A stretch of 64,000 nucleotides of DNA from a virus (Duplodnaviria; Caudoviricetes). Made by a program: the position numbers and the translations under genes. Positions 1 through 64,000 of the stretch are shown here, in pieces. The stretch is taken from the IMG/VR virus record IMGVR_UViG_3300005201_000042, positions 1 to 64,000 of that record; one strand, given 5' to 3'. The first letter of the stretch is position 1. The number at the start of each line of letters is the position of its first letter. The notes beneath the pieces are model-generated. The model was not told where the DNA came from and ran no database searches. It worked only from the letters and a program-made list of their open reading frames with translations.

Positions 1-22
1 GTTGGTAGAGCAAACGGCTCAT
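1..22 (+). other. tRNA-like fragment (D-arm, anticodon 5' stem, CAT), truncated after the anticodon
   Basis: GTTGGTAGAGC-A-AACGG-CT-CAT fits a tRNA D-loop and anticodon arm; the expected AACCGTT and T-arm do not follow; the 5' part lies outside the window. Confidence 0.3.
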
Positions 23-78
23 GTTTTAAGGGTATTTTTAATTATAGAGTCAAATTTCTTTAACTTCCATTTCTGTAG

Positions 79-108
79 AATATACCACAGATTCGTTTCT
101 TTGTACAA
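79..108 (-). promoter_or_regulatory. possible leftward sigma70 promoter
   Basis: minus strand reads TTGTAC-N18-TATATT with extended TG. Confidence 0.3.
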
Positions 109-137
109 CCCCTTTCAAATAAATTTAACTTTTAAGT

Positions 138-179
138 AAAAGGTAACCTGAAGGAAACCCTGTATTTTGGTTACCTTTT
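138..179. repeat. 11-bp inverted repeat upstream of primase
   Basis: AAAAGGTAACC (138-148) and GGTTACCTTTT (169-179), 20-nt loop. Confidence 0.6.
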
Positions 180-192
180 CGTATTAAAGGGC

Positions 193-855
193 ATGGATTT
201 CAAGGGGTTTTTCTCTAACTTGCCTCTGCTTTCTCAGGTGGATCTCTATCATTTTTACATTGAAGGGTACACGGAATCCTTAAAACTGTTCTCTGAAGTA
301 AGGGTAGTTTTGGGGGAGGATTGGCTTTCAGGGGTTCCTTTAGAGTTACAAGAGTATTTTTATAAAGTTCATTTCCCTTGTTATTTTATCCCTATATTTC
401 AGAACTCTGATTGTTACGGCTTTGTGGTCAAGGGTTTTTCAAAGATGACTCCTCGCTTCTGTAGCAACCACTTACTTCCAGGTTGTGAACGGATTAAGGG
501 TGGGGAACTGGTGATTCTGGTAGAGGGTTTTAAGGACGCTTACCTTCCTTTACTGTCTTGTAAAGGCTTACCTGTGGTGGTTATTCCTATGCTTACTTCA
601 ATCCCTAGTAAGGAGTTTCTGTGTTATTTGAATAGCATGGGTTGCTCTGTGCTGTTCATTCCTGATAATGATGTGCACAAGCAAGAGCACTCCGCTAGGT
701 TCTTTGAGTTAGCTGGTAAGGTTGGTATTAAATCGTATAGGTATGATGTCTTGGGTGTAGAGGATTTTGGGGATTTCTTTAACCCTGTTTTAAGAGATGT
801 GGCTTTAGAGCAAGCTAAGGTGTTTCGGGGTTATGTGGATAAGCTTTTAAGTTAA
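193..855 (+). CDS. DNA primase-like TOPRIM protein
   Basis: TOPRIM motifs VILVEGFKDA and FIPDND; no Zn-binding domain visible. Confidence 0.7.
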   Translation: MDFKGFFSNLPLLSQVDLYHFYIEGYTESLKLFSEVRVVLGEDWLSGVPLELQEYFYKVHFPCYFIPIFQNSDCYGFVVKGFSKMTPRFCSNHLLPGCERIKGGELVILVEGFKDAYLPLLSCKGLPVVVIPMLTSIPSKEFLCYLNSMGCSVLFIPDNDVHKQEHSARFFELAGKVGIKSYRYDVLGVEDFGDFFNPVLRDVALEQAKVFRGYVDKLLS

Positions 856-864
856 GGAGGGTGT

Positions 865-1059
865 ATGTCTGATAATTCTTCTGCTACATATAGTGGAGTT
901 GGTTTTTCTGGTCTGCTTACTCTTGTTTTCATAGTTCTTAAACTTACCAGAGTTATTGCATGGTCATGGCTATGGGTTTTAGCTCCAACATGGATTCCCA
1001 TTGCGGTGTTTCTCTTGATTATGCTTATCATTTTGCTATGGAGTTTAAATGAACATTGA
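865..1059 (+). CDS. small phage membrane protein (Transmembrane Fragile-X-F-like)
   Basis: LTLVFIVLKLTRVIAWSWLWVLAPTWIP signature; RBS AAGGAGG. Confidence 0.6.
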   Translation: MSDNSSATYSGVGFSGLLTLVFIVLKLTRVIAWSWLWVLAPTWIPIAVFLLIMLIILLWSLNEH

Positions 1060-1312
1060 AATTCCAGATGATAACTTAGAAGAAACTTTCATCACGAAAG
1101 TTACGATAATAAACCCCAATCCTGATCCTGTGCCTATCTCAGACAAGTATCATTGCTTATTTCGAGGTTCTTCTGTGGTTACTTACGGTCGGCATCTGTT
1201 CAGGTTTCCCATAACTCACATGGGTTATAAAAGATTGGTTAGTTCTTTTCAATCTGATTTTAGGGGTATGCTGAGGGTTGACTTTGGGGCGGCGGGGTTT
1301 GATGTTGTGTAG
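1049..1312 (+). CDS. hypothetical protein
   Basis: 87-aa ORF overlapping the upstream stop. Confidence 0.5.
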   Translation: MNIEIPDDNLEETFITKVTIINPNPDPVPISDKYHCLFRGSSVVTYGRHLFRFPITHMGYKRLVSSFQSDFRGMLRVDFGAAGFDVV

Positions 1313-1350
1313 TTAGCTCTCTTTCGTATAGGTTCTTGGGGTGGGGATTC

Positions 1351-2292
1351 ATGAATTTAACTTCAAAATATAGACCTTCTACTTTAAATGAAATCTACGG
1401 ACAAGATAAAATTGTCTCTTTTTTCAAGTCTGTAATAACAAATATTGATTCTGCACCACATTACTTTTTGCTTTCAGGGGCTTACGGCACTGGTAAAACC
1501 GCTATTGTCCGAGCCTTCGCTAGAGACCTCTTAGGTTCTTTAAATGCACCTAATTACATAGAGGTTGATAGTGGTGAGAAGGTTTTACAAACTAACTTTG
1601 ACGCAATAAAAAACATTCTTTTCCAAGAAGTCCCAGGCTATAAGGTTGCCGTTCTGGATGAGTCTCACTTGGTTGAGACAAAGGCACAAGAGCAGCTTCT
1701 TAAGATAGTTGAGGATTATTATGGAAAATTGATTTTATTTTTTGCCACAACTGAACCTCATAAGATGATGGACACTCTGCGTTCTCGGTTACATCACTTT
1801 TCTCTGTCTTTATTCACTGACGAGCAGTTAGTTGAATACGCCAAGGTTATCTTACAAAAAGAAAATCAAACTGTGTCTGATCAGGCTCTGGCATTGGCGG
1901 CATTAAACTCCCAGGGGCACATGAGAAATATGCTAAAGCAGGTGGAGCTAATTTTGTTTCAGGGGGAGACTGATTTCCTACAGTTTTACGCTTCTATTTT
2001 AAAAGAGATTAAGGTGTTCTTTTCTGACTTCTCTGTTGTGGATAAGACATCTGTAGAGGCTTTATCTCGCTGGCATCCGGCAGAGCTTAGGGTGTTAATG
2101 GGCTACTTTTTTCGGCAAAGCATTATTAATCCAGATGGAGACTGTAAAGACATAATTTCGCGCCATCTGGTTCCTAAGTTATTTGCTTCTTACTTACGGT
2201 TGCTTGGTTTAGTTAAAGAGCCTGATGACTTTTTTTCAGCTATATTTGTTTTCAGGCAACAGCTTAGGGCATTAAGGGGAGGTATGTCATGA
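1351..2292 (+). CDS. clamp loader AAA+ subunit (DnaX/RFC-like)
   Basis: KYRPSTLNEIYGQ, Walker A GAYGTGKT, Walker B VLDESH, LRSRL (SRC-like). Confidence 0.85.
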   Translation: MNLTSKYRPSTLNEIYGQDKIVSFFKSVITNIDSAPHYFLLSGAYGTGKTAIVRAFARDLLGSLNAPNYIEVDSGEKVLQTNFDAIKNILFQEVPGYKVAVLDESHLVETKAQEQLLKIVEDYYGKLILFFATTEPHKMMDTLRSRLHHFSLSLFTDEQLVEYAKVILQKENQTVSDQALALAALNSQGHMRNMLKQVELILFQGETDFLQFYASILKEIKVFFSDFSVVDKTSVEALSRWHPAELRVLMGYFFRQSIINPDGDCKDIISRHLVPKLFASYLRLLGLVKEPDDFFSAIFVFRQQLRALRGGMS

Positions 2293-2804
2293 GAGAGTTA
2301 CGAACTGGCTTTACTTCTTTTGAGCAGTCTCAAGAGTTCTCAAAAGAGTTTATTTCGGATGTAAATCTTCTTATTTCAAAAGTTTATAAGAAGTGGTCTC
2401 TATATGAGGATGAGGAGGAGTTTAATTCTTCCTGTTGGACTAAGATTATCAAAGCTTTAAGTATTTATAATAATCCAGAAGGCTCTCTTAATACTTATCT
2501 TAACTGGGTTGTCTGGAATGAGGCCACCAGAATTTATTCTAAGTATAGAAAGATGGCTTCTGATGATATAACAGAGAAGGTAGATGCTGATCCTTTATGG
2601 CGAAAAAATCCCGATGAACATCAAGATTTTCTTCATCGGGATAGAGTTTGTTCTTTTGCGAGGCTAGCTTTTGATATGGGTGTTTATGTAAACCAGCAGG
2701 AGTTGTATAAAAATTATCTATTAGGCAACCTTTCTCCGGCTGTGAAGTCTTTCATGTGGTTTTCTATTCTTCAAGGAAAGGGTAAAAAATTTTATGCAAA
2801 TTGA
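2289..2804 (+). CDS. sigma70 region-2-like protein (candidate phage sigma factor)
   Basis: EEFNSSCWTKIIKALSIYNNPEGSLNTYLNWVVWNEA resembles sigma region 2.2-2.4; only 171 aa. Confidence 0.5.
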   Translation: MRELRTGFTSFEQSQEFSKEFISDVNLLISKVYKKWSLYEDEEEFNSSCWTKIIKALSIYNNPEGSLNTYLNWVVWNEATRIYSKYRKMASDDITEKVDADPLWRKNPDEHQDFLHRDRVCSFARLAFDMGVYVNQQELYKNYLLGNLSPAVKSFMWFSILQGKGKKFYAN

Positions 2805-3168
2805 CTTGAGTTCAGAAGAGAAAGTGAATTTTCTTGTTTCTTTAAGTAAGAGAATGGGTTTGTCTGCAGATGAGGTTTTGTCTATGTACTTACTTTTGGA
2901 AGATAGGTTGTTTTTCCTGTTTGATTTATTACAGGATAGAACTGTTAAGTTTCCATCTATGAGGTCGTTCCACCGTGGTTTATCTTTAGCTGGTAAAACT
3001 AGACTCATAAAGTTACGGAAGCCTAGTTATGTGGTGAATGGTAATGAGACATACAGAGAGAACATTGTTTCAGGTGACTCTGTTTTCGTAGATGGTGTTA
3101 ATGTAGAGGTTGTGGGTTCTCCTCTGGCTTTTCTTGGGGGAACTTATCTTTTAGTAAAGGAGAAGTAA
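2794..3168 (+). CDS. hypothetical protein (possible transcription co-activator)
   Basis: coupled to the sigma-like gene; LFDLLQDRTVKFPS is loosely Mor-like. Confidence 0.4.
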   Translation: MQIDLSSEEKVNFLVSLSKRMGLSADEVLSMYLLLEDRLFFLFDLLQDRTVKFPSMRSFHRGLSLAGKTRLIKLRKPSYVVNGNETYRENIVSGDSVFVDGVNVEVVGSPLAFLGGTYLLVKEK

Positions 3169-3172
3169 TTAA

Positions 3173-3421
3173 ATGAAGATGCTTTTAAATATGGTGTTGA
3201 ATATCGACGAGACAAGTTTTCAGGGTCTTCAAAAGTGGAAGCCGTGCGCTTTAGACGGGCTTGCTTTAGCTTTATTCACTGGTTCTGTTGAGAAATATTT
3301 GGATGATGCAAGAGATGAATTAGATGTTTTGGAAACCAGTAAGGCTTTGTCTCTTATTGGTTACTCTGTAAATGAGATGGTGGGGCATCACACCGAACTT
3401 AGTGCTTTGGCTTCTAAATAA
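3173..3421 (+). CDS. hypothetical protein
   Basis: 82-aa ORF in operon. Confidence 0.5.
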   Translation: MKMLLNMVLNIDETSFQGLQKWKPCALDGLALALFTGSVEKYLDDARDELDVLETSKALSLIGYSVNEMVGHHTELSALASK

Positions 3422-3452
3422 TGAAGTGTAAATTAATAAGAGGAGAAATAAA

Positions 3453-3902
3453 ATGAGGGATGATTCTAGTTTGGCGGTTGTAACTCAGCAGATAGAAGGG
3501 GATCTTCAATTTATTCAGCGTAATATAAGAGATCTTTCAACAACTGCTCAGTTTGCACACATGAAGGAGTTAGAGGAGCTTCATAACTTAGCTTACTCTA
3601 ATTTGAAAGAGCAAATGGGAGCTGGTAAACCTTTATCTGTTGACCCTAGCTTAGTTTTGGAAACTTACAAAACTATATCAGGGGTTAGGATGATGGTTGT
3701 GGAGACGAAGCGAAAGGCGGCAGAGACTTTATTGAAGGCTCGCAGTTTAATAGAGGTTCCCCGTGTGTCCACAAGCACAGGGAGTAATGAGCTTCTTGTT
3801 GAAACAGATGTTTTTGACGAGGAGGTTTCTCAGGCATCTGTTGAAGGTGGTGCTGGTCTTTATGGTAATCTGGTAGATTCTGACGCTGATCCTGAAATGT
3901 AA
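3453..3902 (+). CDS. candidate terminase small subunit
   Basis: helical 149-aa protein with acidic tail directly upstream of the large terminase; RBS GAGGAG. Confidence 0.4.
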   Translation: MRDDSSLAVVTQQIEGDLQFIQRNIRDLSTTAQFAHMKELEELHNLAYSNLKEQMGAGKPLSVDPSLVLETYKTISGVRMMVVETKRKAAETLLKARSLIEVPRVSTSTGSNELLVETDVFDEEVSQASVEGGAGLYGNLVDSDADPEM

Positions 3903-3918
3903 GTAGAAGTTGGGAGGG

Positions 3919-3951
3919 GGACAGGGGAGCAAAGTATCCCCTGTCCATTTT
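3919..3951 (+). terminator. intrinsic terminator
   Basis: GGACAGGGGA/TCCCCTGTCC stem followed by ATTTT. Confidence 0.75.
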
Positions 3952-3956
3952 ATATA
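3949..3956 (+). promoter_or_regulatory. late promoter motif TTTATATA
   Basis: 5 nt before terminase ATG, no SD. Confidence 0.65.
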
Positions 3957-3961
3957 CATGT

Positions 3962-5821
3962 ATGGCTTTGGAGCTCCTTCGTCCTATAGTTCCAATTAAA
4001 GACTGGGTTTGTTCTCCTTTTTACATTGGTGGAGAGACAATTTATCCTTATTGGAAAGATGCAATTGTAGAGTATTTTCATGGGGACAAAAGGGCTTTTA
4101 TCTTTTCTGGTTCTAGTCGTCTTGGAAAATCTTATGCGGCTGCTTTCATCGTTATTAGGTTTATTTACGAGTTATCCTGTATAAAAAACTTTCCCTTACT
4201 TTTCGGTCTATCTCCTACTACGCTTCCTAAAGGTATTTATTTTTCTTTCTCTAATATGGGGGCAGATTCAACTGGTATAAGAAGAATTCAACGTATTTTA
4301 GACCAAATCCCTTATTTTAGTTATCCGTCTACTAAAAGGCGGGATGTCCAATCTCACATCTCTTTTCCTTTTCTTGAGATTTTTGGCGGCTCACGGGCTA
4401 TTCATTCTCTTGGTTCAGACTTGTTGTTTGCTATTTTCGACGAGGCTAACAAGCGTGGTAATGTAGCAAAATCAAACGCAGTACAAGACGCGGCTAACAT
4501 TTGGATGGAAATCAGAATGAGGTCTGAGTCTACTTTTTCAATTAACGGTGTTTGGGGTGGTATGGCAGGCATTATTTCCACGGCTGGTCAAAGTTCTTCT
4601 TTTGTGGATATGGAATTAGAGAAAGCAAAAACTCACGGTAATTATTTGATAAGGGAGGCAGCTGTTTACGATGTGCGTCCAGCTTCTTACTCAAAGGAAA
4701 GGTTTATAGTTTACCCAGGTGGTGCAGGTGTTCCTGCATTTATCTCTGATTCTGCTTCTCCTGAGGCTATTCAAGCAGTAAATGGTTTAGGTATGTCTGT
4801 GGAACAGTTTTTAAAAGAGAAGTCTTCTTTGCTGGTTCATCCGCCTGTTTCGTTAAAGCATTTTTATGAGGAGAGTCTTGAGGTTTCGTTACAAAACCTT
4901 TCAGGGGTTACACGGGCAGGGTCTTCTTTGTTTATTTCTAACAAGGCTTTTATAACTAAAATGTTTGACCCTAGTCTAAAGTTTCCGTCAAGTCTTATTT
5001 TCCCAGATGGTATCCCTCAACTGGGTTTATATGACTCTACTTTGCCGGAGGAACTTGTTGATGAGGATATGTTAAATGAGACTTACGATGGTCAAGCGGT
5101 TTATATCTCTGTCGACCTTGCCAGGGTGAATGACCCCACTGGTTTCTCTGCTATTTTTTATAATGAAGACTTACGAAAGATAATGCCTGTTTTAATAACT
5201 CCTCTTTCTCTGGACAGGTTTAAACCAGGTAATGAGATGGATCCTGTAAAGATGGTAGGTTTAATCACTCATTTGTATCGTCTAGGTGTAAATATAAGGA
5301 TGGTCACTGCTGATGGTTTTCAATCGGATTATTTAATTACGAGGTGTAAATTGTTACTGGGAAATGATAAGGTTGACAGATTTTCGGCTGATAAATCTCC
5401 AGTGGCACACATAACAATGCTTAACTTTATGAAACTTGGTATGTACCGTCTGTACCCTATTCCTCGATTAAAGTATGAGTTGGAGAACCTAATTTATGAT
5501 AAGGTTTCTGGCAAGGTTGACCATAACATCAATTCAGACCCTGCCAACCCTGTGTATTTTAAAGATGTGACGGATGCTTTAGCTTGTTCTTCTCACCAAT
5601 TAAGTATTTATGAGAACCTTTCCTACGAAGATTTAATGGTTACGATGGAGGTTGAGAAAGCACGTAAGTCTAGGTTGGTGGATGATGAAGATGAAGAACT
5701 AGAAGATTTTTATGGGGACGTTGTTGCAGATGAAGATGATTTTTACAGTTCTATTGATGGGTCTGAAAGGGAGCTTGAGCTTGACCCTGTGGATCAGCTA
5801 ATGAAAGATATAATGCCTTAA
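3962..5821 (+). CDS. terL: terminase large subunit
   Basis: Walker A SGSSRLGKS, Walker B AIFDEA, nuclease ISVDLARVND and KDVTDALA. Confidence 0.92.
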   Translation: MALELLRPIVPIKDWVCSPFYIGGETIYPYWKDAIVEYFHGDKRAFIFSGSSRLGKSYAAAFIVIRFIYELSCIKNFPLLFGLSPTTLPKGIYFSFSNMGADSTGIRRIQRILDQIPYFSYPSTKRRDVQSHISFPFLEIFGGSRAIHSLGSDLLFAIFDEANKRGNVAKSNAVQDAANIWMEIRMRSESTFSINGVWGGMAGIISTAGQSSSFVDMELEKAKTHGNYLIREAAVYDVRPASYSKERFIVYPGGAGVPAFISDSASPEAIQAVNGLGMSVEQFLKEKSSLLVHPPVSLKHFYEESLEVSLQNLSGVTRAGSSLFISNKAFITKMFDPSLKFPSSLIFPDGIPQLGLYDSTLPEELVDEDMLNETYDGQAVYISVDLARVNDPTGFSAIFYNEDLRKIMPVLITPLSLDRFKPGNEMDPVKMVGLITHLYRLGVNIRMVTADGFQSDYLITRCKLLLGNDKVDRFSADKSPVAHITMLNFMKLGMYRLYPIPRLKYELENLIYDKVSGKVDHNINSDPANPVYFKDVTDALACSSHQLSIYENLSYEDLMVTMEVEKARKSRLVDDEDEELEDFYGDVVADEDDFYSSIDGSERELELDPVDQLMKDIMP

Positions 5822-5824
5822 AAG

Positions 5825-5863
5825 TTATACACCCTTGTATTCTGTACGCTCTATTGGAAGCTA
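5825..5863 (+). promoter_or_regulatory. early promoter family copy (degenerate -10)
   Basis: TTATACACCC-TTGTAT; -10 GAAGCT is weak. Confidence 0.45.
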
Positions 5864-5908
5864 ATTAGGTGAATTGATAATCGTATAAGGAAATTGGAGG
5901 GAGTTGTA

Positions 5909-6181
5909 ATGTCAGAAAAAAGCGTCAGGGTTATTTGGGAAGATAGGGAAGGTAATCGATCCAGGCTATACGGAGGTGTTGATACGACCTTCTCTGCTAT
6001 TTTGAAGGTTTGGACTGCTTCTGGTAAACATCCGAATGAGTTTAACGCATTGATTGTAGGGGCAAAGGTAAAACCTCATCTGCTTGTGTCTTGTATTCTG
6101 TGGTGTTCTGGTTACGAGGTGGGTAATCTTTTTCAGGGGCTTAGGGATAGTGGACTTTGTAAGGAGGTTCCAAGAAGATGA
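5909..6181 (+). CDS. hypothetical protein
   Basis: ATG after GGAGGGAG. Confidence 0.55.
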   Translation: MSEKSVRVIWEDREGNRSRLYGGVDTTFSAILKVWTASGKHPNEFNALIVGAKVKPHLLVSCILWCSGYEVGNLFQGLRDSGLCKEVPRR

Positions 6182-6588
6182 TTGATAAACTTAAATTAGA
6201 CATTCCTTTAGGTTATGCTTTAGTTCCTGAGAAGAACTCTAGTTTAACTGCTCATTGCTCTCTTTGTTATTTTAGAGATTATGATTGTGAGAAGTTTGTT
6301 GCTTGTTCTTATAAAACAAAACGGAAGGATTCTGAAAGTGTTATTTATAAATTGGTTAAGCTTAATAATCCTAAGGATGAGGCTATAGAATCACATCAAA
6401 AGGAATCTTCTTTTTTGAAAGGTCTTATTTTGTCAGACGAAGCTAATATGTGTTTTTCGGAGATTTTCTCTGGTCTTGAGGAGAAGTTAGTTTGTCAAGA
6501 AAAGAGAATACGTTCTTTAGAAGAGACAAAACACACTTTGGTTTCTTTAATAAAGCTCGCTAACCAATATATGCAAGATGACAGTTAA
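6178..6588 (+). CDS. hypothetical Cys-containing protein with coiled-coil tail
   Basis: CSLC...C...C..RKD..VIY; ATGA overlap. Confidence 0.55.
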   Translation: MIDKLKLDIPLGYALVPEKNSSLTAHCSLCYFRDYDCEKFVACSYKTKRKDSESVIYKLVKLNNPKDEAIESHQKESSFLKGLILSDEANMCFSEIFSGLEEKLVCQEKRIRSLEETKHTLVSLIKLANQYMQDDS

Positions 6589-6679
6589 ATTTAAGAAGTT
6601 AATGTGGTACATTATATTAACAGCAGTTGGTTTGCTTGGGCTTTTACTGGTTCTTGCTATTGTTATAAGGTAGGTTGGT

Positions 6680-6865
6680 ATGCAGATAGATATTCCAGAT
6701 GAAATTTTTGCAAAAGTAGTCAGAGATTTAAGGCATTTTGAAAGTGGTCATGGAGCTAGGTCAGATTTACATGATGCTCTTTGTGTCTGTGAAACTCTGC
6801 TAGAATTCTTGGATGAGCATAAATGGTATGAGGAGAAATTAATAAGAGGACATTGTGATGAATAA
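6680..6865 (+). CDS. hypothetical protein
   Basis: 61-aa ORF with RBS. Confidence 0.5.
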   Translation: MQIDIPDEIFAKVVRDLRHFESGHGARSDLHDALCVCETLLEFLDEHKWYEEKLIRGHCDE

Positions 6866-8669
6866 AAATTACCTTAATTTTATTAGTTTCGCTCGAGGTA
6901 TTCAATGCGGTTTTAACACAAACGATATTCCATTACTTGAAGAAGAAAACGCACAACAGATTTACGACAAGGCTTTGGTCGGTCTCTGCTCTTCTTTTGA
7001 TATTGAGCAAGACATTTTAAACCAGTATAAGAACGGTGAGTTGGATTCTTGGGATGCTGTTGAACAGTTGGAAGACGAACTTGGTTATTCTTATGATGAT
7101 GCTTGTAAGAAGGTTTCTACTCTTTTTTCGGGTAAATTCTCTAGTAAGTTTGTGATCCCAAAAATAGAGGAAGCCCCCGCTTATTGGATTAGTCCAGATT
7201 GCAGAATTATTTCTGTTTATAAAAAGCACATTGATATGATTTGGGATTGTCCAGAGGCTTTTGGTTATTCTCAAAGGGATTTAGAGAATATTTACGATGC
7301 TTATAGTGAGCCTTATAGATCTGAGGGGGATGCTCGTAATTACATTGTAGATGATATGATTCTTAGACGAGGTTGGATTCGTATTCGTTTTCAGCATGTC
7401 AGTAATCTATATCATGTAGAAATTGGTGAATTACGCAATAAACGAAAAGATGCACTTTGGCTTTGGGCATCTGCCTTAGTACGAGTTAATTCACGAAAGG
7501 CTCTATCAAGAGTTATTATTTGTAAATGCGGTCAAAGCCAACCAGATTTTACAGGTTCTTTACAAGAACTAATTAACTGCAATTTATTTAGTTCTCATGG
7601 CATGGGTTTTCATCTTCTCGTTCCTATAAGTAATGTTTATGATTTTTTAAGTGTAAACCCTATTTATATGGCTTATAATAGGGGAAAGCGTAAACGATCC
7701 AAGTACCACGGCGCATTGGTCAATAATACCTTTGACGATGTTTCTACAGGGCTTTCTACGGTCTCACCTGCTTCTTCAGCATCCACAGCTTCCAGTATCA
7801 AAGCCCACCCCTCTATTCGCTTTCTAGTGGTTAATCATATTCTACATCCTACGAGAAGGCATTTGATACAGTCTTCTCTCTCTGGTTCTCTGGACACTCT
7901 TCTGTATCAAACTTACGTTACTGCTTTGGGAGGCAGGGTTTCCCCAGCTCCTGTTAATACCCCAGGTAATAATCTTAAACACACTGGTAAAAACGGACGG
8001 GTAGTGTTAAGTTTTAAGAGTGATTCAGGTCATTCCACCGAGGTTGACTTGGGAGGCAGTTTAGAGACTGGTTACGTTATACAGCAAATTGATGATGGGC
8101 TGGGTTTGTTTCCTGAAGGCACGGAGATAGGGGATCTTATTAAAAATGATGTTATACAGGAAATTATACGAGGTCAGGTTATGAGGGAAAGAGGAGATTG
8201 GAGTGTTATGAACGAGTTTGATAGAAAAGAGCCTTTTAATCTTATAAAGTCTAGTTCTGAGTACAGTTGGATTTTTTCAATGGCAAGGATGCAAGACCCT
8301 GATAACGATGTTCCCAGTTATCTTCACGATTTATTTTCTAAACTTCCTTTAGATGGATGGTTTGGTGACGATGTCAATCCAGAGCTTTGTAATAAGTTCT
8401 CTGCTCAGGTCGGTGTTAGTCCAGACTATGTTTTCTACTTTACTTTTAAGCGTGGTTCTGACAATCATTCTTTAGCAGAGTCTCCTGAAGGAGATGCATT
8501 TAAATTCTGCTCTTTGTTCCTTCAGAAAGGTTCTCAATGGTTTAAACGAGATAACCTATCTCAGGACGATTTTATTAAATGTAGAGAGTTTGTTCGTGTT
8601 GGTGATGTTTCTTCTGCTGTTTGGGAATTAAAGATGGAATCTACACCTAATAGAAATCCTTTAGCATGA
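6855..8669 (+). CDS. modular putative internal head polyprotein
   Basis: helical GYS module, WISP..GWIR domain, C-terminal MAR module; modules separated by LFSS, LIQSS, LIKSS, IFS. Confidence 0.55.
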   Translation: MMNKNYLNFISFARGIQCGFNTNDIPLLEEENAQQIYDKALVGLCSSFDIEQDILNQYKNGELDSWDAVEQLEDELGYSYDDACKKVSTLFSGKFSSKFVIPKIEEAPAYWISPDCRIISVYKKHIDMIWDCPEAFGYSQRDLENIYDAYSEPYRSEGDARNYIVDDMILRRGWIRIRFQHVSNLYHVEIGELRNKRKDALWLWASALVRVNSRKALSRVIICKCGQSQPDFTGSLQELINCNLFSSHGMGFHLLVPISNVYDFLSVNPIYMAYNRGKRKRSKYHGALVNNTFDDVSTGLSTVSPASSASTASSIKAHPSIRFLVVNHILHPTRRHLIQSSLSGSLDTLLYQTYVTALGGRVSPAPVNTPGNNLKHTGKNGRVVLSFKSDSGHSTEVDLGGSLETGYVIQQIDDGLGLFPEGTEIGDLIKNDVIQEIIRGQVMRERGDWSVMNEFDRKEPFNLIKSSSEYSWIFSMARMQDPDNDVPSYLHDLFSKLPLDGWFGDDVNPELCNKFSAQVGVSPDYVFYFTFKRGSDNHSLAESPEGDAFKFCSLFLQKGSQWFKRDNLSQDDFIKCREFVRVGDVSSAVWELKMESTPNRNPLA

Positions 8670-8672
8670 TGT

Positions 8673-8882
8673 ATGCAGTTAAATATTATCTTTGACGCAT
8701 CTTCTTTAGATGATATGCAGGTTAAACTGAATGAGCATTTTGGGCAGAAAATGCGTCTTATTAGAGTTTCTCTGTCTTTATTTGAATCTTACCATGTGCG
8801 GTTTACCGAGAAGTTTATTCCTCATATCTGGGAGTATCGTGTGGTTTGTAAAGATGGTAAGTATTTCTTTGGTTCTTTATAG
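8673..8882 (+). CDS. hypothetical protein
   Basis: 69-aa ORF. Confidence 0.5.
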   Translation: MQLNIIFDASSLDDMQVKLNEHFGQKMRLIRVSLSLFESYHVRFTEKFIPHIWEYRVVCKDGKYFFGSL

Positions 8883-8884
8883 CG

Positions 8885-8922
8885 TTATACATACTGGTAA
8901 ATTTTGTTAAAGGTGGTATGCT
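8885..8922 (+). promoter_or_regulatory. early promoter family copy
   Basis: TTATACATAC-TGGTAA-N16-TATGCT with extended TG. Confidence 0.55.
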
Positions 8923-8950
8923 TTAATAGGTAAATAGCAGGGAGATTATT

Positions 8951-9373
8951 ATGGCAAGGATTAAAGATGAGAGAACAATTCCACAGCATCTTCAGGATGG
9001 TATGGGTTTTGGGGTCGGTTACGAGGAGATACCATGGGATTTTTGGCTTGGGGATGATGCTGATTGTGGTAAATGCTCCACGATAGCTTGTAGGTATAGT
9101 GTTGAGGATGTATACTACTATTTTTGTTTTGATAGAGATTCACAAGGTGATTTTAAATTCAGAGCTTTAGTTGCATCACAAGAGTCTGGTACAGATTCTT
9201 CTCTTCCCCATAAGTGGTTTGCAAAGAAGTATACAGAACAAGATTTTGAGGGGGTTAGAAAATCAATTTGTCATTGTCAGGAGTACGCTGTTAGTGATTT
9301 AGGTTTAGTTCAGGAGGATATTCATAATCCTTTTAGTTTTATCTATAGGTTGAGGTTATCTAACGAGCTTTAG
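8951..9373 (+). CDS. free-standing MAR/FKFRAL-module protein
   Basis: paralogous to modules inside 6855-8669 and 9395-14755; RBS GGGAG. Confidence 0.65.
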   Translation: MARIKDERTIPQHLQDGMGFGVGYEEIPWDFWLGDDADCGKCSTIACRYSVEDVYYYFCFDRDSQGDFKFRALVASQESGTDSSLPHKWFAKKYTEQDFEGVRKSICHCQEYAVSDLGLVQEDIHNPFSFIYRLRLSNEL

Positions 9374-9377
9374 TTGT

Positions 9378-9385
9378 TTTATATA
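9378..9385 (+). promoter_or_regulatory. late promoter motif TTTATATA
   Basis: directly upstream of the 1.8-kaa polyvalent gene. Confidence 0.55.
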
Positions 9386-9394
9386 ATGTCTGGT

Positions 9395-12300
9395 ATGTCT
9401 ACTTTAAAAAACAAGTCTGTACCTATATTGTCAATGGCAAGGGGTCTTCCCTCGTCAGTTCCTTCTTATGTGTCTAACAGATTTAATTTCCCTGATGAGT
9501 TTGACGGTTATTATGGAGAGAATAAAAATGTTCAGAACGGGAATGTTTTTTCTCGTTATATTGAGCGCAAGGATAAAAATAATGTCCCTTTTGTTTTTCA
9601 TTTTGTTTTTGGTAGAGAGAAACATGCTTCTCTAGGGGAGTCTCTTCAGGGTAACGCATTTAAATTTAGGGCTTTATTTGTTCAGTATGGAGATAGAAGA
9701 TTTGCTAAGAAATATGAAGATGCTGCTTTTGATAACATCGAGAAAGTAGTTGTTAGTAATTTGTTATCTTCTATCAAAGTTCTTGAGTTATCTGAGGTTT
9801 CTGAAATAAGCCCGTTAATTTATATAAAAAGTGGTGTGGAAATCCACTCAAAGATAGTGGATACACGTACGTTAGATTTATTTGAAGATGCTGTCGATGA
9901 AGCTTTTACAACATCTGCTCCCGCACCTACTCCCAAGAAGGAACCAAAGCCTTCAACACAACCTGCTTCTCGCAAGTCAACTCAAAACTACGCTCATGAA
10001 GAGTCCCTTGAAGGTTTAAAAGATAAATACGTCAACACTTCGCAAGGCATTGATGGTTTTGAGGATTCTATTTACCTTCCTAATGGTGAAGAGGTTTCGG
10101 GTATCTGGAGATTAGTGGACGCTTTCTCTGTATCTCCATCTCATAACCCCTTTTCTTTTCACTCTACAAAAGGTTTCCCTCGCACTGCTGGGGGTTCGTC
10201 AGCTAATACAAGGGATTATTATAATGAAACTGACGCACAGTTACAGGTTGTTCAACTCGCAGGTGAGTTTGACGGTCGGGCTTTAGGTTACGATACTGCT
10301 GTCGTTGTTACAAAAGATGGTGTGGTTGTTTCTGGTAACAATAGGACGATGAGTTCTCAATTGGCGGCACGGAAAGGGACAGACACAAAATATATTGCTG
10401 CTCTAATAAAACGTTGTCGTTCTTTTGGTTTTACTCCTGAACAGGTTCAGGCTTTTGAGCACCCACGAGTTGTTTTTGAGATTGACTCTCAAGACTATTC
10501 TCCAGAGCATTTTGATAAATACAATCAATCTGATAAGAAGGAACAGTCTGAGGAAGCACGAATAGTAAAGTTCTCTAAAGTGTCAAAGCCTGATGTTCTT
10601 CGGGGTATTGCAGATGTTGCACGAAGGTATCAGTTTGATTTAACTCAAGTGTTTGCTATTCCTGCTGCCTGTGAAGAATTGATGTCTGTGTTTGTAAAAG
10701 CCAAAGTATTTAGTCAGGCAGAGCTTCCTAAGTACTTTGATGGAAATAAGGTGTCTTCTGCTGGTAAGCAGTTTTTATACGAATATATCTTAGGTGGTGT
10801 TTTATCCGAGCCTGTGGTTCGGGCTTTGTATTCTGAGGGTATGGGTAACTTGAAGCAAGCAGTAATTGGTTCTGCTCAGCTACTTTTAGAGAACTGGGCT
10901 TGTGGTAGTTATTCTGTTATGGACGAATTGAATGCTGCTATTCGTTACGCTATCTCATTTGTTACTGAGGTAAACAACGGCACGTTTGTAGTGCCTAAAA
11001 TTGATAAAGATGAAGCTAAAGCAATGTCTGCTGATGATAAGGTGGCTCACAACTTAAAAGCGTTCAATGTATGGGCTAGTCAAGGGGATTTGTTAGAGGA
11101 CAGGCATCCGTTGGTTTTGAAGCTTGCAGGGGCGTTGGTCTACTCTGTTCCTTTATTTAAAGATTATTTAACTAGGTTAAACACGGCTACAGCTTCTGCT
11201 GCTAAAACCGAGAGGGAAACTGAGGAGGCTGGTAACTCTGGCCTGTTCGGAGATGAGGAAGACTTTACGCCTGATCGTTATGGTTTATTAGAAAAAGCTG
11301 TAGCTTCGTGGCAAAGAAGAAATTTTGTTAAGAGAAATATATTAAGTTCTGTATTGAGGGGTAGTTTTTCTTTGTTTCCAGTTAAAAGGGATTGGAGTAA
11401 TATCTTTTCTAGTGTTGGTTCTGGGGCTAGTGTCTTTCAAAAGCTAGGAGACGTGTTAAAGTCTGGTTCTTCTTTTGTTGTTCAAAACTCTGAGTTGGGT
11501 AGCATTAGTATCGACAAAGGTTGCACGGGAAAGAATGGTTACGGGCTTTTGCACATTATCGAGGCGAGGCATTTTAGAGATAAGCTTTCTGTAGACGATC
11601 TTTGTGGTCTTATTTACAAAGTTGTAGAAGCCGCAGAAGGTGGTGAAGTTGTGTCGCATCAACCTGATCTTAAAGCTGGTCTTGATTACGGTCATGTGGG
11701 TATTGAGAAAGATGGTGTTATTGCTTATGTTAGCTTGGCTCGGTATGAAGATGTAAAAGATCGCTTCATATTAACTGGGTTTGCAATTTATGAAAAAGAA
11801 AAAGAGGCGACCGATGCTATACGAACGGGTATCGCTCAGTATGGCTACTCGCCTGAGTTCTCTTGTTTCCGATCTCAGGTGGGAGCGGTTATCGCCTCTC
11901 TTAATGGAGTATGTGGTAGTTTTTCAAATAATGCAAGTGTGTATAAAAACGGAGGTTTTATGGCAAATAATAAAACGATGGTTCGGTCTGGTCTAACTGG
12001 AGCTGGTACTGAAATGGACACAATGATTTCCGATATAAAAAATCTATTTGATAACCATCAAATTTCTGACAGTGAGGCTTATAAAAGGTTGTCAGGGCTT
12101 GGGCTTTCTGATCCTTTTATTCATAGGGTGATGGTAGATTGGTTTCATAGTAAAGAAGCTAGGCTTGCATCTGGTTTCTATCCTCATAGAAGTCTTCAAT
12201 CTCAAGCTCTCTTTCAAGACCTAAAAAACAAGATAATGAAATGGACTGCTCAAGACCCTAACAACAAAAAAGCCTATCAACAGGCTATGAAGTTGTTTAG

Positions 12301-14755
12301 GGAAAACTTCGGTAAGCATCCTCAAACTGAAAGAGACGCAAAGGTTATATTGAAGACTGCAAAGAAGATGGCTAAGACTGGTCAGATTTACGATGCAGAG
12401 TCTTTCAAACAAGAAGCCCAACAGGTAATGAATGAACAACCCCAGCAAGGTACACAAACTCAGACGCAACAGCAATCTCAAGGTCAACAAGGAAGTGTAG
12501 ACGCTTCTGATCCTGTGGCTCTGTTCAAAGCCATTCAAGCTCTCTACAGATACGGCTCTATTTCTAAAGATCAGGTTGATAAGGCTTTTAGAATGGTTGT
12601 AGGTGGTCAAGGAAGGCAAAATGCTTATAATATGTCAAACCAATCTCAAGGCGAGCAGATGGCTGCTTCCTTAAAGAGGGTTTCTTCTGGTTATGGTGCT
12701 TCTGACGATATTCCCTACGGGTTTAAACAGTTTGATCATGCAGTTAGAATCTACGACTCAAGTAAAGGTATGTTTGACCACTGGTATGCTCCTTCGGGCA
12801 TGGGAAATATCTCAGTTTATGAAAATAAGGATGGTTCTGGGCGGCTTGGCACTCTGAATTTTTCACTATTGAAGGTGTCTCCAGACCAGTTTTGGGGTTT
12901 TATTCGAGACAACGGGCTACTTGCTTCTGACGATGTTTATTCCTCTGTGGGGCTTTCTTCTGGTAAAAACCCAGGTGTAAGATTTGATAGACTTCCCAAG
13001 GGTGTTTCAGGTTTACAAATAGGTTCCAGGGTTAAATTCACACCTCTCAAGTCATCTAAAGACAATCTAGACTTTGTTGCACAGAAAGACACATTGTACG
13101 CTGGTAAAACTGGTGTTATAAGAGCAATTAAAAACGAAGTCTACAATGTTGAAATGCCAGATGAAGATGGTGTCCCAGGAGAGGTGATCTCTGCTCATAG
13201 TATGGAGTTACAGCGAGTAGCCTCTGAGGAAGAACTTTTCTCTGCCAGGGGTATTATTGCAGACCCAATGAGGGAGTACGTTCAACAATTTCTTTCTAAT
13301 ATTCCTTCTTTCACAAAAGTTCCAACAAACTACAAAGATGAACGTATTGTGAAGGAGAAACTAGAGCCTGATCATGTTTGCTATTGGTATTCCGAGACCA
13401 TTGATAATGGTAAGCCTTATACTGTTGAGTTCCACGTGTCTCCAGGTGAACCTTTTTGTGATGTGTATGTGGTTCGTGATTTTGATAATCACCCTTTGGA
13501 CGATGGAGGTTATCACATCGCAGATTTCGAAGATTGGAATTTATCTGAGGTTGATTATGTAGAGGGTTTGTTTGCTAAGGAAAAAGCTTTTACCGGGGAT
13601 AGTGCTTCTTTTGATAAAACTAAGACAAAGCCTGTAGAAGATGGTTTTGACGATGAAGATTATTCACAGATTATGGCTGGGTTGGATCCTCGAGTTTCTA
13701 TCATGTTAGAACTACATCCTGAACTTAGTCACTGGTCACCAGATGATTTAACAGTGTTATATGAATTGCAAGATAGAGGTGGGGATTATGTAGAAGATGT
13801 AAACCGTGTACTAAATACGAGAGATTCAAAGACTTTATTGTCATCTTTTGATAAATGGTCTGCCAGGGTCAGTGCTGGTCTTTCGCTTGGAAAGGGAATG
13901 TCTTTACCTGATATGGCTATTGTTTCTGGTCTAGCACGGATTTTATCTAGTGATTCTATTTCACGTCCTGATGACTCTTTATTTAAACGTGGTGATCGAG
14001 TAAAAGGGACTCCCAGTAACTATAGAAAAGAAGGTCAGTTGGGTACGGTACAAGGTGTCTCTGAGTACAGTGTTTATGGTGATTCTTGGGATATAGAATG
14101 GGACAATGGTGGTATTTCAAGAGCTTTTAAAAATGAGATTGAGCTTATTTCTTCTGGCTTGGCAAGGGTTTTGTCTGCAGGTGCTAATACTTCCACGGCT
14201 TTAACCCCAGAGGAGGTTGTAAGGGATTTTAAAGATGGCGCGATAGACTGGTATAACGCTTTTGATATGTTAGCTGATTATGAGGTATCTGATGAAGACG
14301 CAGAGAGGATGCTTGGGGTATCACGGGTTGTTCAAGGTTTCACCGAGGGTTACAACAAAACCTTAGACGTAGTGGACACTCTTGTTCATGACCCATTAAA
14401 GACAGTTGATGACGTTGCTTCTCTGCCTTTTAAGTTTTTGGACAAGGTTACTGGGAGGAGCAAGAAGAAGGTTAGGTCAAGTTATACACCCTTGTATTCT
14501 GGTGAGTTTAATCGTATACTATCTGCAGGAACAAGGAGTAGTGTTGTCGAGGAGTTCAACAAACTTCTTGAATCTGTCTTTCCTGATAAAAGATGGGAGT
14601 TGAAAAGAGCAGTTCCTATGAGAGGTGGTTGGTATACTTTAGATTTCTTAACGATAGATAAGTCAGATGTTAATTACAATGTGAAGTTTGACGAGAGGAT
14701 TTTCAAAGTTTGTAAGGATTCTAATAGTATTTGGATTATACAGGAGGATTTATAA
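9395..14755 (+). CDS. large polyvalent virion protein (ddrB-like ParB domain, PBECR-type nuclease domain, SH3/KOW-like modules)
   Basis: VVSGNNRTMS plus NTRDY (ddrB-ParB, ~10075-10500); KGCTGKNGYGLLHIIEARH (PBECR, ~11490-11830); two GxRV...GxV modules; start may be 9386. Confidence 0.7.
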   Translation: MSTLKNKSVPILSMARGLPSSVPSYVSNRFNFPDEFDGYYGENKNVQNGNVFSRYIERKDKNNVPFVFHFVFGREKHASLGESLQGNAFKFRALFVQYGDRRFAKKYEDAAFDNIEKVVVSNLLSSIKVLELSEVSEISPLIYIKSGVEIHSKIVDTRTLDLFEDAVDEAFTTSAPAPTPKKEPKPSTQPASRKSTQNYAHEESLEGLKDKYVNTSQGIDGFEDSIYLPNGEEVSGIWRLVDAFSVSPSHNPFSFHSTKGFPRTAGGSSANTRDYYNETDAQLQVVQLAGEFDGRALGYDTAVVVTKDGVVVSGNNRTMSSQLAARKGTDTKYIAALIKRCRSFGFTPEQVQAFEHPRVVFEIDSQDYSPEHFDKYNQSDKKEQSEEARIVKFSKVSKPDVLRGIADVARRYQFDLTQVFAIPAACEELMSVFVKAKVFSQAELPKYFDGNKVSSAGKQFLYEYILGGVLSEPVVRALYSEGMGNLKQAVIGSAQLLLENWACGSYSVMDELNAAIRYAISFVTEVNNGTFVVPKIDKDEAKAMSADDKVAHNLKAFNVWASQGDLLEDRHPLVLKLAGALVYSVPLFKDYLTRLNTATASAAKTERETEEAGNSGLFGDEEDFTPDRYGLLEKAVASWQRRNFVKRNILSSVLRGSFSLFPVKRDWSNIFSSVGSGASVFQKLGDVLKSGSSFVVQNSELGSISIDKGCTGKNGYGLLHIIEARHFRDKLSVDDLCGLIYKVVEAAEGGEVVSHQPDLKAGLDYGHVGIEKDGVIAYVSLARYEDVKDRFILTGFAIYEKEKEATDAIRTGIAQYGYSPEFSCFRSQVGAVIASLNGVCGSFSNNASVYKNGGFMANNKTMVRSGLTGAGTEMDTMISDIKNLFDNHQISDSEAYKRLSGLGLSDPFIHRVMVDWFHSKEARLASGFYPHRSLQSQALFQDLKNKIMKWTAQDPNNKKAYQQAMKLFRENFGKHPQTERDAKVILKTAKKMAKTGQIYDAESFKQEAQQVMNEQPQQGTQTQTQQQSQGQQGSVDASDPVALFKAIQALYRYGSISKDQVDKAFRMVVGGQGRQNAYNMSNQSQGEQMAASLKRVSSGYGASDDIPYGFKQFDHAVRIYDSSKGMFDHWYAPSGMGNISVYENKDGSGRLGTLNFSLLKVSPDQFWGFIRDNGLLASDDVYSSVGLSSGKNPGVRFDRLPKGVSGLQIGSRVKFTPLKSSKDNLDFVAQKDTLYAGKTGVIRAIKNEVYNVEMPDEDGVPGEVISAHSMELQRVASEEELFSARGIIADPMREYVQQFLSNIPSFTKVPTNYKDERIVKEKLEPDHVCYWYSETIDNGKPYTVEFHVSPGEPFCDVYVVRDFDNHPLDDGGYHIADFEDWNLSEVDYVEGLFAKEKAFTGDSASFDKTKTKPVEDGFDDEDYSQIMAGLDPRVSIMLELHPELSHWSPDDLTVLYELQDRGGDYVEDVNRVLNTRDSKTLLSSFDKWSARVSAGLSLGKGMSLPDMAIVSGLARILSSDSISRPDDSLFKRGDRVKGTPSNYRKEGQLGTVQGVSEYSVYGDSWDIEWDNGGISRAFKNEIELISSGLARVLSAGANTSTALTPEEVVRDFKDGAIDWYNAFDMLADYEVSDEDAERMLGVSRVVQGFTEGYNKTLDVVDTLVHDPLKTVDDVASLPFKFLDKVTGRSKKKVRSSYTPLYSGEFNRILSAGTRSSVVEEFNKLLESVFPDKRWELKRAVPMRGGWYTLDFLTIDKSDVNYNVKFDERIFKVCKDSNSIWIIQEDL
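14482..14520 (+). promoter_or_regulatory. early promoter embedded in CDS
   Basis: TTATACACCC-TTGTAT-N17-TATACT. Confidence 0.75.
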
Positions 14756-14946
14756 TGGCTTGGAAAACAATCTACAAAGGTACTTCAGGGGAAGAAGCAG
14801 CTATGGCTGTAGCAAATAGTCTTCGCAAGGCTGATCGTGAACGTGAAGAGTATTTGCAGAGCAAGCAACAAGCACAGGTTTCTACTCCTTCTAACAACTC
14901 AGGTAACTCTTCTGCTAACGTAGCAGCTTCTCTTAAAAGAAACTAA
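14755..14946 (+). CDS. small Q/N/S-rich protein
   Basis: ATG overlaps upstream TAA; RBS AGGAGG; ends VAASLKRN. Confidence 0.6.
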   Translation: MAWKTIYKGTSGEEAAMAVANSLRKADREREEYLQSKQQAQVSTPSNNSGNSSANVAASLKRN

Positions 14947-15175
14947 TCAACTTAAGTATGGAGCCTTATTATAAGGATATACAGTCTTTACCTTTGATGG
15001 AGTTGGAGTCTGTTAATCTCCCCCATTCAATTAGACCTTTTCCAAGTTACTGACTTATGGACTGGTAGTATTGTAAATTGTGATCTTCAACATGAGTTTT
15101 TATTCTGTTATCCTGTTAGTGAGCTTTCCATACAAATTTGAGTTAACAGGTTACCTGATTTTCGTATTAGGGTGT

Positions 15176-15571
15176 ATGTTGAAAAAAATAATTAAAGTGA
15201 GACCTCACATGAAGTCTCTTGGTCTTACTCCTTACAAGAAAGATGATATGGCTTTTTATGCGGCTTTACTAGAATCTGGCTTTGTTTCTTCTCCACGGTC
15301 TTTACGTGGTACAAGGAAAGACTCTGTTTCTGGCTTTTTATGGAAAAGGAAATTTGAATTTATAATGAAACATCGATATGGCATTTCTATAAAAGATGTC
15401 GCTTGGGCTTTAGCCTTTGTTAACAACGAGGTTAAGGGGAAGATTTCATCGAAAAAGTATGCAGATGTTTCTCTTCACAATGTGTTCTTAAATAACTATG
15501 GTTTAGTACAGGTTCAAGTCGGTTACTCTCCTAAAGAGTCAGTTATATTAAGTTGTAAGAAGTTAGCCTAG
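15176..15571 (+). CDS. hypothetical basic protein
   Basis: likely ATG after TTTTCGTATTAGGGTGT. Confidence 0.5.
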   Translation: MLKKIIKVRPHMKSLGLTPYKKDDMAFYAALLESGFVSSPRSLRGTRKDSVSGFLWKRKFEFIMKHRYGISIKDVAWALAFVNNEVKGKISSKKYADVSLHNVFLNNYGLVQVQVGYSPKESVILSCKKLA

Positions 15572-15578
15572 GAGTCTT

Positions 15579-15878
15579 ATGTTTCAGGTTGTTTGTACAA
15601 ATTGTGGTGAGAGTATTGTTGATCTTTCTATAACTTATAAATTCCATACAGTGTGTTCAGAATGTAAGTCTAAGCTGGAGGAGGCTGCTTCTTTATTACA
15701 TACTTTTGAAGACAAGATTAAAGTAGAGACAAATGTTGCACGAACTTATAGTGAGCCTTACTGTACAAAGTGTGGTAGGCTAATAACTGAGTTTGAGGAG
15801 TATGTAGTAACCAAGACAGGTGCTGTCTGTATTTCCTGTTATGCAGATGAAGGTGTTCTTTATAGTTTCAGTAGCTAA
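15579..15878 (+). CDS. zinc-finger protein
   Basis: four CxxC pairs; RBS AGGAG. Confidence 0.6.
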   Translation: MFQVVCTNCGESIVDLSITYKFHTVCSECKSKLEEAASLLHTFEDKIKVETNVARTYSEPYCTKCGRLITEFEEYVVTKTGAVCISCYADEGVLYSFSS

Positions 15879-15911
15879 TTTTTACTATAATTTCAATTTT
15901 AAATAAACCAA

Positions 15912-15949
15912 TTATACACACTTGTTATATTTTCTTCATGCGTTAATGT
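15912..15949 (+). promoter_or_regulatory. early promoter family copy
   Basis: TTATACACAC-TTGTTA-N16-TAATGT. Confidence 0.7.
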
Positions 15950-15978
15950 AGTTATATAAACTTAACGGAGGGAAGTGA

Positions 15979-16158
15979 ATGGGCGTGGTGATTGATAGAG
16001 GATTTGAAAGAAAAATCCTTGAGGTAGTTAAAGAAGATTTTGGTCTTTCTCCAAAGGAAGAAAAAAGGCTTAATTGGCTAAGTAATCAGGCAGTGGTTAT
16101 TCGTTGCGGTGATTTTGAACAGGGTTTTTCAAGGAAGCAATGGAGGGAATTTAAATGA
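15979..16158 (+). CDS. hypothetical protein (59 aa, not in ORF track)
   Basis: RBS GGAGGG; ATGA overlap with the next gene. Confidence 0.5.
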   Translation: MGVVIDRGFERKILEVVKEDFGLSPKEEKRLNWLSNQAVVIRCGDFEQGFSRKQWREFK

Positions 16159-16376
16159 AACTCTTTCAAGTGTCTATAAAATATGGTCGTAGCCCCTTTC
16201 AGTTAGCGGCTTATGTGGAAGCCGAAAGTCCGAAACAAGCAATAAGAAAATACGCAGGAATAACCTATGTTGAAAATATAAAAGAAGGCATGAGGTATCG
16301 TGCAACGAAAACCGAGTTGCATTCCAATTTTTGGGACATGGCTGGTTACTGTAGACCGCAGTATATCTGCAATTAG
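16155..16376 (+). CDS. hypothetical protein
   Basis: RBS GGAGGG. Confidence 0.55.
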   Translation: MKLFQVSIKYGRSPFQLAAYVEAESPKQAIRKYAGITYVENIKEGMRYRATKTELHSNFWDMAGYCRPQYICN

Positions 16377-16525
16377 AGATGTGAGAGGTTGGTATGTTGC
16401 TCAGGGCTTATATTATGAATCGTGTTCTAAGGAAGTGGTTTAACACTTACACTTTTGAAGAGGTACTTTGGTTGACTAAGTGTCCACTTGCATTTATGGA
16501 AATGTAAAAGGAGTAAAGAAGGTAA

Positions 16526-16732
16526 ATGACAGCGAAGGAAGCCACTCAAGAACTTACCCACATCGTTCTTCGTGTTAACACTGGTGGTCTTAGTTATGAC
16601 GAAGGTAAACTGTTAGCTTCTCCTCTTATAAAAATAATCAATGATAGACAAGCAGAGATAGCAAAGAAGTACGGTAGACGGTCTGTTCCTCTTTCCTATG
16701 GTTACGCACTTCGTACAGGAATGGTATTATGA
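16526..16732 (+). CDS. hypothetical protein
   Basis: RBS AAGGAG; ATGA overlap. Confidence 0.55.
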   Translation: MTAKEATQELTHIVLRVNTGGLSYDEGKLLASPLIKIINDRQAEIAKKYGRRSVPLSYGYALRTGMVL

Positions 16733-17097
16733 AATACTACTGTAAAATCTGCGGAACCGAATACAACTTCAAAAATGACAGTTACTTAATTAGTTGCAGA
16801 GCGCGTACTCCAGACATGATGATGGATGACGATTCGTGTGATGGAACTTTGGAACTCATCCCCGACTACGAAACGCCGGAGCAGTACGAAAAGCGCACAG
16901 GGAAGGCGTTTTCTAACAACGGGCTTGTATGGGTAAGGTTTAGAGATAGAGCTGAGGATAGTTTTGTAAAAACCCATGACAAGAGATTTTATTGGCTTGA
17001 ATATAGATTTGCTCAAACACATAGTTTTAGAGCAAATAATCTTATCGTCATTGCCGATCCGCCTGTACCGCCGCCTGACGATTGGAGACCAGAATGA
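16729..17097 (+). CDS. hypothetical protein, DWRPE family copy 1
   Basis: CxxC N-terminus, ETPEQY, ends PPPDDWRPE. Confidence 0.6.
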   Translation: MKYYCKICGTEYNFKNDSYLISCRARTPDMMMDDDSCDGTLELIPDYETPEQYEKRTGKAFSNNGLVWVRFRDRAEDSFVKTHDKRFYWLEYRFAQTHSFRANNLIVIADPPVPPPDDWRPE

Positions 17098-17453
17098 AAG
17101 ATAAAATGAACAATGGCTTTTATTGCACTGCTGATTATTTCGACACGATTGAAGGTGGGATTTGTAAAGACCCATGCAATAGTACCCCTAAATGCCATAC
17201 ATTATGCAAACATCTTCACCGTAAATACCCTACAGTAGATCAATTTTATGATGAGTATAAAACGGATTATACAGATGAACAGCCTGTTTGGTTGCTAATT
17301 GGCTATTGTGGGGGAGGTGATTGGGAAATATTTTCACTAAAAGAAGCAAGAGAAAAAATCATGTTAATTGATTTGGAGACTGGTTGGGACTTTGTTGTTG
17401 TATGCGCCTGTACTCCGTTTGGAAAGCCTGACAATGATTGGAGACCGGAATGA
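17094..17453 (+). CDS. hypothetical protein, DWRPE family copy 2
   Basis: HRKYPTVDQF, ends KPDNDWRPE; ATGA overlap. Confidence 0.6.
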   Translation: MKDKMNNGFYCTADYFDTIEGGICKDPCNSTPKCHTLCKHLHRKYPTVDQFYDEYKTDYTDEQPVWLLIGYCGGGDWEIFSLKEAREKIMLIDLETGWDFVVVCACTPFGKPDNDWRPE

Positions 17454-17719
17454 AAAACAAAGGGAGGTCTTTGATGTTGAATAAACCTCTTTTTAAAGAA
17501 GGTGATATCATAAGGATTAAAACAGAGGCACGTGTAAACAAGGAGTTTCCAAAATATTTATACACTCCATCAACAAAGGCTCTAATGGGGAAACTATTTG
17601 AGGTAAGGCGTGTTCGTCCAGGAAATGACAACTGTTCAGTTCCTTATGGTAATAGGTATGTGATTGGCAATCAGTATATTACTGTTTATGAAAGCATGAT
17701 TGAGGGAATAGTAATTTAA
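17450..17719 (+). CDS. hypothetical protein (SH3-like)
   Basis: FKEGDIIRIK; ATGA overlap. Confidence 0.5.
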   Translation: MKNKGRSLMLNKPLFKEGDIIRIKTEARVNKEFPKYLYTPSTKALMGKLFEVRRVRPGNDNCSVPYGNRYVIGNQYITVYESMIEGIVI

Positions 17720-18700
17720 ATGACTGAGTTCTTTGCTAAACACGAACATGAGATTTTCCCTGTCCACTCTGCTGGAGCTATTGTTTCTGATATAGAAAAT
17801 TACATCCACGGTAAGGGCAGGTTACACAAAACTCTTGGTATGTTCTTTGACCGTCTCCGTTATTCTTATACCAGAAAAGACAGCAAGTACACTCCAATGC
17901 AGGTTTTAATGGACGAGGCTTTACTGGAGTTACTTTGGAAGAGGGTAGATAGCAAGCCTAAATTATTTTCTGAAGGACGTGGTTCTGTAAAGAGTTTTAC
18001 CACAGCCATTGGTGTTGGCTGGTCAAAGTGTCGAAGTGTGGCTAACTTCCCGGTTCGTGAGGCAAGTAAGATATTTAAGAAATACTGTCCACCTGGCGGT
18101 TTAATCTGTGATCCTTCTGCTGGTTTTGGTTCACGGATGTCTGCAGCTTTACTTGACGGTTATGGTTATGTGGCTACTGATCCAAACAAGGAATTGTACA
18201 AAGTTTTATACGACTATTATCATACCTTGTTGGACACTGAATTTGTGAAAAAAGACCAAGAGTTTGGGGTTTACTGCCAAGGCTCTGAGGTGTTTATTCC
18301 TGAGTTAGAGGCTAAAGTAGACTTTGTTTTCACTTCTCCACCTTACTTTAACCTTGAGAAGTATTCAGACGATAGCTCTGCTTCAACAAGGAACTACAAT
18401 AACTTTGCTTTATGGGGTAAGGAGTATGTTATTCCTACAGTTAAAAATATCAAAGCTTACTTAAAGCCAGGTGCAAAGGCTTGTATCAATATTAAGAATC
18501 TGCCAGGGCTAAAACTTTACGATTGTTGGGCACAGGTGTTTAGAAAGGTTGGTGGTTTTAGGGAGTTAGAACCTCATCGTATAAGTGTGGTGAGGCGGCA
18601 GTACGATGTTCGTAAGGGAAATAACTTATCTGAGAAGCTAAAGAACTACTGGAAGTACGCTTCTGAAGAGATGTGTATGGTTTTCGAGAAGGAGGGTTAA
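17720..18700 (+). CDS. DNA amino-methyltransferase (N4-C/N6-A)
   Basis: SAM motif ICDPSAGFGSR precedes catalytic FTSPPYF. Confidence 0.85.
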   Translation: MTEFFAKHEHEIFPVHSAGAIVSDIENYIHGKGRLHKTLGMFFDRLRYSYTRKDSKYTPMQVLMDEALLELLWKRVDSKPKLFSEGRGSVKSFTTAIGVGWSKCRSVANFPVREASKIFKKYCPPGGLICDPSAGFGSRMSAALLDGYGYVATDPNKELYKVLYDYYHTLLDTEFVKKDQEFGVYCQGSEVFIPELEAKVDFVFTSPPYFNLEKYSDDSSASTRNYNNFALWGKEYVIPTVKNIKAYLKPGAKACINIKNLPGLKLYDCWAQVFRKVGGFRELEPHRISVVRRQYDVRKGNNLSEKLKNYWKYASEEMCMVFEKEG

Positions 18701-18701
18701 T

Positions 18702-19034
18702 ATGGGAAGAAATCCTAATTGTATTTTGTGTGGTCAGACTCTTCCTGCATGGGTAGAAGGTTATTGTACAAGCTGTTCTGAAGAGGTTCTACAATGGGCA
18801 AAAGATAACGATGTTAACCCTCGTTTGCCGTTAGAAGAAATCTTTAGAGACATACGTTTGGCTAGATCAAGAAGAGCTGCTAAGAAATTGGATGAAGAGC
18901 TTTCTGCACAAGAAGATGCTGTAACCAGTGGTGCAAAAAATTGTGAGTCATGTGGCTATCTCCTTAGTGAGTGTGGACGTGTTCCTGTAGGTGGGTATAA
19001 CGCGCCTGTACAAACTTGTTGGGTGTCTTCTTAG
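18702..19034 (+). CDS. zinc-finger protein
   Basis: CILC, CTSC, CESC; RBS AAGGAGG. Confidence 0.55.
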   Translation: MGRNPNCILCGQTLPAWVEGYCTSCSEEVLQWAKDNDVNPRLPLEEIFRDIRLARSRRAAKKLDEELSAQEDAVTSGAKNCESCGYLLSECGRVPVGGYNAPVQTCWVSS

Positions 19035-19070
19035 AGGTGGCTCAAGGGGTTTCAAAAAAGGAGGGTTGAT

Positions 19071-19220
19071 ATGGCAAGGTCAAGAAAAAAAAATCAACAC
19101 AGAGGTTGGGGTCAGAAGGGTTGTTTTGGTAATCCTAAACCAAATCATTATTCTGAGGACGAGTATGTTCCTACCATCCGGCATCAGAAGGGTGGTAAGC
19201 ATTCAAGGCATCAAAGATAA
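19071..19220 (+). CDS. small basic protein (49 aa, not in ORF track)
   Basis: RBS AAGGAGG; MARSRKKNQHRG...; TAATG overlap with the next gene. Confidence 0.55.
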   Translation: MARSRKKNQHRGWGQKGCFGNPKPNHYSEDEYVPTIRHQKGGKHSRHQR

Positions 19221-20023
19221 TGTTTGACACAACTCTTCTTGAGGATCATGGTGATCTCTGTTTCAAACGAGATGATCTTTTCGAGCTTAACGGTATGTAC
19301 GGGGCTAAGGTTCGGGCTTGTCTTCACTTGTGCTCTATAGCGAGGCTTAACGGTTACAAAACAGTTGTTTCTGCTGGTTCTCGTTTATCTCCTCAACTAG
19401 CTATTCTAGGCACTGTGGCAAAGCATATAGGTTTAAAGGCGGTAGGTTTCACTGCGGCTGGACGTTCAACTCCTTTTATTAAACAGGCTGAATCTTTAGG
19501 TGTCGAGGTACATAAGGTTCCTGCTGGTTATTCTAATGTGATACAGAAAAGAGCAAAGGATTTAGCGGGGGCTTTAGGGGCTTTCCTTATTCCTTTTGGC
19601 ATGAAAGATCTATCTTCAATTGAGTTAACGAAGGCATCCTTTATAGAGTCTTTTGAGCCAAACGTAGGGTTTCTAAAGACAAGAAATCGTCTTGTGGTAG
19701 TAGCTGGTTCAGGGGTTAACCTTATCGGTATCTTAGAAGGTATACGCTTTGTCGGTTCTTCTATCAATGTATTGGCTGTTATGGTCGGTCATGATTGCAG
19801 GAAGTATGTGTATAACTCTTGTCCGTGGGTGTCTGAAAAACAGTTGGAGTTTGTAAAGTCTGCTCAACCTTATCACGAGCTAAGCACCTATAATCAGGTG
19901 AACGGGGTAGATGTAGATTCAAGGTATGAGGGAAAAGCAATTCCGTATTTAAAGCCAGGGGATGTGTTTTGGCTTATTGGGAAAGCGGTCACTTCTCCTG
20001 TAGTAGTTCAGAGGGAGGTGTAA
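19220..20023 (+). CDS. PLP-dependent enzyme, D-cysteine desulfhydrase/ACC deaminase-like (fold type II)
   Basis: FKRDDL..GAKVR (Schiff-base Lys), VVAGSG, DSRYEGKA. Confidence 0.8.
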   Translation: MFDTTLLEDHGDLCFKRDDLFELNGMYGAKVRACLHLCSIARLNGYKTVVSAGSRLSPQLAILGTVAKHIGLKAVGFTAAGRSTPFIKQAESLGVEVHKVPAGYSNVIQKRAKDLAGALGAFLIPFGMKDLSSIELTKASFIESFEPNVGFLKTRNRLVVVAGSGVNLIGILEGIRFVGSSINVLAVMVGHDCRKYVYNSCPWVSEKQLEFVKSAQPYHELSTYNQVNGVDVDSRYEGKAIPYLKPGDVFWLIGKAVTSPVVVQREV

Positions 20024-20027
20024 TTAT

Positions 20028-20459
20028 ATGAAGGTTGCCATTGATTTTGATGGAACGTGCGTAACCCACGAGTTTCCGAATATTGGTCATGACATAGGAG
20101 CTGTCCCTGTATTAAAGAAGTTACAAGAGGCAGGTCACCAACTTATCTTATTTACAATGAGGTCAGGAAAGGAGTTGTTAGAAGCTGTGGAATGGTTTTC
20201 GGGACATGGTATTTCTTTGTATGGAGTTAATTGGGATCCAACACAGAACGAATGGACAGACTCTCCTAAAGCGTACGCTAATCTTTATATAGACGATGCT
20301 GCTCTTGGGTGTCCTTTAATGTTCCCCACTAATAAGTATCCCGTGGTTACAGAAAACCCCTCAACAAGACCCTTTGTAGACTGGTCTAAGGTTGAAGAAA
20401 TGTTGTCTCTCTGGTTTTCTACTTACGGGGTGAATCCTAATACAGAATTGGTTCTTTAG
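20028..20459 (+). CDS. HAD-superfamily phosphatase
   Basis: AIDFDGT, LFTMR, YIDD motifs. Confidence 0.8.
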   Translation: MKVAIDFDGTCVTHEFPNIGHDIGAVPVLKKLQEAGHQLILFTMRSGKELLEAVEWFSGHGISLYGVNWDPTQNEWTDSPKAYANLYIDDAALGCPLMFPTNKYPVVTENPSTRPFVDWSKVEEMLSLWFSTYGVNPNTELVL

Positions 20460-20477
20460 TTTTTGAATTTTTCTTTC

Positions 20478-20485
20478 TTTATATA
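20478..20485 (+). promoter_or_regulatory. late promoter motif TTTATATA
   Basis: intergenic, upstream of 20531. Confidence 0.55.
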
Positions 20486-20530
20486 CAAATAGGCGTACAT
20501 TTCAGATATGTAAAATAATCAGAGGTTTAT

Positions 20531-22957
20531 GTGGCTGAGAAAAAGAAAGAAGAAAGTGTTTCTAAAGTATTTACTCCCTTCGGTGTTCTGGTGGGAGATG
20601 CTGGGGCTAGGAAGGCTTTTGATGCTGAATCTTTTTACGAGGAAGTATTAAAACCATCTGAAAAAGCCCAGTACGAGAAGTTTAAAGTTGATTTTTTAAA
20701 AAATCCAAAAGACAAAGTTAAAAAAGTATCGGCTGGTTTTATTCCGTGGAAAAAGCTCATTGTTCAATCTAAAAGCAGGAACCATTTAATTTTAGACAAA
20801 CTGTGGTCTAGCACATGGGCATTAAACAAAGAGGCTATTCCAGGGTTTATTGATTTAATTGAAAAACTAAGAGAGAAATACTCCACTGTTCTGGGGGATG
20901 ATAAGTTACTTGAATATTTGGAGGCGGCTCAACACCGTGCAAGGGAGCTTGAGGCTTCTGGCGAGGTAGACGGTAATAAGTCTGAGTCTAAACCTGCTGT
21001 CACAAACAGTTCTCTCAACGCTCAGAAGTCTGCCAGTGATTTAGAATACTTCTATAATTCAAGGAACATGGTTACGAATAAACCTATATTTAGCTCTGCT
21101 ACAGAAATTAAAGTGGGTGATCGAATCTCTTACCACGGAACGAGTGTTATGAGCCCAGGTATGTTCTTAGGGTTAGTTGCTCATATTGACGAGGGCATAG
21201 CCACTCACGGTTACTCGTCACCCAACACTGTTTTGACTGTTAAGAAGTTAGATGAAGATGGCTGTCTTAATGACGGTTACTCAATTACTAAGATTGATAT
21301 TACACAAGTAGATTCTGTAAATGGTAAACGTTATTGTGCTAATCCCCATCTTCCTTTTACATCTCAATCAGTGTCTATTATGTCTGCTAAAACAAGAGAT
21401 CAATCAAGAAAAATACAAGAACATATGTTAAGCTTTTTTGATAATTACGAGAGTCTTTTAAATGAAGCTGAGTCTGCACAAGATTCACCAGAGGGTCTTC
21501 GCAGGCTAGTTGAGGGTGGTTCTTTTGAATGTTATAACGACGATGTTCACCAGTTTTTAAATGAATTGTATGGTACGCCACCTGAAGCTCAAGGTAAATA
21601 TAGTGATGACGTTGCTTGGAACAGGTATGTTTCTCTTTTAACTATAGAGCTTTCCAATATTTTGAGGAATCCGTGGGGTGGTGGTAAGAATTACATTGCT
21701 CAAGGGTTAAAGAGAGGGTTATCTCAATCTATTACAACCAATGCTGCTGGCATTCCTATTAATACAGACCGATGGGATGCCGAGCCTTGTACCACTGTGG
21801 ATGGTATTCCTGTTTGGATTATAGAAGATACCTACTCAGATTATTCAGGTAGACACGAAGGTTATCTTGTGGATTACGGTGATCCTGATGATGGGGATTT
21901 TTTAGGTAAGTTGGCTTTTCCTTTAGATACTGAGTTATGGGAAATTGAAGAGGAAGTTAGGAAGGGGTTTGAGTCTCATAGAGAGGCTATTTCCTCACGT
22001 AAAATATTCTCTCGACCTAACTCTCAGTATAACTTTGCAGGTCTTGCTTGGCTTCAAGGTTTGTGTTCAGGTAAATACTCTGTCTTCGAGTTCAAACAAG
22101 GTTTACAGGAAGCTGGTTATTCTCCTAGTACAATTCAAAGGCTTATTAACTTTTACATGAATAACCGGTCTGATGATTCTTCCAGTGATACAAGTCTTTT
22201 AAATGAGATGGCTAGTATGCTTGCATCCTCTCGCATGATTAAATCTAGTTCTCCTATGATGCCTGAAACTAACGATCCAAAAATGTTATCTAGGTACCTG
22301 TCAATTTTTGACAAGTTTAAATCAGGGGGGTATCCAGATATTAAGTCTGTTGTTAAGGATTTAAATTGGTTTGGAGTTCCTGTTTCAAAGGCTAAAGAAC
22401 TTGTTAAGGCATGGGGGAATAGTAACTTAACCTCTTCTTTTATTAGATCAGGTGCTGAAGGTGTAGACCAGCAAGCCTACAACAATTACATACAACAACT
22501 GGTTGCTACTGGCGTTCCTGAAGATCAGGCTAGGCAAATGGCGGATCAGTTGGTTAATCAAATAAAGCAGAACCAGGCACAGTTTGTACAGAACATTCAA
22601 CAACCTGCTCAGGGTCAGAATAATTCTTCTCTTGCTGCGTCTTTTAGGAGAGTTATTAAATCAGGTCTCCCTGTCAACTACGACGATGATGAAGAACTTT
22701 GTTGTGAGATTTGTGGTTCGCCTGACGGTGTTTGTATTTGTGGTGCAGAGGAATCTGTAGACGATCAGATAGAAGACTTTATTGATGGTTTGGCTCCTGA
22801 ACTTAAGGGTCAAATTCAAGCTATTAATAAAGGCTTAATGACTGAGGACGAGCTATTGGAGTGGATACGGGAGCAGTTATCTGTGGGTTATAAAATAGAT
22901 GAGTCTTTTGCTCCAGTTATTTTAGAACAAGCTGTATGTACACTTGGAGGTATATAA
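20531..22957 (+). CDS. modular putative internal head polyprotein
   Basis: modules split by IFSS, IMSA, IFSR, LASS, IKSS, LTSS, IRSG, IKSG; repeated helical GY/GV modules. Confidence 0.6.
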   Translation: MAEKKKEESVSKVFTPFGVLVGDAGARKAFDAESFYEEVLKPSEKAQYEKFKVDFLKNPKDKVKKVSAGFIPWKKLIVQSKSRNHLILDKLWSSTWALNKEAIPGFIDLIEKLREKYSTVLGDDKLLEYLEAAQHRARELEASGEVDGNKSESKPAVTNSSLNAQKSASDLEYFYNSRNMVTNKPIFSSATEIKVGDRISYHGTSVMSPGMFLGLVAHIDEGIATHGYSSPNTVLTVKKLDEDGCLNDGYSITKIDITQVDSVNGKRYCANPHLPFTSQSVSIMSAKTRDQSRKIQEHMLSFFDNYESLLNEAESAQDSPEGLRRLVEGGSFECYNDDVHQFLNELYGTPPEAQGKYSDDVAWNRYVSLLTIELSNILRNPWGGGKNYIAQGLKRGLSQSITTNAAGIPINTDRWDAEPCTTVDGIPVWIIEDTYSDYSGRHEGYLVDYGDPDDGDFLGKLAFPLDTELWEIEEEVRKGFESHREAISSRKIFSRPNSQYNFAGLAWLQGLCSGKYSVFEFKQGLQEAGYSPSTIQRLINFYMNNRSDDSSSDTSLLNEMASMLASSRMIKSSSPMMPETNDPKMLSRYLSIFDKFKSGGYPDIKSVVKDLNWFGVPVSKAKELVKAWGNSNLTSSFIRSGAEGVDQQAYNNYIQQLVATGVPEDQARQMADQLVNQIKQNQAQFVQNIQQPAQGQNNSSLAASFRRVIKSGLPVNYDDDEELCCEICGSPDGVCICGAEESVDDQIEDFIDGLAPELKGQIQAINKGLMTEDELLEWIREQLSVGYKIDESFAPVILEQAVCTLGGI

Positions 22958-25296
22958 TGAACGACGATGAAAAGAACGAAGACATCAATGAAGATGAAAA
23001 CGAAGGTGATTCTGTAGACACAGCTTCTACAGGTGACGATTTCTCTCCTGATGAGGGTGAAGACTCTCTTGACTTTGGTTCTGTCAATGAAGAGGGAGAA
23101 GGTGATGTTGACGAGGGATTTATGGACGAAGTCAACTCTCTTGATGAATTCGGTTCTGACTCTCCTTCTCTCTCCAAAGAAGAGACTATAGATGCTTTAC
23201 AGGCAATCACAGAAATAGCTAATATTATTCTTGCCACTGAGGGTGTCACTGATGGTGAACAGCCTACCTCTGAAGAAGTAAACTTTGTTTTGGACGAGGT
23301 TCAGGACTTGGCGGCTGGCTTTGATAAACCTTCTGATGCTGATGATGGTACAGGTGAGGAAGACTTAAGTGCTTTACCTGCTGAGACTGAGCCTTTAGGT
23401 GAGTTTGACGAGGAGGGTTTTGACGAGGGAGTTGAAGAAGAATTCCCTGAGGAGATAGAAGCCTCTCTTGTTCGTGTCATGGTTGCTGGTAAGCCTGTAA
23501 GGTCTAGGTGTACAAGACCTGTTATCGGGCTAGAAGATATCGGTGGTGTCCCTGCTCTGCTTTGCAGTGGTGTTGGTGCAGTTCCTAACCTTGATGAGGA
23601 AGACGAGCCAGCCGCAGATGCAGTTTTTGAGACCGCAGTTCTTAATAACGGTGATTCTAAAGCTATTCAGTCTAAATTCACGAAGGTTGGTTCTTTCAAG
23701 AAATGGGTTATGCAGAGTAAAGCTCATAAATTGGCTTGGAGAATCGCTTCGTCAAAGTACAGAAGGCTTGTAAAACAGTCTGCTAAAACTCCTAGAGAAA
23801 AAGCCGCTGTTTTCTTCTTGGCTAACAGTTTATACAACAAGGTTATAAAAAGTTCTGGTAATAAACTATTTAAGACCTTCTCAGGTAAATCTCCCAGAGC
23901 TATTCGCAAGGTTAGTCTGGCTTTATCCAATCGTAAACTTGAGAACAAGTCAACAAAGGTTCTCTTCTCCGATTACAACGGGTACAGAAATTATGAAACT
24001 TGGAACGCCTCGCTTTATATAACTAAGGACGAGGCATTAAATAGCAGGGCGAGGCGGTTAGCTCAGTCTGGCGTAAGAGATTACGACAAGTTTATTCAGT
24101 CTATGGGTTTGGCTGGCAAGAAAACGCCTGATGGTGTTGAGTGGTCAAGTTCAAAGATTGATCGTGGGCAGATGGGAGAAGTTCTGTCTAATTTAACAAG
24201 TTCAGTTCGTGGAGGTTCTGGTATGAATAAAAGACCAGTGAGGTCAGCAACTCAAGCAGACAAACAAGGTGATTTAGTAACTGTACAAGACGACACAAAG
24301 ACAGGTGTTAGTCTTTCAGGTCAAACTTTATCTGATAGTGCTATTGAGGACTCTAATACTGAAAGAGTGCTAAATGTGGATGGTGGAGATACCTCTCAGA
24401 TAACTGACGTAAACAACACTGGTGATGATGGTGACCTTGTAGCAGACCTTGACGCAGGTACAGAAGTAAGTGCTTCTGAGTATGGGTTTGATAATCAGGA
24501 GATGGTTGGTGTTGAACTCCCCATTGAAAATGAGAATCAGACCCAGGTATTGGAAATGAAATCCATTGGTTCAGGTGTTTATATACTACAGCAATCTTAT
24601 ATTTCTCCAGGTGCTGGTAGGCTTTCTTTCACGAAAGGTAAGGAAGCTGCTAAGATTATAAGTAGAAATACCAGACCTGCAGAAATAAAAGCCAATGTAA
24701 ATCGGGTGCTTTCACTTGGTAACACTGGTAAAGGTCTTTTACTTCGGTCTTCTCCTATCTTGGGTATTATTGCTATTGAAGCACCTTATCAGAAAGGTTT
24801 AAAGAATTCTGAGTATTCAGTTTTCTCCAGGGTCGGTGTAAACCTTATCAATGAAAAAGGTTATTACATCCCTCAATCAAAAGGTGCTAAGAATTTTATC
24901 GCATCTGCTTCGTCTATGAAAGGCATAAGGAGAGGTTCACAAGTAAAGAACTTATTCTCTGAGGTTGAAGGGGCTTATGTTGGTTATCTCAAAAACAAGG
25001 TTTACGGTCTGATAAAGCAGAACAAAGTGTTAAGAGCCAGTTTGGATAAATCCCTTAAAGCCGCAGCGAGAGATAGGATTTTGGCTTCGCAAGCTCTTAA
25101 TAAAGAACAGAGGTCAGCAAGACAGCACGTTGCTTCGGCTATGCAAAGTCTTAATGACATAAAGAAACAAACGGCCGAAGCAGAGGCTCAGAGGGTTATT
25201 GCAAGTTCAGCTTCTGCTGTTAGGGAAAATGCTCTTAATGACAAGGCGAGAACGGAAGCTAATACTGCTCATCTTTTGAAAATGATGAGGTGGTAG
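22957..25296 (+). CDS. prohead core/scaffold-like protein with inserted cargo domain
   Basis: very acidic N-terminus, C-terminal coiled coil, many [ILV]xS sites; YNGYRNYETWN domain inserted at ~23974-24200. Confidence 0.6.
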   Translation: MNDDEKNEDINEDENEGDSVDTASTGDDFSPDEGEDSLDFGSVNEEGEGDVDEGFMDEVNSLDEFGSDSPSLSKEETIDALQAITEIANIILATEGVTDGEQPTSEEVNFVLDEVQDLAAGFDKPSDADDGTGEEDLSALPAETEPLGEFDEEGFDEGVEEEFPEEIEASLVRVMVAGKPVRSRCTRPVIGLEDIGGVPALLCSGVGAVPNLDEEDEPAADAVFETAVLNNGDSKAIQSKFTKVGSFKKWVMQSKAHKLAWRIASSKYRRLVKQSAKTPREKAAVFFLANSLYNKVIKSSGNKLFKTFSGKSPRAIRKVSLALSNRKLENKSTKVLFSDYNGYRNYETWNASLYITKDEALNSRARRLAQSGVRDYDKFIQSMGLAGKKTPDGVEWSSSKIDRGQMGEVLSNLTSSVRGGSGMNKRPVRSATQADKQGDLVTVQDDTKTGVSLSGQTLSDSAIEDSNTERVLNVDGGDTSQITDVNNTGDDGDLVADLDAGTEVSASEYGFDNQEMVGVELPIENENQTQVLEMKSIGSGVYILQQSYISPGAGRLSFTKGKEAAKIISRNTRPAEIKANVNRVLSLGNTGKGLLLRSSPILGIIAIEAPYQKGLKNSEYSVFSRVGVNLINEKGYYIPQSKGAKNFIASASSMKGIRRGSQVKNLFSEVEGAYVGYLKNKVYGLIKQNKVLRASLDKSLKAAARDRILASQALNKEQRSARQHVASAMQSLNDIKKQTAEAEAQRVIASSASAVRENALNDKARTEANTAHLLKMMRW

Positions 25297-25334
25297 TTAT
25301 ACAGACTTGTTATCTGGTTTACGTATTGTAAGCT
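25297..25334 (+). promoter_or_regulatory. early promoter family copy
   Basis: TTATACAGAC-TTGTTA-N16-TAAGCT. Confidence 0.65.
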
Positions 25335-25359
25335 AGGTTTATCTTTTGGGGGGTATTAT

Positions 25360-26934
25360 ATGGGTACGCAATACGATAATTTCTATTGTCCAGCTGATTC
25401 AGATAATTACGGTGATGAGCTAGCAAATTTGATGGGTGCCTTTGAGAGAGAGGAAATTTGCGAGGCTGAGTTTGTAGAAATTCTTAAGAAGAATGGGTAC
25501 TCGCCTTCTCAGATTGAGGCTAATCTTAAAGAGGTTGAGTTTAATCGTACTGCATACCCTTTAGAGTTAGAATTAAAAGCAAGAGCAAGAGGGGTTAACC
25601 AATCAATGAAAAACTTTGATACATTTTTAAACGCTTGTGAGTCTATTAAATATTTAGACTCTGTTGTTAAGGAAGGGGACACTTACACCCTTATCGGTTG
25701 TGGTAAAACTTTACAGATTAAAGAACGAGTTGACAGCAAAGGCAATCGAGAAGTTCTGCTCTGGAGTAAAACCGAGCCTTCTAACCTTCACAAGGTAGTT
25801 GGTAACGATGTAGAGAAGATTCTCCCTCGCTTGGTTGTACAACACTTCACTGGTATAAAGTCTAGTGTTGAATTCACAGACCACGAAAATCACAAGCATA
25901 TTTTTGAAGACGTTGGTTTCTTTCCTGTCTCTGTTCATAGTGATATGGTCAGGTTTGGGGATGCTACTGGCAGAAAATGGGTATGCAGTGCAGGTGGTTC
26001 TAACGTTCCCAATATTACTCTGGCTTTTTACAAACTCTTGTACGATGGTCGGACGGATATGTCTGCAATGATGTTACCTAAGCTCACTCCTCTGGACGAT
26101 GTTAAAGTAATCAAGTCAGGCAAAGGTGGCAAAGATGTAGAGGTTTTTGAACTTCCTAAATTCCCAGAACCTTCTGAGGATTTTATTGTGTCTTCTGTAG
26201 AAGACTTTAAGAGAGCTGTTCCTAATTACGAATCTTTTATGATGTTTCCGCATCAAGGCGATGTGCCTGCTTATGGTCATTCCATTGTTTCTGGTATGGT
26301 GGTTTCGTCTGCCGATAGACCTTTTATTACATCTGCTGAGAAGAAGATGAGAGGGTTTATTAAGTCTTCGGATGAATTAGATTGGAAGGCTTATCAAACT
26401 TTTTCTGATATAGTTGATGGTCTCATGGCTCAGGGTTATTCTGAAGCTGACGCATTGAAACTTGCAAATGAGTTAAGAGGTAAGGACTCTGCATCATCAT
26501 CCGCTAAAAGACCGATTAAGTCAGTTACTGAGGGAAAAGGCAGTTTTCTCAACCATATGGCAAAACAAAGCGGTAAATCTATTACAGATAAACAAGGTAA
26601 TCCTTTAGACCCAGATAAAATGTATCAGGATAATGGTTCTGGCTATGAAGAGATGGGGCAATCTCTACAGTCAGGTAAGAGACCCATTAAGTCAGGTTTA
26701 ACTTTTGAAGGTGTAGATCCTAAAGTCTGTGATGGTTATTTAAACTACCTTCTTGGTGGGGGTGTTCCTGTAGATAAAGCGATGGAGCTAACACAAGATT
26801 TTGTTAATCGTATAATTGAGGACTGTGATAGGTTTGCGGTTAGTGAATATGTAAATCGTGGTATTGACGAATATAATAAAAGCCTTCCCCAATCACGGAA
26901 ACAACCCCAAACTTTTACCCAGCCCACTATGTAA
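25360..26934 (+). CDS. modular putative internal head polyprotein
   Basis: GIKSS, VIKSG, FITSA, FIKSS, RPIKS x2; helical GYS/GVP modules. Confidence 0.6.
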   Translation: MGTQYDNFYCPADSDNYGDELANLMGAFEREEICEAEFVEILKKNGYSPSQIEANLKEVEFNRTAYPLELELKARARGVNQSMKNFDTFLNACESIKYLDSVVKEGDTYTLIGCGKTLQIKERVDSKGNREVLLWSKTEPSNLHKVVGNDVEKILPRLVVQHFTGIKSSVEFTDHENHKHIFEDVGFFPVSVHSDMVRFGDATGRKWVCSAGGSNVPNITLAFYKLLYDGRTDMSAMMLPKLTPLDDVKVIKSGKGGKDVEVFELPKFPEPSEDFIVSSVEDFKRAVPNYESFMMFPHQGDVPAYGHSIVSGMVVSSADRPFITSAEKKMRGFIKSSDELDWKAYQTFSDIVDGLMAQGYSEADALKLANELRGKDSASSSAKRPIKSVTEGKGSFLNHMAKQSGKSITDKQGNPLDPDKMYQDNGSGYEEMGQSLQSGKRPIKSGLTFEGVDPKVCDGYLNYLLGGGVPVDKAMELTQDFVNRIIEDCDRFAVSEYVNRGIDEYNKSLPQSRKQPQTFTQPTM

Positions 26935-26946
26935 CAAGTAGTGGGC
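26922..26946 (+). other. hairpin spanning the stop codon (no U-tract)
   Basis: GCCCACTA/TAGTGGGC. Confidence 0.5.
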
Positions 26947-26962
26947 GGACAACTAAGAATAT

Positions 26963-27001
26963 CTATACACCCTTGTTTTCTAGAAGTCGCTATGCTATAT
27001 T
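26963..27001 (+). promoter_or_regulatory. early promoter family copy
   Basis: CTATACACCC-TTGTTT-N17-TATATT. Confidence 0.7.
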
Positions 27002-27005
27002 AAGT

Positions 27006-27296
27006 ATGGCGGAACAAGCTTTATCGGCAATTAACCAAACTTTGGATACTTGGTTTCTAAGTTACACTAAGAAATTGTTTGCGTACTATGGAGAAGGGAC
27101 TTATGGGCATTCTGCAGAGACCAACGCTTGGCAAATATCTATTCCAGATAATAATTTGAAAGTGAGTATTGGCTGGTCTGCTGAGCAAGGGGATTATGTT
27201 TACATAGTAATCAAAGATGGTTCTAGAAAGGATGGAAGGGTTCAGAGTTTAAAGGATCTGAAACTTTTATTTCCAGATGTTTTTGGGGGGTCTTAA
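27006..27296 (+). CDS. hypothetical protein (probably leaderless)
   Basis: ATG 4 nt after the -10, no SD; C-terminus resembles the tail modules of 27277-28404 and 43514-47125. Confidence 0.55.
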   Translation: MAEQALSAINQTLDTWFLSYTKKLFAYYGEGTYGHSAETNAWQISIPDNNLKVSIGWSAEQGDYVYIVIKDGSRKDGRVQSLKDLKLLFPDVFGGS

Positions 27297-28404
27297 ATTG
27301 ATTAATGAACAGCACTTGAGAAAAGAGATCCATAAATTTACGTCTTCTGTACTTTCTCAAATGTCCGAAGAGCAATTAAATAAACTTAGTAGAGACCTTC
27401 AAGAAGATTCTGATATGCTTACGTCTTCTACTCAGTTTGTAGATGATTCTGCTAGTAACAATGGCGTTCCTTCTTATTTCATAACAAGTAGTGGGCGTAT
27501 AGTAGACGATTCATACGAAGGCGGTTTATGGGTTTCTCCTCAAGGCAAGGCTTATGAGGTTACAGGGGATCATTCGGAATATATTTTAGAGTATCCCTCT
27601 TTATTTGGAATAGACGTTTCTGGTTTTGAATCAGACGATACCTTTGGCTTAGATGATTCTGATAGAGATGTTTTATATGAACAAGCTTATTCCAAAGGCT
27701 GGGCTAGGGTTCGCATTGTTGACGGAGATATATTTGTAGATGTCATCCGTTCAATTAATACAGATAGGTTTCTTTCAAAGGTAGTTCAGTGTATTCTTGA
27801 TTATGGCGTTCCTTATGACTCAGCTATTCATGTTGAAGTGTTAGAGGACTCTGGTCAATATTCTAATTCAAACGAGTCTTTATCTTCTCTGCTCACAAGT
27901 CGTTACTCTGCCAAGGCTGGTCTTTTTAATGTCCAGGCGAAATGGATACAGGGTTTGCTTACGAGGGAAGAAGCTATAGCGGAGTTGGTAAAGACGGGCA
28001 AGTCCAGGGAAATAGCTAATAAGATACTGGACTCTTGGGGTACGAGGTTTTCGAGTTATACACCCTTGCATTCTGGCACGGGTATTGCTAATCTTATAAT
28101 TAGCTCACCAGACAAAGATTATGAAGTAGCTAAAAGTGGTACACGTTACTGGTTAGACGGGGTTTGTAAGCGTATACAATCTAATCTTGGGAAGAAGGGT
28201 ATTAAGGCTACGATAAGTCCAATAACGAACTTAACCTGGAGGGTTGTCGTGGGTCAGAAGGTTGTCTTTCAAGTTATTTACTCATCCTCTAATAATGTGG
28301 ACTTCTTTGATTATACTTATTTTAATGCCTCTGGGAAATCCTTTTCAGGTCAGGTAAGACGTATGGAAGATTTAAAGGGTTTAATTTCTAAGGTAGGGGT
28401 TTGA
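27277..28404 (+). CDS. modular protein: WISP domain, GYS-like module, promoter-linked tail module
   Basis: LTSS, ITSS, LTSR, IISS separators; true start may be TTG 27298. Confidence 0.6.
   Translation: MFLGGLKLINEQHLRKEIHKFTSSVLSQMSEEQLNKLSRDLQEDSDMLTSSTQFVDDSASNNGVPSYFITSSGRIVDDSYEGGLWVSPQGKAYEVTGDHSEYILEYPSLFGIDVSGFESDDTFGLDDSDRDVLYEQAYSKGWARVRIVDGDIFVDVIRSINTDRFLSKVVQCILDYGVPYDSAIHVEVLEDSGQYSNSNESLSSLLTSRYSAKAGLFNVQAKWIQGLLTREEAIAELVKTGKSREIANKILDSWGTRFSSYTPLHSGTGIANLIISSPDKDYEVAKSGTRYWLDGVCKRIQSNLGKKGIKATISPITNLTWRVVVGQKVVFQVIYSSSNNVDFFDYTYFNASGKSFSGQVRRMEDLKGLISKVGV
28056..28094 (+). promoter_or_regulatory. early promoter embedded in CDS
   Basis: TTATACACCC-TTGCAT-N17-TAATCT with extended TG. 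Confidence 0.7.
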
Positions 28405-28405
28405 T

Positions 28406-28636
28406 ATGCATGACGATGTTGATGAACAGATTCTTGGAGTTTTAAAAAATCTTTCTCCCGAGGCTCTTGCTTGTCGTGTAAAAGAAGTCAATTACTTACG
28501 AAAAAAGTACCCTGATTTCTTTCCTAGTTCTCAGGTCTCTTCTGGTGTAAAAATTTTAAATGAAGACAGGGTTGCTCTTGACCAGGCTTTTGCAAAATTA
28601 GACCAAGAAGGCTTTAAAAGGTTGGCAAATGAATAA
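28406..28636 (+). CDS. hypothetical protein, paralog of 47127-47459
   Basis: LKNLSPEA...YPDFFPSS vs IKSLSPES...YPNMFSSS. Confidence 0.6.
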   Translation: MHDDVDEQILGVLKNLSPEALACRVKEVNYLRKKYPDFFPSSQVSSGVKILNEDRVALDQAFAKLDQEGFKRLANE

Positions 28637-28999
28637 AGAAGAATTTTTAACTGCTTATCGTACCTTAGTTAAAAGAGCATTTAATTTTTCGGAGATTGGT
28701 CGGTGTGAGGGTCTATTGGCTTTAGAGTCCCTTGTTGACAAAGATAAGGTTGATAAAAGGGATATTTTGAATATGGTGTTCAGCTTGTAATTGATGGTAC
28801 GGAGCCTGCTTTTTTGGATAAGATTTTGTCTAATTTAATATCCTTAGAAGAAAATGCCTATTTAACACATTTTAAAACTATTCAAAAAGAGGCTGTGTTG
28901 ACTCTTCAGAGTAATGCAAATACTCGCCTTCTGATGCTTTTACTAAACTCCTATTCTGATCTTCCATTAAGTGACCCTATCTTCGGTTTGCAAGAATAG
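28629..28999 (+). pseudogene. MotA cytoplasmic-domain-like gene with 1-bp deletion
   Basis: MNKEEFLTAY...GRCEGLLALE; GATATTTTGAA lacks one T relative to paralog RDVFEYG; homology resumes in the other frame (EYGVQLVIDGTEP). Confidence 0.75.
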
Positions 29000-29038
29000 T
29001 ATTCCTCCCTTGTCTCTTCTCTGCTGGTATGATACCTT
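29000..29038 (+). promoter_or_regulatory. early promoter family variant
   Basis: TATTCCTCCC-TTGTCT-N17-TACCTT; same position as the 47836 copy relative to the MotA-like gene. Confidence 0.55.
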
Positions 29039-29056
29039 GATGGTAAGAGGTATTGT

Positions 29057-29932
29057 ATGAATAAACAAGTATTTATAGGTTCTGTAGACAAGTACGAGGA
29101 GGTCTCTTTCCTCACCGAGGCTGCAATGCAGGAGCAACTTCGAAGTAATAAAGATATTTTAAGCATGGGTCAGGATGGTGTTCGTGTCATTGGTTTTGAG
29201 GTTCCATGGAGAAAATCAGACAAAAAGAACGGTAGGATTGATCTTTTAATAGATTACGAGCTTTTTGTGGCTGTTGTGGAGCTTAAAAATGATAAGTTAA
29301 CCCTTGATCATTTAGCCCAGTTAATGTCTTATTTAGATGGTTCTTCTGTTAAGGAGAGTGTCCCTCTCTATTATGATGCAGAACTTTCACAGAGAAAAGG
29401 GTTAGAATCAGAGACCCGAGGTATTTTAGTTGGTTTCTCATGGGATTTCGACCTTCTGGCTCAGATTAGAGGGGATTCTAAGTTAAAATCGAGGGTTGCT
29501 CTTGTTTCATACAACCGTTTTAAAGATTCTAATGACCAGTATTTTCATGTGGTGGACTTGGTTCATCCCTTTGATTTTACAAAAAGAGATTATTCTAAGT
29601 ATACTCTTGAGGGTGACTCTACTCCATATGTTAAGAATTGGGTTGTCTATGCCTGTGTTAAGAGGTTTTTAGCGGATAACAATTCTGTTTCTTTCAAGAA
29701 CTTAAAGGATAAAATTAAAGATGAAGAGGATACTTACACAAAACGGGTTCCTATTCTTCTTGAGGCTGGTAACTTAGATGATCACAAATATAAAGACCGC
29801 TACCTTATAAATAAACCTCTTAAATGTGGGGAGGTGACTTTTGTTGTTCAAGGTTATTGGACAATTGGGGATGAGGAGCTTTATAAGAATATTGCTATTA
29901 ATTTAGGTTACCCATTAACTAAGCTTAACTAG
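29057..29932 (+). CDS. PD-(D/E)XK endonuclease, NucS/EndoMS-like N-terminus
   Basis: GRIDLLI...VVELK...QLMSY. Confidence 0.7.
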   Translation: MNKQVFIGSVDKYEEVSFLTEAAMQEQLRSNKDILSMGQDGVRVIGFEVPWRKSDKKNGRIDLLIDYELFVAVVELKNDKLTLDHLAQLMSYLDGSSVKESVPLYYDAELSQRKGLESETRGILVGFSWDFDLLAQIRGDSKLKSRVALVSYNRFKDSNDQYFHVVDLVHPFDFTKRDYSKYTLEGDSTPYVKNWVVYACVKRFLADNNSVSFKNLKDKIKDEEDTYTKRVPILLEAGNLDDHKYKDRYLINKPLKCGEVTFVVQGYWTIGDEELYKNIAINLGYPLTKLN

Positions 29933-29992
29933 TTTCTCTCCTTTCGTATAAGGTGTCTAAGCACTAAACTATTCTTCTCTTTCCTTTGTTGC

Positions 29993-30000
29993 TTTATATA
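29993..30000 (+). promoter_or_regulatory. late promoter motif TTTATATA
   Basis: intergenic, upstream of 30042. Confidence 0.55.
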
Positions 30001-30041
30001 ACAAGTGCAAGCGGTAATGTTTATGTTGTTGGGGGTATATA

Positions 30042-31865
30042 ATGAGTGTTGTTCATTCTTCAGTTAAGAGACCTATTAAGTCTCTTGTCCAGCCTTCTGC
30101 TCGACATGGTTCTAATTCTCGTTCAGATAAAGAAATGTGGGACTCTTATTGGAACCATGAGCCTTTTCTTTCTGACGCAGGTAAGTTTAACTTACCTGCC
30201 TATATAGACAATTTCAGAAGGGGTCTTGCAGATGAGGAATCTCTTAGGGCTTTTCTTTTGTCTCAGGGTTATGAGGAGTCTGTGGTGGAGTTTGTCTTAA
30301 ATAAAGAGGTGGAGAGAAAAAAACAAATAGACGAATACAACTCCACCACAGGTAATAGTATGTCTTATTCTTCACTTAAGAGACCTGTTAAGTCTTCTTC
30401 CTCTAACCTTAAATCCCTAGTAAAATCAGCAAAAGAGTTTCAGTTCAAATTATTTGACACAGGGGCTTTCCAACTTGACTTATCGCAAGACAACAACGGC
30501 TCTCCTTTATGCTCAAGCATAAAAGGTTCAATTGACGCAGGTGCGGTTCTCTCAATTGCCAGCAGGGATGGTTACACGTTCCACGACCTCTCTCAAGGGG
30601 TTAATTTGTCTGGTTCTCCTATCCTTGATGAATACAAGTCCTTACTAACGTCCACAGCTTCTCTTACGCCTGTGGAATACAAACCTATCAAACGCCAACT
30701 TGAAACTTGGGTACTTTCTGGCAAAGAGTTAGACAAAGAGCTTGCTTCGTGGGGTTTAAACAACCCAGGGCAGGTTTTCCAGTCGATGAAGGTGTTAGGG
30801 ATTGATCTTTCGGGTAAGGATACTGTGCCTGTTCGGTCTTCTGTTCAACAAGGACAACGCTTGGGTTTTAAGAAGCCCGTTGCTTCAACAGGCAATGGGC
30901 AGTTAGTCAAATCCAGTAACGACATTTATACAAGATACTTAAGTCTTCTTAATGAGGGGATCTCTGACAGACATGCAAGAAATCAATTAGTGGAAGAGTT
31001 TGGTCAATCTGCTGAGGGTGATTCTTATGCCTCTTTTATTGACGAAGTAGAGGCTCAAGATGGGGGTCAATTTTTAGGTTCAAGTGCTGCGCCTGACTCT
31101 GACGTAGGCATAGCTTTGCAGTATGTTTTTGATAATGACATTCCTCACGATTTTGAACGGGTTTATGAGGCTCTGGTTATGTCTGGCTTATGGGAAGGTG
31201 AGGATGAGGATTCTGTATTTGACCTTGCCTTCTTGGTTTGTAACGAGTTAGGTGTTCCTCTTGCATCCTCTGTTAAGAGGTCTATTAAGTCTTCTGCTGG
31301 GGGCTTTGGTACAGATGATTATTACAAACTTAAAACTGTTTATATGCATAATCTTCTTCGCCAGGGTTATTCTGAAGAAGACGCGGATAGGATGGCTGAT
31401 GAATATGTAGTAAACTTCCGAGGTGATTTAGAAACAGAAGGTGAGGGTGCAATTCAGAGAAACTGGAACAAGTCTAACCCCACGTCTCCCATGCAGTTTG
31501 ATGTAAACTCTTCTAACAAACGCATCCCCATTCAGCAAGACTTTAAGGGCATGTTGGAGATGATAAAAAACTGGCTTAAGAGGGTGCATGAGGGTCTAAT
31601 GGAGCAAAGCGTTTTTTACTCCAACCTTATGCGACTTTTGAGAGGTAATGGTTACCCTGGGAGCAAGGCGAATACTATTTATGAGGAGTTAATGGCTGGT
31701 AAACCTGTAGAGGCTGTTATGGCCAGTCTTCGGCGTGTGGGGAGTTCTGCTTCTGTGGGAGATTATTGGGGAGATGAGGAGAGGCATCGCAGATTTTCTT
31801 CTGTTTCAAGGTCTAAGGCTGTAGATAAGCAACCCACGGGTTTTCAGAAGCCCACTGCTCGGTAG
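30042..31865 (+). CDS. modular putative internal head polyprotein
   Basis: more than 10 sites such as VHSS, RPIKS, RPVKSS, LVKSA, PVRSS, LVKSS, PLASS, IKSS. Confidence 0.65.
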   Translation: MSVVHSSVKRPIKSLVQPSARHGSNSRSDKEMWDSYWNHEPFLSDAGKFNLPAYIDNFRRGLADEESLRAFLLSQGYEESVVEFVLNKEVERKKQIDEYNSTTGNSMSYSSLKRPVKSSSSNLKSLVKSAKEFQFKLFDTGAFQLDLSQDNNGSPLCSSIKGSIDAGAVLSIASRDGYTFHDLSQGVNLSGSPILDEYKSLLTSTASLTPVEYKPIKRQLETWVLSGKELDKELASWGLNNPGQVFQSMKVLGIDLSGKDTVPVRSSVQQGQRLGFKKPVASTGNGQLVKSSNDIYTRYLSLLNEGISDRHARNQLVEEFGQSAEGDSYASFIDEVEAQDGGQFLGSSAAPDSDVGIALQYVFDNDIPHDFERVYEALVMSGLWEGEDEDSVFDLAFLVCNELGVPLASSVKRSIKSSAGGFGTDDYYKLKTVYMHNLLRQGYSEEDADRMADEYVVNFRGDLETEGEGAIQRNWNKSNPTSPMQFDVNSSNKRIPIQQDFKGMLEMIKNWLKRVHEGLMEQSVFYSNLMRLLRGNGYPGSKANTIYEELMAGKPVEAVMASLRRVGSSASVGDYWGDEERHRRFSSVSRSKAVDKQPTGFQKPTAR

Positions 31866-31893
31866 GTGGTGGGCGTTCTAAAGACCGTCAAAG

Positions 31894-31932
31894 TTATACA
31901 TCCTTGTTATCTCAAGATTCCAGTCGTATACT
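31894..31932 (+). promoter_or_regulatory. early promoter family copy
   Basis: TTATACATCC-TTGTTA-N17-TATACT. Confidence 0.75.
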
Positions 31933-31939
31933 ATTTGAC

Positions 31940-32467
31940 ATGAGCAGGAAAACCGATAAAACTAAACAGAGTCTCTCTCTAATGACTAAGGAAGAACAGG
32001 AAAGTTTCTGGCTTTCACAAGTAAAAAGAAAGAATGCTATCTGGTCAATGTCTATGGTGGGGGATTTAACGGAACTTCCTGAGGGAGTGCCTTCGCCTGT
32101 TTATGAGGGTGGTCAACAAATTGGGGTTGTGGATATTCCTTCTGAGCTTTATAAGCTTGTAGACATAAGTAGAAGTGTAATTGTGTTTGCTTCTAATATA
32201 ACTAGCGATGGGGCTTCTAGTGCTTTCACGATTAATGCTCTGGGTGCTTGGGATGTTCCAGAGGTGGATTTTAATTGGGGCTTAACACAAGGGGTCAGAG
32301 ATTTGGCTTTTAGGTGTAAGCGTTTATATCCTTGTAATGTTCCAAAGGGCTTTAATATAGATAGTCTTATTGAGTTGTTAACTAACGGGAACGTAAGATC
32401 TTTTATTCTGGATTATGGTAAGTTACAAGATAATGTAAAAGAGATAATAAGGCAAAGGGGTCTTTAA
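31940..32467 (+). CDS. hypothetical protein (probably leaderless)
   Basis: ATG 7 nt after TATACT, no SD. Confidence 0.55.
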   Translation: MSRKTDKTKQSLSLMTKEEQESFWLSQVKRKNAIWSMSMVGDLTELPEGVPSPVYEGGQQIGVVDIPSELYKLVDISRSVIVFASNITSDGASSAFTINALGAWDVPEVDFNWGLTQGVRDLAFRCKRLYPCNVPKGFNIDSLIELLTNGNVRSFILDYGKLQDNVKEIIRQRGL

Positions 32468-32469
32468 CA

Positions 32470-34404
32470 ATGGCAGTAGAATTTGACGATGTAAAAGAGA
32501 TAGTTCGGGCTGTGGCTCTCCGCTTGGATAGTCCTTCATCCAAATATAGTTTTATCTTTTCAGAGTCAGATGATGCAGTTGAGGTTAGTATCGAGGTTTC
32601 TGGTTCTCTTGACCCAATATTTGTTTTTGTGGTTGATGCAGAGCGGTTCAGGGTTCTCAAAGCTTTAGACCTTGATCAAGACAGCTACGTTTCTTTCGCT
32701 TATCACAGTCATGTAGAGCTTCTATCTTATATAATTCAATACTTCTACCCTGTTTATTTTAAGCTTTCTAATTACGGTACTCTTAATTCTATGTTATCAA
32801 GGGTTTTGGGTAAGCGAATTAGGATATGGAAAGATTTACTCAGGGTTATCTGTGAGGCTGGTCAGGTTGAGTTTTACGATCGAGGTAAGGTCTTTAAAGT
32901 GTTAGAAACTAATTTTGCCTATAATTTAGAAAATCAAACTCTCACGGTTTCTGGAGAGTTGAATGATGTTTATAAATGTCGAACCACTATGGAACTTATT
33001 ACAACCTTGTTTACGGTTTTGGCTTACATTTTCCAGTTAAATGAGTTAGAGATAAACCCTCTTTTCGGTGTTCAACTTGTTGAAGAAGGGGATGATTCTT
33101 TATTTGACGCTGAGATGGCTATGGGTGAAGACATTGATTCTATGGGTATGGGTGGGGGCGATATCGGTGGGGACATGGGAGAAGGGGAAGATTTAAGTAA
33201 CGAGTTTGTCCCTGCTGGAGATTCTGTGGAGAATACTGCGCCAGATATGAGTGAAGGTAAGAATGAGATTATGGACGAGGTTAATGCTAATTACTCTCCT
33301 TCTAAAGGCAATAAGCCTATTTTGTCTGCTTTTATCACATCAGGGGGAGGTGCATGGTTTTCTCCTCAAGGAAAGTTTTACCTGCTCGATAGTTCTCATG
33401 AACAATTTGTGAATGAGAACGGAAGTCTTTTTAATTGTCCTACTTCGTTAAGTGGAGACGACCTTGTTTCTCATGCTTTAACTAAGGGCTGGGTACGTAT
33501 TCGAGGAGAACAGTCAGATATTAACGTAGAAATTCACTCTGGTTCACGATGTGTTTCAAGGTTGTCTGCTGTGGCTCATTACTTGGTTAGTGAGGCAGGT
33601 CACGATCCATCCAGCTCTATTGCTTTAGATATTTACAGCTCTCCTGAGAATAAGGGAGTTTCTATAAGGTGCACCTTACAAGAGTTAATGGACGAATCTG
33701 CATCTATCCCTTCTTATTTAACTTCTGCAAAGAATTACACAGTGGTTGAAGAAGCTGTCTACAAATCAGGGGGAGTTAAAGAACCAGTCTTTTCTGACTA
33801 CGATGATAATATAGTTTTAGAGGCTTCTACTTCAGTCACTCCTGTACATAATGTTAGTGCTGCCCTCTTGGAAATTTTAGGTTTATGTGTGGAATACGCT
33901 AGAGAAGTTTCAGTGGCTTTTTCAAGGCTTGCAGCTGGTCGGTTTTTGATGAGTGCAAAAGGTGGTAGTGGTGTTGAGGAAGATGTGTCTGATTTTCTTG
34001 CCTATCTTAGTAAAACAGAGTCTTATATAAGTCAGATTAACAGCAGATTAAGAGACGCAAAAAGACTTCAAGATGCAGGTTTACGAGGGAGTATTCAAGT
34101 AAAAGAGACTAATAGGTTTATTGATTCTCTTAACGACCGTAATTTGTCTATAGGTGCAGACTTCTTTGATTTATTAGAGCGGACAAAGGAAGCAGAGGAG
34201 GATTTGAAGGTTCTCCTGTCTGCTGTTGAGAAGGCTAAGTCCTCAATAGGAAATATGAGAAAATTGTTTTCTGAAACGGACGAGTTAATAACATATTTGG
34301 AAGTTCATAGTCCAAATATAAAAGGGAAGGTGAATCATATAATACTTCCTTCCACAGAAGATCCTGACAAGCAAATAGTTTCTGAGGCTGTGTTTACAGA
34401 GTAA
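32470..34404 (+). CDS. modular protein with acidic linker, WISP domain and coiled-coil tail
   Basis: PILSAFITSG before WFSPQG...GWVRIR; YLTSA after. Confidence 0.6.
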   Translation: MAVEFDDVKEIVRAVALRLDSPSSKYSFIFSESDDAVEVSIEVSGSLDPIFVFVVDAERFRVLKALDLDQDSYVSFAYHSHVELLSYIIQYFYPVYFKLSNYGTLNSMLSRVLGKRIRIWKDLLRVICEAGQVEFYDRGKVFKVLETNFAYNLENQTLTVSGELNDVYKCRTTMELITTLFTVLAYIFQLNELEINPLFGVQLVEEGDDSLFDAEMAMGEDIDSMGMGGGDIGGDMGEGEDLSNEFVPAGDSVENTAPDMSEGKNEIMDEVNANYSPSKGNKPILSAFITSGGGAWFSPQGKFYLLDSSHEQFVNENGSLFNCPTSLSGDDLVSHALTKGWVRIRGEQSDINVEIHSGSRCVSRLSAVAHYLVSEAGHDPSSSIALDIYSSPENKGVSIRCTLQELMDESASIPSYLTSAKNYTVVEEAVYKSGGVKEPVFSDYDDNIVLEASTSVTPVHNVSAALLEILGLCVEYAREVSVAFSRLAAGRFLMSAKGGSGVEEDVSDFLAYLSKTESYISQINSRLRDAKRLQDAGLRGSIQVKETNRFIDSLNDRNLSIGADFFDLLERTKEAEEDLKVLLSAVEKAKSSIGNMRKLFSETDELITYLEVHSPNIKGKVNHIILPSTEDPDKQIVSEAVFTE

Positions 34405-34466
34405 CTTTCGTATAAGTTGGTTGAGGTTTGTATAAACAAGGGTAGCCCTATCTTTAAGGAGGCGTT

Positions 34467-34637
34467 ATGATAATCAATTATACAGAAGTGCATCACTTTG
34501 TTGGGGATCGCATTTCTTATGTGGACGGTTGTGCAGTTATAACCAACGGTGGTAAGTTTGTGAATCGTGTTCCTATTGAATCAATAGTGTCTATAGAAGA
34601 GGATGACGATGTTGAGGAGGTCTCTCATGAATCTTAA
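34467..34637 (+). CDS. hypothetical protein (56 aa, not in ORF track)
   Basis: RBS AAGGAGG. Confidence 0.5.
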   Translation: MIINYTEVHHFVGDRISYVDGCAVITNGGKFVNRVPIESIVSIEEDDDVEEVSHES

Positions 34638-34818
34638 ACCTGGTGACGTTGTACAGTTAAATGGTTCTAAAGTTAAAATGGTTGTAGAGTGGGTGGATAA
34701 AAATAAAGTTCATTGTGTGTGGTTTGATCTTCAGAACTCCCTTGAAAGAGATTCCTTTAGTCATGAATGTCTCTTTCAAGATTTTCCAATATCGGGTTTA
34801 AGGTATGACATACAATGA
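34627..34818 (+). CDS. YodC/DUF2158-like protein
   Basis: LKPGDVVQLN..KMVV...VHCVWFD. Confidence 0.65.
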   Translation: MNLKPGDVVQLNGSKVKMVVEWVDKNKVHCVWFDLQNSLERDSFSHECLFQDFPISGLRYDIQ

Positions 34819-35080
34819 TTTAGTTTCATTCCTTCGTTCCACCTGCCCTGCTCATATTGAAGTAATGATGGGTGAAGACGATATGCTCTGTGTGGACGAT
34901 CATACCTCTGGTTCTCAAGCCTATATTAAATACTCAGGTGGTTTAGACTTTTCACTTCAAGGTGTACACAATGACGACAAGACAGACACTAAAATATTTT
35001 CATTTAAAAACGAAGCCGAGATGTTAGCAATAATCACCCCAAAAGTTTTAGAGCTGTTGGACGGTGTCCGTAGGGTGTAG
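34805..35080 (+). CDS. hypothetical protein
   Basis: 91-aa ORF. Confidence 0.5.
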   Translation: MTYNDLVSFLRSTCPAHIEVMMGEDDMLCVDDHTSGSQAYIKYSGGLDFSLQGVHNDDKTDTKIFSFKNEAEMLAIITPKVLELLDGVRRV

Positions 35081-35091
35081 CTATTCCATAC

Positions 35092-35099
35092 TTTATATA
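35092..35099 (+). promoter_or_regulatory. late promoter motif TTTATATA
   Basis: upstream of portal RBS. Confidence 0.6.
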
Positions 35100-35118
35100 A
35101 GTAGGAGGAGTTTATGCT

Positions 35119-37158
35119 ATGCCGATGTTCACGTCTTTAAAAAGTAGGCTACCGCAGATAGGTGAGAAATTACAAAAGTTTATTTTAGGTGCAGATGACG
35201 AAGAGTTAATTTCAAGGGTAAAAAACTACACTAATCACGCTAGTTATGGAGCAGACATCTGGGGTGATTCTTCCTCTATGCAGACTCTTGGCTTGCTTCG
35301 TGAAGTCCCTGCAATGCTTCGAGATCCTATTATTCAATCTTGTATCGGTATTATTATGGAGACTTCTTTTCAGATGAATGATAAGAATAAAGTTCTCTGG
35401 CCTGTGTCTTCTTATGATTCAATCAAGAAGGAGTTAGAAAACTTCCATGAAAAAGTAAACATGAGCCAGCACGCAGTTATTCTGGGGTTTAATCTTTTAC
35501 CGTGGGGTAATTTGCCTTACAAGCACCACTTTGATAAAGATGGTAAATTCTCAGACTTTACTCCTATTCCAGACTTCACAAAGGTTGTTCCTGTTGTTGT
35601 TTCTGGTAAGACCTTAGGGTTTATGGTTGGTAATCAGTTTTGTTTCCCTTACGAGTTTTCTTATGCTCAGTTAGAGTTCTATAAAAATCTTGGGGGGATT
35701 TACAAAAGTAACTTTGTACAGTTCTCAGGGAATATGGACGGTAAAGATGTATTCGGAGAGGACTTTCAGAATGAGTTTGTTGTTGCACCTTCTTATTTGT
35801 CCACTGCGGCAAGACCGTGGAAGAATATAAATATAATTGAAGACGCTCTACTTTTAAATCGAATGGATCAATCTAATTACTACAGAATATTCTCAGTTCT
35901 GGTCGGAGGTTCTGTTACTTCTAAGTCAGCTATAAGGACTCTTAACTACTATCGTAACTTGTTTAAGAAGGTTCGCAGGGTGTCTTATAATTCTTCTGGT
36001 ATGGCTTCATCTGGTGTAGGGAATGAGTTTGAGATAATACTTCCTAAAACTGAAAAACAGGGTTTAGAGGTTACTGACGTGGGAGGAACCGTGGATATTA
36101 AGGCTCTTAAAGACCTTGATGTTCAGTACAACAAGCTTTTTGCGGCTCTTAAGGTTCAACCCTCTCAGATTGGTTTTGGAGAGGAGCAGACAAACGCTAT
36201 CGGGGATACTAATGGACAGTCTTACGACCGGCGTTTAGCAAGAACCTGTAAGATGCTGGTTTACTCCGTTCAAAAGACAATCAAGAATTTTGATTATCTA
36301 TACCTTCGCTCTCGAGGTTATGATGTTTCTTTAGATGACTGGTCTTATGGTTCTGTTTCTCTTTCTGTGTTGGAGGATCAAGATAGGGGTACAACTCTAA
36401 AAACTGCAATTGAAAATTTAAAGAGTTTTGCTGAGGTTCTCACTTCTTTACAACTTCAAGAATACAATAAGTCTTATCTGGTTGAATCTGTCTTAGGTTC
36501 TGCTCTGTCTTCTGTTGGAGTGGATGTGAAAGAGCTATTAAAAGTTCCAGAGGGTCAGGAAGCACCTATGGAAGCAGAAGGTGGAGCTGAGGGTGCACCT
36601 CCCCTGTTAGCATCTAGGCAACCCAACCAAATAAATTATAAGAACGCCTATCTAACAAGTATGTTTGATACTATGGAGACAGTTAAGCTAGCTTCTCCAG
36701 AGATTATACAGTCCATGCGAGCTTCTATGTTGGGAAAGGCAGATTCAAATGTTAAAATGATTTCATCTTCAAAAGGTTCTAATATTTTGCCAGCTGCTAT
36801 TTTGGATGATACTACTGCTTATACCTATCCTGAAGAAGCCCAGGTTGATTTAACTGGTCAAGTTGGTTTTATTCAAGGTGAGACTTCACAGATTGTTAGT
36901 GACTTGAATAAAGCTAAATCAAAGAAGTGTGAGGATATGGCTACACTTGATTTTAATACGTCTATTTTAGTTCCAAGTGATTTAAAGATGACTCTTGGAG
37001 ATTACAACACTGCTGGTATCCGTGCTTTGGGTACAGGTTACATTAACTCAAGGGGTGAGGTAATTCTCACGAACAAGGCTGATGTGGCTACTTTCTTATC
37101 GATGAAGCGGTCTGGTTTACTGTCTTGTTTGGTTTCGCGGCTTTATCAGGTTCCGTAG
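35119..37158 (+). CDS. portal protein (T4 gp20-like)
   Basis: IEDALLLNRMDQSNYYRIFSVLVG matches the gp20 EDALVIYR..RRxF pattern; size and position fit. Confidence 0.8.
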   Translation: MPMFTSLKSRLPQIGEKLQKFILGADDEELISRVKNYTNHASYGADIWGDSSSMQTLGLLREVPAMLRDPIIQSCIGIIMETSFQMNDKNKVLWPVSSYDSIKKELENFHEKVNMSQHAVILGFNLLPWGNLPYKHHFDKDGKFSDFTPIPDFTKVVPVVVSGKTLGFMVGNQFCFPYEFSYAQLEFYKNLGGIYKSNFVQFSGNMDGKDVFGEDFQNEFVVAPSYLSTAARPWKNINIIEDALLLNRMDQSNYYRIFSVLVGGSVTSKSAIRTLNYYRNLFKKVRRVSYNSSGMASSGVGNEFEIILPKTEKQGLEVTDVGGTVDIKALKDLDVQYNKLFAALKVQPSQIGFGEEQTNAIGDTNGQSYDRRLARTCKMLVYSVQKTIKNFDYLYLRSRGYDVSLDDWSYGSVSLSVLEDQDRGTTLKTAIENLKSFAEVLTSLQLQEYNKSYLVESVLGSALSSVGVDVKELLKVPEGQEAPMEAEGGAEGAPPLLASRQPNQINYKNAYLTSMFDTMETVKLASPEIIQSMRASMLGKADSNVKMISSSKGSNILPAAILDDTTAYTYPEEAQVDLTGQVGFIQGETSQIVSDLNKAKSKKCEDMATLDFNTSILVPSDLKMTLGDYNTAGIRALGTGYINSRGEVILTNKADVATFLSMKRSGLLSCLVSRLYQVP

Positions 37159-37167
37159 TGGTGTTTT

Positions 37168-37368
37168 ATGGTAATTAGTCTAACTGAAGACGAGTATAAA
37201 GCCTTAAGAGATGGAATGCTAAATACTCCCTATGAGTCAAACGGCATTAGAACTCTATTTACTGGTCTGTCAAATAATACCCGCTCTGTTATCTCAGTCA
37301 ATGCAGAGACAGGTCTGTGCAAGTTCTACTTTGGTGACTATGACATGGATTTACCAAGAGGATGGTGA
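37168..37368 (+). CDS. hypothetical protein
   Basis: 66-aa ORF. Confidence 0.5.
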   Translation: MVISLTEDEYKALRDGMLNTPYESNGIRTLFTGLSNNTRSVISVNAETGLCKFYFGDYDMDLPRGW

Positions 37369-37554
37369 GTGTATATGGCTTGTTACGAATGTGGTTTCCT
37401 TTGGAAGTTGTCATGTAGGTTTTCCAATTACGTCAGGTGTGTGGATTATCCTTTTGTTAAGTGGGATAACTGTTCTGATTGTGTGGTTATTTCTTGGTGT
37501 CCTTATAAATTAAACAGCAAGGAGTGCAGGTTACACAGGAGATGTGGAAAATAA
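37369..37554 (+). CDS. Cys-rich small protein
   Basis: 9 Cys in 61 aa. Confidence 0.45.
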   Translation: MYMACYECGFLWKLSCRFSNYVRCVDYPFVKWDNCSDCVVISWCPYKLNSKECRLHRRCGK

Positions 37555-37727
37555 AAGACACTGAACTTATATGGGAAGATTCTCCCTTCGATCCCTCAGA
37601 ATTTATGTGGCTGAATAGTGGTTTTGATATCTCAACTAATATCATACACAGTGTTGAACGTATAAATAACCCAATACGTAAGAAACCACTTTTACTTAAT
37701 GATCTTATAGAGATATTGTCTATTTAA
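37542..37727 (+). CDS. hypothetical protein
   Basis: RBS AGGAG. Confidence 0.45.
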   Translation: MWKIKDTELIWEDSPFDPSEFMWLNSGFDISTNIIHSVERINNPIRKKPLLLNDLIEILSI

Positions 37728-37748
37728 GTTGTCCTCTTTTGCACTCAC

Positions 37749-37756
37749 TTTATATA
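37749..37756 (+). promoter_or_regulatory. late promoter motif TTTATATA
   Basis: upstream of protease; overlaps the CTCACTT/AAGTGAG inverted repeat. Confidence 0.6.
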
Positions 37757-37775
37757 CAAGTGAGCGAGGTGACCG

Positions 37776-38831
37776 ATGGGACAATGGATTTTCGGTAAGG
37801 CATCCCCTGTTTCTTTGTCTGATAAAGGCAAGCAGTTATTAAAATCTTCAGGTTGTATTGTAAGTGATTATGTTGGTGAGTCTGGTTCTTCCAGCAATGG
37901 TCTTCTCTGTACCTTTAAATCTGTTCCTATTGCCTTCTACGACGTTCCTACGCTCAATCAGATGGTATTTAGCCGTAAGCTCTGGGAATGTCTGTTAGAG
38001 AACCAATATCTCAAACAATCAATGGAGAACGGTTCACACTATGGAGAGGCTAAACACGCCGACCGTGATGAGGTTTATCTTGATGAAATAGCTTGCAGGG
38101 TGAACAAGTTCTGGTTCGGTGATAACAATATTCTTTTGGGTGATGTAGACATTCCAGACACTCCTAAAGGACGAATTGTTCATTCCCTTGCTAAAATCAG
38201 CAGGGTTGGTATATCTTCCAGGGGTTTTGGCGAGTTAAGGAACAGGGACGATGGTTTAAAGGACGTTATTCCTGACCAGTATATGCACGTCTGCTGGGAC
38301 ATGGTTGCTTTCCCTGCTGTGCCTGACGCTCACATGACTTTAATTACTGGGGATTCACCTTATGACGAGACAATCAATATGTCCACGGAGCTTCGTAACT
38401 TGATAAGGGAGGCTTATCAAAGGAATCCTAAAGACAAGGCTTTACAAAAGTTGGTTTCCACTGCAAAGATACCCACTGGTAAGAAGTACGATTTTTCACT
38501 TAAAAATGATCTAGACAGAGCAATAATCTCTCATGAGTTAAAGAGGAGAAATAGTTATCCACCCTTGCATTCTAGAGGCATAAGTCGTATAATGAGTTCT
38601 AGAAGAACAATTTCTGCAGCAGTGGCTTATATTTCACAGGCAGTAGGTTCTTTTTATACTGGGGCTTCTTGGAGATTGTCTGTTGAAAATCTACCTGAGG
38701 CTACTTTGGATAATAAGGGTTCTGTTCAGTCTCTTAGTATTTACTATAAGGTAACTAATAAAGAGAGTAGAAAAACTTTTAATATCCGTGCAGTGGTTTC
38801 TTCAAATGGTTTTCAGTTAAGGAGGGGTTAG
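37776..38831 (+). CDS. prohead core protease (T4 gp21-like) with C-terminal extension
   Basis: NQMVFSRKLW, YGEAKH, VGISSRGFG, WDMVAFPA. Confidence 0.88.
   Translation: MGQWIFGKASPVSLSDKGKQLLKSSGCIVSDYVGESGSSSNGLLCTFKSVPIAFYDVPTLNQMVFSRKLWECLLENQYLKQSMENGSHYGEAKHADRDEVYLDEIACRVNKFWFGDNNILLGDVDIPDTPKGRIVHSLAKISRVGISSRGFGELRNRDDGLKDVIPDQYMHVCWDMVAFPAVPDAHMTLITGDSPYDETINMSTELRNLIREAYQRNPKDKALQKLVSTAKIPTGKKYDFSLKNDLDRAIISHELKRRNSYPPLHSRGISRIMSSRRTISAAVAYISQAVGSFYTGASWRLSVENLPEATLDNKGSVQSLSIYYKVTNKESRKTFNIRAVVSSNGFQLRRG
38555..38593 (+). promoter_or_regulatory. early promoter embedded in CDS
   Basis: TTATCCACCC-TTGCAT-N17-TATAAT. Confidence 0.75.
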
Positions 38832-38833
38832 TT

Positions 38834-39022
38834 ATGGCTCAAGTTGTTAAGATTACTAAGGAGAATGAGAACAAGTACTTTTTTGACTTTAATGAGAAAG
38901 CTATCTTAAGTGGTATGGAATCCGCTATTCCCCAGTTAGAGTCTTGGGGGGTGATTCCTAAACAATCTCCAAGAAGTAAAGAGAAAATTGCATCTACATT
39001 AAAAATTCTTAGTGGTAAATAA
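38834..39022 (+). CDS. hypothetical protein
   Basis: RBS AAGGAGG. Confidence 0.55.
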   Translation: MAQVVKITKENENKYFFDFNEKAILSGMESAIPQLESWGVIPKQSPRSKEKIASTLKILSGK

Positions 39023-39055
39023 TATTGTTTTAGTTATTTCTAAAGGGGGTCAGAG

Positions 39056-39284
39056 ATGGCAGAACGGATAATAATCAAAACTCCAGACCGTGTTATAACG
39101 GGAGATGAAGCCTTAAATTACCCTCTCTATAAATTGGGATTTTAAAGCTCAGTTGGAAGCCAGTCTTCCTCAACTAGATGCTTTACTTCGTTCTCATGGT
39201 GTTTCCGATCAGGTTCCTTCTAAAGACAAAGTAGCTGCTTCTCTGGATAAGTATAACAAACAGCATAATATTGTTGCTTCTTAA
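39056..39284 (+). pseudogene. frameshifted tandem paralog of 38834-39022
   Basis: frame 0 stops at 39145; the +1 frame gives LEASLPQLDA..SKDKVAASL, like MESAIPQLES..SKEKIASTL. Confidence 0.55.
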
Positions 39285-39290
39285 TAACTA

Positions 39291-39611
39291 ATGACCTTCT
39301 ACCACAGAATTAGTGAGGAGCGATGGAAACAGATACAAGAAGACGGTGAGTTGTTTGGCATTTCCTGTGGTTTGGACGGCTGGGATAAGGTAAATAAAGA
39401 CAGGGTTAACCGAATGCGTTACACTTATCTTTCTCCTGATGACTGGGGAGAAAGTTATGGTACGGTTCTGTTAGTTGTTGAGTACGAGCCTAAGCGAGAG
39501 GACTTTGGTAAGAAACATAACTACGGTTTTGATCCACCCCCAGGTCAACATTGTATTCAATTTTCTGTGTTTGAGCCTATTCCTTTATCTCAAGTAAAAA
39601 GAGTAAACTAG
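39291..39611 (+). CDS. hypothetical phage protein
   Basis: 106-aa ORF. Confidence 0.55.
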   Translation: MTFYHRISEERWKQIQEDGELFGISCGLDGWDKVNKDRVNRMRYTYLSPDDWGESYGTVLLVVEYEPKREDFGKKHNYGFDPPPGQHCIQFSVFEPIPLSQVKRVN

Positions 39612-39727
39612 TTTTATTTTCCCTATAATTCAAAAATTAAATATATTTTCTATTTTCTCTCCTCGATGATCTGTGTAAATAACTCTTGATATATTTCTGA
39701 AAAATCCTCGATTTTAATTTTCTTGTT

Positions 39728-39735
39728 TCTATATA
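39728..39735 (+). promoter_or_regulatory. late promoter variant TCTATATA
   Basis: upstream of major capsid gene. Confidence 0.45.
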
Positions 39736-39777
39736 AAAACATCCTAACAAGGAAATTTATTTAACGAGGTTAAACAA

Positions 39778-41244
39778 ATGATTGAATCAATGGATGAACA
39801 GGGTGTACGTTCTGCTCTGGCTAGTCGGTTTCAGAATGTAGCTGCTTCGGCAGGTGGGGGTAAACCCAGCATATATCAAGATCTAATTGCAAGTTCTGCC
39901 GCAGCTTACCAGAGGAAGTGGAAAAAAGAACTTCCCCAGTCTGTTAAAGCGGTTCTAATGCAGTCTCTTGATAAGATGACCCAGATATTCCAGAACCGTG
40001 ATCGGGTTTCGAGAGAAACAATCATGTCTGCGGTGTCAGATATAGCTAAAGTAGACAATCCTATTACTCTGGCTTACAACCTGATGTCAATTCTTATTCC
40101 TAACTTTGCTTACACTGAGGTTATCGGAATTCAGCCCATTCCTACAAAGGAATCTCCTGTTTTCTATCCGAGGATTGTGGCGAATGAGAATAGGAATAAT
40201 GTGACAAAAGGCTCTGTTCTGCTTGGGTCAACAAACTGGACAGCAAGTAACTCGTTCACAACTAACCAGGTAGCTTCTCCTGTGACTGTTGGTAATACTA
40301 CGGCTCTTTCTTTTACTGCACCTGAAGGTAATATTACGCCGGGTAGCCTTGCGATTACATTGAAGCTTGTAGGCTTGGGTACTTACGTGGTGTTTGATGA
40401 TGGTAAAGGGGTTTTAGTTCCTATTTCTGGTGTCACTGCCTCTACGGCTGGTACAGTAAACTACGCTACTGGTGGGGTTTCTTTAACCTTAGCCGCAGCG
40501 GCTCCAGCTAACTCATCGGCATCCGCTCGCTATCGTTATGAGTTTGCAGATACTACAAAACCTGCACAGGCTAAGCTTGAATGGGTAACTGAGAAAGTAC
40601 GTGCAGAACCCTACAGAATTCGCACAATTTACGAACTTGATGATTTCTTCCAGGTCAAGCAAGTTCTGAGCAACTACGATATTGACTCGGTTCTTTCAAG
40701 TTCGGTGGCAGGTTATATAAACAAAGAAATCAGCGGGAATGTCTTTGATGACATTCTTCTGAAGACTGATGCTGACTTTGCGTGGAATTCGTCTAATCCG
40801 AGTGGTGTTGCTTGGGCGTTGCACAGGTTGTCTTTAATGCAGACATTTGTAAGGGCTGGCAATGGTATTCGTCAGAACATTGCACGTGCTGGAGGTAATA
40901 TTGCCATCTGCGGTAATGAGTGGATGAACTTCATTGAGACTTTGGGTGACGATCTTTGGAAACCAGAGAAGTTTACTGAAGAACCAATAGGGCCTTACGT
41001 TGCAGGTACTTTGGCTGGTAAATTCAAGATTCTTAAGAATCAGGATTACCCTGATACCAAAGCGGCAATGGTGTACAAAAGGGATGACGTGGATGCTTCA
41101 ATTGTTGGTGGTGTGTTCATCGGTTTGTATGCTACTAACCCAGTGGCAATGGACGACCTTAAGGTTATTCAGGGCATGGGCACTCAGTTTGGGTGGCTCA
41201 AGACCTTTGATAACTCAATAGTGTCTCTTACGTTACAGCAGTAG
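39778..41244 (+). CDS. major capsid protein (T4 gp23-like)
   Basis: IPNFAYTEVIGIQPIPTKESPVFY, INKEI, GTLAGKFKILKNQDY; between protease and terminator. Confidence 0.88.
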   Translation: MIESMDEQGVRSALASRFQNVAASAGGGKPSIYQDLIASSAAAYQRKWKKELPQSVKAVLMQSLDKMTQIFQNRDRVSRETIMSAVSDIAKVDNPITLAYNLMSILIPNFAYTEVIGIQPIPTKESPVFYPRIVANENRNNVTKGSVLLGSTNWTASNSFTTNQVASPVTVGNTTALSFTAPEGNITPGSLAITLKLVGLGTYVVFDDGKGVLVPISGVTASTAGTVNYATGGVSLTLAAAAPANSSASARYRYEFADTTKPAQAKLEWVTEKVRAEPYRIRTIYELDDFFQVKQVLSNYDIDSVLSSSVAGYINKEISGNVFDDILLKTDADFAWNSSNPSGVAWALHRLSLMQTFVRAGNGIRQNIARAGGNIAICGNEWMNFIETLGDDLWKPEKFTEEPIGPYVAGTLAGKFKILKNQDYPDTKAAMVYKRDDVDASIVGGVFIGLYATNPVAMDDLKVIQGMGTQFGWLKTFDNSIVSLTLQQ

Positions 41245-41254
41245 TTAGAATTGT

Positions 41255-41285
41255 GTCTGCCCTAGCCTTCTAGGGCAGACTTCTT
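41255..41285 (+). terminator. terminator after capsid gene
   Basis: GTCTGCCCTAG/CTAGGGCAGAC stem followed by TTCTT. Confidence 0.8.
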
Positions 41286-41343
41286 ATAAATGTTATACCT
41301 TTGTGGGTATGTGGATTGAAATAACTAAATCAAGGAGAGGAAA

Positions 41344-41826
41344 ATGTCAGATAAGAGTAAGAAAGAGTCAGGTGCGGAGCCTGAGTCTCTTTTGGTTATG
41401 CCAGTTAGTGGTAAGTACTGTGAGATAATATCAGGTTCGGAGTCTTTTAAGATATGGAAGGTTCATCCGAATACTCCTGATTCTATTGGAACAAAGATTC
41501 CTTATGATGTTGGTGTTGAGTTTCTAAGTAAGACACCACCTGTTATCACTGTAGTTCCTGTGGTTAAAGATGGGAAGTTTGTTTCCCAGCTTTTAGAGGA
41601 AGACCAGGCAAAGATTCAAGAAGCTTTAGCTAGAGGTTTCTCTGGCGGTAGGAATTATAACGAGGATACCACTAAAGGTGTTGCTGTTACTGATCCGAAG
41701 GCTTTAGAGAAAACTGCTAAGCTACTTCAGGAACAGACTGTGAAAAACAAGGTTTTAGAAGACCAGCTTGCTGACCTTACTTCAAGGTTGGTTAATTTAG
41801 AGAAGTCAGGAGCTTCTGGCAAATAG
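41344..41826 (+). CDS. hypothetical virion-associated protein
   Basis: RBS AAGGAGAGG; coiled-coil tail. Confidence 0.5.
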   Translation: MSDKSKKESGAEPESLLVMPVSGKYCEIISGSESFKIWKVHPNTPDSIGTKIPYDVGVEFLSKTPPVITVVPVVKDGKFVSQLLEEDQAKIQEALARGFSGGRNYNEDTTKGVAVTDPKALEKTAKLLQEQTVKNKVLEDQLADLTSRLVNLEKSGASGK

Positions 41827-41829
41827 CTT

Positions 41830-42549
41830 ATGGTTTCTATTCGAACACGTAAGAAGTCCGAGTTAACGGCTTATTTAGAGAGACGTACTTCAAAGATGCC
41901 TATCGTGTTGGATCAAGATGACTTTCATTTACAAATAGAGCGAGGAGTTAGTTTGCTTAATGATGAGCTTTTTAACCCTCGCTCTGTTTTATTAACCAAT
42001 GCCAAGAATGGTTTACTGGATGTCACTGCTTTTAATATTGATGAAATATGTACAGTTTATTATTCACAAGACACTGTAAGTAATCTGCTGGCTGGCATGG
42101 ATTTGGGTGTTGGTTTCCTTCCACTCATTGAATCTCAAACAATGCCTATTTCTTCTCTTGAGTCTACGATTGATTTATTGGTTTTGAAGAGTGTAATAAA
42201 CATGGTTCAAAGAAAAATGTTTAACTCCACTGATTATGTTTTACTTCCTATAGATTCAAATGGTCATCAGTATTTAGAGGTTAGGAATCCAGGTAATTTA
42301 TTCTGGGTTGAGTACCTGCCTTATATAAATCCCAACGACAATGAGTGGGCTTTATACGAGAATGAGTATCTATTCCTTTCTGAGTTGTGCTATGCATATA
42401 TTTGTCATGCTAACGTTGAGGCTCAGGCTCAGGCTTCTATTCTTGGTGTTGGTAAAGAGGCTGTTAATTTAGTTCAGTACTGGGATCAGAAGATAGAAAA
42501 AATAATAAAAAATTTTCAAGACGGTTCTATCATAAATTACATGGGTTAA
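41830..42549 (+). CDS. putative neck/head completion protein
   Basis: position after capsid; size resembles gp13-type adaptors. Confidence 0.45.
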   Translation: MVSIRTRKKSELTAYLERRTSKMPIVLDQDDFHLQIERGVSLLNDELFNPRSVLLTNAKNGLLDVTAFNIDEICTVYYSQDTVSNLLAGMDLGVGFLPLIESQTMPISSLESTIDLLVLKSVINMVQRKMFNSTDYVLLPIDSNGHQYLEVRNPGNLFWVEYLPYINPNDNEWALYENEYLFLSELCYAYICHANVEAQAQASILGVGKEAVNLVQYWDQKIEKIIKNFQDGSIINYMG

Positions 42550-42826
42550 TTGTATTGGAGGTTACTATGGATGCAAAACAAGTTACAGATTTAGGTGTAT
42601 TTAAAAGTCACTCCTCTAAGAGTCTTTTTTCTTCTAAATATGACACTGCAATAAAGAAGTTTTCCAGACAAAAAAAGGGTAAACGAACTATGTAGTTACG
42701 ACATAGCTGTGTGACTGTCTAATAAATTTCCTGAGTTATCTGTGAGTGAGGCGATGGCTAAGTTGAAGCAACTTCGTGCTGATTTGCCTGTTAATCATGG
42801 ATATAACGGCTTATTTATGTAGTGTT

Positions 42827-42864
42827 TTATACACACTTGTTATATAAATTCCTTCTGTTAAGGT
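42827..42864 (+). promoter_or_regulatory. early promoter family copy
   Basis: TTATACACAC-TTGTTA-N16-TAAGGT. Confidence 0.7.
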
Positions 42865-42893
42865 AGTAATATCTTGATTAAAGGAGTAGGAAA

Positions 42894-43085
42894 ATGAAAA
42901 AAGAAAAAGATGAGCAATTGAAAGAAGCTATTATTGACAATCTGCTTTACATTGTGGCTCAAGCTCTTAAGCAAGTAGATCGGTTGAGATCTGGGGATTT
43001 AGACGGAACTCTTTTGAACGACGTTAGGTCATCAAGAGAAAGCATTGAAAAATTGGCTTATGTAAGAGCCAGAGAGCTTATCTGA
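42894..43085 (+). CDS. hypothetical protein
   Basis: RBS AAGGAG. Confidence 0.55.
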   Translation: MKKEKDEQLKEAIIDNLLYIVAQALKQVDRLRSGDLDGTLLNDVRSSRESIEKLAYVRARELI

Positions 43086-43119
43086 AAAATGTTTAAATCT
43101 TAATTAAAGGAGGGATGAA

Positions 43120-43299
43120 ATGAGTACAAATGGGTTTTCCGAAAAAGAATTCTTAGAGGGTAAGGTTTTACGTTATCTTATATTTCTTAAAGATGACCTG
43201 ATGGAGAGAGGTTACACGGAAGAAGGTGCTGAGAAAGCTATTGCAGGTGCTTTACCTTACTGTATATTCCAACATGCACAATTAAACAAAATAGGTTAG
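43120..43299 (+). CDS. free-standing GYS-module protein (59 aa, not in ORF track)
   Basis: LMERGYTEEGAE; RBS AAGGAGG. Confidence 0.55.
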   Translation: MSTNGFSEKEFLEGKVLRYLIFLKDDLMERGYTEEGAEKAIAGALPYCIFQHAQLNKIG

Positions 43300-43302
43300 C
43301 TT

Positions 43303-43470
43303 ATGAAAAGTAAGTACTCTGTTGAGAAGAGAACCGCTGACGAACGCTTTACTCTTACAATTCCAGGTTTGGACTATGCTGTTGGGGATGTTTACTTTGT
43401 TTTAAAAGAGCATGAGCAAGTTGTCGCTTGGGCACATACAGAGGATGGTGCTTGGGCTTGTAGACTCTAA
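43303..43470 (+). CDS. hypothetical protein (55 aa, not in ORF track)
   Basis: ORF ends just before the terminator. Confidence 0.45.
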   Translation: MKSKYSVEKRTADERFTLTIPGLDYAVGDVYFVLKEHEQVVAWAHTEDGAWACRL

Positions 43471-43476
43471 CTTAAC

Positions 43477-43508
43477 GCCATCCTTCGGGATGGCTTTCGT
43501 TTTATATA
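43477..43508 (+). terminator. terminator fused to late promoter, copy 1
   Basis: GCCATCC-TTCG-GGATGGC-TTT then TTTATATA (43501-43508). Confidence 0.85.
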
Positions 43509-43513
43509 CTAAT

Positions 43514-46500
43514 ATGAATAATTTTGTCTCTGTGTCTTCAAAGCCTTTAGTTATACGAATATCATCCTCTGCTAATCCAGGCTATATTTCAAAAGCTGTA
43601 ACTACTGTTAAGAGGTTTCTAGACAACGTTGGTGCTTGGTATAAGTATCACAGAAGCAATAAATCGAATAGTGAGTATTTTCTGGTTGAACGTCCGAATG
43701 ACAGGATGTCTCCGGAGGTTGACGTTCGTGTTTCAGATCACAATCTCCCACACGTATATGATCAACCAGACCTAGATATTGACCCCAGTTCTCCAGGTCG
43801 TATTGGTTCTTACTCTGTTCCAGAGGCTCTAGACTTGCTTGAGGGCTTCTTTGACGGGGAATACGTAAATATAGTTGAGGGTGAGCCTATTGTGTCTTCT
43901 AAAACTTATACACCCTTGTATTATGGCAATCGCAAGGGTATTATAAAGAGTAGTAGACGGGAGGCAACGCTTGAACGGTTTAACAAGATTGAGCAAACTC
44001 AACCAGATGTATGGCGTATATTACATACAAAGGCATCCGATCCTAGTATGCAGGGTTATAATACCCTTTTGGGTGTGGGTTCTTGGGACTATCACCAAGA
44101 TTCAACTTTAGCTGGTTTGATTAGGGATTCTTGGAAAAAAGGTTATACTACTTTCTTCTTGGAAGACAACGAGGTTGTTCATGGTTTTTTAGCTTTTATG
44201 GTTAGTGGTGATACAATTTATAATGTTAAGACTTTTTCAGTGGTTAGGGACGTTAAAAACGGAGAGGATTTAAAGAGGTTTGTGAGGGATTACGTGCCAA
44301 ACTATAATTTAGTTTGGGAGGCACGTGAGGACAACAAAGCATGTAAGCGTTACGAGGATATAACGAGGTTGTATGGTGGTACTGTTACACCGAGTACAGA
44401 AAATCCTAACCATCTCATTTTTAAGATTAGAAAGGGGTCTGTGCCGAATTCCACACGGGTTTCTTTACATTCTCATAGCAGGTTGGAGCAAAGCTATAAA
44501 AATAGGTTTTCCTCATCCTCACCCACGGTTTGCAGTGAGTTCGGAGCTTCTTTTAAGCAGTTTTCACTGGAGAATAGTTCTTCTGCAATCAAGAATAGAC
44601 GATTTACAAGAAACATTAAAATCTTAAGTACTTTTAACGAACAAGCCTATTCAGATTGGTTTTTAGAAGAATCCTCTAGGTTTCTTGGTAAATCTGAGGA
44701 TGAAGTTCTTTCTCTCCCAAATTACAAAGATAAGCTAGACACTTTTTTGGATGAGGCACGTGAATGGCATTCTATGTCTCAAGAGGAAAGGGAAAGGTGG
44801 TATTTGTCAGGTGCTGGTAGAACTATTTGTACGTCTTCTGTTGTGCGTTTTTTATGGGCGGATAAGTCTTATCCATCCTTGTATTCTAAACTTTCTCAAG
44901 GTAATATTAACAAGTCTATGGGTCGTAAGTTTATTTTTAATTCCAAAGAGATGCTCTCAGGCGGTGTTTGGATAAGCCCTTCTGGAGATATGTTTGGTGT
45001 TCCTTTGACTCATATAAAAGCTGTAATAGAAGACCCTGCTAAGTTTGGTTTATCTGTTGAACAGTTAAAGGCTATTTACAATAAGCATAACGAGGGTATT
45101 GGATCAGAGGGGGACGCAAGAGACGAGGTTATTTCTTTGCTCATTTTTAATGGCTGGGTAAGAATTAGGTTTTACCCAGGCGAGTATTTTCATGTAGAGT
45201 TAAATAAATTAAGTCAAAAATATAAAAATGTTTTATTCTCTTGGGCTTCTAAAGTGATCAGTAAGTCTCCAGAGAAGAAAGCTCTTTCTGTCATTATTTG
45301 CGAGAGACTAGGAAATTTTGAATATTCTTTTAAATTAGAAGATTTGCAGGTTTCTTTTGTTTCTTCTGGTAAAACTGGAGATTTAGCTTATTGGATAAGT
45401 CCTTCGGGAGAGCTTATAAGTACGCATGGTAGTCATACAAGTACAGTAGTGGAAACTCCTGAGGTTTTTGGTTTTACAGAGGAAGAAGTTAATACTTTAT
45501 TTTCGGTCGGTGAGGAGGAAGCTGTTCTTAAGTGTTTAATAGGTAACGGTTGGATAAGGCTTCGTTATCAGGCTGGTTGTTATTTTGTCTCTGTGTTGTC
45601 TTTGTCTCCAGAGACCCAGCAAAGGTTGCAGAACTGGGCTTTGCATGAGGGGAACGAAGATAAGGATACTACAGTTATTATTGAGATGTTGGTTTCATTT
45701 AACGTTATAAAGGTTACTTTACGAGATGTTTCTAGAGGTGTTTTTTCACATGATGCTTCCCTGCCTATCCATTCATCGGTTGATTATGATGAGTGGAGTC
45801 TTATTCCTAGTAGTCTTAGAACAATAGGAAACGCACAACTAATCGAGTCTGCTACTATTCAAGACCTATTAGACGAGAACGATAAGAACCCAGAGTTTAC
45901 TCACAGGGCAGAGCATTTAGACGCTACGAAGGCTCAGGGTGATTCAGAAATTACTCGCTGTTACGCTTCCACAGTCGAGTTAAGAACCAAGTCTGAGCAT
46001 TTTAAGGAGAATAATACCTATTATCGGCAATGGGTACTTTTTAAGGATTTTGTTTCAATAGCACGGGACAAGAAGATCAAACTTGAGGACGCTGTGGATT
46101 ATGCTATTAACTTTTGTGATATAACTATTAGATGTTCCTGCCCTGATTTTTTGTATAGAGGGTACTCTTACATGGGTGATCAGCTTGGTTATCTTTATGG
46201 TCTCCCAAGAGAGAAGCGGTTTCCTAAAAGAAATAACCCCAATCTTAAGCTTGCGGTTTGTAAGCACTCGGATATAGCATTAGAACATCTCCTTAAAAAT
46301 AAAGAGAAACTTATAAAAATGTTTGGTGTATATTACAAGAGGATAAAAGAGACTCCACCTGACACTATGATTGCTGTCCCTGCTAAAGCCGCAGAGGAAA
46401 AGAAAGAGGAGTCTATTGAGGACTTCTTAGCTGGTTTTGACGAGGATGGAAATAAAATATCAGAAGAAAAAGCAGACCTTAAAGAAGATGACGGTGTTGA

Positions 46501-47125
46501 GACTATTTCAGAACAAGACCCTGACTCTGGTGTTATTAAAATAGACACAAAACTTGCCGAGGGTAATTTACCGCCAGACCAGCAGGTTAAGTACGCAGGC
46601 GATGAAGATAAACCTGTGGACGAAAACACTCTAGAAAATGTGGCTGATTCTATTTCCGATGAGGAAGAAGAGGAATTAGCCACTCAGATTGACGAAGCTT
46701 CTCTTTCTGGTTCTCCTAGGAATGATAATGAGAAGTTCATGCACGAGTGGTCTTTCCAGCGGTTTAAACCTAATACTTATACAGACTTGTATCCTAATAA
46801 TTATCATGCTAGTCTTATAACAAGTTCACCAGACAAAGATTATGAACCTGCTAAGTCTTATGTAAGAAACTGGTTGGACAGTATTTGTAAGAGTGTTCAA
46901 GCGAACCTAAAAAAGAAGGGTGTTGTTTCTACAATAAGTCCTGTAACAGGTTTGACTTGGAAAGTAGCAGTAGGTCAGAAGGATGTTCTTAAAATAGACC
47001 TTTCCTTCCCTTCTGGTAATTACTGCTTTAGTTATACATATTTAGATAGAACAAGTAAATCATTTTCAGGAAAGACTATGAAAATGGATGCTTTAATACA
47101 GCTTGTTCCAAAGGTTGGGGTTTGA
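43514..47125 (+). CDS. large modular virion protein: RVSDH domain, GNAT-like domain, two WISP domains, SWIM Zn finger, acidic region, tail module
   Basis: start moved from 43412 because a terminator and late motif lie upstream; CSCPDF...CKH SWIM; EDNKACKRYE GNAT-like. Confidence 0.65.
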   Translation: MNNFVSVSSKPLVIRISSSANPGYISKAVTTVKRFLDNVGAWYKYHRSNKSNSEYFLVERPNDRMSPEVDVRVSDHNLPHVYDQPDLDIDPSSPGRIGSYSVPEALDLLEGFFDGEYVNIVEGEPIVSSKTYTPLYYGNRKGIIKSSRREATLERFNKIEQTQPDVWRILHTKASDPSMQGYNTLLGVGSWDYHQDSTLAGLIRDSWKKGYTTFFLEDNEVVHGFLAFMVSGDTIYNVKTFSVVRDVKNGEDLKRFVRDYVPNYNLVWEAREDNKACKRYEDITRLYGGTVTPSTENPNHLIFKIRKGSVPNSTRVSLHSHSRLEQSYKNRFSSSSPTVCSEFGASFKQFSLENSSSAIKNRRFTRNIKILSTFNEQAYSDWFLEESSRFLGKSEDEVLSLPNYKDKLDTFLDEAREWHSMSQEERERWYLSGAGRTICTSSVVRFLWADKSYPSLYSKLSQGNINKSMGRKFIFNSKEMLSGGVWISPSGDMFGVPLTHIKAVIEDPAKFGLSVEQLKAIYNKHNEGIGSEGDARDEVISLLIFNGWVRIRFYPGEYFHVELNKLSQKYKNVLFSWASKVISKSPEKKALSVIICERLGNFEYSFKLEDLQVSFVSSGKTGDLAYWISPSGELISTHGSHTSTVVETPEVFGFTEEEVNTLFSVGEEEAVLKCLIGNGWIRLRYQAGCYFVSVLSLSPETQQRLQNWALHEGNEDKDTTVIIEMLVSFNVIKVTLRDVSRGVFSHDASLPIHSSVDYDEWSLIPSSLRTIGNAQLIESATIQDLLDENDKNPEFTHRAEHLDATKAQGDSEITRCYASTVELRTKSEHFKENNTYYRQWVLFKDFVSIARDKKIKLEDAVDYAINFCDITIRCSCPDFLYRGYSYMGDQLGYLYGLPREKRFPKRNNPNLKLAVCKHSDIALEHLLKNKEKLIKMFGVYYKRIKETPPDTMIAVPAKAAEEKKEESIEDFLAGFDEDGNKISEEKADLKEDDGVETISEQDPDSGVIKIDTKLAEGNLPPDQQVKYAGDEDKPVDENTLENVADSISDEEEEELATQIDEASLSGSPRNDNEKFMHEWSFQRFKPNTYTDLYPNNYHASLITSSPDKDYEPAKSYVRNWLDSICKSVQANLKKKGVVSTISPVTGLTWKVAVGQKDVLKIDLSFPSGNYCFSYTYLDRTSKSFSGKTMKMDALIQLVPKVGV
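43906..43944 (+). promoter_or_regulatory. early promoter embedded in CDS
   Basis: TTATACACCC-TTGTAT-N17-TATTAT. Confidence 0.65.
46777..46815 (+). promoter_or_regulatory. early promoter embedded in CDS
   Basis: TTATACAGAC-TTGTAT-N17-TAGTCT with extended TG. Confidence 0.65.
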
Positions 47126-47126
47126 T

Positions 47127-47459
47127 ATGCCTAAGTTTAAAGATGAGACTGACAGGCTTTTGTTTGAGGGTATAAAAAGTCTCTCTCCTGAGTCTTTTGT
47201 TAGGCTTAAGGGTGAGATTGAGCAAGCAAGAGCTTCTTATCCAAATATGTTTTCTAGTTCTCTTGTTACTAGCTCAGTTAATGGAAAGCAAAGAAGGAAA
47301 TCTGGAAAACCAACAGAAGATGAAGAAATTAGATCTGATAATTCTCACTTGGTTGTTCGGGGTCTAAATAAAGAGGAAAGAATCGCTTTGTTGTTAAAAG
47401 CTCATCCTTCTTATTCTTATGAGGCTATTTCTTCTCTCGTAGATGGCAATTATGAATAA
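47127..47459 (+). CDS. hypothetical protein, paralog of 28406-28636 with extension
   Basis: LSPES...YPNMFSSS. Confidence 0.6.
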   Translation: MPKFKDETDRLLFEGIKSLSPESFVRLKGEIEQARASYPNMFSSSLVTSSVNGKQRRKSGKPTEDEEIRSDNSHLVVRGLNKEERIALLLKAHPSYSYEAISSLVDGNYE

Positions 47460-47826
47460 TAAAGAAGAATTTTTAACGGCTTATCGTGCTGTTGTTGAAC
47501 GAGCTTTAAAGCTTTCTGAAGTGGCTCGGCGTGAGGGTTTATTAGCTTTAGAAGAATCTATTGACGTGGACAAAGCTAGGAATCGAGATGTTTTCGAATA
47601 TGGGCTTCAGTTTGTTGTCGATGGTACAGAGCCAGCAATACTAAATAAGATATTATCCAATATAATTGAGCAAGAAGAGAACGTTTATAAATCGCATTTA
47701 ATGGTCATTCAAAAAGAGGCTGTTTTGGCTATCCAAGAAGGAATGACTGTTAGACTTCTTGCTTGTCTTTTAAACTCCTATTCTGATCTTCCATTAAGTG
47801 ACCCTATCTTCGGTTTGCAAGATTAA
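47443..47826 (+). CDS. soluble MotA cytoplasmic-domain-like protein
   Basis: ARREGLLALEE and YGLQFVVDGTEP match the MotA loop; no transmembrane helices. Confidence 0.75.
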   Translation: MAIMNNKEEFLTAYRAVVERALKLSEVARREGLLALEESIDVDKARNRDVFEYGLQFVVDGTEPAILNKILSNIIEQEENVYKSHLMVIQKEAVLAIQEGMTVRLLACLLNSYSDLPLSDPIFGLQD

Positions 47827-47835
47827 ATTAAATAG

Positions 47836-47873
47836 TTATACACTCTTGTTATATTATTCTCTTGTGTTAATGT
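47836..47873 (+). promoter_or_regulatory. early promoter family copy
   Basis: TTATACACTC-TTGTTA-N16-TAATGT. Confidence 0.7.
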
Positions 47874-47905
47874 TAATATATCAAATTTTATTAAGAAGTG
47901 AGTTT

Positions 47906-48337
47906 ATGAAAAAGGAATTTAATTTTAGGTCAGATGGTTTGGAGATTAACGGGAAATTTTATAAAGGTCAGTGGTTAAGTGACCGTTGGCATAACGGAGA
48001 AGTTACTTCCACACTCCCTGCACCACCTGTAGAGTTCCATGTTCCTCAGAAATCGAACTTTCCAAAGAATACAGGGCTGGATTTTGTTCTTGGTACCCGT
48101 CCGAATAGAGTAGGAATTATTTTTGATGTGGTAGTTTTTGATACTAACCATGAATTTTACAATAAGGCTTTAAAATCTTGGGTTGCTTATGTAACCAACG
48201 ATTTAACTGAAACTGCGTCTAACTTTAAAGATTTGCTTACAAAAGATGATTACCCTGAGTATGCAAAGAAGTATGTATCTGATCTTCTTGATAATAACCT
48301 GAGAAATCAAGCTATTTTGAAAAGTTTGGTGGCTTAA
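47906..48337 (+). CDS. hypothetical protein
   Basis: start moved to the ATG downstream of the promoter. Confidence 0.55.
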   Translation: MKKEFNFRSDGLEINGKFYKGQWLSDRWHNGEVTSTLPAPPVEFHVPQKSNFPKNTGLDFVLGTRPNRVGIIFDVVVFDTNHEFYNKALKSWVAYVTNDLTETASNFKDLLTKDDYPEYAKKYVSDLLDNNLRNQAILKSLVA

Positions 48338-48364
48338 TTTTAATTAAATCTTGCCTAACTTAAC

Positions 48365-48397
48365 GCCATCCTTCGGGATGGCTTTTTGTTTTATATA
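48365..48397 (+). terminator. terminator fused to late promoter, copy 2
   Basis: GCCATCC-TTCG-GGATGGC-TTTTT then TTTATATA (48390-48397). Confidence 0.85.
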
Positions 48398-48402
48398 TCA
48401 TT

Positions 48403-48897
48403 ATGGGTTATGAAAATCTCTCTACTTATGATTTCTTTTTACGGTTTCAAGATAAGTGTTTAGAAAAAGTTGGCCAACCTTGTACTATTTGGGTTCCTAA
48501 ACAACAAGTAACTCTTGGGTATGAGGATCTGGGTAAATGGGTTGAGCAATGGACAGGGGTTTCTAACATTTCTAATTCCTTTTCTGTTTTTCAAGCAAAT
48601 ATTTGGATTGAGTTTAATGTTAAGCGTGGTGTTTATTACCACTTTAATTTAGATCCTAATGATGAAGATAATAAACAACTTGTAATGGCTTATCTCCCTA
48701 CAAATTCTCTTGTTCGTGAAGGAGCTTTTATTAGAACGGCTGTTTCTGATGGGGCTAGTGTTTGGGGTGACCATACATTCTCTGTTGTAAGGGTAGTTGA
48801 GGAAGGGCAATTTAAAACTTTAAAGCGTACTTATTTTCTTCGTCCAGTTGTTTCTGCTGAGTTAAATAGTTTATTGGATGTCAGGAGTGTAAAGTGA
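48403..48897 (+). CDS. putative neck protein
   Basis: position; beta-rich head-closure-like pattern. Confidence 0.45.
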   Translation: MGYENLSTYDFFLRFQDKCLEKVGQPCTIWVPKQQVTLGYEDLGKWVEQWTGVSNISNSFSVFQANIWIEFNVKRGVYYHFNLDPNDEDNKQLVMAYLPTNSLVREGAFIRTAVSDGASVWGDHTFSVVRVVEEGQFKTLKRTYFLRPVVSAELNSLLDVRSVK

Positions 48898-49592
48898 TAG
48901 GAGGTAATCTTTCCACTTACGTAACTTTTAAGTTATTTCAACTTTTTAAAGATCGTCTCCTTCCCCTTGTGAATGAGTATCGGAGAGATGATAAAACTAC
49001 TGACATTTACAAACACATCTTCCTTGCACCTGAATCTTTCTCAAAAAAACGAGCTTTTCAGGTTAGGGGTGTGTCTTCTCCCTTTGTTTGTTTGTGGGCG
49101 GCTTCTCCTTTGTCTTATAATAAGGCTTTTTACTCACGGTCTGTTCTTCCCATTGATTTTGAGTATACAGACTGTTTAAAGTGTGATCCCTGCACAAAAG
49201 ATAAAGACTGTCCAGGTTTAAAGATGGACAGAGGTTTTCTTTACGATTACGAGCAGAAATTTGAATTATCCTCTAGTTCTTTCTTTGCAGACTTTAGGGC
49301 ATCTATCATGCAAGATTTATTGGGCATGGATCGGATTCGATATTTCGATATTAATGTTGATGAGCTTTTACCCGGATACTCTTGTAAAATAGAACTTCTG
49401 TTAGAAAATTTAGTTCAAAATGAGACTGTTGATCAGGTTGGTGGTAACAGGTCTTTTGATTTAGGTGCTAAATACAACTTAAAAATAACTCTTCCAGTTC
49501 TTTCTAAACCAGAGTTATACATAACAAAAATTAAAGCTTTCTCTGCTAACTTAGCAGATTGGTTAGCAGAATCTAAAGAACTAACTCCTTAA
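48894..49592 (+). CDS. putative tail terminator/completion protein
   Basis: position before sheath. Confidence 0.45.
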   Translation: MIGGNLSTYVTFKLFQLFKDRLLPLVNEYRRDDKTTDIYKHIFLAPESFSKKRAFQVRGVSSPFVCLWAASPLSYNKAFYSRSVLPIDFEYTDCLKCDPCTKDKDCPGLKMDRGFLYDYEQKFELSSSSFFADFRASIMQDLLGMDRIRYFDINVDELLPGYSCKIELLLENLVQNETVDQVGGNRSFDLGAKYNLKITLPVLSKPELYITKIKAFSANLADWLAESKELTP

Positions 49593-49601
49593 TTTATTTG
49601 C

Positions 49602-49609
49602 TTTATATA
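49602..49609 (+). promoter_or_regulatory. late promoter motif TTTATATA
   Basis: upstream of the sheath operon. Confidence 0.6.
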
Positions 49610-49627
49610 TCACTGACGGAGGTTGTG

Positions 49628-49897
49628 ATGGCTTTTGTAATAAAAAATTCAAGTCGGTATGTGGGAGAGGTTCAGATTAATGGTGAATGGGTTATTGTTC
49701 ATCCAGGCGAGTCTGTCACTTCTAAAGTGAAGCCTCCACCTTTATCTCCAAATCTAAAAGTATATTTTGTTGATGATACTAAAGTAAATGCACAAAGGTC
49801 TACTCATAAAAAAGATCAAAAGGGAAAGAACCAGGACAAAACCTCTGATAAAGGTGTTGCTTCAGATGCATCTGTTCCTTCCAGTCCTATATCTTAA
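49628..49897 (+). CDS. small protein preceding sheath
   Basis: RBS GGAGG. Confidence 0.5.
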   Translation: MAFVIKNSSRYVGEVQINGEWVIVHPGESVTSKVKPPPLSPNLKVYFVDDTKVNAQRSTHKKDQKGKNQDKTSDKGVASDASVPSSPIS

Positions 49898-49908
49898 CGG
49901 AGAATTTT

Positions 49909-51468
49909 ATGGATAAAAAATCGGGAGTTTATTACTATTTATCAGATAATTCACTTCGTGTTGGCGGTAGCTCTTCTTTTGCAGGCATCGTTCCTATGTA
50001 CACTGTAAAAGGTGACGTGGGTAAATTAATCAAGGTAAATGCTAGGGATTATCGGGAGAAATTGGGGTTTGACCTATCTTACAATCAAAATTATGTGGGT
50101 TTAGATAGAATTCTTTCTTCAGTGGCAAATGTTGAAGTCTTACGTTGTAACTTAAGTCCGACAGTTGCTTATAAGATATGGGAGGAGGATGGTGATCCTC
50201 TTGTTTACGTTCCTGATGCTTATGGCAGTGCAGACGCTGTAGAGGGGGCTTCTCTTTTAAATACTGTTTGGGTAGCAATGACTTCTCCAGGGTCATGGGG
50301 GGATAATCATTTTGTTTGTTTTTCTGTGGAGGGTACTATAGGGAATATAGATGCAGTCTATACTCTTCATAATTATACTGTGGTTAAGGGGGTCTCTTCA
50401 CTTATTGGAAACTACAAATTCTCTCTTTCTGAGGCCTCAGATATTTATTATAAGAATATTTCCTTTGGGGATATAGTTTTTGGTTTTAAAGGTGATTTTC
50501 CGTCTGACCCATCATTTTTTGTAGATGTTGCTCGTGATGGTCTTCCTAACGATCCTATTTACAGATTGCATCCAGGTAGTAATGGCTCTAAGGTGTCCTC
50601 TGCTCTGGATGTTTCTGGTCTTTTTGCTGCTATAGACAAGTCACCGGCAAATATAGTGGTAATGAATGGTTTTATTGAGGCTCCTGAAAATAGGGATCAG
50701 GGGGTGGCTGTTATCCAAGCTATCTATAATTACTGTGGTCAACAAGACAGGTCAGTTCTATTGGATGCCCCTGTTCTTACAGAGTCAGGTATATTAAGGG
50801 CTTCTGAGGGTTTATATGAGTGGTCTAAAAATCTTCTAAGCAGGGAGTTTGGGCAGTTTGTTCAGGTAGCAGCCAGACCAGATCAAATGGTTATTGACGA
50901 TGTTACTATCCTAATACAGCCATCTGTTTTCTTGTTTCAGATTTACGCAAGGATGTTTGCTAATTACGGTCATATTAATTTTGTTCCTGCAGGTAATACT
51001 TACGGGTCTGTCTCGGTTAGTAATCTTATGGATTCTGATTTCCATTTGTACGGAGATGAGCTTAAGACAAATAGGATTAATTACTTGACTGATACTTCTC
51101 AGGGAGTTTGTATGTGGGAGTATCGAACCTTGTACAATCAAGGAGGTTCAGACTTATCCTATTCTAATACTCCATATATTTTAAGAGATTTAAAAGGGCG
51201 ATTGATGTCATTTATGGAAAATTTTACTTTTAGGTATTCTACTCCTATTGACTTACTAACAATTCGTTCTGGTTTAGATTCTATATTAAGTTACTTTGTA
51301 AGGAATTTTTTCTTAGTGAATTATGTTTTGAATGTCCCTTCTTTTGAGGAAGCTCAAGCGGCTGGTAGGGAATTAGATATTGAAATAGCTGTTGCAGTTA
51401 TTAATTCTGCAGATGTAATTACCCTCAAGGTTAATCTCCAGAATGCGGCTAGTTTAAGGGCATCTTAA
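49909..51468 (+). CDS. tail sheath protein
   Basis: VLLDAP, NRINYL, RTL..SDLSY, IAVAVINSADVITLKV. Confidence 0.82.
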   Translation: MDKKSGVYYYLSDNSLRVGGSSSFAGIVPMYTVKGDVGKLIKVNARDYREKLGFDLSYNQNYVGLDRILSSVANVEVLRCNLSPTVAYKIWEEDGDPLVYVPDAYGSADAVEGASLLNTVWVAMTSPGSWGDNHFVCFSVEGTIGNIDAVYTLHNYTVVKGVSSLIGNYKFSLSEASDIYYKNISFGDIVFGFKGDFPSDPSFFVDVARDGLPNDPIYRLHPGSNGSKVSSALDVSGLFAAIDKSPANIVVMNGFIEAPENRDQGVAVIQAIYNYCGQQDRSVLLDAPVLTESGILRASEGLYEWSKNLLSREFGQFVQVAARPDQMVIDDVTILIQPSVFLFQIYARMFANYGHINFVPAGNTYGSVSVSNLMDSDFHLYGDELKTNRINYLTDTSQGVCMWEYRTLYNQGGSDLSYSNTPYILRDLKGRLMSFMENFTFRYSTPIDLLTIRSGLDSILSYFVRNFFLVNYVLNVPSFEEAQAAGRELDIEIAVAVINSADVITLKVNLQNAASLRAS

Positions 51469-51479
51469 GGAGGTAGTAG

Positions 51480-52076
51480 ATGTTTAAGATTTTGGATAAA
51501 TTATTACTTTCAGGTATGTCTCTTTCGATTACAGATATGAAAACAAGTGTAGGGGAGCTTCAGCGTAATTATTTATTTAAGTTAGAAGTTGAGAGCTACC
51601 CGTCATTAGTTGACGCTGAGTTTGATAAAGCAAAGTCTCTTAGTAAGGGTGTTGACTTGTATTTAACAAAGGGTATTTGGCCTGAGAGGAAGACTAATCC
51701 TATTGCTGTTCCGTGGTCAGGGGAGACTTATTATCACTCTGGTAAAGACGAGTCTAATAAGATAGGTCAGCTAACCTTCAGGTTAGATGAAGGCATGGCT
51801 ATTAAAGATTTCTGGGAGGCTTGTAAAAATTTAACTGGAAATCTGGAGAATCACGCGGCTATTAATAAACCCTTTCAAACTCTTACTTTGGGTATTTATA
51901 TGGTGAATGTGGGTAAGAATAAAGTAACTGATTATAGAAGGCTTGTGGATGTTCTGGTTTATTCTGTGGAGACTCTTGATCTTGGGAAGGAGAGTGATGG
52001 TATTGCTACATTTACGGTAAGCATTTCTTGGGATAGGCAAGAAAAAGACAATTCTAAACGTGGTCAGACTATTTAG
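51480..52076 (+). CDS. tail tube protein (gp19-like)
   Basis: RNYLFKL, VPWSGETYYHSG, LDL...IATFTVSISWD. Confidence 0.78.
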   Translation: MFKILDKLLLSGMSLSITDMKTSVGELQRNYLFKLEVESYPSLVDAEFDKAKSLSKGVDLYLTKGIWPERKTNPIAVPWSGETYYHSGKDESNKIGQLTFRLDEGMAIKDFWEACKNLTGNLENHAAINKPFQTLTLGIYMVNVGKNKVTDYRRLVDVLVYSVETLDLGKESDGIATFTVSISWDRQEKDNSKRGQTI

Positions 52077-52093
52077 GCAAGGAAGGATGATGA

Positions 52094-52795
52094 ATGGCTG
52101 TCGGTCTTCCAGGTGGTATGGGTATTCCAGGAATATCAAATTCTCCAGCATTTATAACTGGTGAGCCTCGCAGAGAGTATTTATTTAAGTTTTTGTTGGT
52201 GTCTGCTCTTTCTCCATCTGAGAAAAAGAAGCCTTCATGGGTTATTTCTTTACTTTCAAATGTGTTTTTGACCTATGTGTCCAGTTTGGCAGAGCAGGTT
52301 AATTTACCTCCTTCTAAACTTACGATTGGAAATGTGGCATTAAGCACCCTGCAATATCCTTATGTTAAAGGTTTTGAGACCCCGAATTTTTCTGTGGTTT
52401 ATTTGGAAGATGAGTTAGGGTCTGTCTTCAGGTTTCATAAGATGTGGCAGGATAATATAAGGGGTTCTTCTGAAGATGTAGATTCTCTTACAGGTGGGGA
52501 TAAAGTTTCTGGTGGTTCTGGACTTCAATTTGAACCTTTGGGGAATGTTTGTTGTACAGCTGTTTACTCCCCTACGAAGCCTTTACCATTACCTATTCCC
52601 TTGCCTGTGGATCTTCCTTTAGGTGCAGATGTTTTCCCTTATGTTTTTCCTTCGGAGATTCAACGGTCACCTGCTAATAAAAGCGGGGCAAATTTAGCAA
52701 AAGTGACAGTAACGTATACGAGGGTACCAGATATTAGTGAGTGGAACTACTCCAAAAGAGGGTCAAAAGCGGTTTCATTGAAAGATGTAGATTAG
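52094..52795 (+). CDS. tube-like baseplate protein (gp48/gp54-like)
   Basis: REYLFKF, VNLPPSKL, tube fold pattern. Confidence 0.55.
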   Translation: MAVGLPGGMGIPGISNSPAFITGEPRREYLFKFLLVSALSPSEKKKPSWVISLLSNVFLTYVSSLAEQVNLPPSKLTIGNVALSTLQYPYVKGFETPNFSVVYLEDELGSVFRFHKMWQDNIRGSSEDVDSLTGGDKVSGGSGLQFEPLGNVCCTAVYSPTKPLPLPIPLPVDLPLGADVFPYVFPSEIQRSPANKSGANLAKVTVTYTRVPDISEWNYSKRGSKAVSLKDVD

Positions 52796-52804
52796 GAGGG
52801 ATTT

Positions 52805-53578
52805 ATGGGAAGAACAAAGTTTAAGTTAGCTACGGGGTCTCTTTCATACTTGAAAGAAGTTACAATCGATTTGGAGTTAAAGGCTAAACATTACGATGCT
52901 TTAGTGGCAGCAGATGAGAATTCATATGAACGTGCTGTGTTGGGTGCTTTAAAGGATTTAATGGATGAAGACCCATTTCAGTTGACAATGCAAGAGTTAT
53001 ATCACTTGTGGTTATATGTGAAGGTCACTTCTCTTGGGTCTAAGATCACAACTAACGTGCGGTGTAGACACATTGTACGTGATTCTCATGGGGATCGTGA
53101 GTGTGGCTGTCTTAACACTACGGACTACTCTCTTTTGGAGTCTGATATTGTTTACGCATCTAAAGATTTCAAAATTCCTGAGATCACATTTATTTCTGGG
53201 GGTAAATCACAGCTTTATGAGATTCGTCCACCGACAATGGCTCAGGAGTTGGACTTATTTGCTTACTTTCAAGAGAAAGGTGTTTCAAAGAGCTCTCTTT
53301 TGGAAGATAAATTGCAAACTTTAGAGTATGCAAAACATCGCATATTAATTCACTTAAGGAATAAGGAAACTGGAGACAGTTTTTTTGATCGTCAACAGCG
53401 GGAGATGGCTGTTAAAGACATAGCAGATAATTCTTTATTGTTTCTAAAAACTGCGGGGGAGAAGATGAAGCAGGTTAATTCTTTTGGAGTTTCTCATCAG
53501 CGAATGAATTTAATTTGTAAGGAGTGTGGTGGAAAGTTATCTTTCCACCTACCTCTGCAAGCTGGATTATCTATGTAA
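52805..53578 (+). CDS. baseplate hub/tail assembly chaperone (gp26-like)
   Basis: IRPPT, CRH..CGC and CKECG Zn pairs. Confidence 0.65.
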   Translation: MGRTKFKLATGSLSYLKEVTIDLELKAKHYDALVAADENSYERAVLGALKDLMDEDPFQLTMQELYHLWLYVKVTSLGSKITTNVRCRHIVRDSHGDRECGCLNTTDYSLLESDIVYASKDFKIPEITFISGGKSQLYEIRPPTMAQELDLFAYFQEKGVSKSSLLEDKLQTLEYAKHRILIHLRNKETGDSFFDRQQREMAVKDIADNSLLFLKTAGEKMKQVNSFGVSHQRMNLICKECGGKLSFHLPLQAGLSM

Positions 53579-53783
53579 TTATGGTGATGATGTATTTCAT
53601 CTTCATAAGAATGTTATTGTGCCATTATGCTGGCTTGGGTTTGGGTCAATAAAGGATTTATTAGATTTACCGATTTCTTTACTTAATCGGTATTCAAAGA
53701 TAATGGAGGAAGAAGGGATGATGGATAAATTTCATTCTTTTAGAGACCCTTATTATAGGTCTAAGCTAAGAGGGCTTTTCTAA
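53526..53783 (+). CDS. tail assembly chaperone C-terminal partner
   Basis: lies between chaperone and TMP; overlaps the upstream gene in the +1 frame; start uncertain. Confidence 0.45.
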   Translation: MVESYLSTYLCKLDYLCNYGDDVFHLHKNVIVPLCWLGFGSIKDLLDLPISLLNRYSKIMEEEGMMDKFHSFRDPYYRSKLRGLF

Positions 53784-56104
53784 TGGCTATTGAGCTTCCT
53801 TCTGGGGATTCTGGTACTAGAAATCTTCCTGTTCCTGTTGCACCCTCTTTTCCAGCAGGTCTTGGTGAAAGAGGTGTCTCGGCTTCCCCAAAAGTTAAAG
53901 ATGGTTTAGAGCCTATAATCATGTCAATGGATTTAATAAACGAGTCTATTGACATGATAGCTTCTGTTGTTTCTGAATCAGACATGAAGCAATTTTCTGT
54001 GTCAGATCTTGACAAGCTATTTCAAAAGTATCTCTCCAAGCAAGCTCTCTCTGACGCCATCACTTTAGCTTTTACGAAACAAAGTCCACCAGCAATAGAT
54101 TCTTCTTTACTGGTTCGGCAACAGGTAAAGGCTAATGAAGTGATTCAGAAACAACCGTCTGGCAGATTTGAAGATGTATTTTCTAAGCGGTCTTCGTCTT
54201 TAAAGAGTTCCAGTACTAAAAAAGGTGGATCTTTTGAAGATGGTTATAACAAAGTAGTTGACACTGCCTATACGACTACTCACGATCCTCTGAAGTTGCT
54301 TGATAAACTTATCCCAAGTCTTGCAGGCTTATTCAAGAAAGGTTCAAAAGAAAAATCAAATAAGAAAGAGTCTTTTTATGGGCAGGGGGATGTAGAAGAG
54401 GGGTCTTTTTACGGTTCTTTTGGCTCTCAGGCTTCAAAGTCTATAAGAAGCACTATGAGAAGCATCGAAGGTGTTTCGGACGTAGGAGGTTATTTTGCAG
54501 GAGGCAGACCTCTTGGTACTGCTACAGATCCTATTTATATATTAAATGCTAAAGAAGATGGGGTTACATCATCGAAGGATGATATTCAAGAGGAGGCAAT
54601 TAAGGTAGGTATTCAAGCAGATAAAACTTTAACAGATACTTTAGAAGATCCGGAGCAGTCTTCTTTTGCAAATTTTGTAACTGCTGGGGGTGATAGGAAA
54701 GGTTCTGGTTCAAAGAAAGATGGCAAAGAGAAAGATTCAGGTTGGAAAACAGTTTTAATTGTGGGTATGGTTCTAGCAGCTTTAGTAATTTTCAAAGATG
54801 TTGTTGAGAAGATATTTGACAAGGTTCTAATTCCTTTGGGTGAGATTTTGATTGATTTCTTACAGGCGTTAAAAGAACCTTTTATAGCATTTATTTCAGC
54901 TTTTCTTGATGTGGCTGTGGTAGTTTTTGGTATCATCAAGGATGTTCTGGAGGCAATAAAACCTTACTTAATTCAGATGGCAGAGGCATTCTGTAGCATA
55001 TTTGTTGTCTGGTTAGGCATTGTACAGGAAATTCTTTTAGCAGTTAAGCCTTATATAATTTCAATTGCAGAGGTTATTGCTGGTACTGTTTTGGTTGTCT
55101 TAACCATCATCAAAGATATTTTGGTGGCTATTGCACCCCATCTTATTTTTATTGCTGGTCTTTTTGGGGGTATTGCTGTAAAGATAGTGGGGGCTATTGA
55201 TAATGTTGTAAGTATAATAACTTATCCTCTTCGAATAATGGCAAAGATTTTGGATACGCTTGAGCCTCATATAATTAGAATTGCAAACTTTGTAGGTGGT
55301 GTTATAGCAGATTGGTTTGAGAATAATGAGGATAAGATAAAGTCAATAATGACCCATTTGTCAAATATAGCAAGTGGTGTAGCTCAAATTGTATCCTCGT
55401 TTTTAAGTGGTTTTGGGAAGCATTCAGAAGGTATAGGTGATGCTGTTGGAGGCATCCTTGAGAAAACTTTAACAAGTATCGACAGTTTTCTTGGTAAATT
55501 AACCCCTATTTTAGATAGAGTGTCAGATGGTCTTTTTTCAATAGCGGGGGTCTTTGCCAATATTTTTGGGGATGTAGGGAAGGCTGCAGGTGAATTAGGA
55601 AATAGGGCATGGAATGCTACAGGGGGACGGTTTCTAAGGTGGACAGGTCTTATTTCAGATGAAGATGAGTCAAGGTCATCAAGCTCTCCTGCCTCTTTTG
55701 AGGTTTTAAAGGATGTCTTAGGTATAGATTCTTCAAGCGATCAAATTGTTCTTTTACAAGGTATTCATAAAAATGTAGAGGTGATTGCAAATCTTTTATT
55801 TGAGGTTCATAAAGAGGTTGCCTCATCTATAATCAGTGCTAAGAAGTCTAACGATCTAATTATTTCTTCTGACGGTCAGATTTTTGAGCCTTCTCCTCAA
55901 GACTCTATCTTTGCAGTTAAGAACGGCAGTGTTTCTCTTCAACCTTCTTACCCTGTTTCCAGTGTTTCCGCCAATCCAAGTGTAGGCACAGAGTCAACTC
56001 AGAAGTCCCAGACTTCTAATGTGACAAATGTATATAATTCGTCTTCAAATGTGGATTTAAGTGGTATAAATCCTTTTTCTGAGTTTTGTCCTGTTGGGGT
56101 TTAA
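53783..56104 (+). CDS. tape measure protein
   Basis: long amphipathic/hydrophobic helical repeats; position. Confidence 0.78.
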   Translation: MAIELPSGDSGTRNLPVPVAPSFPAGLGERGVSASPKVKDGLEPIIMSMDLINESIDMIASVVSESDMKQFSVSDLDKLFQKYLSKQALSDAITLAFTKQSPPAIDSSLLVRQQVKANEVIQKQPSGRFEDVFSKRSSSLKSSSTKKGGSFEDGYNKVVDTAYTTTHDPLKLLDKLIPSLAGLFKKGSKEKSNKKESFYGQGDVEEGSFYGSFGSQASKSIRSTMRSIEGVSDVGGYFAGGRPLGTATDPIYILNAKEDGVTSSKDDIQEEAIKVGIQADKTLTDTLEDPEQSSFANFVTAGGDRKGSGSKKDGKEKDSGWKTVLIVGMVLAALVIFKDVVEKIFDKVLIPLGEILIDFLQALKEPFIAFISAFLDVAVVVFGIIKDVLEAIKPYLIQMAEAFCSIFVVWLGIVQEILLAVKPYIISIAEVIAGTVLVVLTIIKDILVAIAPHLIFIAGLFGGIAVKIVGAIDNVVSIITYPLRIMAKILDTLEPHIIRIANFVGGVIADWFENNEDKIKSIMTHLSNIASGVAQIVSSFLSGFGKHSEGIGDAVGGILEKTLTSIDSFLGKLTPILDRVSDGLFSIAGVFANIFGDVGKAAGELGNRAWNATGGRFLRWTGLISDEDESRSSSSPASFEVLKDVLGIDSSSDQIVLLQGIHKNVEVIANLLFEVHKEVASSIISAKKSNDLIISSDGQIFEPSPQDSIFAVKNGSVSLQPSYPVSSVSANPSVGTESTQKSQTSNVTNVYNSSSNVDLSGINPFSEFCPVGV

Positions 56105-56442
56105 CCCTTTCTAAGTGTCCATAGGTTTCCCATGGAGTCGTAAAGTTCTATATCTGGGTTCGGTGTGGCAACAGCAATAAGTATTAACGGTGCAAAGAAC
56201 ATAAGTAGTCCCACCACTGTTTTTTGAATGTCTCCGCTAAGGATTCCTACCCACGATCCGAGGAACCAAGCTGCAATGTACAAGAATCCTTTTGAGTTAA
56301 TAAATCTTATTGCACCTGTTTTAACCTCGTTTTCTATAATGATGCATATTATAAGCCAAATTAGTAAAGCAGCTACTGTCAGCACAACTACTTTCAAAAC
56401 CGCACCTAGTATGAACTTCCCGATATTTACAAGTACTTCCAT
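56101..56442 (-). CDS. membrane protein, sole minus-strand gene
   Basis: RBS GAAAGGAG, 3 hydrophobic segments, own promoter. Confidence 0.7.
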   Translation of the reverse strand: MEVLVNIGKFILGAVLKVVVLTVAALLIWLIICIIIENEVKTGAIRFINSKGFLYIAAWFLGSWVGILSGDIQKTVVGLLMFFAPLILIAVATPNPDIELYDSMGNLWTLRKG

Positions 56443-56464
56443 AGTTTCTCCTTTCTGTTTAATT

Positions 56465-56503
56465 ACTGTAGCATATGATAGAGGTATAAACAAGTGTCTA
56501 TAA
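56465..56503 (-). promoter_or_regulatory. early promoter family copy (minus)
   Basis: TTATAGACAC-TTGTTT-N17-TACAGT with extended TG. Confidence 0.7.
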
Positions 56504-56509
56504 GCTTAT

Positions 56510-56517
56510 TTTATATA
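56510..56517 (+). promoter_or_regulatory. late promoter motif TTTATATA
   Basis: 5 nt before ATG 56523. Confidence 0.65.
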
Positions 56518-56522
56518 TGTAC

Positions 56523-57377
56523 ATGGCTTTAGGTATGCTGTTAAGCGGTTTTTCTCCTATAACTCTTTATGACAGGTATACTCTTCCTTCAGAGAAGGCT
56601 TCTACGAATGCTTGTCAGGTGAGGATACACTGTCCAGGGAAGCAAAGAACAATTTATGCTATGTTATCAGAAGGGTTTGTTATCTCATCTAAATCTGAGT
56701 GGAAGAGTCTTTTTGGTAGTGGGGGCAGTGGTGTTGCTGGTGCTGATCTTGGAAAGGTTATAGGGATAATAGATAATTCTGCTCAGTTTATTGCTGGGTA
56801 TACTTTACGTCAACCTTATTTTGGACGTAAGTACTGGTGTGGTACAGACCCATTAAAGTTTTCTCTTACTTTTCAGTTTGTTTCTTTTTCCGATGCAAAA
56901 GCTGATGTGTATGACCCTATGGTAAGCTTGCTGTCTCTTCTTTATCCTCGAAAGAGTTCTTTAGATGAAACGGCTCATTTATTTGAGGCTTATTTTATTC
57001 CGGGACCCAACTTATTTTACAATGTTTCTTCAGGTTCCAATGGTGATGATGGAGATAGAGTTGAGATTACTATGGGGAATTTTTTGAGCTTTAAAGGTTG
57101 TTATATTAATTCTGTGTCTTTTCACGTGGAGAATTCATTTAGTACAGATGGTTATCCAAATTGTGTCAAGGCAGAGATGGCATTTGAAACTATGGACGTT
57201 GCTTTTGTGAATGGTGATGGAGCTTTTATGGAGAAAGGGTTTGGGGATGCTTCTGTGGATATTGGTGATGGGGTGGCTTCTCTTAAAGAGTTAGCTAATC
57301 ATTTGTTTGAGGAAGGGAAAAATCTGGTTACCAAGACAAAGGATGTACTTTCAGGTTTTTTGTCTTTAAAATTTTAA
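56523..57377 (+). CDS. baseplate/tail tube initiator-like protein
   Basis: PLKFSLTFQF, FKGCYINSVSF; position after TMP. Confidence 0.6.
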   Translation: MALGMLLSGFSPITLYDRYTLPSEKASTNACQVRIHCPGKQRTIYAMLSEGFVISSKSEWKSLFGSGGSGVAGADLGKVIGIIDNSAQFIAGYTLRQPYFGRKYWCGTDPLKFSLTFQFVSFSDAKADVYDPMVSLLSLLYPRKSSLDETAHLFEAYFIPGPNLFYNVSSGSNGDDGDRVEITMGNFLSFKGCYINSVSFHVENSFSTDGYPNCVKAEMAFETMDVAFVNGDGAFMEKGFGDASVDIGDGVASLKELANHLFEEGKNLVTKTKDVLSGFLSLKF

Positions 57378-57389
57378 ATAGGAGTTTAT

Positions 57390-57632
57390 ATGTTTTTAGC
57401 CTCTTCAACTCTTCCTTATTCACTTTATTTTTTAATGATTGATAAGATGTCTAATATAGACGGTGCCTTTTCTCATCGACCAGACAAGCTAATTTCTGTT
57501 CATTACGGAACTGATTTTTTTGCAGAAGCTTTTTGTAATGAGGCAAGTAATGTTTCTCCTATTTCTTTAGAAACAGGTACGAAGTATTTACTGCCTTCAA
57601 GGTTGTTCCAGAAACATTTTATGGGTGTTTAA
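57390..57632 (+). CDS. LysM/gp53-like baseplate protein
   Basis: RPDKLISVHYG...GTKYLLPS. Confidence 0.55.
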   Translation: MFLASSTLPYSLYFLMIDKMSNIDGAFSHRPDKLISVHYGTDFFAEAFCNEASNVSPISLETGTKYLLPSRLFQKHFMGV

Positions 57633-58451
57633 ATGGAGTCTCTTATTAATCTTGATGAAAATGCTAATCTAGTCACTAGAGCTTCCTTAACACAGGATTT
57701 TAGAGACGTACACTCTAAATGCTGGGTAGTTTTTTCTTTACCGGTTGACACATATTTTAGAGAGGGTTCTGGTTTTACTTGCTGGGGCACACAATGGGAG
57801 GCAATTTCTTATAAGAAGATTGCTGTCAATGAGGGAGTCTTTACTTACTCTGTTATTGGTTATCCTTTTGGTATTTCTTCTGTCGTGGCTTCAAAGCAGG
57901 TTTCTCTATCTAACCTAGCTAGAGATAGAGGTGTTTCATTTGATTCAAAGGTTTCAACAGATTTTAATTTTGAGTTTCCTCTTCGGAATCTTCCTCTTGG
58001 GGTTTTGCTTTATAAGTACAGGTATAATTCTATAGAGGTTAATGTATCTGATCCTGCACAAGCTTGGTTTATATTTTATGACGAGAGGGGTCTAGTTGGA
58101 CAGACTTACGCTTCTATGGCTCGAGGTGAGCTAAAGACGTATGATATGGATATGTGTCGTTTTATGGGTGGTTCTGTAAGTTTTGTGAGAGACTATCAGG
58201 CTACAGGTTACTTTCGAGACCACCCTCCGAGCAAGCATTCGTATAAGAGGTTAATTAGTTCATTTATTGGGGATAAGTTTGATGTCAAAGGAAGGTTTCC
58301 AGCTATGATTGGTTCCAGGTATAAGTTTTCAGGAGAAGAGGAAACTTTAGCTTCGAAGTATAATAAGTTAATTTTAGTGAGGCAGAAGTACGATTCAACG
58401 AAACTTCCTTTACCGTGGACGTTAACTTTTGGTCAATTGTTGGTAGGTTAA
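57633..58451 (+). CDS. baseplate hub-like protein
   Basis: position between LysM-like and spike genes. Confidence 0.45.
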   Translation: MESLINLDENANLVTRASLTQDFRDVHSKCWVVFSLPVDTYFREGSGFTCWGTQWEAISYKKIAVNEGVFTYSVIGYPFGISSVVASKQVSLSNLARDRGVSFDSKVSTDFNFEFPLRNLPLGVLLYKYRYNSIEVNVSDPAQAWFIFYDERGLVGQTYASMARGELKTYDMDMCRFMGGSVSFVRDYQATGYFRDHPPSKHSYKRLISSFIGDKFDVKGRFPAMIGSRYKFSGEEETLASKYNKLILVRQKYDSTKLPLPWTLTFGQLLVG

Positions 58452-58452
58452 T

Positions 58453-59199
58453 ATGGGAGGTGTTTTATGTAAGGGTGATCCTTCTGGTGTGGAGGCAACA
58501 GGTGTTTATCAGGGTGTTTTAGTTGAAGACATGATTGACACTGTTAAGAGGGTAAAGAAGCCTTTTATAGATGTTTTTATTGAGGGTATGTTTTTTAAAG
58601 ATGCTGATTATCCTCTTACGTATGTTCCAATGTTTAATATGGTTCTGCCTCTAAAAAAAGATCAAAAAGTGTTTGTATATTTTAATCAAGATAACCAGCG
58701 TTATCCTGTGTTGTGGAAGCTAGCAGATGAAGTAAGTAAAGAGTATATAGATAAATACGGGTTTCCTAAGGGTGGCTTGGTTTCCTTCCCTGATGCTGAG
58801 GATACCACTGAAGTAACAAAGTTTTCGGACTTCTGCTGGTTTATTGGCACAAAATCTTATGGAGTGTTTAACTGGGGTGAACAATGTGTTTTATTAAACA
58901 AAGATAGCATCATAACAAATGCTAGAGGCAGTTTGCAATATAAATCTGGAGGAGACTTTGTAGTTGAGTCTTTTAATGATATTATATTGAAGTCTACTGC
59001 AGGGAAGGTGACTTTAAATGGGACGGGTCAAGATTTAGGTTCAGTATTGTGTGATCTTGTTCAGCATCTTCTTACCTATCTTCCTACAGCTACTGTTGCT
59101 CTTCCTACAGGGTCTGTGTGCCCTGTTTATTCTCCAACGTTTATGTCTGACTTAAATTCTGTCTTAGGTAGTTTTCAAACAGGTTTCAAAGGTAGTTAA
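58453..59199 (+). CDS. baseplate central spike (gp5/gpV-like)
   Basis: OB-fold LPLKKDQKVFVYF...RYPV, followed by beta-helix repeats. Confidence 0.65.
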   Translation: MGGVLCKGDPSGVEATGVYQGVLVEDMIDTVKRVKKPFIDVFIEGMFFKDADYPLTYVPMFNMVLPLKKDQKVFVYFNQDNQRYPVLWKLADEVSKEYIDKYGFPKGGLVSFPDAEDTTEVTKFSDFCWFIGTKSYGVFNWGEQCVLLNKDSIITNARGSLQYKSGGDFVVESFNDIILKSTAGKVTLNGTGQDLGSVLCDLVQHLLTYLPTATVALPTGSVCPVYSPTFMSDLNSVLGSFQTGFKGS

Positions 59200-59326
59200 T
59201 TTTAATCATAATTTAGATTTTCGTGGGGGTGAGTGTGAAGGAACCAAAGATACTAACACATATGTAATCATAAAACAGAGTGTATTTATTACTAGAATAT
59301 TATTTATTAAAGTTAAGTGTCTTTCT

Positions 59327-59334
59327 TTTATATA
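59327..59334 (+). promoter_or_regulatory. late promoter motif TTTATATA
   Basis: 5 nt before ATG 59340. Confidence 0.65.
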
Positions 59335-59339
59335 TTGTT

Positions 59340-59603
59340 ATGGTCGAGTTCTCAGAAAACCTATCTAAGCGGTATGAAGGTGGTTCTGCCACTGTACAAC
59401 GTGCTTATTACAGGTTAGCTGTCAGGGTTGGTGAGATTCCTTATTTTGGTAGAGGTTTAGACCTACAAGATTTCCCTATTGGGGAAGATATATCAGGTGC
59501 TGTTCTTAGTGTTCTGTCTGATCTTAATGCAGATATTGATGTTTCTGGGGACAGAGTCTGTGTTGCAGGGGTTATGTTAGATGTTCCAAGAGGTTCCTTT
59601 TGA
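59340..59603 (+). CDS. baseplate wedge gp25-like
   Basis: GEIPYFGRGLDL; small size; position. Confidence 0.55.
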   Translation: MVEFSENLSKRYEGGSATVQRAYYRLAVRVGEIPYFGRGLDLQDFPIGEDISGAVLSVLSDLNADIDVSGDRVCVAGVMLDVPRGSF

Positions 59604-61786
59604 GTGACTTTTTAACGCATTTCAGGTCTTTTTTCTCTGATGAGGAGCGGGAGTCAGAGCTTTACAAGATTCTAGCCACCATTGGTGTAAATACTGAAAA
59701 AACAATTTTAGAAGAATTAAATGCTGAGGTACGCAGATCTTCTGAGGCTTCTATGTTTTCAGAAAACAAATTAAGGAGCTGGCTTGCTTTTTTCTTAACC
59801 CCTGTACGGAATGCTGTTTCTGCTACTGGTTTTGGTCGTGTTGTTCTTAACTCTATGAAAGATAGTAAAGATAATCTTGCTACTGTTTCTAAAGGGGCTA
59901 TTTTAATAGGGCGAAATGGTAAGGAGTATCAAATACAGAATGATCTTACCTTAGATTTAGGTTGTTCTACTCCATTCTCTTTTGTTCAGGGTACCGAGGT
60001 GGTTCTTGACCAGCCTTATTCAGAGTTTATTGCTATTCCTCTTGGGAGTAGTATGGTTGATCTGTCTTACACGAAGGTTTCATATTCAGGGGTTAGTGGG
60101 AGTGGTGTTATTCCTCAGGTAGCTACTTTTCCTTCTTACCCAAAAGATTTAGAAGAAGTTTTCCCTGATGTTAATGCTGCAGTTCATAATTTTGCAGGCG
60201 GTGTTGTAGGTTATACTTCTCTGTGGAATCCTTTATTAAAGAGTATGAAGTCACTGTGGGATGCTGTGGTAGGTGTTAGTGTTCGTCCACGTTCTGGTTT
60301 TTTTCCTTTTATTTTTAATAATACTTTATATATAAAGATTTTTCCAGGTGGAAACTCTGGTGATGTAGACTATGTTCCTTTTCCAGAAGGTCAAACTGTA
60401 CATATTTCATATTTGATTTCAGATGGGGCAGCTGGTAATCTTTCTCAAAACGAGTTGATGTCTTTTAGTGGAGACAGCAGTCCTAAAACTGAAGATAATG
60501 TGGACGTAGATGTCACTCTTTATAATGACGAAGCTATAAGTGGTGTTAATCCTCCCATCCAATCAGAATTAGTGAATAAACTAAGACAGCATTTCTTTGC
60601 ATCTACTCACATTTCGTCTATTCCAGAGTACTCTGCGTGGTTCTTATCTCAGGCAGGTATTGGTGATTGTTTAGTTGTTTCTGATTTTGAACGTTGGCGG
60701 TTATCTAATAGGAAGGATTTTACTGGTTTTGACTTGACTGGAGCTATGAGTGTTTATCTGGTACATGACAATGGTACTATTGTTATTCCTAGAACTCCGG
60801 CTGGTTATATTCCTTTTATAACCAATATAAACAACAGGCTAGTTTCTCTTATGGATGCTGCTTTCTTAGAATACAAGGAGCCTCGAGTATTCTGGCATTA
60901 TTTTGTAGTTCAGTTCAGAGCGGTTTCATCTGAGGTTGCTTTTATAGAACACGTGAAGGCGGCTTTACGAGATTTGTATTCTATTTTGTGGGTTCGGCAG
61001 AGTGGTTCCTCTCTATTTAGAGATTTAGACATGAATTTAATTACGGATGCCGTTAAGGGAAATTTTGATGTTTCTGGTCTTAGGATTACTCCTTATCATT
61101 ATTACGAGTATGTGTCTTCTCGTTTTGTTGGGGTTATTTCGGAAGGTTCTGAGGGTGAAGGTTCTGAGGGTGAAGGTTCTGAGGGTGAAGGTTCTGAGGG
61201 TGAAGGTTCTAAGTTTATGGTTTCAATCCCAATTTATTATGGAGAGAAGCCAGGGGGTTGGTACGAGTACTGGGAGGTTAATTCCGAAGGAGAGCTAGGG
61301 CATTATGAAAGGGTTAACGGTCTTTTAGATTTTAAAAACGGGGTTATTGACGAGGCTAATTTTATCCCAGGTTCTCCTTATGGTATCTATAAGGAGTTTA
61401 TTGAACTTGGAGGGAATGCTTGTAAGATATACCGTTACGAGGCAAGATTACTTTCTGAGGGTGACCCCTCTGCTGGCTGGGATTGGTCATCTTTATATCT
61501 TGATCCAAATCCTTTTGAGGCTGGGGTTAGGAAAAATGACAGTGTTACTTTTAATATCTGGAATTTGGCTCCAGGTGTTTTGAGGTGTTTTTGGGGAATA
61601 GCTAATGAGGGGTTAGTTCCTGTTGGGAATAACTTGTCTTCTGATTTTGGTATTAGGAAGCTTCCTAATATAATAGAGGTCTCTCAAGGTGGGAGTTTGT
61701 ATGTTGGAGCTATTCCTTCTACTGGACATCTTCCTTCTGGGACAACTTACTTTGGGGATTCAGTACGTTTTGAAAAATATTCTTAA
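59600..61786 (+). CDS. baseplate wedge gp6/J-like
   Basis: ISYLISDGAAGN, SGVNPP..EL; position. Confidence 0.7.
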   Translation: MSDFLTHFRSFFSDEERESELYKILATIGVNTEKTILEELNAEVRRSSEASMFSENKLRSWLAFFLTPVRNAVSATGFGRVVLNSMKDSKDNLATVSKGAILIGRNGKEYQIQNDLTLDLGCSTPFSFVQGTEVVLDQPYSEFIAIPLGSSMVDLSYTKVSYSGVSGSGVIPQVATFPSYPKDLEEVFPDVNAAVHNFAGGVVGYTSLWNPLLKSMKSLWDAVVGVSVRPRSGFFPFIFNNTLYIKIFPGGNSGDVDYVPFPEGQTVHISYLISDGAAGNLSQNELMSFSGDSSPKTEDNVDVDVTLYNDEAISGVNPPIQSELVNKLRQHFFASTHISSIPEYSAWFLSQAGIGDCLVVSDFERWRLSNRKDFTGFDLTGAMSVYLVHDNGTIVIPRTPAGYIPFITNINNRLVSLMDAAFLEYKEPRVFWHYFVVQFRAVSSEVAFIEHVKAALRDLYSILWVRQSGSSLFRDLDMNLITDAVKGNFDVSGLRITPYHYYEYVSSRFVGVISEGSEGEGSEGEGSEGEGSEGEGSKFMVSIPIYYGEKPGGWYEYWEVNSEGELGHYERVNGLLDFKNGVIDEANFIPGSPYGIYKEFIELGGNACKIYRYEARLLSEGDPSAGWDWSSLYLDPNPFEAGVRKNDSVTFNIWNLAPGVLRCFWGIANEGLVPVGNNLSSDFGIRKLPNIIEVSQGGSLYVGAIPSTGHLPSGTTYFGDSVRFEKYS
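61142..61210 (+). repeat. 15-bp tandem repeat x4.6 (EGSEG)n
   Basis: GAAGGTTCTGAGGGT exact repeats. Confidence 0.95.
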
Positions 61787-62402
61787 TTTTGAAAGAAACA
61801 TTGAAAAATATGTGTTAAAAAATACTCCTTCAAATCTTCCTGTAATATCTAAATATGTTGAATGTTACATGAAGGCGATGTTTAGGTCTGAGCTTATCAA
61901 TCAGTCTCTTAATAATTTAGAAGCTTGTTTTGGTGATGGTTTAGAGTCTTCTCAAGTTTTTGATAATGGTAAAAATGAATATGTAGAGACTTGGTCTGAG
62001 GGGGATTGTACACACTTTATTTTAAAAGATTTTTGTTCTATTGTAGGTTTTACTTACAAGCCAGAGTATAAAGAGGCTATCTTACGGTCATTTAATTTCA
62101 AAGGTATTCAATTTTATAGGTGGTTATTTTCTACATACTTAGAGGTTCCTATTCTCGATATTTATGTATCAAGGAGTGTTGAGGAGACAAGTTGGTCTGT
62201 TACCGATCCAGAAGATAAGTCAGCTTTCACAGATATTCCAGGAGCTTTCACGGATCTTTCTGTTCGTGGTTTCACATTGTTGAATATTATGTTTAGATCA
62301 AGAGATAAGGAAAAGGTTTTTACAAAGTTGAATAAATACAAGGATCTTTTTTCTATGGTTTTACCTGCACGTTTCTTTGTGAATTTTTTCTTTGGTGCTT
62401 AA
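61770..62402 (+). CDS. baseplate wedge gp7/I-like
   Basis: ends MVLPARFFV; start uncertain (TTG 61770). Confidence 0.5.
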   Translation: MKNILNFERNIEKYVLKNTPSNLPVISKYVECYMKAMFRSELINQSLNNLEACFGDGLESSQVFDNGKNEYVETWSEGDCTHFILKDFCSIVGFTYKPEYKEAILRSFNFKGIQFYRWLFSTYLEVPILDIYVSRSVEETSWSVTDPEDKSAFTDIPGAFTDLSVRGFTLLNIMFRSRDKEKVFTKLNKYKDLFSMVLPARFFVNFFFGA

Positions 62403-62426
62403 ATAGTATTGTTTTACATATATAGT

Positions 62427-64000
62427 ATGGCATTAGAGATTGTTTATAAGTTTCACACTCCTTTAGAGAGTCACTTACTTTCAAAGCCTTTTTTTGCCAC
62501 ATCTCACGAGGGCTGGGTTTATGAGCCTACTTTCAGATCAAATGGTGGGGATATATTTCTTTCAAACCTTTCTTTTTTTTACGCTGGTCGAGAGGTTTTG
62601 GGTTATGATGACGAATTTGCTACTCAACGTCTTTTTCATGTCACCTATCCAGAAGGTCTCTCTTATTCAGATCTTTCTCCAAGTAATCCTCCTGTTGCTA
62701 TCGGGTTTTGTTTTCCTTATATGTTTGATAGAGATCAGCTAATTTCTAACTCCTTATTTTATTTGCTTAAAGAAGAAGACTTCCCTTTTAATGGTTTTAT
62801 TTTAGGCAGGCTTTATCATGATGGTTCTAAGTGGTGTTTTTCTACGGGCTGTACTGATTTTGCAGATAGGTATTTCATTGATAATAGTTTAACTAGTCTT
62901 CGGGTAGCGGAAAAGCCGCTAAGAGGTGACTCTTATACTCCTTTTTGTCCTCATTTTTTTCTTAAGCATTATAACTCTGTTACAGAGTCTTCTCTTATCC
63001 TACTTCCCCACGTTAATGGTGACTTAGTCACTACAAAGGTACTTTCTTCTGAGGGTGTTTTCCTAGAAGATCCTGTAGAGGACAATTACTATGCACTTGG
63101 TTATCGTGGGGTGGTTTCTGGGGATAAGGGCTTAGAAGATAGCTACGAGATACCATTTGAAGTTTTAGGTTCGGGGGAGACTCAAGAAGAAGCTCTAAAG
63201 GCTTGTTTAGATCCTGTGTCTGGTTTATTTAACGTGCCTATAGCTTTAGTTAAGTGGTCTTTATCAGAAAGCGAGATAATTCACTTCTCTAAGATTAATT
63301 GTCTTCCCTCTTCTCGATCAAGTTTTCTTATTGCTGTCTTAAGAGACTCCGATTTAGCAATTTCCCAAAATAAAATAGCAGAAGGTTATCCGGAGCCTTC
63401 AAAAAACAGCCTTGTGTACGTAGTTTTTACTAATGGTAATTTAAATCCTGCTATGAAGTTGAATATTCGTTTGGGGTCTTCAGGAGGTTATTTAAGGAAT
63501 GTTATTTTTAACGACACAGCCAGTAATCCAGGTTTGTTTAATCCAGGCGATGTTGTTTTATTTCATTTTGATGGCGAGTCATACACTCAATTGTTGTCAA
63601 CCAGTTTTCAAGCTCGAACTATTGCTTCAGAGGACTCAGGTAGGTTGTTAACTGGTGGTGAGGATGACGGTTCATTTGGGGAGTCTCTTCCTGTAGTTTC
63701 TAATATAGACGACAATTCTGCTGATATGGCTATCCCTAATGTTGAGGCTATTAAAAATTATATTACTGAGTTTGCTTTTAAGAAGATATATCCACCAGGT
63801 GCTATTTATATGACTACGACGCCTATTCCAGATTTAAATGATTTCTTAGGTTGTCGATGGGAGCCATGGGGACAAGGTCGTGTTCCCATTGGTGTTGGTG
63901 TTGGCGTAGCTAACTCTTCTTCTGGTCTTCACGCTATTGGGATACCTGTTGCTCCAACTATTTCAGAAGCGAATACGAGGGGTGGGGCTGCTACACATAC
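62427..64000 (+). CDS. tail fibre/baseplate gp10-like protein, runs off the window
   Basis: frame appears open to the end; IYPPGAIYMT..RWEPWGQGRVPIGVG gp10-C-like motif. Confidence 0.7.
   Translation, partial: MALEIVYKFHTPLESHLLSKPFFATSHEGWVYEPTFRSNGGDIFLSNLSFFYAGREVLGYDDEFATQRLFHVTYPEGLSYSDLSPSNPPVAIGFCFPYMFDRDQLISNSLFYLLKEEDFPFNGFILGRLYHDGSKWCFSTGCTDFADRYFIDNSLTSLRVAEKPLRGDSYTPFCPHFFLKHYNSVTESSLILLPHVNGDLVTTKVLSSEGVFLEDPVEDNYYALGYRGVVSGDKGLEDSYEIPFEVLGSGETQEEALKACLDPVSGLFNVPIALVKWSLSESEIIHFSKINCLPSSRSSFLIAVLRDSDLAISQNKIAEGYPEPSKNSLVYVVFTNGNLNPAMKLNIRLGSSGGYLRNVIFNDTASNPGLFNPGDVVLFHFDGESYTQLLSTSFQARTIASEDSGRLLTGGEDDGSFGESLPVVSNIDDNSADMAIPNVEAIKNYITEFAFKKIYPPGAIYMTTTPIPDLNDFLGCRWEPWGQGRVPIGVGVGVANSSSGLHAIGIPVAPTISEANTRGGAATH

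Follow-up and report, generated by a model that had tools for sequence, protein, structure and literature searches.

Copies of the element and their reading frame

This study concerns the uncultured T4-like phage IMGVR_UViG_3300005201_000042 (Caudoviricetes) and its relatives; the whole stretch of DNA analysed, 64,000 nt in length, is referred to as the window. Four kinds of head-module carrier protein, an S77 prohead protease, a 1793-aa ParB-domain protein, a 375-aa protein and a polyprotein of approximately 1200 aa, bear tails of 80-130 aa. A 45-base element, composed of TTATACACCCTTGYAT, a 17-nt spacer and a TAnnnT hexamer, was present at all five sites that a preliminary description had listed as promoter-like copies inside coding sequences, all in one frame; the coordinates, the host ORFs (9374-14755, 27277-28404, 37776-38831 and 43412-47125, the latter hosting two copies) and the quoted peptides were all verified. 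At each of the five sites, the motif lies in the frame T TAT ACA CCC TTG. The copies within open frames of the window are the following (a slash in a peptide marks the candidate cleavage position):

14482..14526, + strand: in-frame copy in the 1793-aa ParB-domain protein; -35 TTGTAT at 14492-14497, -10 TATACT at 14515-14520, peptide SYTPLYSGEFNRILS/A
26963..27296, + strand: motif copy plus 110-aa tail, in a frame without a start codon upstream of the motif
28056..28100, + strand: in-frame copy in the 375-aa protein; -35 TTGCAT, weak -10 TAATCT at 17 nt, TATAAT 6 nt later, peptide SYTPLHS..LIIS/S
31894..32467, + strand: motif match and a 187-codon downstream frame
38555..38599, + strand: in-frame copy 3' of the protease domain; -35 TTGCAT, -10 TATAAT at 38588-38593, peptide SYPPLHSRGISRIMS/S
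43906..43950, + strand: copy in frame within the polyprotein at 43514-47125; -10 TATTAT at 17 nt, peptide TYTPLYYGNRKGIIKS/S
44869..44913, + strand: in-frame copy; SYPSLYSKLSQGNINKS, 2 mismatches
46777..46821, + strand: in-frame copy preceding the type-C tail at the C-terminus; -10 TAGTCT, weak, at 17 nt, peptide TYTDLYP..LITS/S

Three of these (26963, 31894 and 44869) were absent from the first list, and one more in-frame copy lies at 64720, directly beyond the window. The true start of ORF 43412-47125 is probably the ATG at 43514, behind a hairpin terminator and a TTTTATATA box. With a 16-mer and up to 3 mismatches allowed (<=3), 16 occurrences were found in the window, against 1.2 expected.

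No match was obtained by an exact motif scan of IMG/VR or when the polyprotein gene was compared with phage records by megablast, and a related-locus search seeded with the protease found none. The relatives were obtained via protein homologs and their contigs. Four related metagenomic phages contributed 25 in-frame copies, and the copies in random frames that the preliminary description had proposed to look for in relatives did not occur: all 34 copies in the five genomes share one frame. The probability of (1/3)^3 that had been attached to this shared frame does not hold, as the copies are homologous cassettes and not independent events; the frame is inherited, and a crossover within the motif preserves it. 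The 43906 copy is kept in the polyprotein orthologs of the relatives L016, L013 and L011. The coding copies of L011 show a lineage-specific AGAC variant (vs ACCC).

The element was found in three settings, namely at carrier/tail junctions, between segments of the polyprotein and at the N-terminus of free tail proteins. In all coding copies of the window, TAnnnT lies exactly 17 nt past TTGNNN. The five listed copies all have the hexamer at this spacing, but it is a poor one at 28056 (TAATCT) and 46777 (TAGTCT), where the I-x-S codons are shifted 6 nt downstream. At 43906, the I-x-S codons are displaced 3 nt further on.

Carriers and tail domains

The protease and the tails that could be delimited in the window are as follows:

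14483..14755, + strand: type-B tail domain of 90 aa; homology to the protease tail plus next gene of the relative L009 starts with the first base of the motif
28057..28404, + strand: type-C tail of 115 aa; a disordered linker followed by a helix, a 5-strand sheet and a second helix; paralogous to 46778-47125
37776..38552, + strand: S77 prohead protease domain of the T4 gp21 type; carrier for the copy at 38555
38556..38831, + strand: protease tail, 91 aa; type A or type B at the same place in relatives
46778..47125, + strand: type-C tail; first part of a duplicated cassette

Linker and tail are retained in all protease homologs, down to 40% identity, and in the most distant relatives the tail occurs on the protease only. 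The tail types resemble one divergent fold family (helix, Trp, beta-meander, helix), which is tiny and fast-evolving, with 38 representatives among 1.84 billion proteins. Pfam searches with the tails and the downstream genes gave no family, and Foldseek of a tail against the PDB gave no match. VIA-align of a tail pointed to a generic alpha+beta sandwich (frataxin/CyaY, Med17C), with Z scores of 6-9, the usual range for unmatched models. No MuF domain, toxin family or immunity family was detected in the carriers, tails or downstream genes.

Linker peptide and candidate cleavage site

The peptide encoded by the element is Y-T-P-L-Y-S-G-x4-A-I-x-S. The Ser following I-x is encoded by AGY codons 14 times and by TCN codons 12 times, and Pro, Asp or Ser codons occupy the position in the coding copies where non-coding copies read CAC, CTC or others. 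The linker is predicted to be disordered, with pLDDT below 50. Similar peptide sites (ARILS/S, ARVLS/A, WIFS/MAR and PILS/MAR) occur at other module borders where promoter DNA is absent, and the free-standing gene at 8951 begins precisely at the MAR that comes after I-x-S in its fused paralogs. Free tail genes begin a few codons 5' of the linker, as in MERF-YTPLYSG..AIFS/MAGG, and that of L017 has an SD-like AAAGGG 8 nt before its ATG. The major capsid protein contains a further candidate:

40021..40032, + strand: I-M-S/A in the N-terminal region of the major capsid protein, residues 82-85; candidate maturation site without promoter DNA

The capsid sequence ETI[MT]S/A is conserved in 7 genomes, with an invariant Glu 4 residues ahead of the Ser. 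As would be expected of S77 cleavage sites, the candidates are found where modules of head proteins meet, in an exposed stretch, and match the capsid site. The S77 proteases T4 gp21, phiKZ gp175 and SPN3US gp245 cut after Glu, not Ser, and a C-terminal propeptide is known for proteases of this family (PMC10052503). The universal feature of the linkers is I-x-S and not the P1-Glu form (L/I/A-x-E); a Glu follows the linker in type-B tails only, as [VI]-[VI]-E.

Constraint on the DNA

Across the 34 in-frame copies of the five genomes, information was high at positions 1-18 and 34-39 and low over the 15-nt spacer, and the profile had no 3-base periodicity. Positions 1, 2 and 6 of the -10 hexamer were T, A and T in 33, 34 and 31 of the 34 copies, respectively. 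The third-position T preceding TAT was present in 32/34 copies, spanning 7 amino acids, and that preceding ATA in 33/34, spanning 8. Codons that are uncommon genome-wide were fixed, with CCC used for 27/27 Pro (9% genome-wide) and TTG for 34/34 Leu (18%), or strongly favoured, with ACA for 28/29 Thr (28%) and ATA for 26/30 Ile (29%). The protease genes of the distant L014 and L015 still have the -35 and -10 in their DNA. The depressed synonymous variation that had been proposed as a check is seen in the form of frozen silent sites and fixed rare codons in the 34 copies of the 5 genomes. Taken with the codon use in the linker peptide, these patterns support a constraint on the element at two levels at once, a promoter-like one on nucleotides and one on the peptide, which is concordant with the earlier suggestion of dual-coding DNA.

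The -35 block includes a 5-bp inverted repeat, and its 13-nt conservation is longer than that of a normal -35 hexamer. A hairpin or operator reading of ATACA..TGTAT was rejected, as the TTGCAT and TTGTTA variants occur without a compensating change.

Non-coding copies of the motif

About 12-13 non-coding copies of the motif were found, none of which was on the first list. In approximately 10 of 13, an SD+ATG start follows at 15-50 nt, and the copy is oriented with the gene; those located in the window include:

15912..15950, + strand: non-coding class I promoter of the same family; TTATACACACTTGTTA...TAATGT, then SD+ATG
5825, 25297, 42827 and 47836: other non-coding promoters of the family
56465..56503, - strand: motif copy immediately 5' of the single minus-strand gene (56101-56493), which has SD+ATG

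This placement ahead of SD+ATG starts, including that of the sole minus-strand gene, indicates that the motif family behaves as a promoter. The architecture is that of sigma70, with a -35 TTGnnn and a -10 TAnnnT 17 +/- 1 nt apart. The -35 hexamer matches TTGACA at 3/6 positions only, and TTGTAT is weak by the E. coli consensus; a generic sigma70 scan found no enrichment and did not single out the motif sites. A few non-coding copies sit after hairpin terminators. Composite units of hairpin and promoter were noted at 43477, near 48370 and near 78645.

The coding copies are placed 250-400 nt ahead of the next gene start. They are located in the late (head) gene module, which has its own TTTATATA late promoters, so the early role proposed for them in the preliminary description is odd. 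Leaderless expression of free tails from an embedded promoter was considered and rejected: an ATG, 4 nt after the -10 (a tight geometry), is present in only 11/34 copies, and in several free tails the start codon precedes the motif.

Cassette exchange at the motif

When the same carrier was compared with different tails, homology ended at +17 to +60 of the motif, and when the same tail was compared on different carriers, it began at -11 to +1. Such breakpoints at the motif were seen in at least 16 pairwise comparisons. Positions 14481-14838 match L009 10782-11139 at 68%, and 46777-47826 matches 28056-29000, a duplicated cassette of tail, small gene and MotA-like gene. L013 has a 611-bp cassette between identical motif-containing repeats of ~54 nt, which is absent in L009, and an orphan-like copy of a tail behind the inserted cassette. 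The frame was preserved in every exchange. These alignments showed the motif to be a crossover point at which cassettes of promoter and tail (with or without the next gene) were exchanged, inserted and duplicated. The suggestion that promoter-plus-gene cassettes had been captured onto virion proteins is in agreement with the breakpoints at the motif and the different carriers.

Assembly chimeras at the repeat were discounted. The k-mers far exceed the motif in length, and independent assemblies (ENA, JGI and Logan) contain the same protease-tail junction.

Candidate -1 frameshift joints

Two candidate frameshift signals precede the copies at 26963 and 31894:

26910..26946, + strand: the other candidate signal for a -1 shift; A_ACT_TTT with a P site that is non-canonical, same hairpin as at 31838, z -3.3
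31838..31874, + strand: candidate -1 frameshift signal; G_GGT_TTT, 5-nt spacer, hairpin, 0-frame stop in the loop

The hairpin at 31838 has a dG of -26.9 and a z of -4.3, and the same layout was found at L011 5525 and L016 1737. The z values of the frameshift hairpins range from -2.75 to -4.3, and inner stem pairs vary compensatorily among the copies. The 26963 frame is accessible by a -1 shift from ORF 25360-26934, and the 31894 frame from ORF 30042-31865. The sequence has each of the features by which a -1 signal is predicted, that is, a heptamer, a spacer, a stable structure and an open -1 frame into an extension. Judging from these features, -1 frameshift sites seem to link two cassettes, free at first sight, to the genes upstream of them.

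Interpretation and alternatives

The reading that we regard as probable is that a member of this lineage's family of sigma70-type promoters has turned coding, acting as an in-frame linker under dual constraint and as an exchange joint, and that it would still fire and be processed. The promoter form would comprise an extended -35 block (TTATACACNCTTGTWT), the 17-nt spacer and the TAnnnT -10. The embedded copies may still act as promoters, no other first-order explanation having been found for two conserved blocks around a free spacer. The prohead protease would act on the disordered linker at or close to I-x-S, freeing carrier and tail inside the capsid, and the tails may derive from the C-terminal propeptide domain of the protease and anchor or accompany cargo in the prohead. 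A more far-reaching form of this proposal, which we put forward only tentatively, makes the element a universal in-frame adaptor by which recombined cassettes would be fused, packaged, cut free and self-transcribed, with transcription and protease codes having co-evolved and the -1 frameshift joints providing a second route. The -10 (T ATA xTx) would here be read as P3-P2 of a Ser-specific S77 site, and the extended -35 as Y-T-P-L-Y-S.

A simpler account would leave the peptide without function, the fusions having arisen by recombination at promoters, which may still work, and translation being tolerated as a passive spacer. The breakpoints at the motif do account for fusions of this kind, the linker is predicted to be disordered, and Ile and the hydrophobic x are explicable as by-products of TATAxT. 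This account is nevertheless rather unlikely, as the Ser after I-x survives switches between the AGY and TCN codon families, Pro, Asp or Ser is favoured where the promoter accepts any base, I-L-S sites free of promoter DNA exist in the capsid protein as well as at other module borders, and free tails retain the peptide as an N-terminal extension after their own ATG. The converse, a processing or targeting signal purely at the protein level, with nucleotide identity left over from recent duplication or gene conversion and no embedded promoters, is quite improbable. The peptide is indeed kept in every protease homolog, and some copies are recent duplicates with identical spacers, but conversion would have homogenised the 15-nt spacer too, and this is randomised, like the flanks, between fixed blocks. 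In addition, third-position T is held over 7-8 amino acids, rare codons are fixed and the same blocks recur in non-coding copies at promoter positions.

The tails might instead be a variable effector or anti-defence payload with a partner gene, the carriers being capsid-internal packagers and the linker resembling a pre-toxin motif (VENN in CdiA, the MuF-toxin junction). Tail and start of the downstream gene move as a unit, a single carrier has different tails among phages, an orphan-like tail copy lies behind the inserted cassette and the tail family is tiny and fast-evolving. We consider this unlikely, as the tails look like one divergent fold family and not unrelated toxin folds, neither they nor the downstream genes match a toxin or immunity family, and the most distant relatives have the protease tail only, as for a propeptide. 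A polymorphic cargo and the promoter reading are mutually compatible. A reader of the blocks other than RNA polymerase, either a phage DNA-binding protein on the partial dyad ATACA..TGTAT or a signal at the mRNA level, would explain the 5-bp inverted repeat of the -35 block and the 13-nt conservation beyond a normal hexamer. It is highly improbable, given that the TTGCAT and TTGTTA variants disrupt the dyad uncompensated, that the second block is TAnnnT at exactly 17 nt and that the non-coding copies have the position and orientation of promoters.

Relation to known systems and significance

Polymorphic toxin and polyvalent protein architectures have reportedly been treated by Iyer et al. in 2017, and MuF toxins by Jamet et al. 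in 2017. The present system resembles them in having a conserved junction before variable C-terminal modules that are swapped along with the downstream gene, and in ParB, NUDIX or Hint domains on large virion proteins. It differs in lacking a MuF domain and any recognisable toxin or immunity family, in that the swapped ends look like members of a single fold family and in that the junction is a promoter. As in the nested head genes of lambda (C/Nu3) and P2 (gpO) and the frameshifts of lambda G/GT and T7 10A/10B, a C-terminal domain is found both fused and free, and some tails here are apparently joined by X_XXY_YYZ plus hairpin signals; in the known cases there are internal translation starts, and the junction is not known to be a promoter or a repeated exchangeable module.

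Processing by a prohead protease and capsid targeting have been described in T4, phiKZ and SPN3US (Weintraub et al. 2023, PMC10052503; PMC7411985). Shared with these systems are an S77 protease with a removable C-terminal extension, N-terminal propeptides of ~20 aa, and head or ejection proteins whose precursors or polyproteins carry short recognition motifs where modules meet. In the known systems the motifs end in Glu (L/I-x-E, A-x-E) and the substrates shed N-terminal propeptides, whereas here the candidate motif is I-x-S and the cargo has C-terminal tails related to that of the protease.

The closest parallel for the exchange is found in the promoter-early stem-loop (PeSL) cassettes of T4-type phages (Arbiol et al. 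2010, PMC2839356; Comeau et al. 2014, PMC4122927), in which repeated and conserved sigma70-like promoter motifs are homologous crossover points for inserting, deleting and replacing promoter-led cassettes. PeSLs are intergenic, have a terminator stem-loop and end in SD+ATG. The coding copies described here share the breakpoints but are not intergenic composites of promoter and stem-loop; the promoter lies within ORFs, has no terminator, is translated as a linker in one frame and shuffles protein domains. The process amounts to PeSL-mediated shuffling in a coding, in-frame form.

On the sequence evidence, the junction is constrained at two levels and its frame is preserved through shuffling. 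If the copies fire and the linker is cut, one short DNA word would be a promoter, a protein linker or processing site, and a recombination joint. This would provide a route for phages to attach new genes to capsid-delivered proteins with frames intact, and would extend PeSL shuffling from whole genes down to protein domains. It would also imply that the T4 gp21 protease family has a branch specific for Ser, and may offer a design rule for loading cargo into T4-like capsids.

Motif copies in the structural module

The IMG/VR viral contig is 86,115 bp long and an estimated ~60% complete, and its first 64 kb, the window, hold the structural module of a distant T4-like phage, with genes for the terminase, a T4-type portal, an S77 (gp21-type) prohead protease, a gp23-type capsid protein, the sheath and the tape measure. 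Nearly all genes are on the + strand, and the GC content is ~39%. No close relative was found among deposited phages or in IMG/VR. Protease homologs with 40-90% identity were present in metagenomes, and six metagenomic loci of related phages (L009, L011, L013, L014, L015 and L016) were used for comparison; L012 is the L011 contig from a second source.

The preliminary description had reported five early-promoter copies lying in one frame within coding sequences, at 14482, 28056, 38555, 43906 and 46777. The motif was present as described at all five; the copy at 14482 is in a 1793-aa ParB-domain protein, that at 38555 follows the S77 protease domain, and those at 43906 and 46777 are in a polyprotein. 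At each site the 16-mer TTATACACCCTTGYAT had 0-2 mismatches and was read as T-TAT-ACA-CCC-TTG within a long ORF, and a spacer of exactly 17 nt separated TTGNNN from a TAnnnT hexamer. With ≤3 mismatches allowed, the window had 16 occurrences of this 16-mer where 1.2 would be expected. The five copies were real, but the window has three more in frame (44869, 26963 and 31894) that had been overlooked, as had one just beyond it (64720) and roughly a dozen copies outside coding sequence. Two of the five, 28056 and 46777, have a weak hexamer at 17 nt (TAATCT and TAGTCT, respectively), and in them the I-x-S codons, the putative cleavage motif, are shifted by two codons. Being homologous, the copies do not count as independent, and the chance of a shared frame, put at (1/3)^3, has no bearing on them.

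The non-coding copies have in common the block TTATACACNCTTGT and the TAnnnT hexamer. About 10 of 13 were located 15-50 nt upstream of a Shine-Dalgarno (SD) sequence and ATG start, in the orientation of the gene, and the sole strong minus-strand copy (56503) precedes the only minus-strand gene. A recurring hairpin terminator precedes some of them. This layout is that of the sigma70-like 'early' promoters in T4-type phages, and judged by it the motif family behaves as a promoter. One near-perfect copy of the promoter 16-mer (11931-11946, - strand, 1 mismatch) is antisense inside the 1793-aa ORF with no ORF after it; it could be a relic, or a promoter of antisense transcription.

Besides this motif family, the head genes have T4-late-like boxes of their own, TTTATATA. 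A late-type box TTTTATATA followed by 5 nt and ATG, spaced as at a leaderless T4-late start, was observed at 43477-43516, 3940-3964 and 48380-48405. For the mechanically called ORF 43412-47125 the probable start is ATG 43514, directly before which lie a hairpin terminator (43477-43494) and then the TTTTATATA box, both inside that ORF. The hairpin, GCCATCCTTCGGGATGGC plus a T-run, recurs at 43477-43494, near 48370 and near 78645 of the contig, and a promoter, either a late box or one of class I, comes after each, as in a PeSL-like composite terminator-promoter unit.

Constraint on the coding copies

Thirty-four in-frame copies were compared, 9 from this contig and 25 from L009, L011, L013 and L016. 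The information profile showed two high blocks, positions 1-18 and 34-39, on either side of a 15-nt spacer of low information, and had no three-base periodicity. The base preceding TAT was T in 32/34 copies, in a codon that encodes 7 different residues, and the base preceding ATA was T in 33/34 copies, spanning 8 residues. Codon choice was nearly fixed at the motif residues: CCC for Pro (27/27, vs 9% of Pro genome-wide), TTG for Leu (34/34, vs 18%), ACA for Thr (28/29, vs 28%) and ATA for Ile (26/30, vs 29%); the Gly codon adjoining these fixed rare codons varied freely. This nucleotide pattern is what a -35/-10 promoter looks like. Gene conversion was considered as its source and rejected, because conversion would homogenise the spacer too, yet the spacer is low in information. 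As no other first-order selective force explains the two-block pattern, we consider it fairly probable that the coding copies fire as promoters. The Ser after I-x was kept through both codon families (AGY 14, TCN 12), and positions 8-9, which vary where the motif is non-coding, specify Pro, Asp or Ser where it is translated.

Carrier, linker and tail

Nearly every coding copy lies in an open frame extending 150-1700 codons upstream and 81-131 codons downstream to the stop, in the order carrier (a head-module protein), linker (the translated motif) and tail (a small C-terminal domain). Some copies are internal to polyproteins (43906, 44869 and L011 18071), and these are kept in orthologs. The tails are of several types with one common pattern, namely a disordered linker, a long helix, a conserved Trp, a five-strand meander and a C-terminal helix; no Pfam family was found for them, and fold matches were generic only. 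Run against 1.84 billion proteins, a linker-plus-tail profile retrieved only 38 cluster representatives; about half of these form the C-terminus of a larger protein, and about half are free. Several free tails begin a few codons before the linker (e.g. MERF-YTPLYSG..AIFS/MAGG, the slash marking the putative cut), so the peptide also serves as a short N-terminal extension. A free tail of this type in L017, a further locus, has an SD-like AAAGGG 8 nt upstream of its ATG.

Linker and tail were retained in every protease homolog. The most distant loci, L014 and L015, have them on the protease only, and the protease DNA there still carries CTTGTTTTCTG-N12-TATAAT. One possible reading of the tails is as prohead-anchoring propeptide domains that derive from the protease; another, by analogy with polymorphic effectors, is as variable cargo.

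From the coding copies it is 250-400 nt to the start of the next gene, whose translation is usually coupled to that of the tail, with its SD in the last tail codons. Such double-duty codons were seen at 28380-28410, 47100-47130, 14740-14760 and 38815-38840 (for example, K-V-G-V-stop is AAGGTAGGGGTTTGA, then tATG), and in most relatives, too, the tail stop overlaps or adjoins the next start. Orthologs of the window polyprotein, listed here, contain NUDIX and Hint/intein-type domains; those of L014 and L015 end exactly where linker and tail begin in the window and L011.

Polyprotein orthologs in related loci
L014 15378-20081
L015 9458-12703
L016 14609-18313
L011 14850-20300

The motif as crossover point

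Windows of 1.1 kb around the motifs were compared all against all. Where orthologous carriers had different tails, homology was lost at +17 to +60 of the motif and often returned at the tail stop, where the next gene begins; where different carriers had the same tail, it was gained at -11 to +1. Positions 14481-14838 matched L009 10782-11139, which is the protease tail and the start of the next gene in L009, at 68%, and the protease genes of the window and L009 align only until ~100 nt before the motif. On two unrelated carriers, 28056-29000 and 46777-47826 share motif, tail, small gene and MotA-like gene at 68-73%, and are an old duplication. The MotA-like gene is split in the 28-kb copy (ORFs 28629-28790 and 28814-28999) and is probably decaying (28406-29000 vs 47127-47826). 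In L013, a 611-bp cassette (another tail and a 69-aa gene) separates a carrier and tail that are directly fused in L009, and is flanked by identical ~54-nt repeats containing the motif.

On these breakpoints, the motif is the crossover point of cassette exchange, and the proposed capture of promoter-plus-gene cassettes onto virion proteins holds, with motif and tail, in some cases plus the next gene, as the unit found on different carriers. With every copy read in the same frame, a crossover anywhere within the motif fuses its two sides in frame, which explains the common frame.

Candidate frameshift joints

The two cassettes that appear to be free, at 26963 and 31894, lack an in-frame start codon before the motif, and the genes upstream of them end in a conserved ..F-[QT]-x-P-T... 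Candidate -1 frameshift signals are present there and, in like layout, in two relatives.

Candidate -1 frameshift signals
31838-31874, +, heptamer G_GGT_TTT, 5-nt spacer and hairpin
26910-26946, +, heptamer A_ACT_TTT, 5-nt spacer and hairpin
L011 5525-5561, like layout
L016 1737-1773, like layout

The stable hairpin (GCCCAC..GTGGGC) has the 0-frame stop in or near its loop, and its inner stem pairs vary between copies with matching partners (covariation). Opening just ahead of the heptamer, the -1 frame continues through the motif into the tail, and at L016 1737 into the whole next gene. These sites look like programmed -1 frameshift joints that would give the same kind of fusion at a sub-stoichiometric level.

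Putative cleavage of the linker

I-L-S or I-F-S also occurs at other module borders that lack promoter DNA (WIFS/MAR, PILS/MAR, ARILS/S and ARVLS/A), and in the fused paralogs of the free-standing gene at 8951, the MAR after I-x-S is precisely where that gene begins. This ~130-aa module, starting MAR, is present three times, fused after WIFS (8280-8669), standing alone behind a promoter-like motif and an SD of its own (8951-9373), and fused after PILS (9434-9830); the fused junctions retained I-x-S/M and not the promoter DNA. In the capsid protein, a conserved ETI[MT]S/A stands ~15 residues before the conserved N-arm, where gp23 would lead one to expect a T4-type maturation cut. Cleavage of the linker is somewhat favoured, with P1 uncertain between the Ser and a nearby Glu. 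The S77 enzyme gp245 of SPN3US removes its own 64-residue C-terminal propeptide by a cut after A-x-E (PMC10052503).

Relation to PeSLs

The PeSLs of T4-type phages are units of a conserved sigma70-like promoter and a stem-loop that flank ORFans, which are inserted, deleted or replaced via homologous recombination; their promoter activity and mini-circles have been demonstrated experimentally (PMC2839356; PMC4122927). The use of a promoter as a recombination linker is common to PeSLs and the present element. Unlike a PeSL, the element is translated in frame, lies inside head genes, has no terminator and shuffles protein domains. As it departs from the PeSL definition on these points, we would call it a variant of the PeSL and not a member.

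What the first reader, a model, noticed from the sequence alone, without database searches (positions are those of the whole stretch)
47443..47826. Phage-encoded soluble mimic of the flagellar stator MotA cytoplasmic domain
Seen: ARREGLLALEE...YGLQFVVDGTEP with no TM helices, downstream of an early promoter, with a second copy at 28629. Established: this loop carries the conserved Arg and Glu (E. coli MotA R90/E98 equivalents) that contact the FliG torque helix. Inference: it is an early-expressed rotor-binding decoy that brakes or retunes host motility or saves proton-motive force. From recollection, similar free domains are abundant in termite-gut treponemes, which hints at a spirochaete host (unverified).
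Basis: partly seen in the sequence, partly recalled or inferred. Interest (0 to 1): 0.8.

Follow-up and report, generated by a model that had tools for sequence, protein, structure and literature searches.

The report
Phage copy of membrane-free MotA domain
A phage gene encodes only the rotor-facing, cytoplasmic part of the flagellar stator protein MotA, without membrane helices; bacterial relatives in termite-gut spirochaetes usually sit beside or fused to a soluble copy of MotA's rotor partner FliG, but the phage carries MotA's half alone, so it may act on a host FliG domain.

Summary
ORF 47443-47826 (more likely start 47452) encodes a 124-127 aa soluble protein. It is the MotA TM2-TM3 loop joined directly to the MotA C-terminal tail, with the TM3-TM4 hairpin and TM1-TM2 gone. 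Support: PDB MotA E 2e-8; AlphaFold pLDDT 94; structural Z 15.8 to MotA in the MotAB-FliG complex 8UCS. The rotor-contact residues are kept and match real Treponema MotA. The second copy at 28629 is real but has a 1-nt deletion.

The termite-gut Treponema recollection is confirmed: at least 248 relatives, and 27 of 201 sampled genomes of that family against 2 of 301 across the phylum.

The two viral records carrying it have no FliG_C gene.

A host FliG_C-type domain is therefore the likely target, either the rotor FliG (brake or decoy) or the host's soluble FliG_C proteins. Binding, timing, motility effect and host are untested; the complex predictor was unavailable.

The scan had already noted this family on other DNA. 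I found no paper on it.

The parts
47443..47826 (+). Copy A: soluble MotA cytoplasmic-domain protein, 127 aa, or 124 aa from the more likely start ATG 47452. Contact residues are R29, R30 and E37.
47127..47459 (+). Orphan upstream ORF, 110 aa from ATG 47127 (TTG 47103 is possible). It overlaps the MotA-domain gene by 8 nt if that gene starts at 47452. Copy B has a paralogue.
   Evidence: only itself in 1.8e9 representatives. No FliG_C signal.
46776..46793 (+). Promoter-like motif CTTATACAGACTTGTATC inside the large ORF. It marks the 5' edge of the duplicated cassette.
46794..47125 (+). C-terminal segment of about 110 aa of the large ORF. It is shared with the 375-aa ORF of copy B and is the first part of the duplicated cassette.
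43514..47125 (+). Large ORF of about 1203 aa (listed from 43412; probable start ATG 43514, after the terminator). It has repeated modules and a SWIM-like Cys/His region. Function unknown.
47912..48337 (+). Downstream 141-aa ORF of unknown function, preceded by another copy of the motif at 47835. It is the last gene before the terminator.
43467..43497 (+). 31-nt element with a GC hairpin terminator. It is identical to the one at 48355 and bounds the island on the left.
48355..48385 (+). Identical 31-nt terminator element that bounds the island on the right.
28629..28999 (+). Copy B of the MotA-domain gene, split into two frames by a 1-nt deletion near 28769-28771. dN/dS against copy A is 0.26.
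28406..28636 (+). Copy B of the upstream orphan ORF, 76 aa. It overlaps the MotA-domain gene by 8 nt.
28056..28071 (+). Copy B of the promoter-like motif, at the 5' edge of the duplicated cassette inside ORF 27277-28404.

Best explanation
Shown: the gene encodes a compact, all-helical soluble protein that reproduces the whole cytoplasmic domain of a flagellar stator MotA subunit. The TM2-TM3 loop is joined directly to the post-TM4 tail. The charged ridge that touches the FliG torque helix is intact.

Shown: it belongs to a family that is expanded in termite-gut Treponema. The bacterial members are mostly encoded right after, or fused to, a soluble FliG C-terminal domain.

Inferred: the family works by binding FliG_C-type domains through the stator-rotor interface. 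The phage carries the MotA half without any FliG_C half, so its product should bind a host FliG_C domain.

My leading guess is the rotor protein FliG in the C-ring. The phage protein would compete there with MotA5MotB2 stator units and lower or stop torque: a brake or decoy for the host's periplasmic flagella.
For: Identity:
- Sequence.
- The family HMM matches real Treponema MotA twice in colinear order. HMM positions 11-92 match MotA 75-156, and positions 73-117 match MotA 208-255. The alignment with E. coli MotA agrees.
- AF2 pLDDT 94.3. The ESM Atlas model has pTM 0.92.
- Z 15.8 to 8ucs_C, which is MotA in the solved MotAB-FliG_C complex.

Interface:
- In 8UCS the critical pairs are MotA R89/R93 with FliG E292, and MotA E100 with FliG R285 (bioRxiv 10.64898/2026.09.09.750262).
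- By the alignment, phage R30 corresponds to R93 and E37 to E100.
- The six interface positions E26, R29, R30, E31, E37 and E38 are identical to those of real T. primitia MotA.

Link to FliG_C:
- About 14 of about 23 assessable bacterial loci have FliG_C adjacent (often a 4-nt overlap) or fused.
- The partner's C-domain matches FliG_C at Z 17.6, and 8ucs_H at Z 15.1 with 52% identity.
- The partner keeps R126 and E133/D134, the counterparts of FliG R285 and E292.

Phage copies are partner-less: no FliG_C was found in G000 or in the second viral record G500.

Selection: dN/dS is 0.26 between the two phage copies, at dS about 1.
Against: - No binding, expression or motility test was possible.
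- The natural MotA-FliG contact is transient and is made by a pentamer. A monomeric domain may bind the rotor too weakly to compete (established knowledge of the motor; inference).
- The host may hold abundant soluble FliG_C proteins that would be at least as good a target.
- C. sporogenes MotA R89 is E26 here, although real Treponema MotA also has E at that position.
- One of the two phage copies is frameshifted.
- The gene lies among morphogenesis genes, with portal upstream and tape measure downstream. It is tied to an orphan ORF and to the tail of a large ORF of unknown role.
- The host is unproven.
Confidence: 0.4

Rival explanations
1. The target is not the rotor but the host's own soluble FliG_C proteins or FliG_C/MotA-domain fusion proteins. 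Bacterial cells hold cognate soluble pairs of unknown role, perhaps motor regulation or some other accessory function. The phage's partner-less MotA domain would then titrate or disrupt that system as a competitive mimic.
For: - Soluble FliG_C partners are encoded next to most bacterial homologues and keep the contact residues.
- Single genomes carry up to 9 copies.
- Cassettes lie at variable loci beside BrnT/BrnA, transposase remnants, a type II REase fragment and an integrase element, as accessory or mobile genes do.
- Fusions occur with TPR, LRR and DnaB_C/KaiC-like ATPase domains.
Against: - There are no PADLOC hits for either partner.
- The function of the cellular pairs is itself unknown.
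- Fusions to FliM and FliN domains point back to the C-ring.
- Nothing shows that the phage's host carries such a cassette.
Confidence: 0.25
2. The domain is reused as a general helical interaction module unrelated to flagella. It would work with the co-duplicated orphan protein and the C-terminal segment of the large neighbouring ORFs, for example in virion assembly or as ejected cargo.
For: - The duplicated unit is motif + C-terminal segment of a large ORF + orphan ORF + MotA domain, kept in the same order twice. The orphan ORF overlaps the MotA-domain gene in both copies.
- The unit lies inside the morphogenesis region.
- Some bacterial relatives are solo or fused to non-flagellar repeats.
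Against: - The rotor-contact residues are invariant and identical to real MotA. Such strict conservation is not expected if the FliG-facing surface were irrelevant.
- The other viral record carries the domain without these neighbours.
- The orphan ORF has no relatives at all.
Confidence: 0.2
3. It is a passenger gene recently picked up from a host and has no role for the phage.
For: - Copy B carries a frameshift.
- Only two viral records in IMG/VR, and none of 50,697 phage records, carry the family.
Against: - dN/dS is 0.26 over a divergence of dS about 1 since the duplication, so both copies were long under purifying selection.
- The copy A frame is intact, with a confidently folded model.
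- Two apparently unrelated viral records each carry the domain. I found no portal or large-terminase match between them, and the two genes fall in different tree groups.
Confidence: 0.05

Closest known systems
MotA / PomA, A subunit of the flagellar stator (PDB 8UCS, 6YSF, 6YSL, 6YKM, 8BRD, 9LU9); its cytoplasmic 'torque-generating interface', TGI4 type (PMC12505986)
   Same: - The fold of the whole cytoplasmic domain matches (Z 8.6-15.8).
- Structural alignments show 20-31% identity.
- The charged residues equivalent to E. coli R90/E98 and to C. sporogenes R93/E100 are kept.
   Different: - All four TM helices are missing, so there is no ion channel.
- There is no MotB in the record.
- The Pfam MotA_ExbB match is below cut-off.
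- The protein is about 125 aa rather than about 260 aa.
- It is probably not held in a membrane pentamer.
Unnamed family of about 125-aa 'hypothetical protein' / JGI 'flagellar motor component MotA' in termite-gut Treponema and Spirochaetales (e.g. LBL45_00955, Pg6C_05460), usually in a FliG_C + MotA-domain cassette
   Same: - 50-62% identity over the full length.
- The same loop-plus-tail architecture and the same invariant residues.
- The phage copies nest inside this family (quick tree).
   Different: - The phage gene has no FliG_C neighbour or fusion, and none exists anywhere in the record.
- An unrelated orphan ORF overlaps it upstream.
Soluble flagellar brakes and clutches: YcgR and MotI/DgrA (PilZ proteins) and EpsE (from my own knowledge); FlgX, a PilZ-family tetramer that binds the stator cytoplasmic region (PMC11725899, PMC6686046)
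   Same: These are small cytoplasmic proteins that act at the stator-rotor interface. That is the proposed mode of action here.
   Different: - There is no sequence or fold relation, and no PilZ or glycosyltransferase domain.
- Those proteins bind the interface as foreign ligands, whereas this one is a copy of one side of it.
- No phage-encoded example turned up in my literature searches.
ZorA of the Zorya anti-phage system (a MotA homologue; PMC11946911)
   Same: It is a MotA-derived protein outside the flagellum, in a phage-bacterium conflict setting.
   Different: - ZorA is a membrane pentamer with ZorB and a long cytoplasmic tail.
- The phage protein has no TM region.
- PADLOC finds no hit.

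Membership tests
MotA/PomA flagellar stator A subunit | Four transmembrane helices that form the ion channel with MotB (Pfam MotA_ExbB, PF01618) | tested here: not met
   The maximum KD19 is 1.35, so no TM segment. There is no Pfam hit; PF01618 scores 11.4 bits against a cut-off of 22.9. The alignment shows the TM3-TM4 hairpin deleted.
MotA/PomA flagellar stator A subunit | Cytoplasmic torque-generating domain fold (TM2-TM3 loop plus C-terminal tail) | tested here: met
   Z 15.8, rmsd 3.0, 115 aa aligned to 8ucs_C residues 68-259. The ten top hits are all MotA/PomA. The HMM matches the loop and the tail in colinear order.
MotA/PomA flagellar stator A subunit | Conserved charged residues that contact the FliG torque helix (E. 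coli R90 and E98) | tested here: met
   R29 aligns with R90 and E37 with E98. Both are invariant in 36 relatives. The interface positions are identical to real T. primitia MotA.
MotA/PomA flagellar stator A subunit | A partner motB gene | tested here: not met
   No MotB_plug match anywhere in the 86-kb record. The neighbouring ORFs have no family hits.
Soluble MotA-domain family of termite-gut Treponema (unnamed) | About 125 aa; MotA loop joined to MotA tail; the motifs ARREGLLALE, RDIFEYG..F..DG and KEAVL.IQ.G | tested here: met
   E-values of 1e-39 to 1e-29 and 50-62% identity to at least 120 members. All invariant columns are present.
Soluble MotA-domain family of termite-gut Treponema (unnamed) | A FliG_C-domain gene adjacent or fused (seen at most loci, not all) | tested here: not met
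   The upstream ORF is not FliG_C. The FliG_C profile finds nothing in the whole record. About 14 of 23 assessable bacterial loci do have it.
PilZ-type or EpsE-type flagellar brakes | A PilZ or glycosyltransferase domain | tested here: not met
   No Pfam or NCBIfam hit other than the MotA models. The resemblance is only in the proposed mode of action.
Known anti-phage defence or Zorya components | A match to a PADLOC model | tested here: not met
   No PADLOC hit for the phage protein, for its neighbours or for the bacterial partner proteins.

The most novel reading that the evidence does not exclude
Phages of termite-gut spirochaetes carry a stripped-down copy of the stator's rotor-binding face. 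It would occupy the FliG torque helix and stall the host's periplasmic flagellar motors. The bacterial FliG_C + MotA-domain cassettes would then be a self-neutralising soluble stator-rotor pair, a natural brake-and-release (or addiction-like) module for motility. This would be a new class of motor regulator built from the motor's own interface.
Probability: 0.25. Interest if true: 0.85.

Novelty: new variant of a known kind. Interest (0 to 1): 0.65.

Why it matters
The stator-rotor contact (MotA R90/E98 with the FliG torque helix) is where flagellar torque is made. Structures of it have been solved only recently.

This is a naturally soluble, confidently folding copy of the MotA side. In bacteria it is genetically coupled to a soluble copy of the FliG side. 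Together they would offer:
- a ready-made minimal system for studying that interface in solution;
- a possible new kind of motility regulator in spirochaetes, whose control of two polar motor sets is still unclear;
- in the phage, a possible new way for a virus to interfere with host motility or with a host system built from motor parts.

I found no paper describing the family. The scan's own earlier notes show it recurring in several genomes.

Tried and rejected
- Complex prediction (phage protein with FliG_C-only partner): the machine was busy, then the tool was declared unavailable. Nothing was folded.
- Idea that the upstream orphan ORF is a degenerate FliG_C: rejected. BLASTP gives E 0.08 to 5.7. 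There is no Pfam hit and the forced alignment is unconvincing. The ORF has no relatives in 1.8e9 representatives.
- INPHARED phages: tblastn with the phage protein found nothing. Megablast of 12 kb found nothing. A real Treponema MotA query found only full-length MotA/PomA-like genes.
- IMG/VR: two scans with different patterns found only one other record, G500/L009. That record shares no portal or large-terminase match with this phage.
- Host search: the portal was not found in 201 Treponemataceae genomes. A search with 20 kb of phage DNA found only the MotA-domain gene itself and short matches without CRISPR repeats.
- PADLOC: no hits.
- Covariation of interface charges across 14 natural pairs: no informative changes.
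- ESM Atlas structure search: nothing above TM 0.5.
- Promoter scan: sigma-70-like sites are not above chance.

Full report
**1. What is there**

ORF 47443-47826 on the + strand is open and encodes 127 aa. A second in-frame ATG at 47452 corresponds to the start of the paralogue at 28629 and to the 'MN.(D/E)EF' start of nearly all relatives. I therefore take 124 aa from 47452 as the likely product. It then overlaps the stop of the upstream ORF by 8 nt, exactly as in the second copy.

The protein has no hydrophobic segment. The highest 19-residue Kyte-Doolittle mean is 1.35, against more than 2.0 for real Treponema MotA.

**2. Is it MotA-like beyond chance?**

Yes.
- Pfam gives nothing.
- Five NCBIfam stator models (MotA, PomA, MotP) match at E 4e-10 to 2e-7.
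- Solved MotA chains match at E 2e-8 (8ucs_C, 6ysf_E), with a weak second stretch on the MotA C-terminus.
- A profile of 36 relatives hits real Treponema MotA (260-263 aa) twice in colinear order. Profile positions 11-92 match MotA 75-156 (the TM2-TM3 loop). Positions 73-117 match MotA 208-255 (the tail after TM4).
- An alignment with E. coli and Treponema MotA shows TM1-TM2 absent and the TM3-TM4 hairpin cleanly excised.

So this is not just 'the loop'. It is the whole cytoplasmic domain of MotA, rebuilt as one soluble chain.

AlphaFold2 with that alignment gives a seven-helix bundle at pLDDT 94.3 and pTM 0.89. The ESM Atlas holds an independent model at pTM 0.92. Foldseek's ten best PDB hits are all MotA/PomA (TM by query 0.62-0.72). 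VIA-align gives Z 15.8, rmsd 3.0 over 115 residues, model 3-122 onto 8ucs_C 68-259. The first unrelated fold is at Z 4.2.

**3. The rotor-facing residues**

E. coli MotA R90 and E98 pair with FliG D288/D289 and R281 (PMC12505986). In my alignment the phage R29 aligns with R90 and E37 with E98. Both are invariant in the family.

In the solved C. sporogenes MotAB-FliG_C complex (8UCS), the critical pairs are MotA R89/R93 with FliG E292, and MotA E100 with FliG R285 (bioRxiv 10.64898/2026.09.09.750262). By the HMMER alignment these are phage E26, R30 and E37. R89 is not kept, but real T. primitia MotA also has Glu there.

All six positions examined (E26, R29, R30, E31, E37, E38) are identical between the phage protein and real T. 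primitia MotA.

**4. The second copy and the cassette**

The copy at 28629-28999 is real, but it lacks one base near 28769-28771 relative to copy A and so falls into two frames.
- Read through with X at the break, it is the sister of copy A in a quick tree (support 88).
- dN/dS between the copies is 0.26 at dS about 1. Both were long under purifying selection, so the break is either recent or an assembly error.
- The last 60 nt or so of the two genes are identical.

The duplicated unit is larger than the gene. DNA similarity begins exactly at a motif, at 46776 in copy A and 28056 in copy B. It then runs through the C-terminal 110 aa or so of a large ORF, a small orphan ORF (47127-47459 and 28406-28636; 37% identity over 46 aa) and the MotA-domain gene.

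The motif CTTATACANNCTTGTWAT occurs 10 times, all on the + strand, against 0.17 expected. It is a plausible phage promoter.

The copy A island is bounded by two identical 31-nt hairpin terminators (43467-43497 and 48355-48385), each followed by TTTATATA and an ATG.

**5. The record**

The window is part of an 86-kb IMG/VR virus record, classed linear with CheckV completeness of 60%.
- All large ORFs are on one strand.
- Portal and tape-measure matches flank the island at 35 kb and 54 kb.
- There are no tRNAs.
- There is no relative among 50,697 phage records.

**6. Relatives**

The protein search returned 248 hits of about 125 aa at 50-62% identity, and JGI auto-names many of them 'flagellar motor component MotA'. 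The named ones are Treponema or Treponemataceae MAGs.

The species-genome scan found 14 loci:
- termite-gut Treponema, Spirochaetales and Spirochaetaceae MAGs;
- T. primitia ZAS-10;
- three loci in 'Candidatus Fibrimonas'/Fibrimonadaceae MAGs.

With the family profile at E <= 1e-16, 27 of 201 sampled genomes of T. primitia's family have it, with up to 9 matches in one genome. Across the phylum sample only 2 of 301 do. Real MotA scores only about 1e-12, so the two are easy to tell apart.

**7. The new fact: a FliG_C partner**

On a 167-kb Treponema-type contig the gene follows a 171-aa gene whose C-terminal half is a Pfam FliG_C domain (E 1e-26). The same arrangement is seen in a Treponema MAG and in many other loci, often with a 4-nt overlap.

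Among about 23 assessable loci from the sampled genomes, about 14 have FliG_C adjacent or in the same polypeptide.

Fusions are varied:
- MotA-domain + FliG_C, 250-313 aa;
- two or three MotA domains + FliG_M/FliG_C, 530-950 aa;
- combinations with TPR, LRR, FliM, FliN (FliMN_C) or DnaB_C/KaiC-like ATPase domains.

In T. primitia ZAS-10, three of the four loci that carry the domain are next to or fused with a FliG_C domain; for the fourth, in a 1029-aa ORF, I found no FliG_C match.

The AF2 model of the 171-aa partner (pLDDT 84.9) has a small beta-beta-alpha-beta N-domain and a C-domain. The C-domain matches FliG_C at Z 17.6 (rmsd 1.1), and the FliG_C chain of 8UCS at Z 15.1 with 52% identity. 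Its torque helix keeps R126 and E133/D134, the counterparts of FliG R285 and E292, as does real FliG2.

Both sides of the solved salt-bridge pairs are thus conserved in a soluble, genetically linked pair. Gene fusion plus conserved adjacency is the classical sign that two domains work together. This is an inference; no binding was shown.

**8. The phage copies are different**

Neither this record nor the only other IMG/VR record with the family contains any FliG_C. That other record is G500, a provirus fragment carrying a 115-aa gene at L009 5977-6324.

I found no portal or large-terminase match between the two records. Their genes also fall in different parts of the quick tree, which suggests two separate captures.

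Other partner-less members:
- one on an integrase-bearing element;
- one after a truncated type II REase gene;
- a few at chromosomal sites.

The phage's upstream orphan ORF is not a FliG_C. It has no Pfam hit, BLASTP E-values to FliG_C-only proteins are 0.08 to 5.7, and it has no relative among 1.8 billion representatives.

**9. Mechanism**

Shown:
- It is a stable soluble copy of the stator's cytoplasmic domain with an intact rotor-contact surface.
- The family is coupled to FliG_C.
- There is no FliG_C in the phage.
- The phage gene has been under purifying selection.

Inferred: the product binds a host FliG_C-type domain through the stator-rotor interface.

It sits on rotor FliG and competes with stator units, braking the host's periplasmic flagella.

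The main rival (0.25) is that it targets the host's soluble FliG_C proteins or fusion proteins, whose own function is unknown. Those cassettes sit at variable loci next to toxin-antitoxin genes and mobile-element remnants, but they have no PADLOC hit.

A third reading (0.2) gives the domain a non-flagellar role, with its co-duplicated neighbours, in the morphogenesis region.

A pure passenger gene is unlikely (0.05).

One common motive does not fit. Excluding flagellum-dependent phages makes little sense here, because spirochaete flagella are periplasmic (established knowledge).

**10. What I could not do**

- The complex predictor was unavailable.
- The host could not be tied to Treponema by prophage or spacer evidence. 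It rests only on the gene's own phylogenetic neighbours.

**11. Novelty**

Six literature searches found no description of TM-less MotA-domain proteins, of their FliG_C pairing or of a phage-encoded one. A recent survey of MotA structural diversity describes the torque-generating interface but not soluble forms.

The scan's own earlier notes report the same family on other DNA. These include a spirochaete pair, a sulfate-reducer fusion and what appears to be the G500 gene. I reached the pairing independently before reading them.

I class it as a new variant of a known kind. The phage instance is distinguished by lacking the partner.

Noticed in passing
window 5824, 14481, 15911, 25296, 28056, 31893, 42826, 43905, 44868, 46776, 47835 (+ strand): The motif CTTATACANNCTTGTWAT occurs 10 times within 2 mismatches (0.17 expected), and a further variant lies at 28056. 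All copies are on the + strand. Several sit in short intergenic gaps and several sit inside large ORFs. It is a likely phage promoter or other regulatory site.
   Followed up: partly
window 43467-43497 and 48355-48385: Two identical 31-nt hairpin terminator elements, each followed by TTTATATA and an ATG, bracket a 4.9-kb island. The first lies inside the ORF as listed from 43412, so the real start is probably ATG 43514.
   Followed up: partly
window 43514-47125 and 27277-28404: The large ORFs upstream of both cassettes share a C-terminal segment of about 110 aa. They also share a repeated module (W[IV]SP.G ... GW[IA]R[IV]R), which occurs twice in the 1203-aa protein and once in the 375-aa protein. 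The larger one also has a SWIM-like Cys/His stretch that hits phrog_4315 and phrog_1722. There are no Pfam families.
   Followed up: no
P0121, P0137, P0140, P0133, P0138 (metagenome proteins): Large soluble proteins combine the MotA domain with TPR repeats plus FliM or FliN (FliMN_C) domains, with LRR repeats, or with a DnaB_C/KaiC-like ATPase. This looks like a whole toolkit of C-ring and stator parts in non-membrane proteins of termite-gut bacteria.
   Followed up: partly
L017 1228-2007, L020 3268-4209, L018 201-575: MotA-domain + FliG_C fusions and a solo gene occur in 'Candidatus Fibrimonas termitidis'/Fibrimonadaceae MAGs (Fibrobacterota), outside the spirochaetes. This is either lateral transfer within the termite gut or a binning error.
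   Followed up: no
L042 385-1484: A 167-aa family member overlaps the end of a truncated type II restriction endonuclease gene (PADLOC REase_II, E 3e-62, 199 of 315 positions).
   Followed up: no
contig of P0037/P0060 (21.5 kb): One contig carries FliG_C, MotA-domain, a 208-aa ORF, MotA-domain and FliG_C in a row. It also has a third FliG_C gene and a FliM+FliN gene, among many small unknown ORFs.
   Followed up: no
L004 9471-9986 and relatives (model m3dc06f0a9e56): The FliG_C-only partner proteins carry a conserved N-terminal beta-beta-alpha-beta domain of about 70 aa with no Pfam family. It has only weak RRM-like structural matches (Z 3.7).
   Followed up: partly
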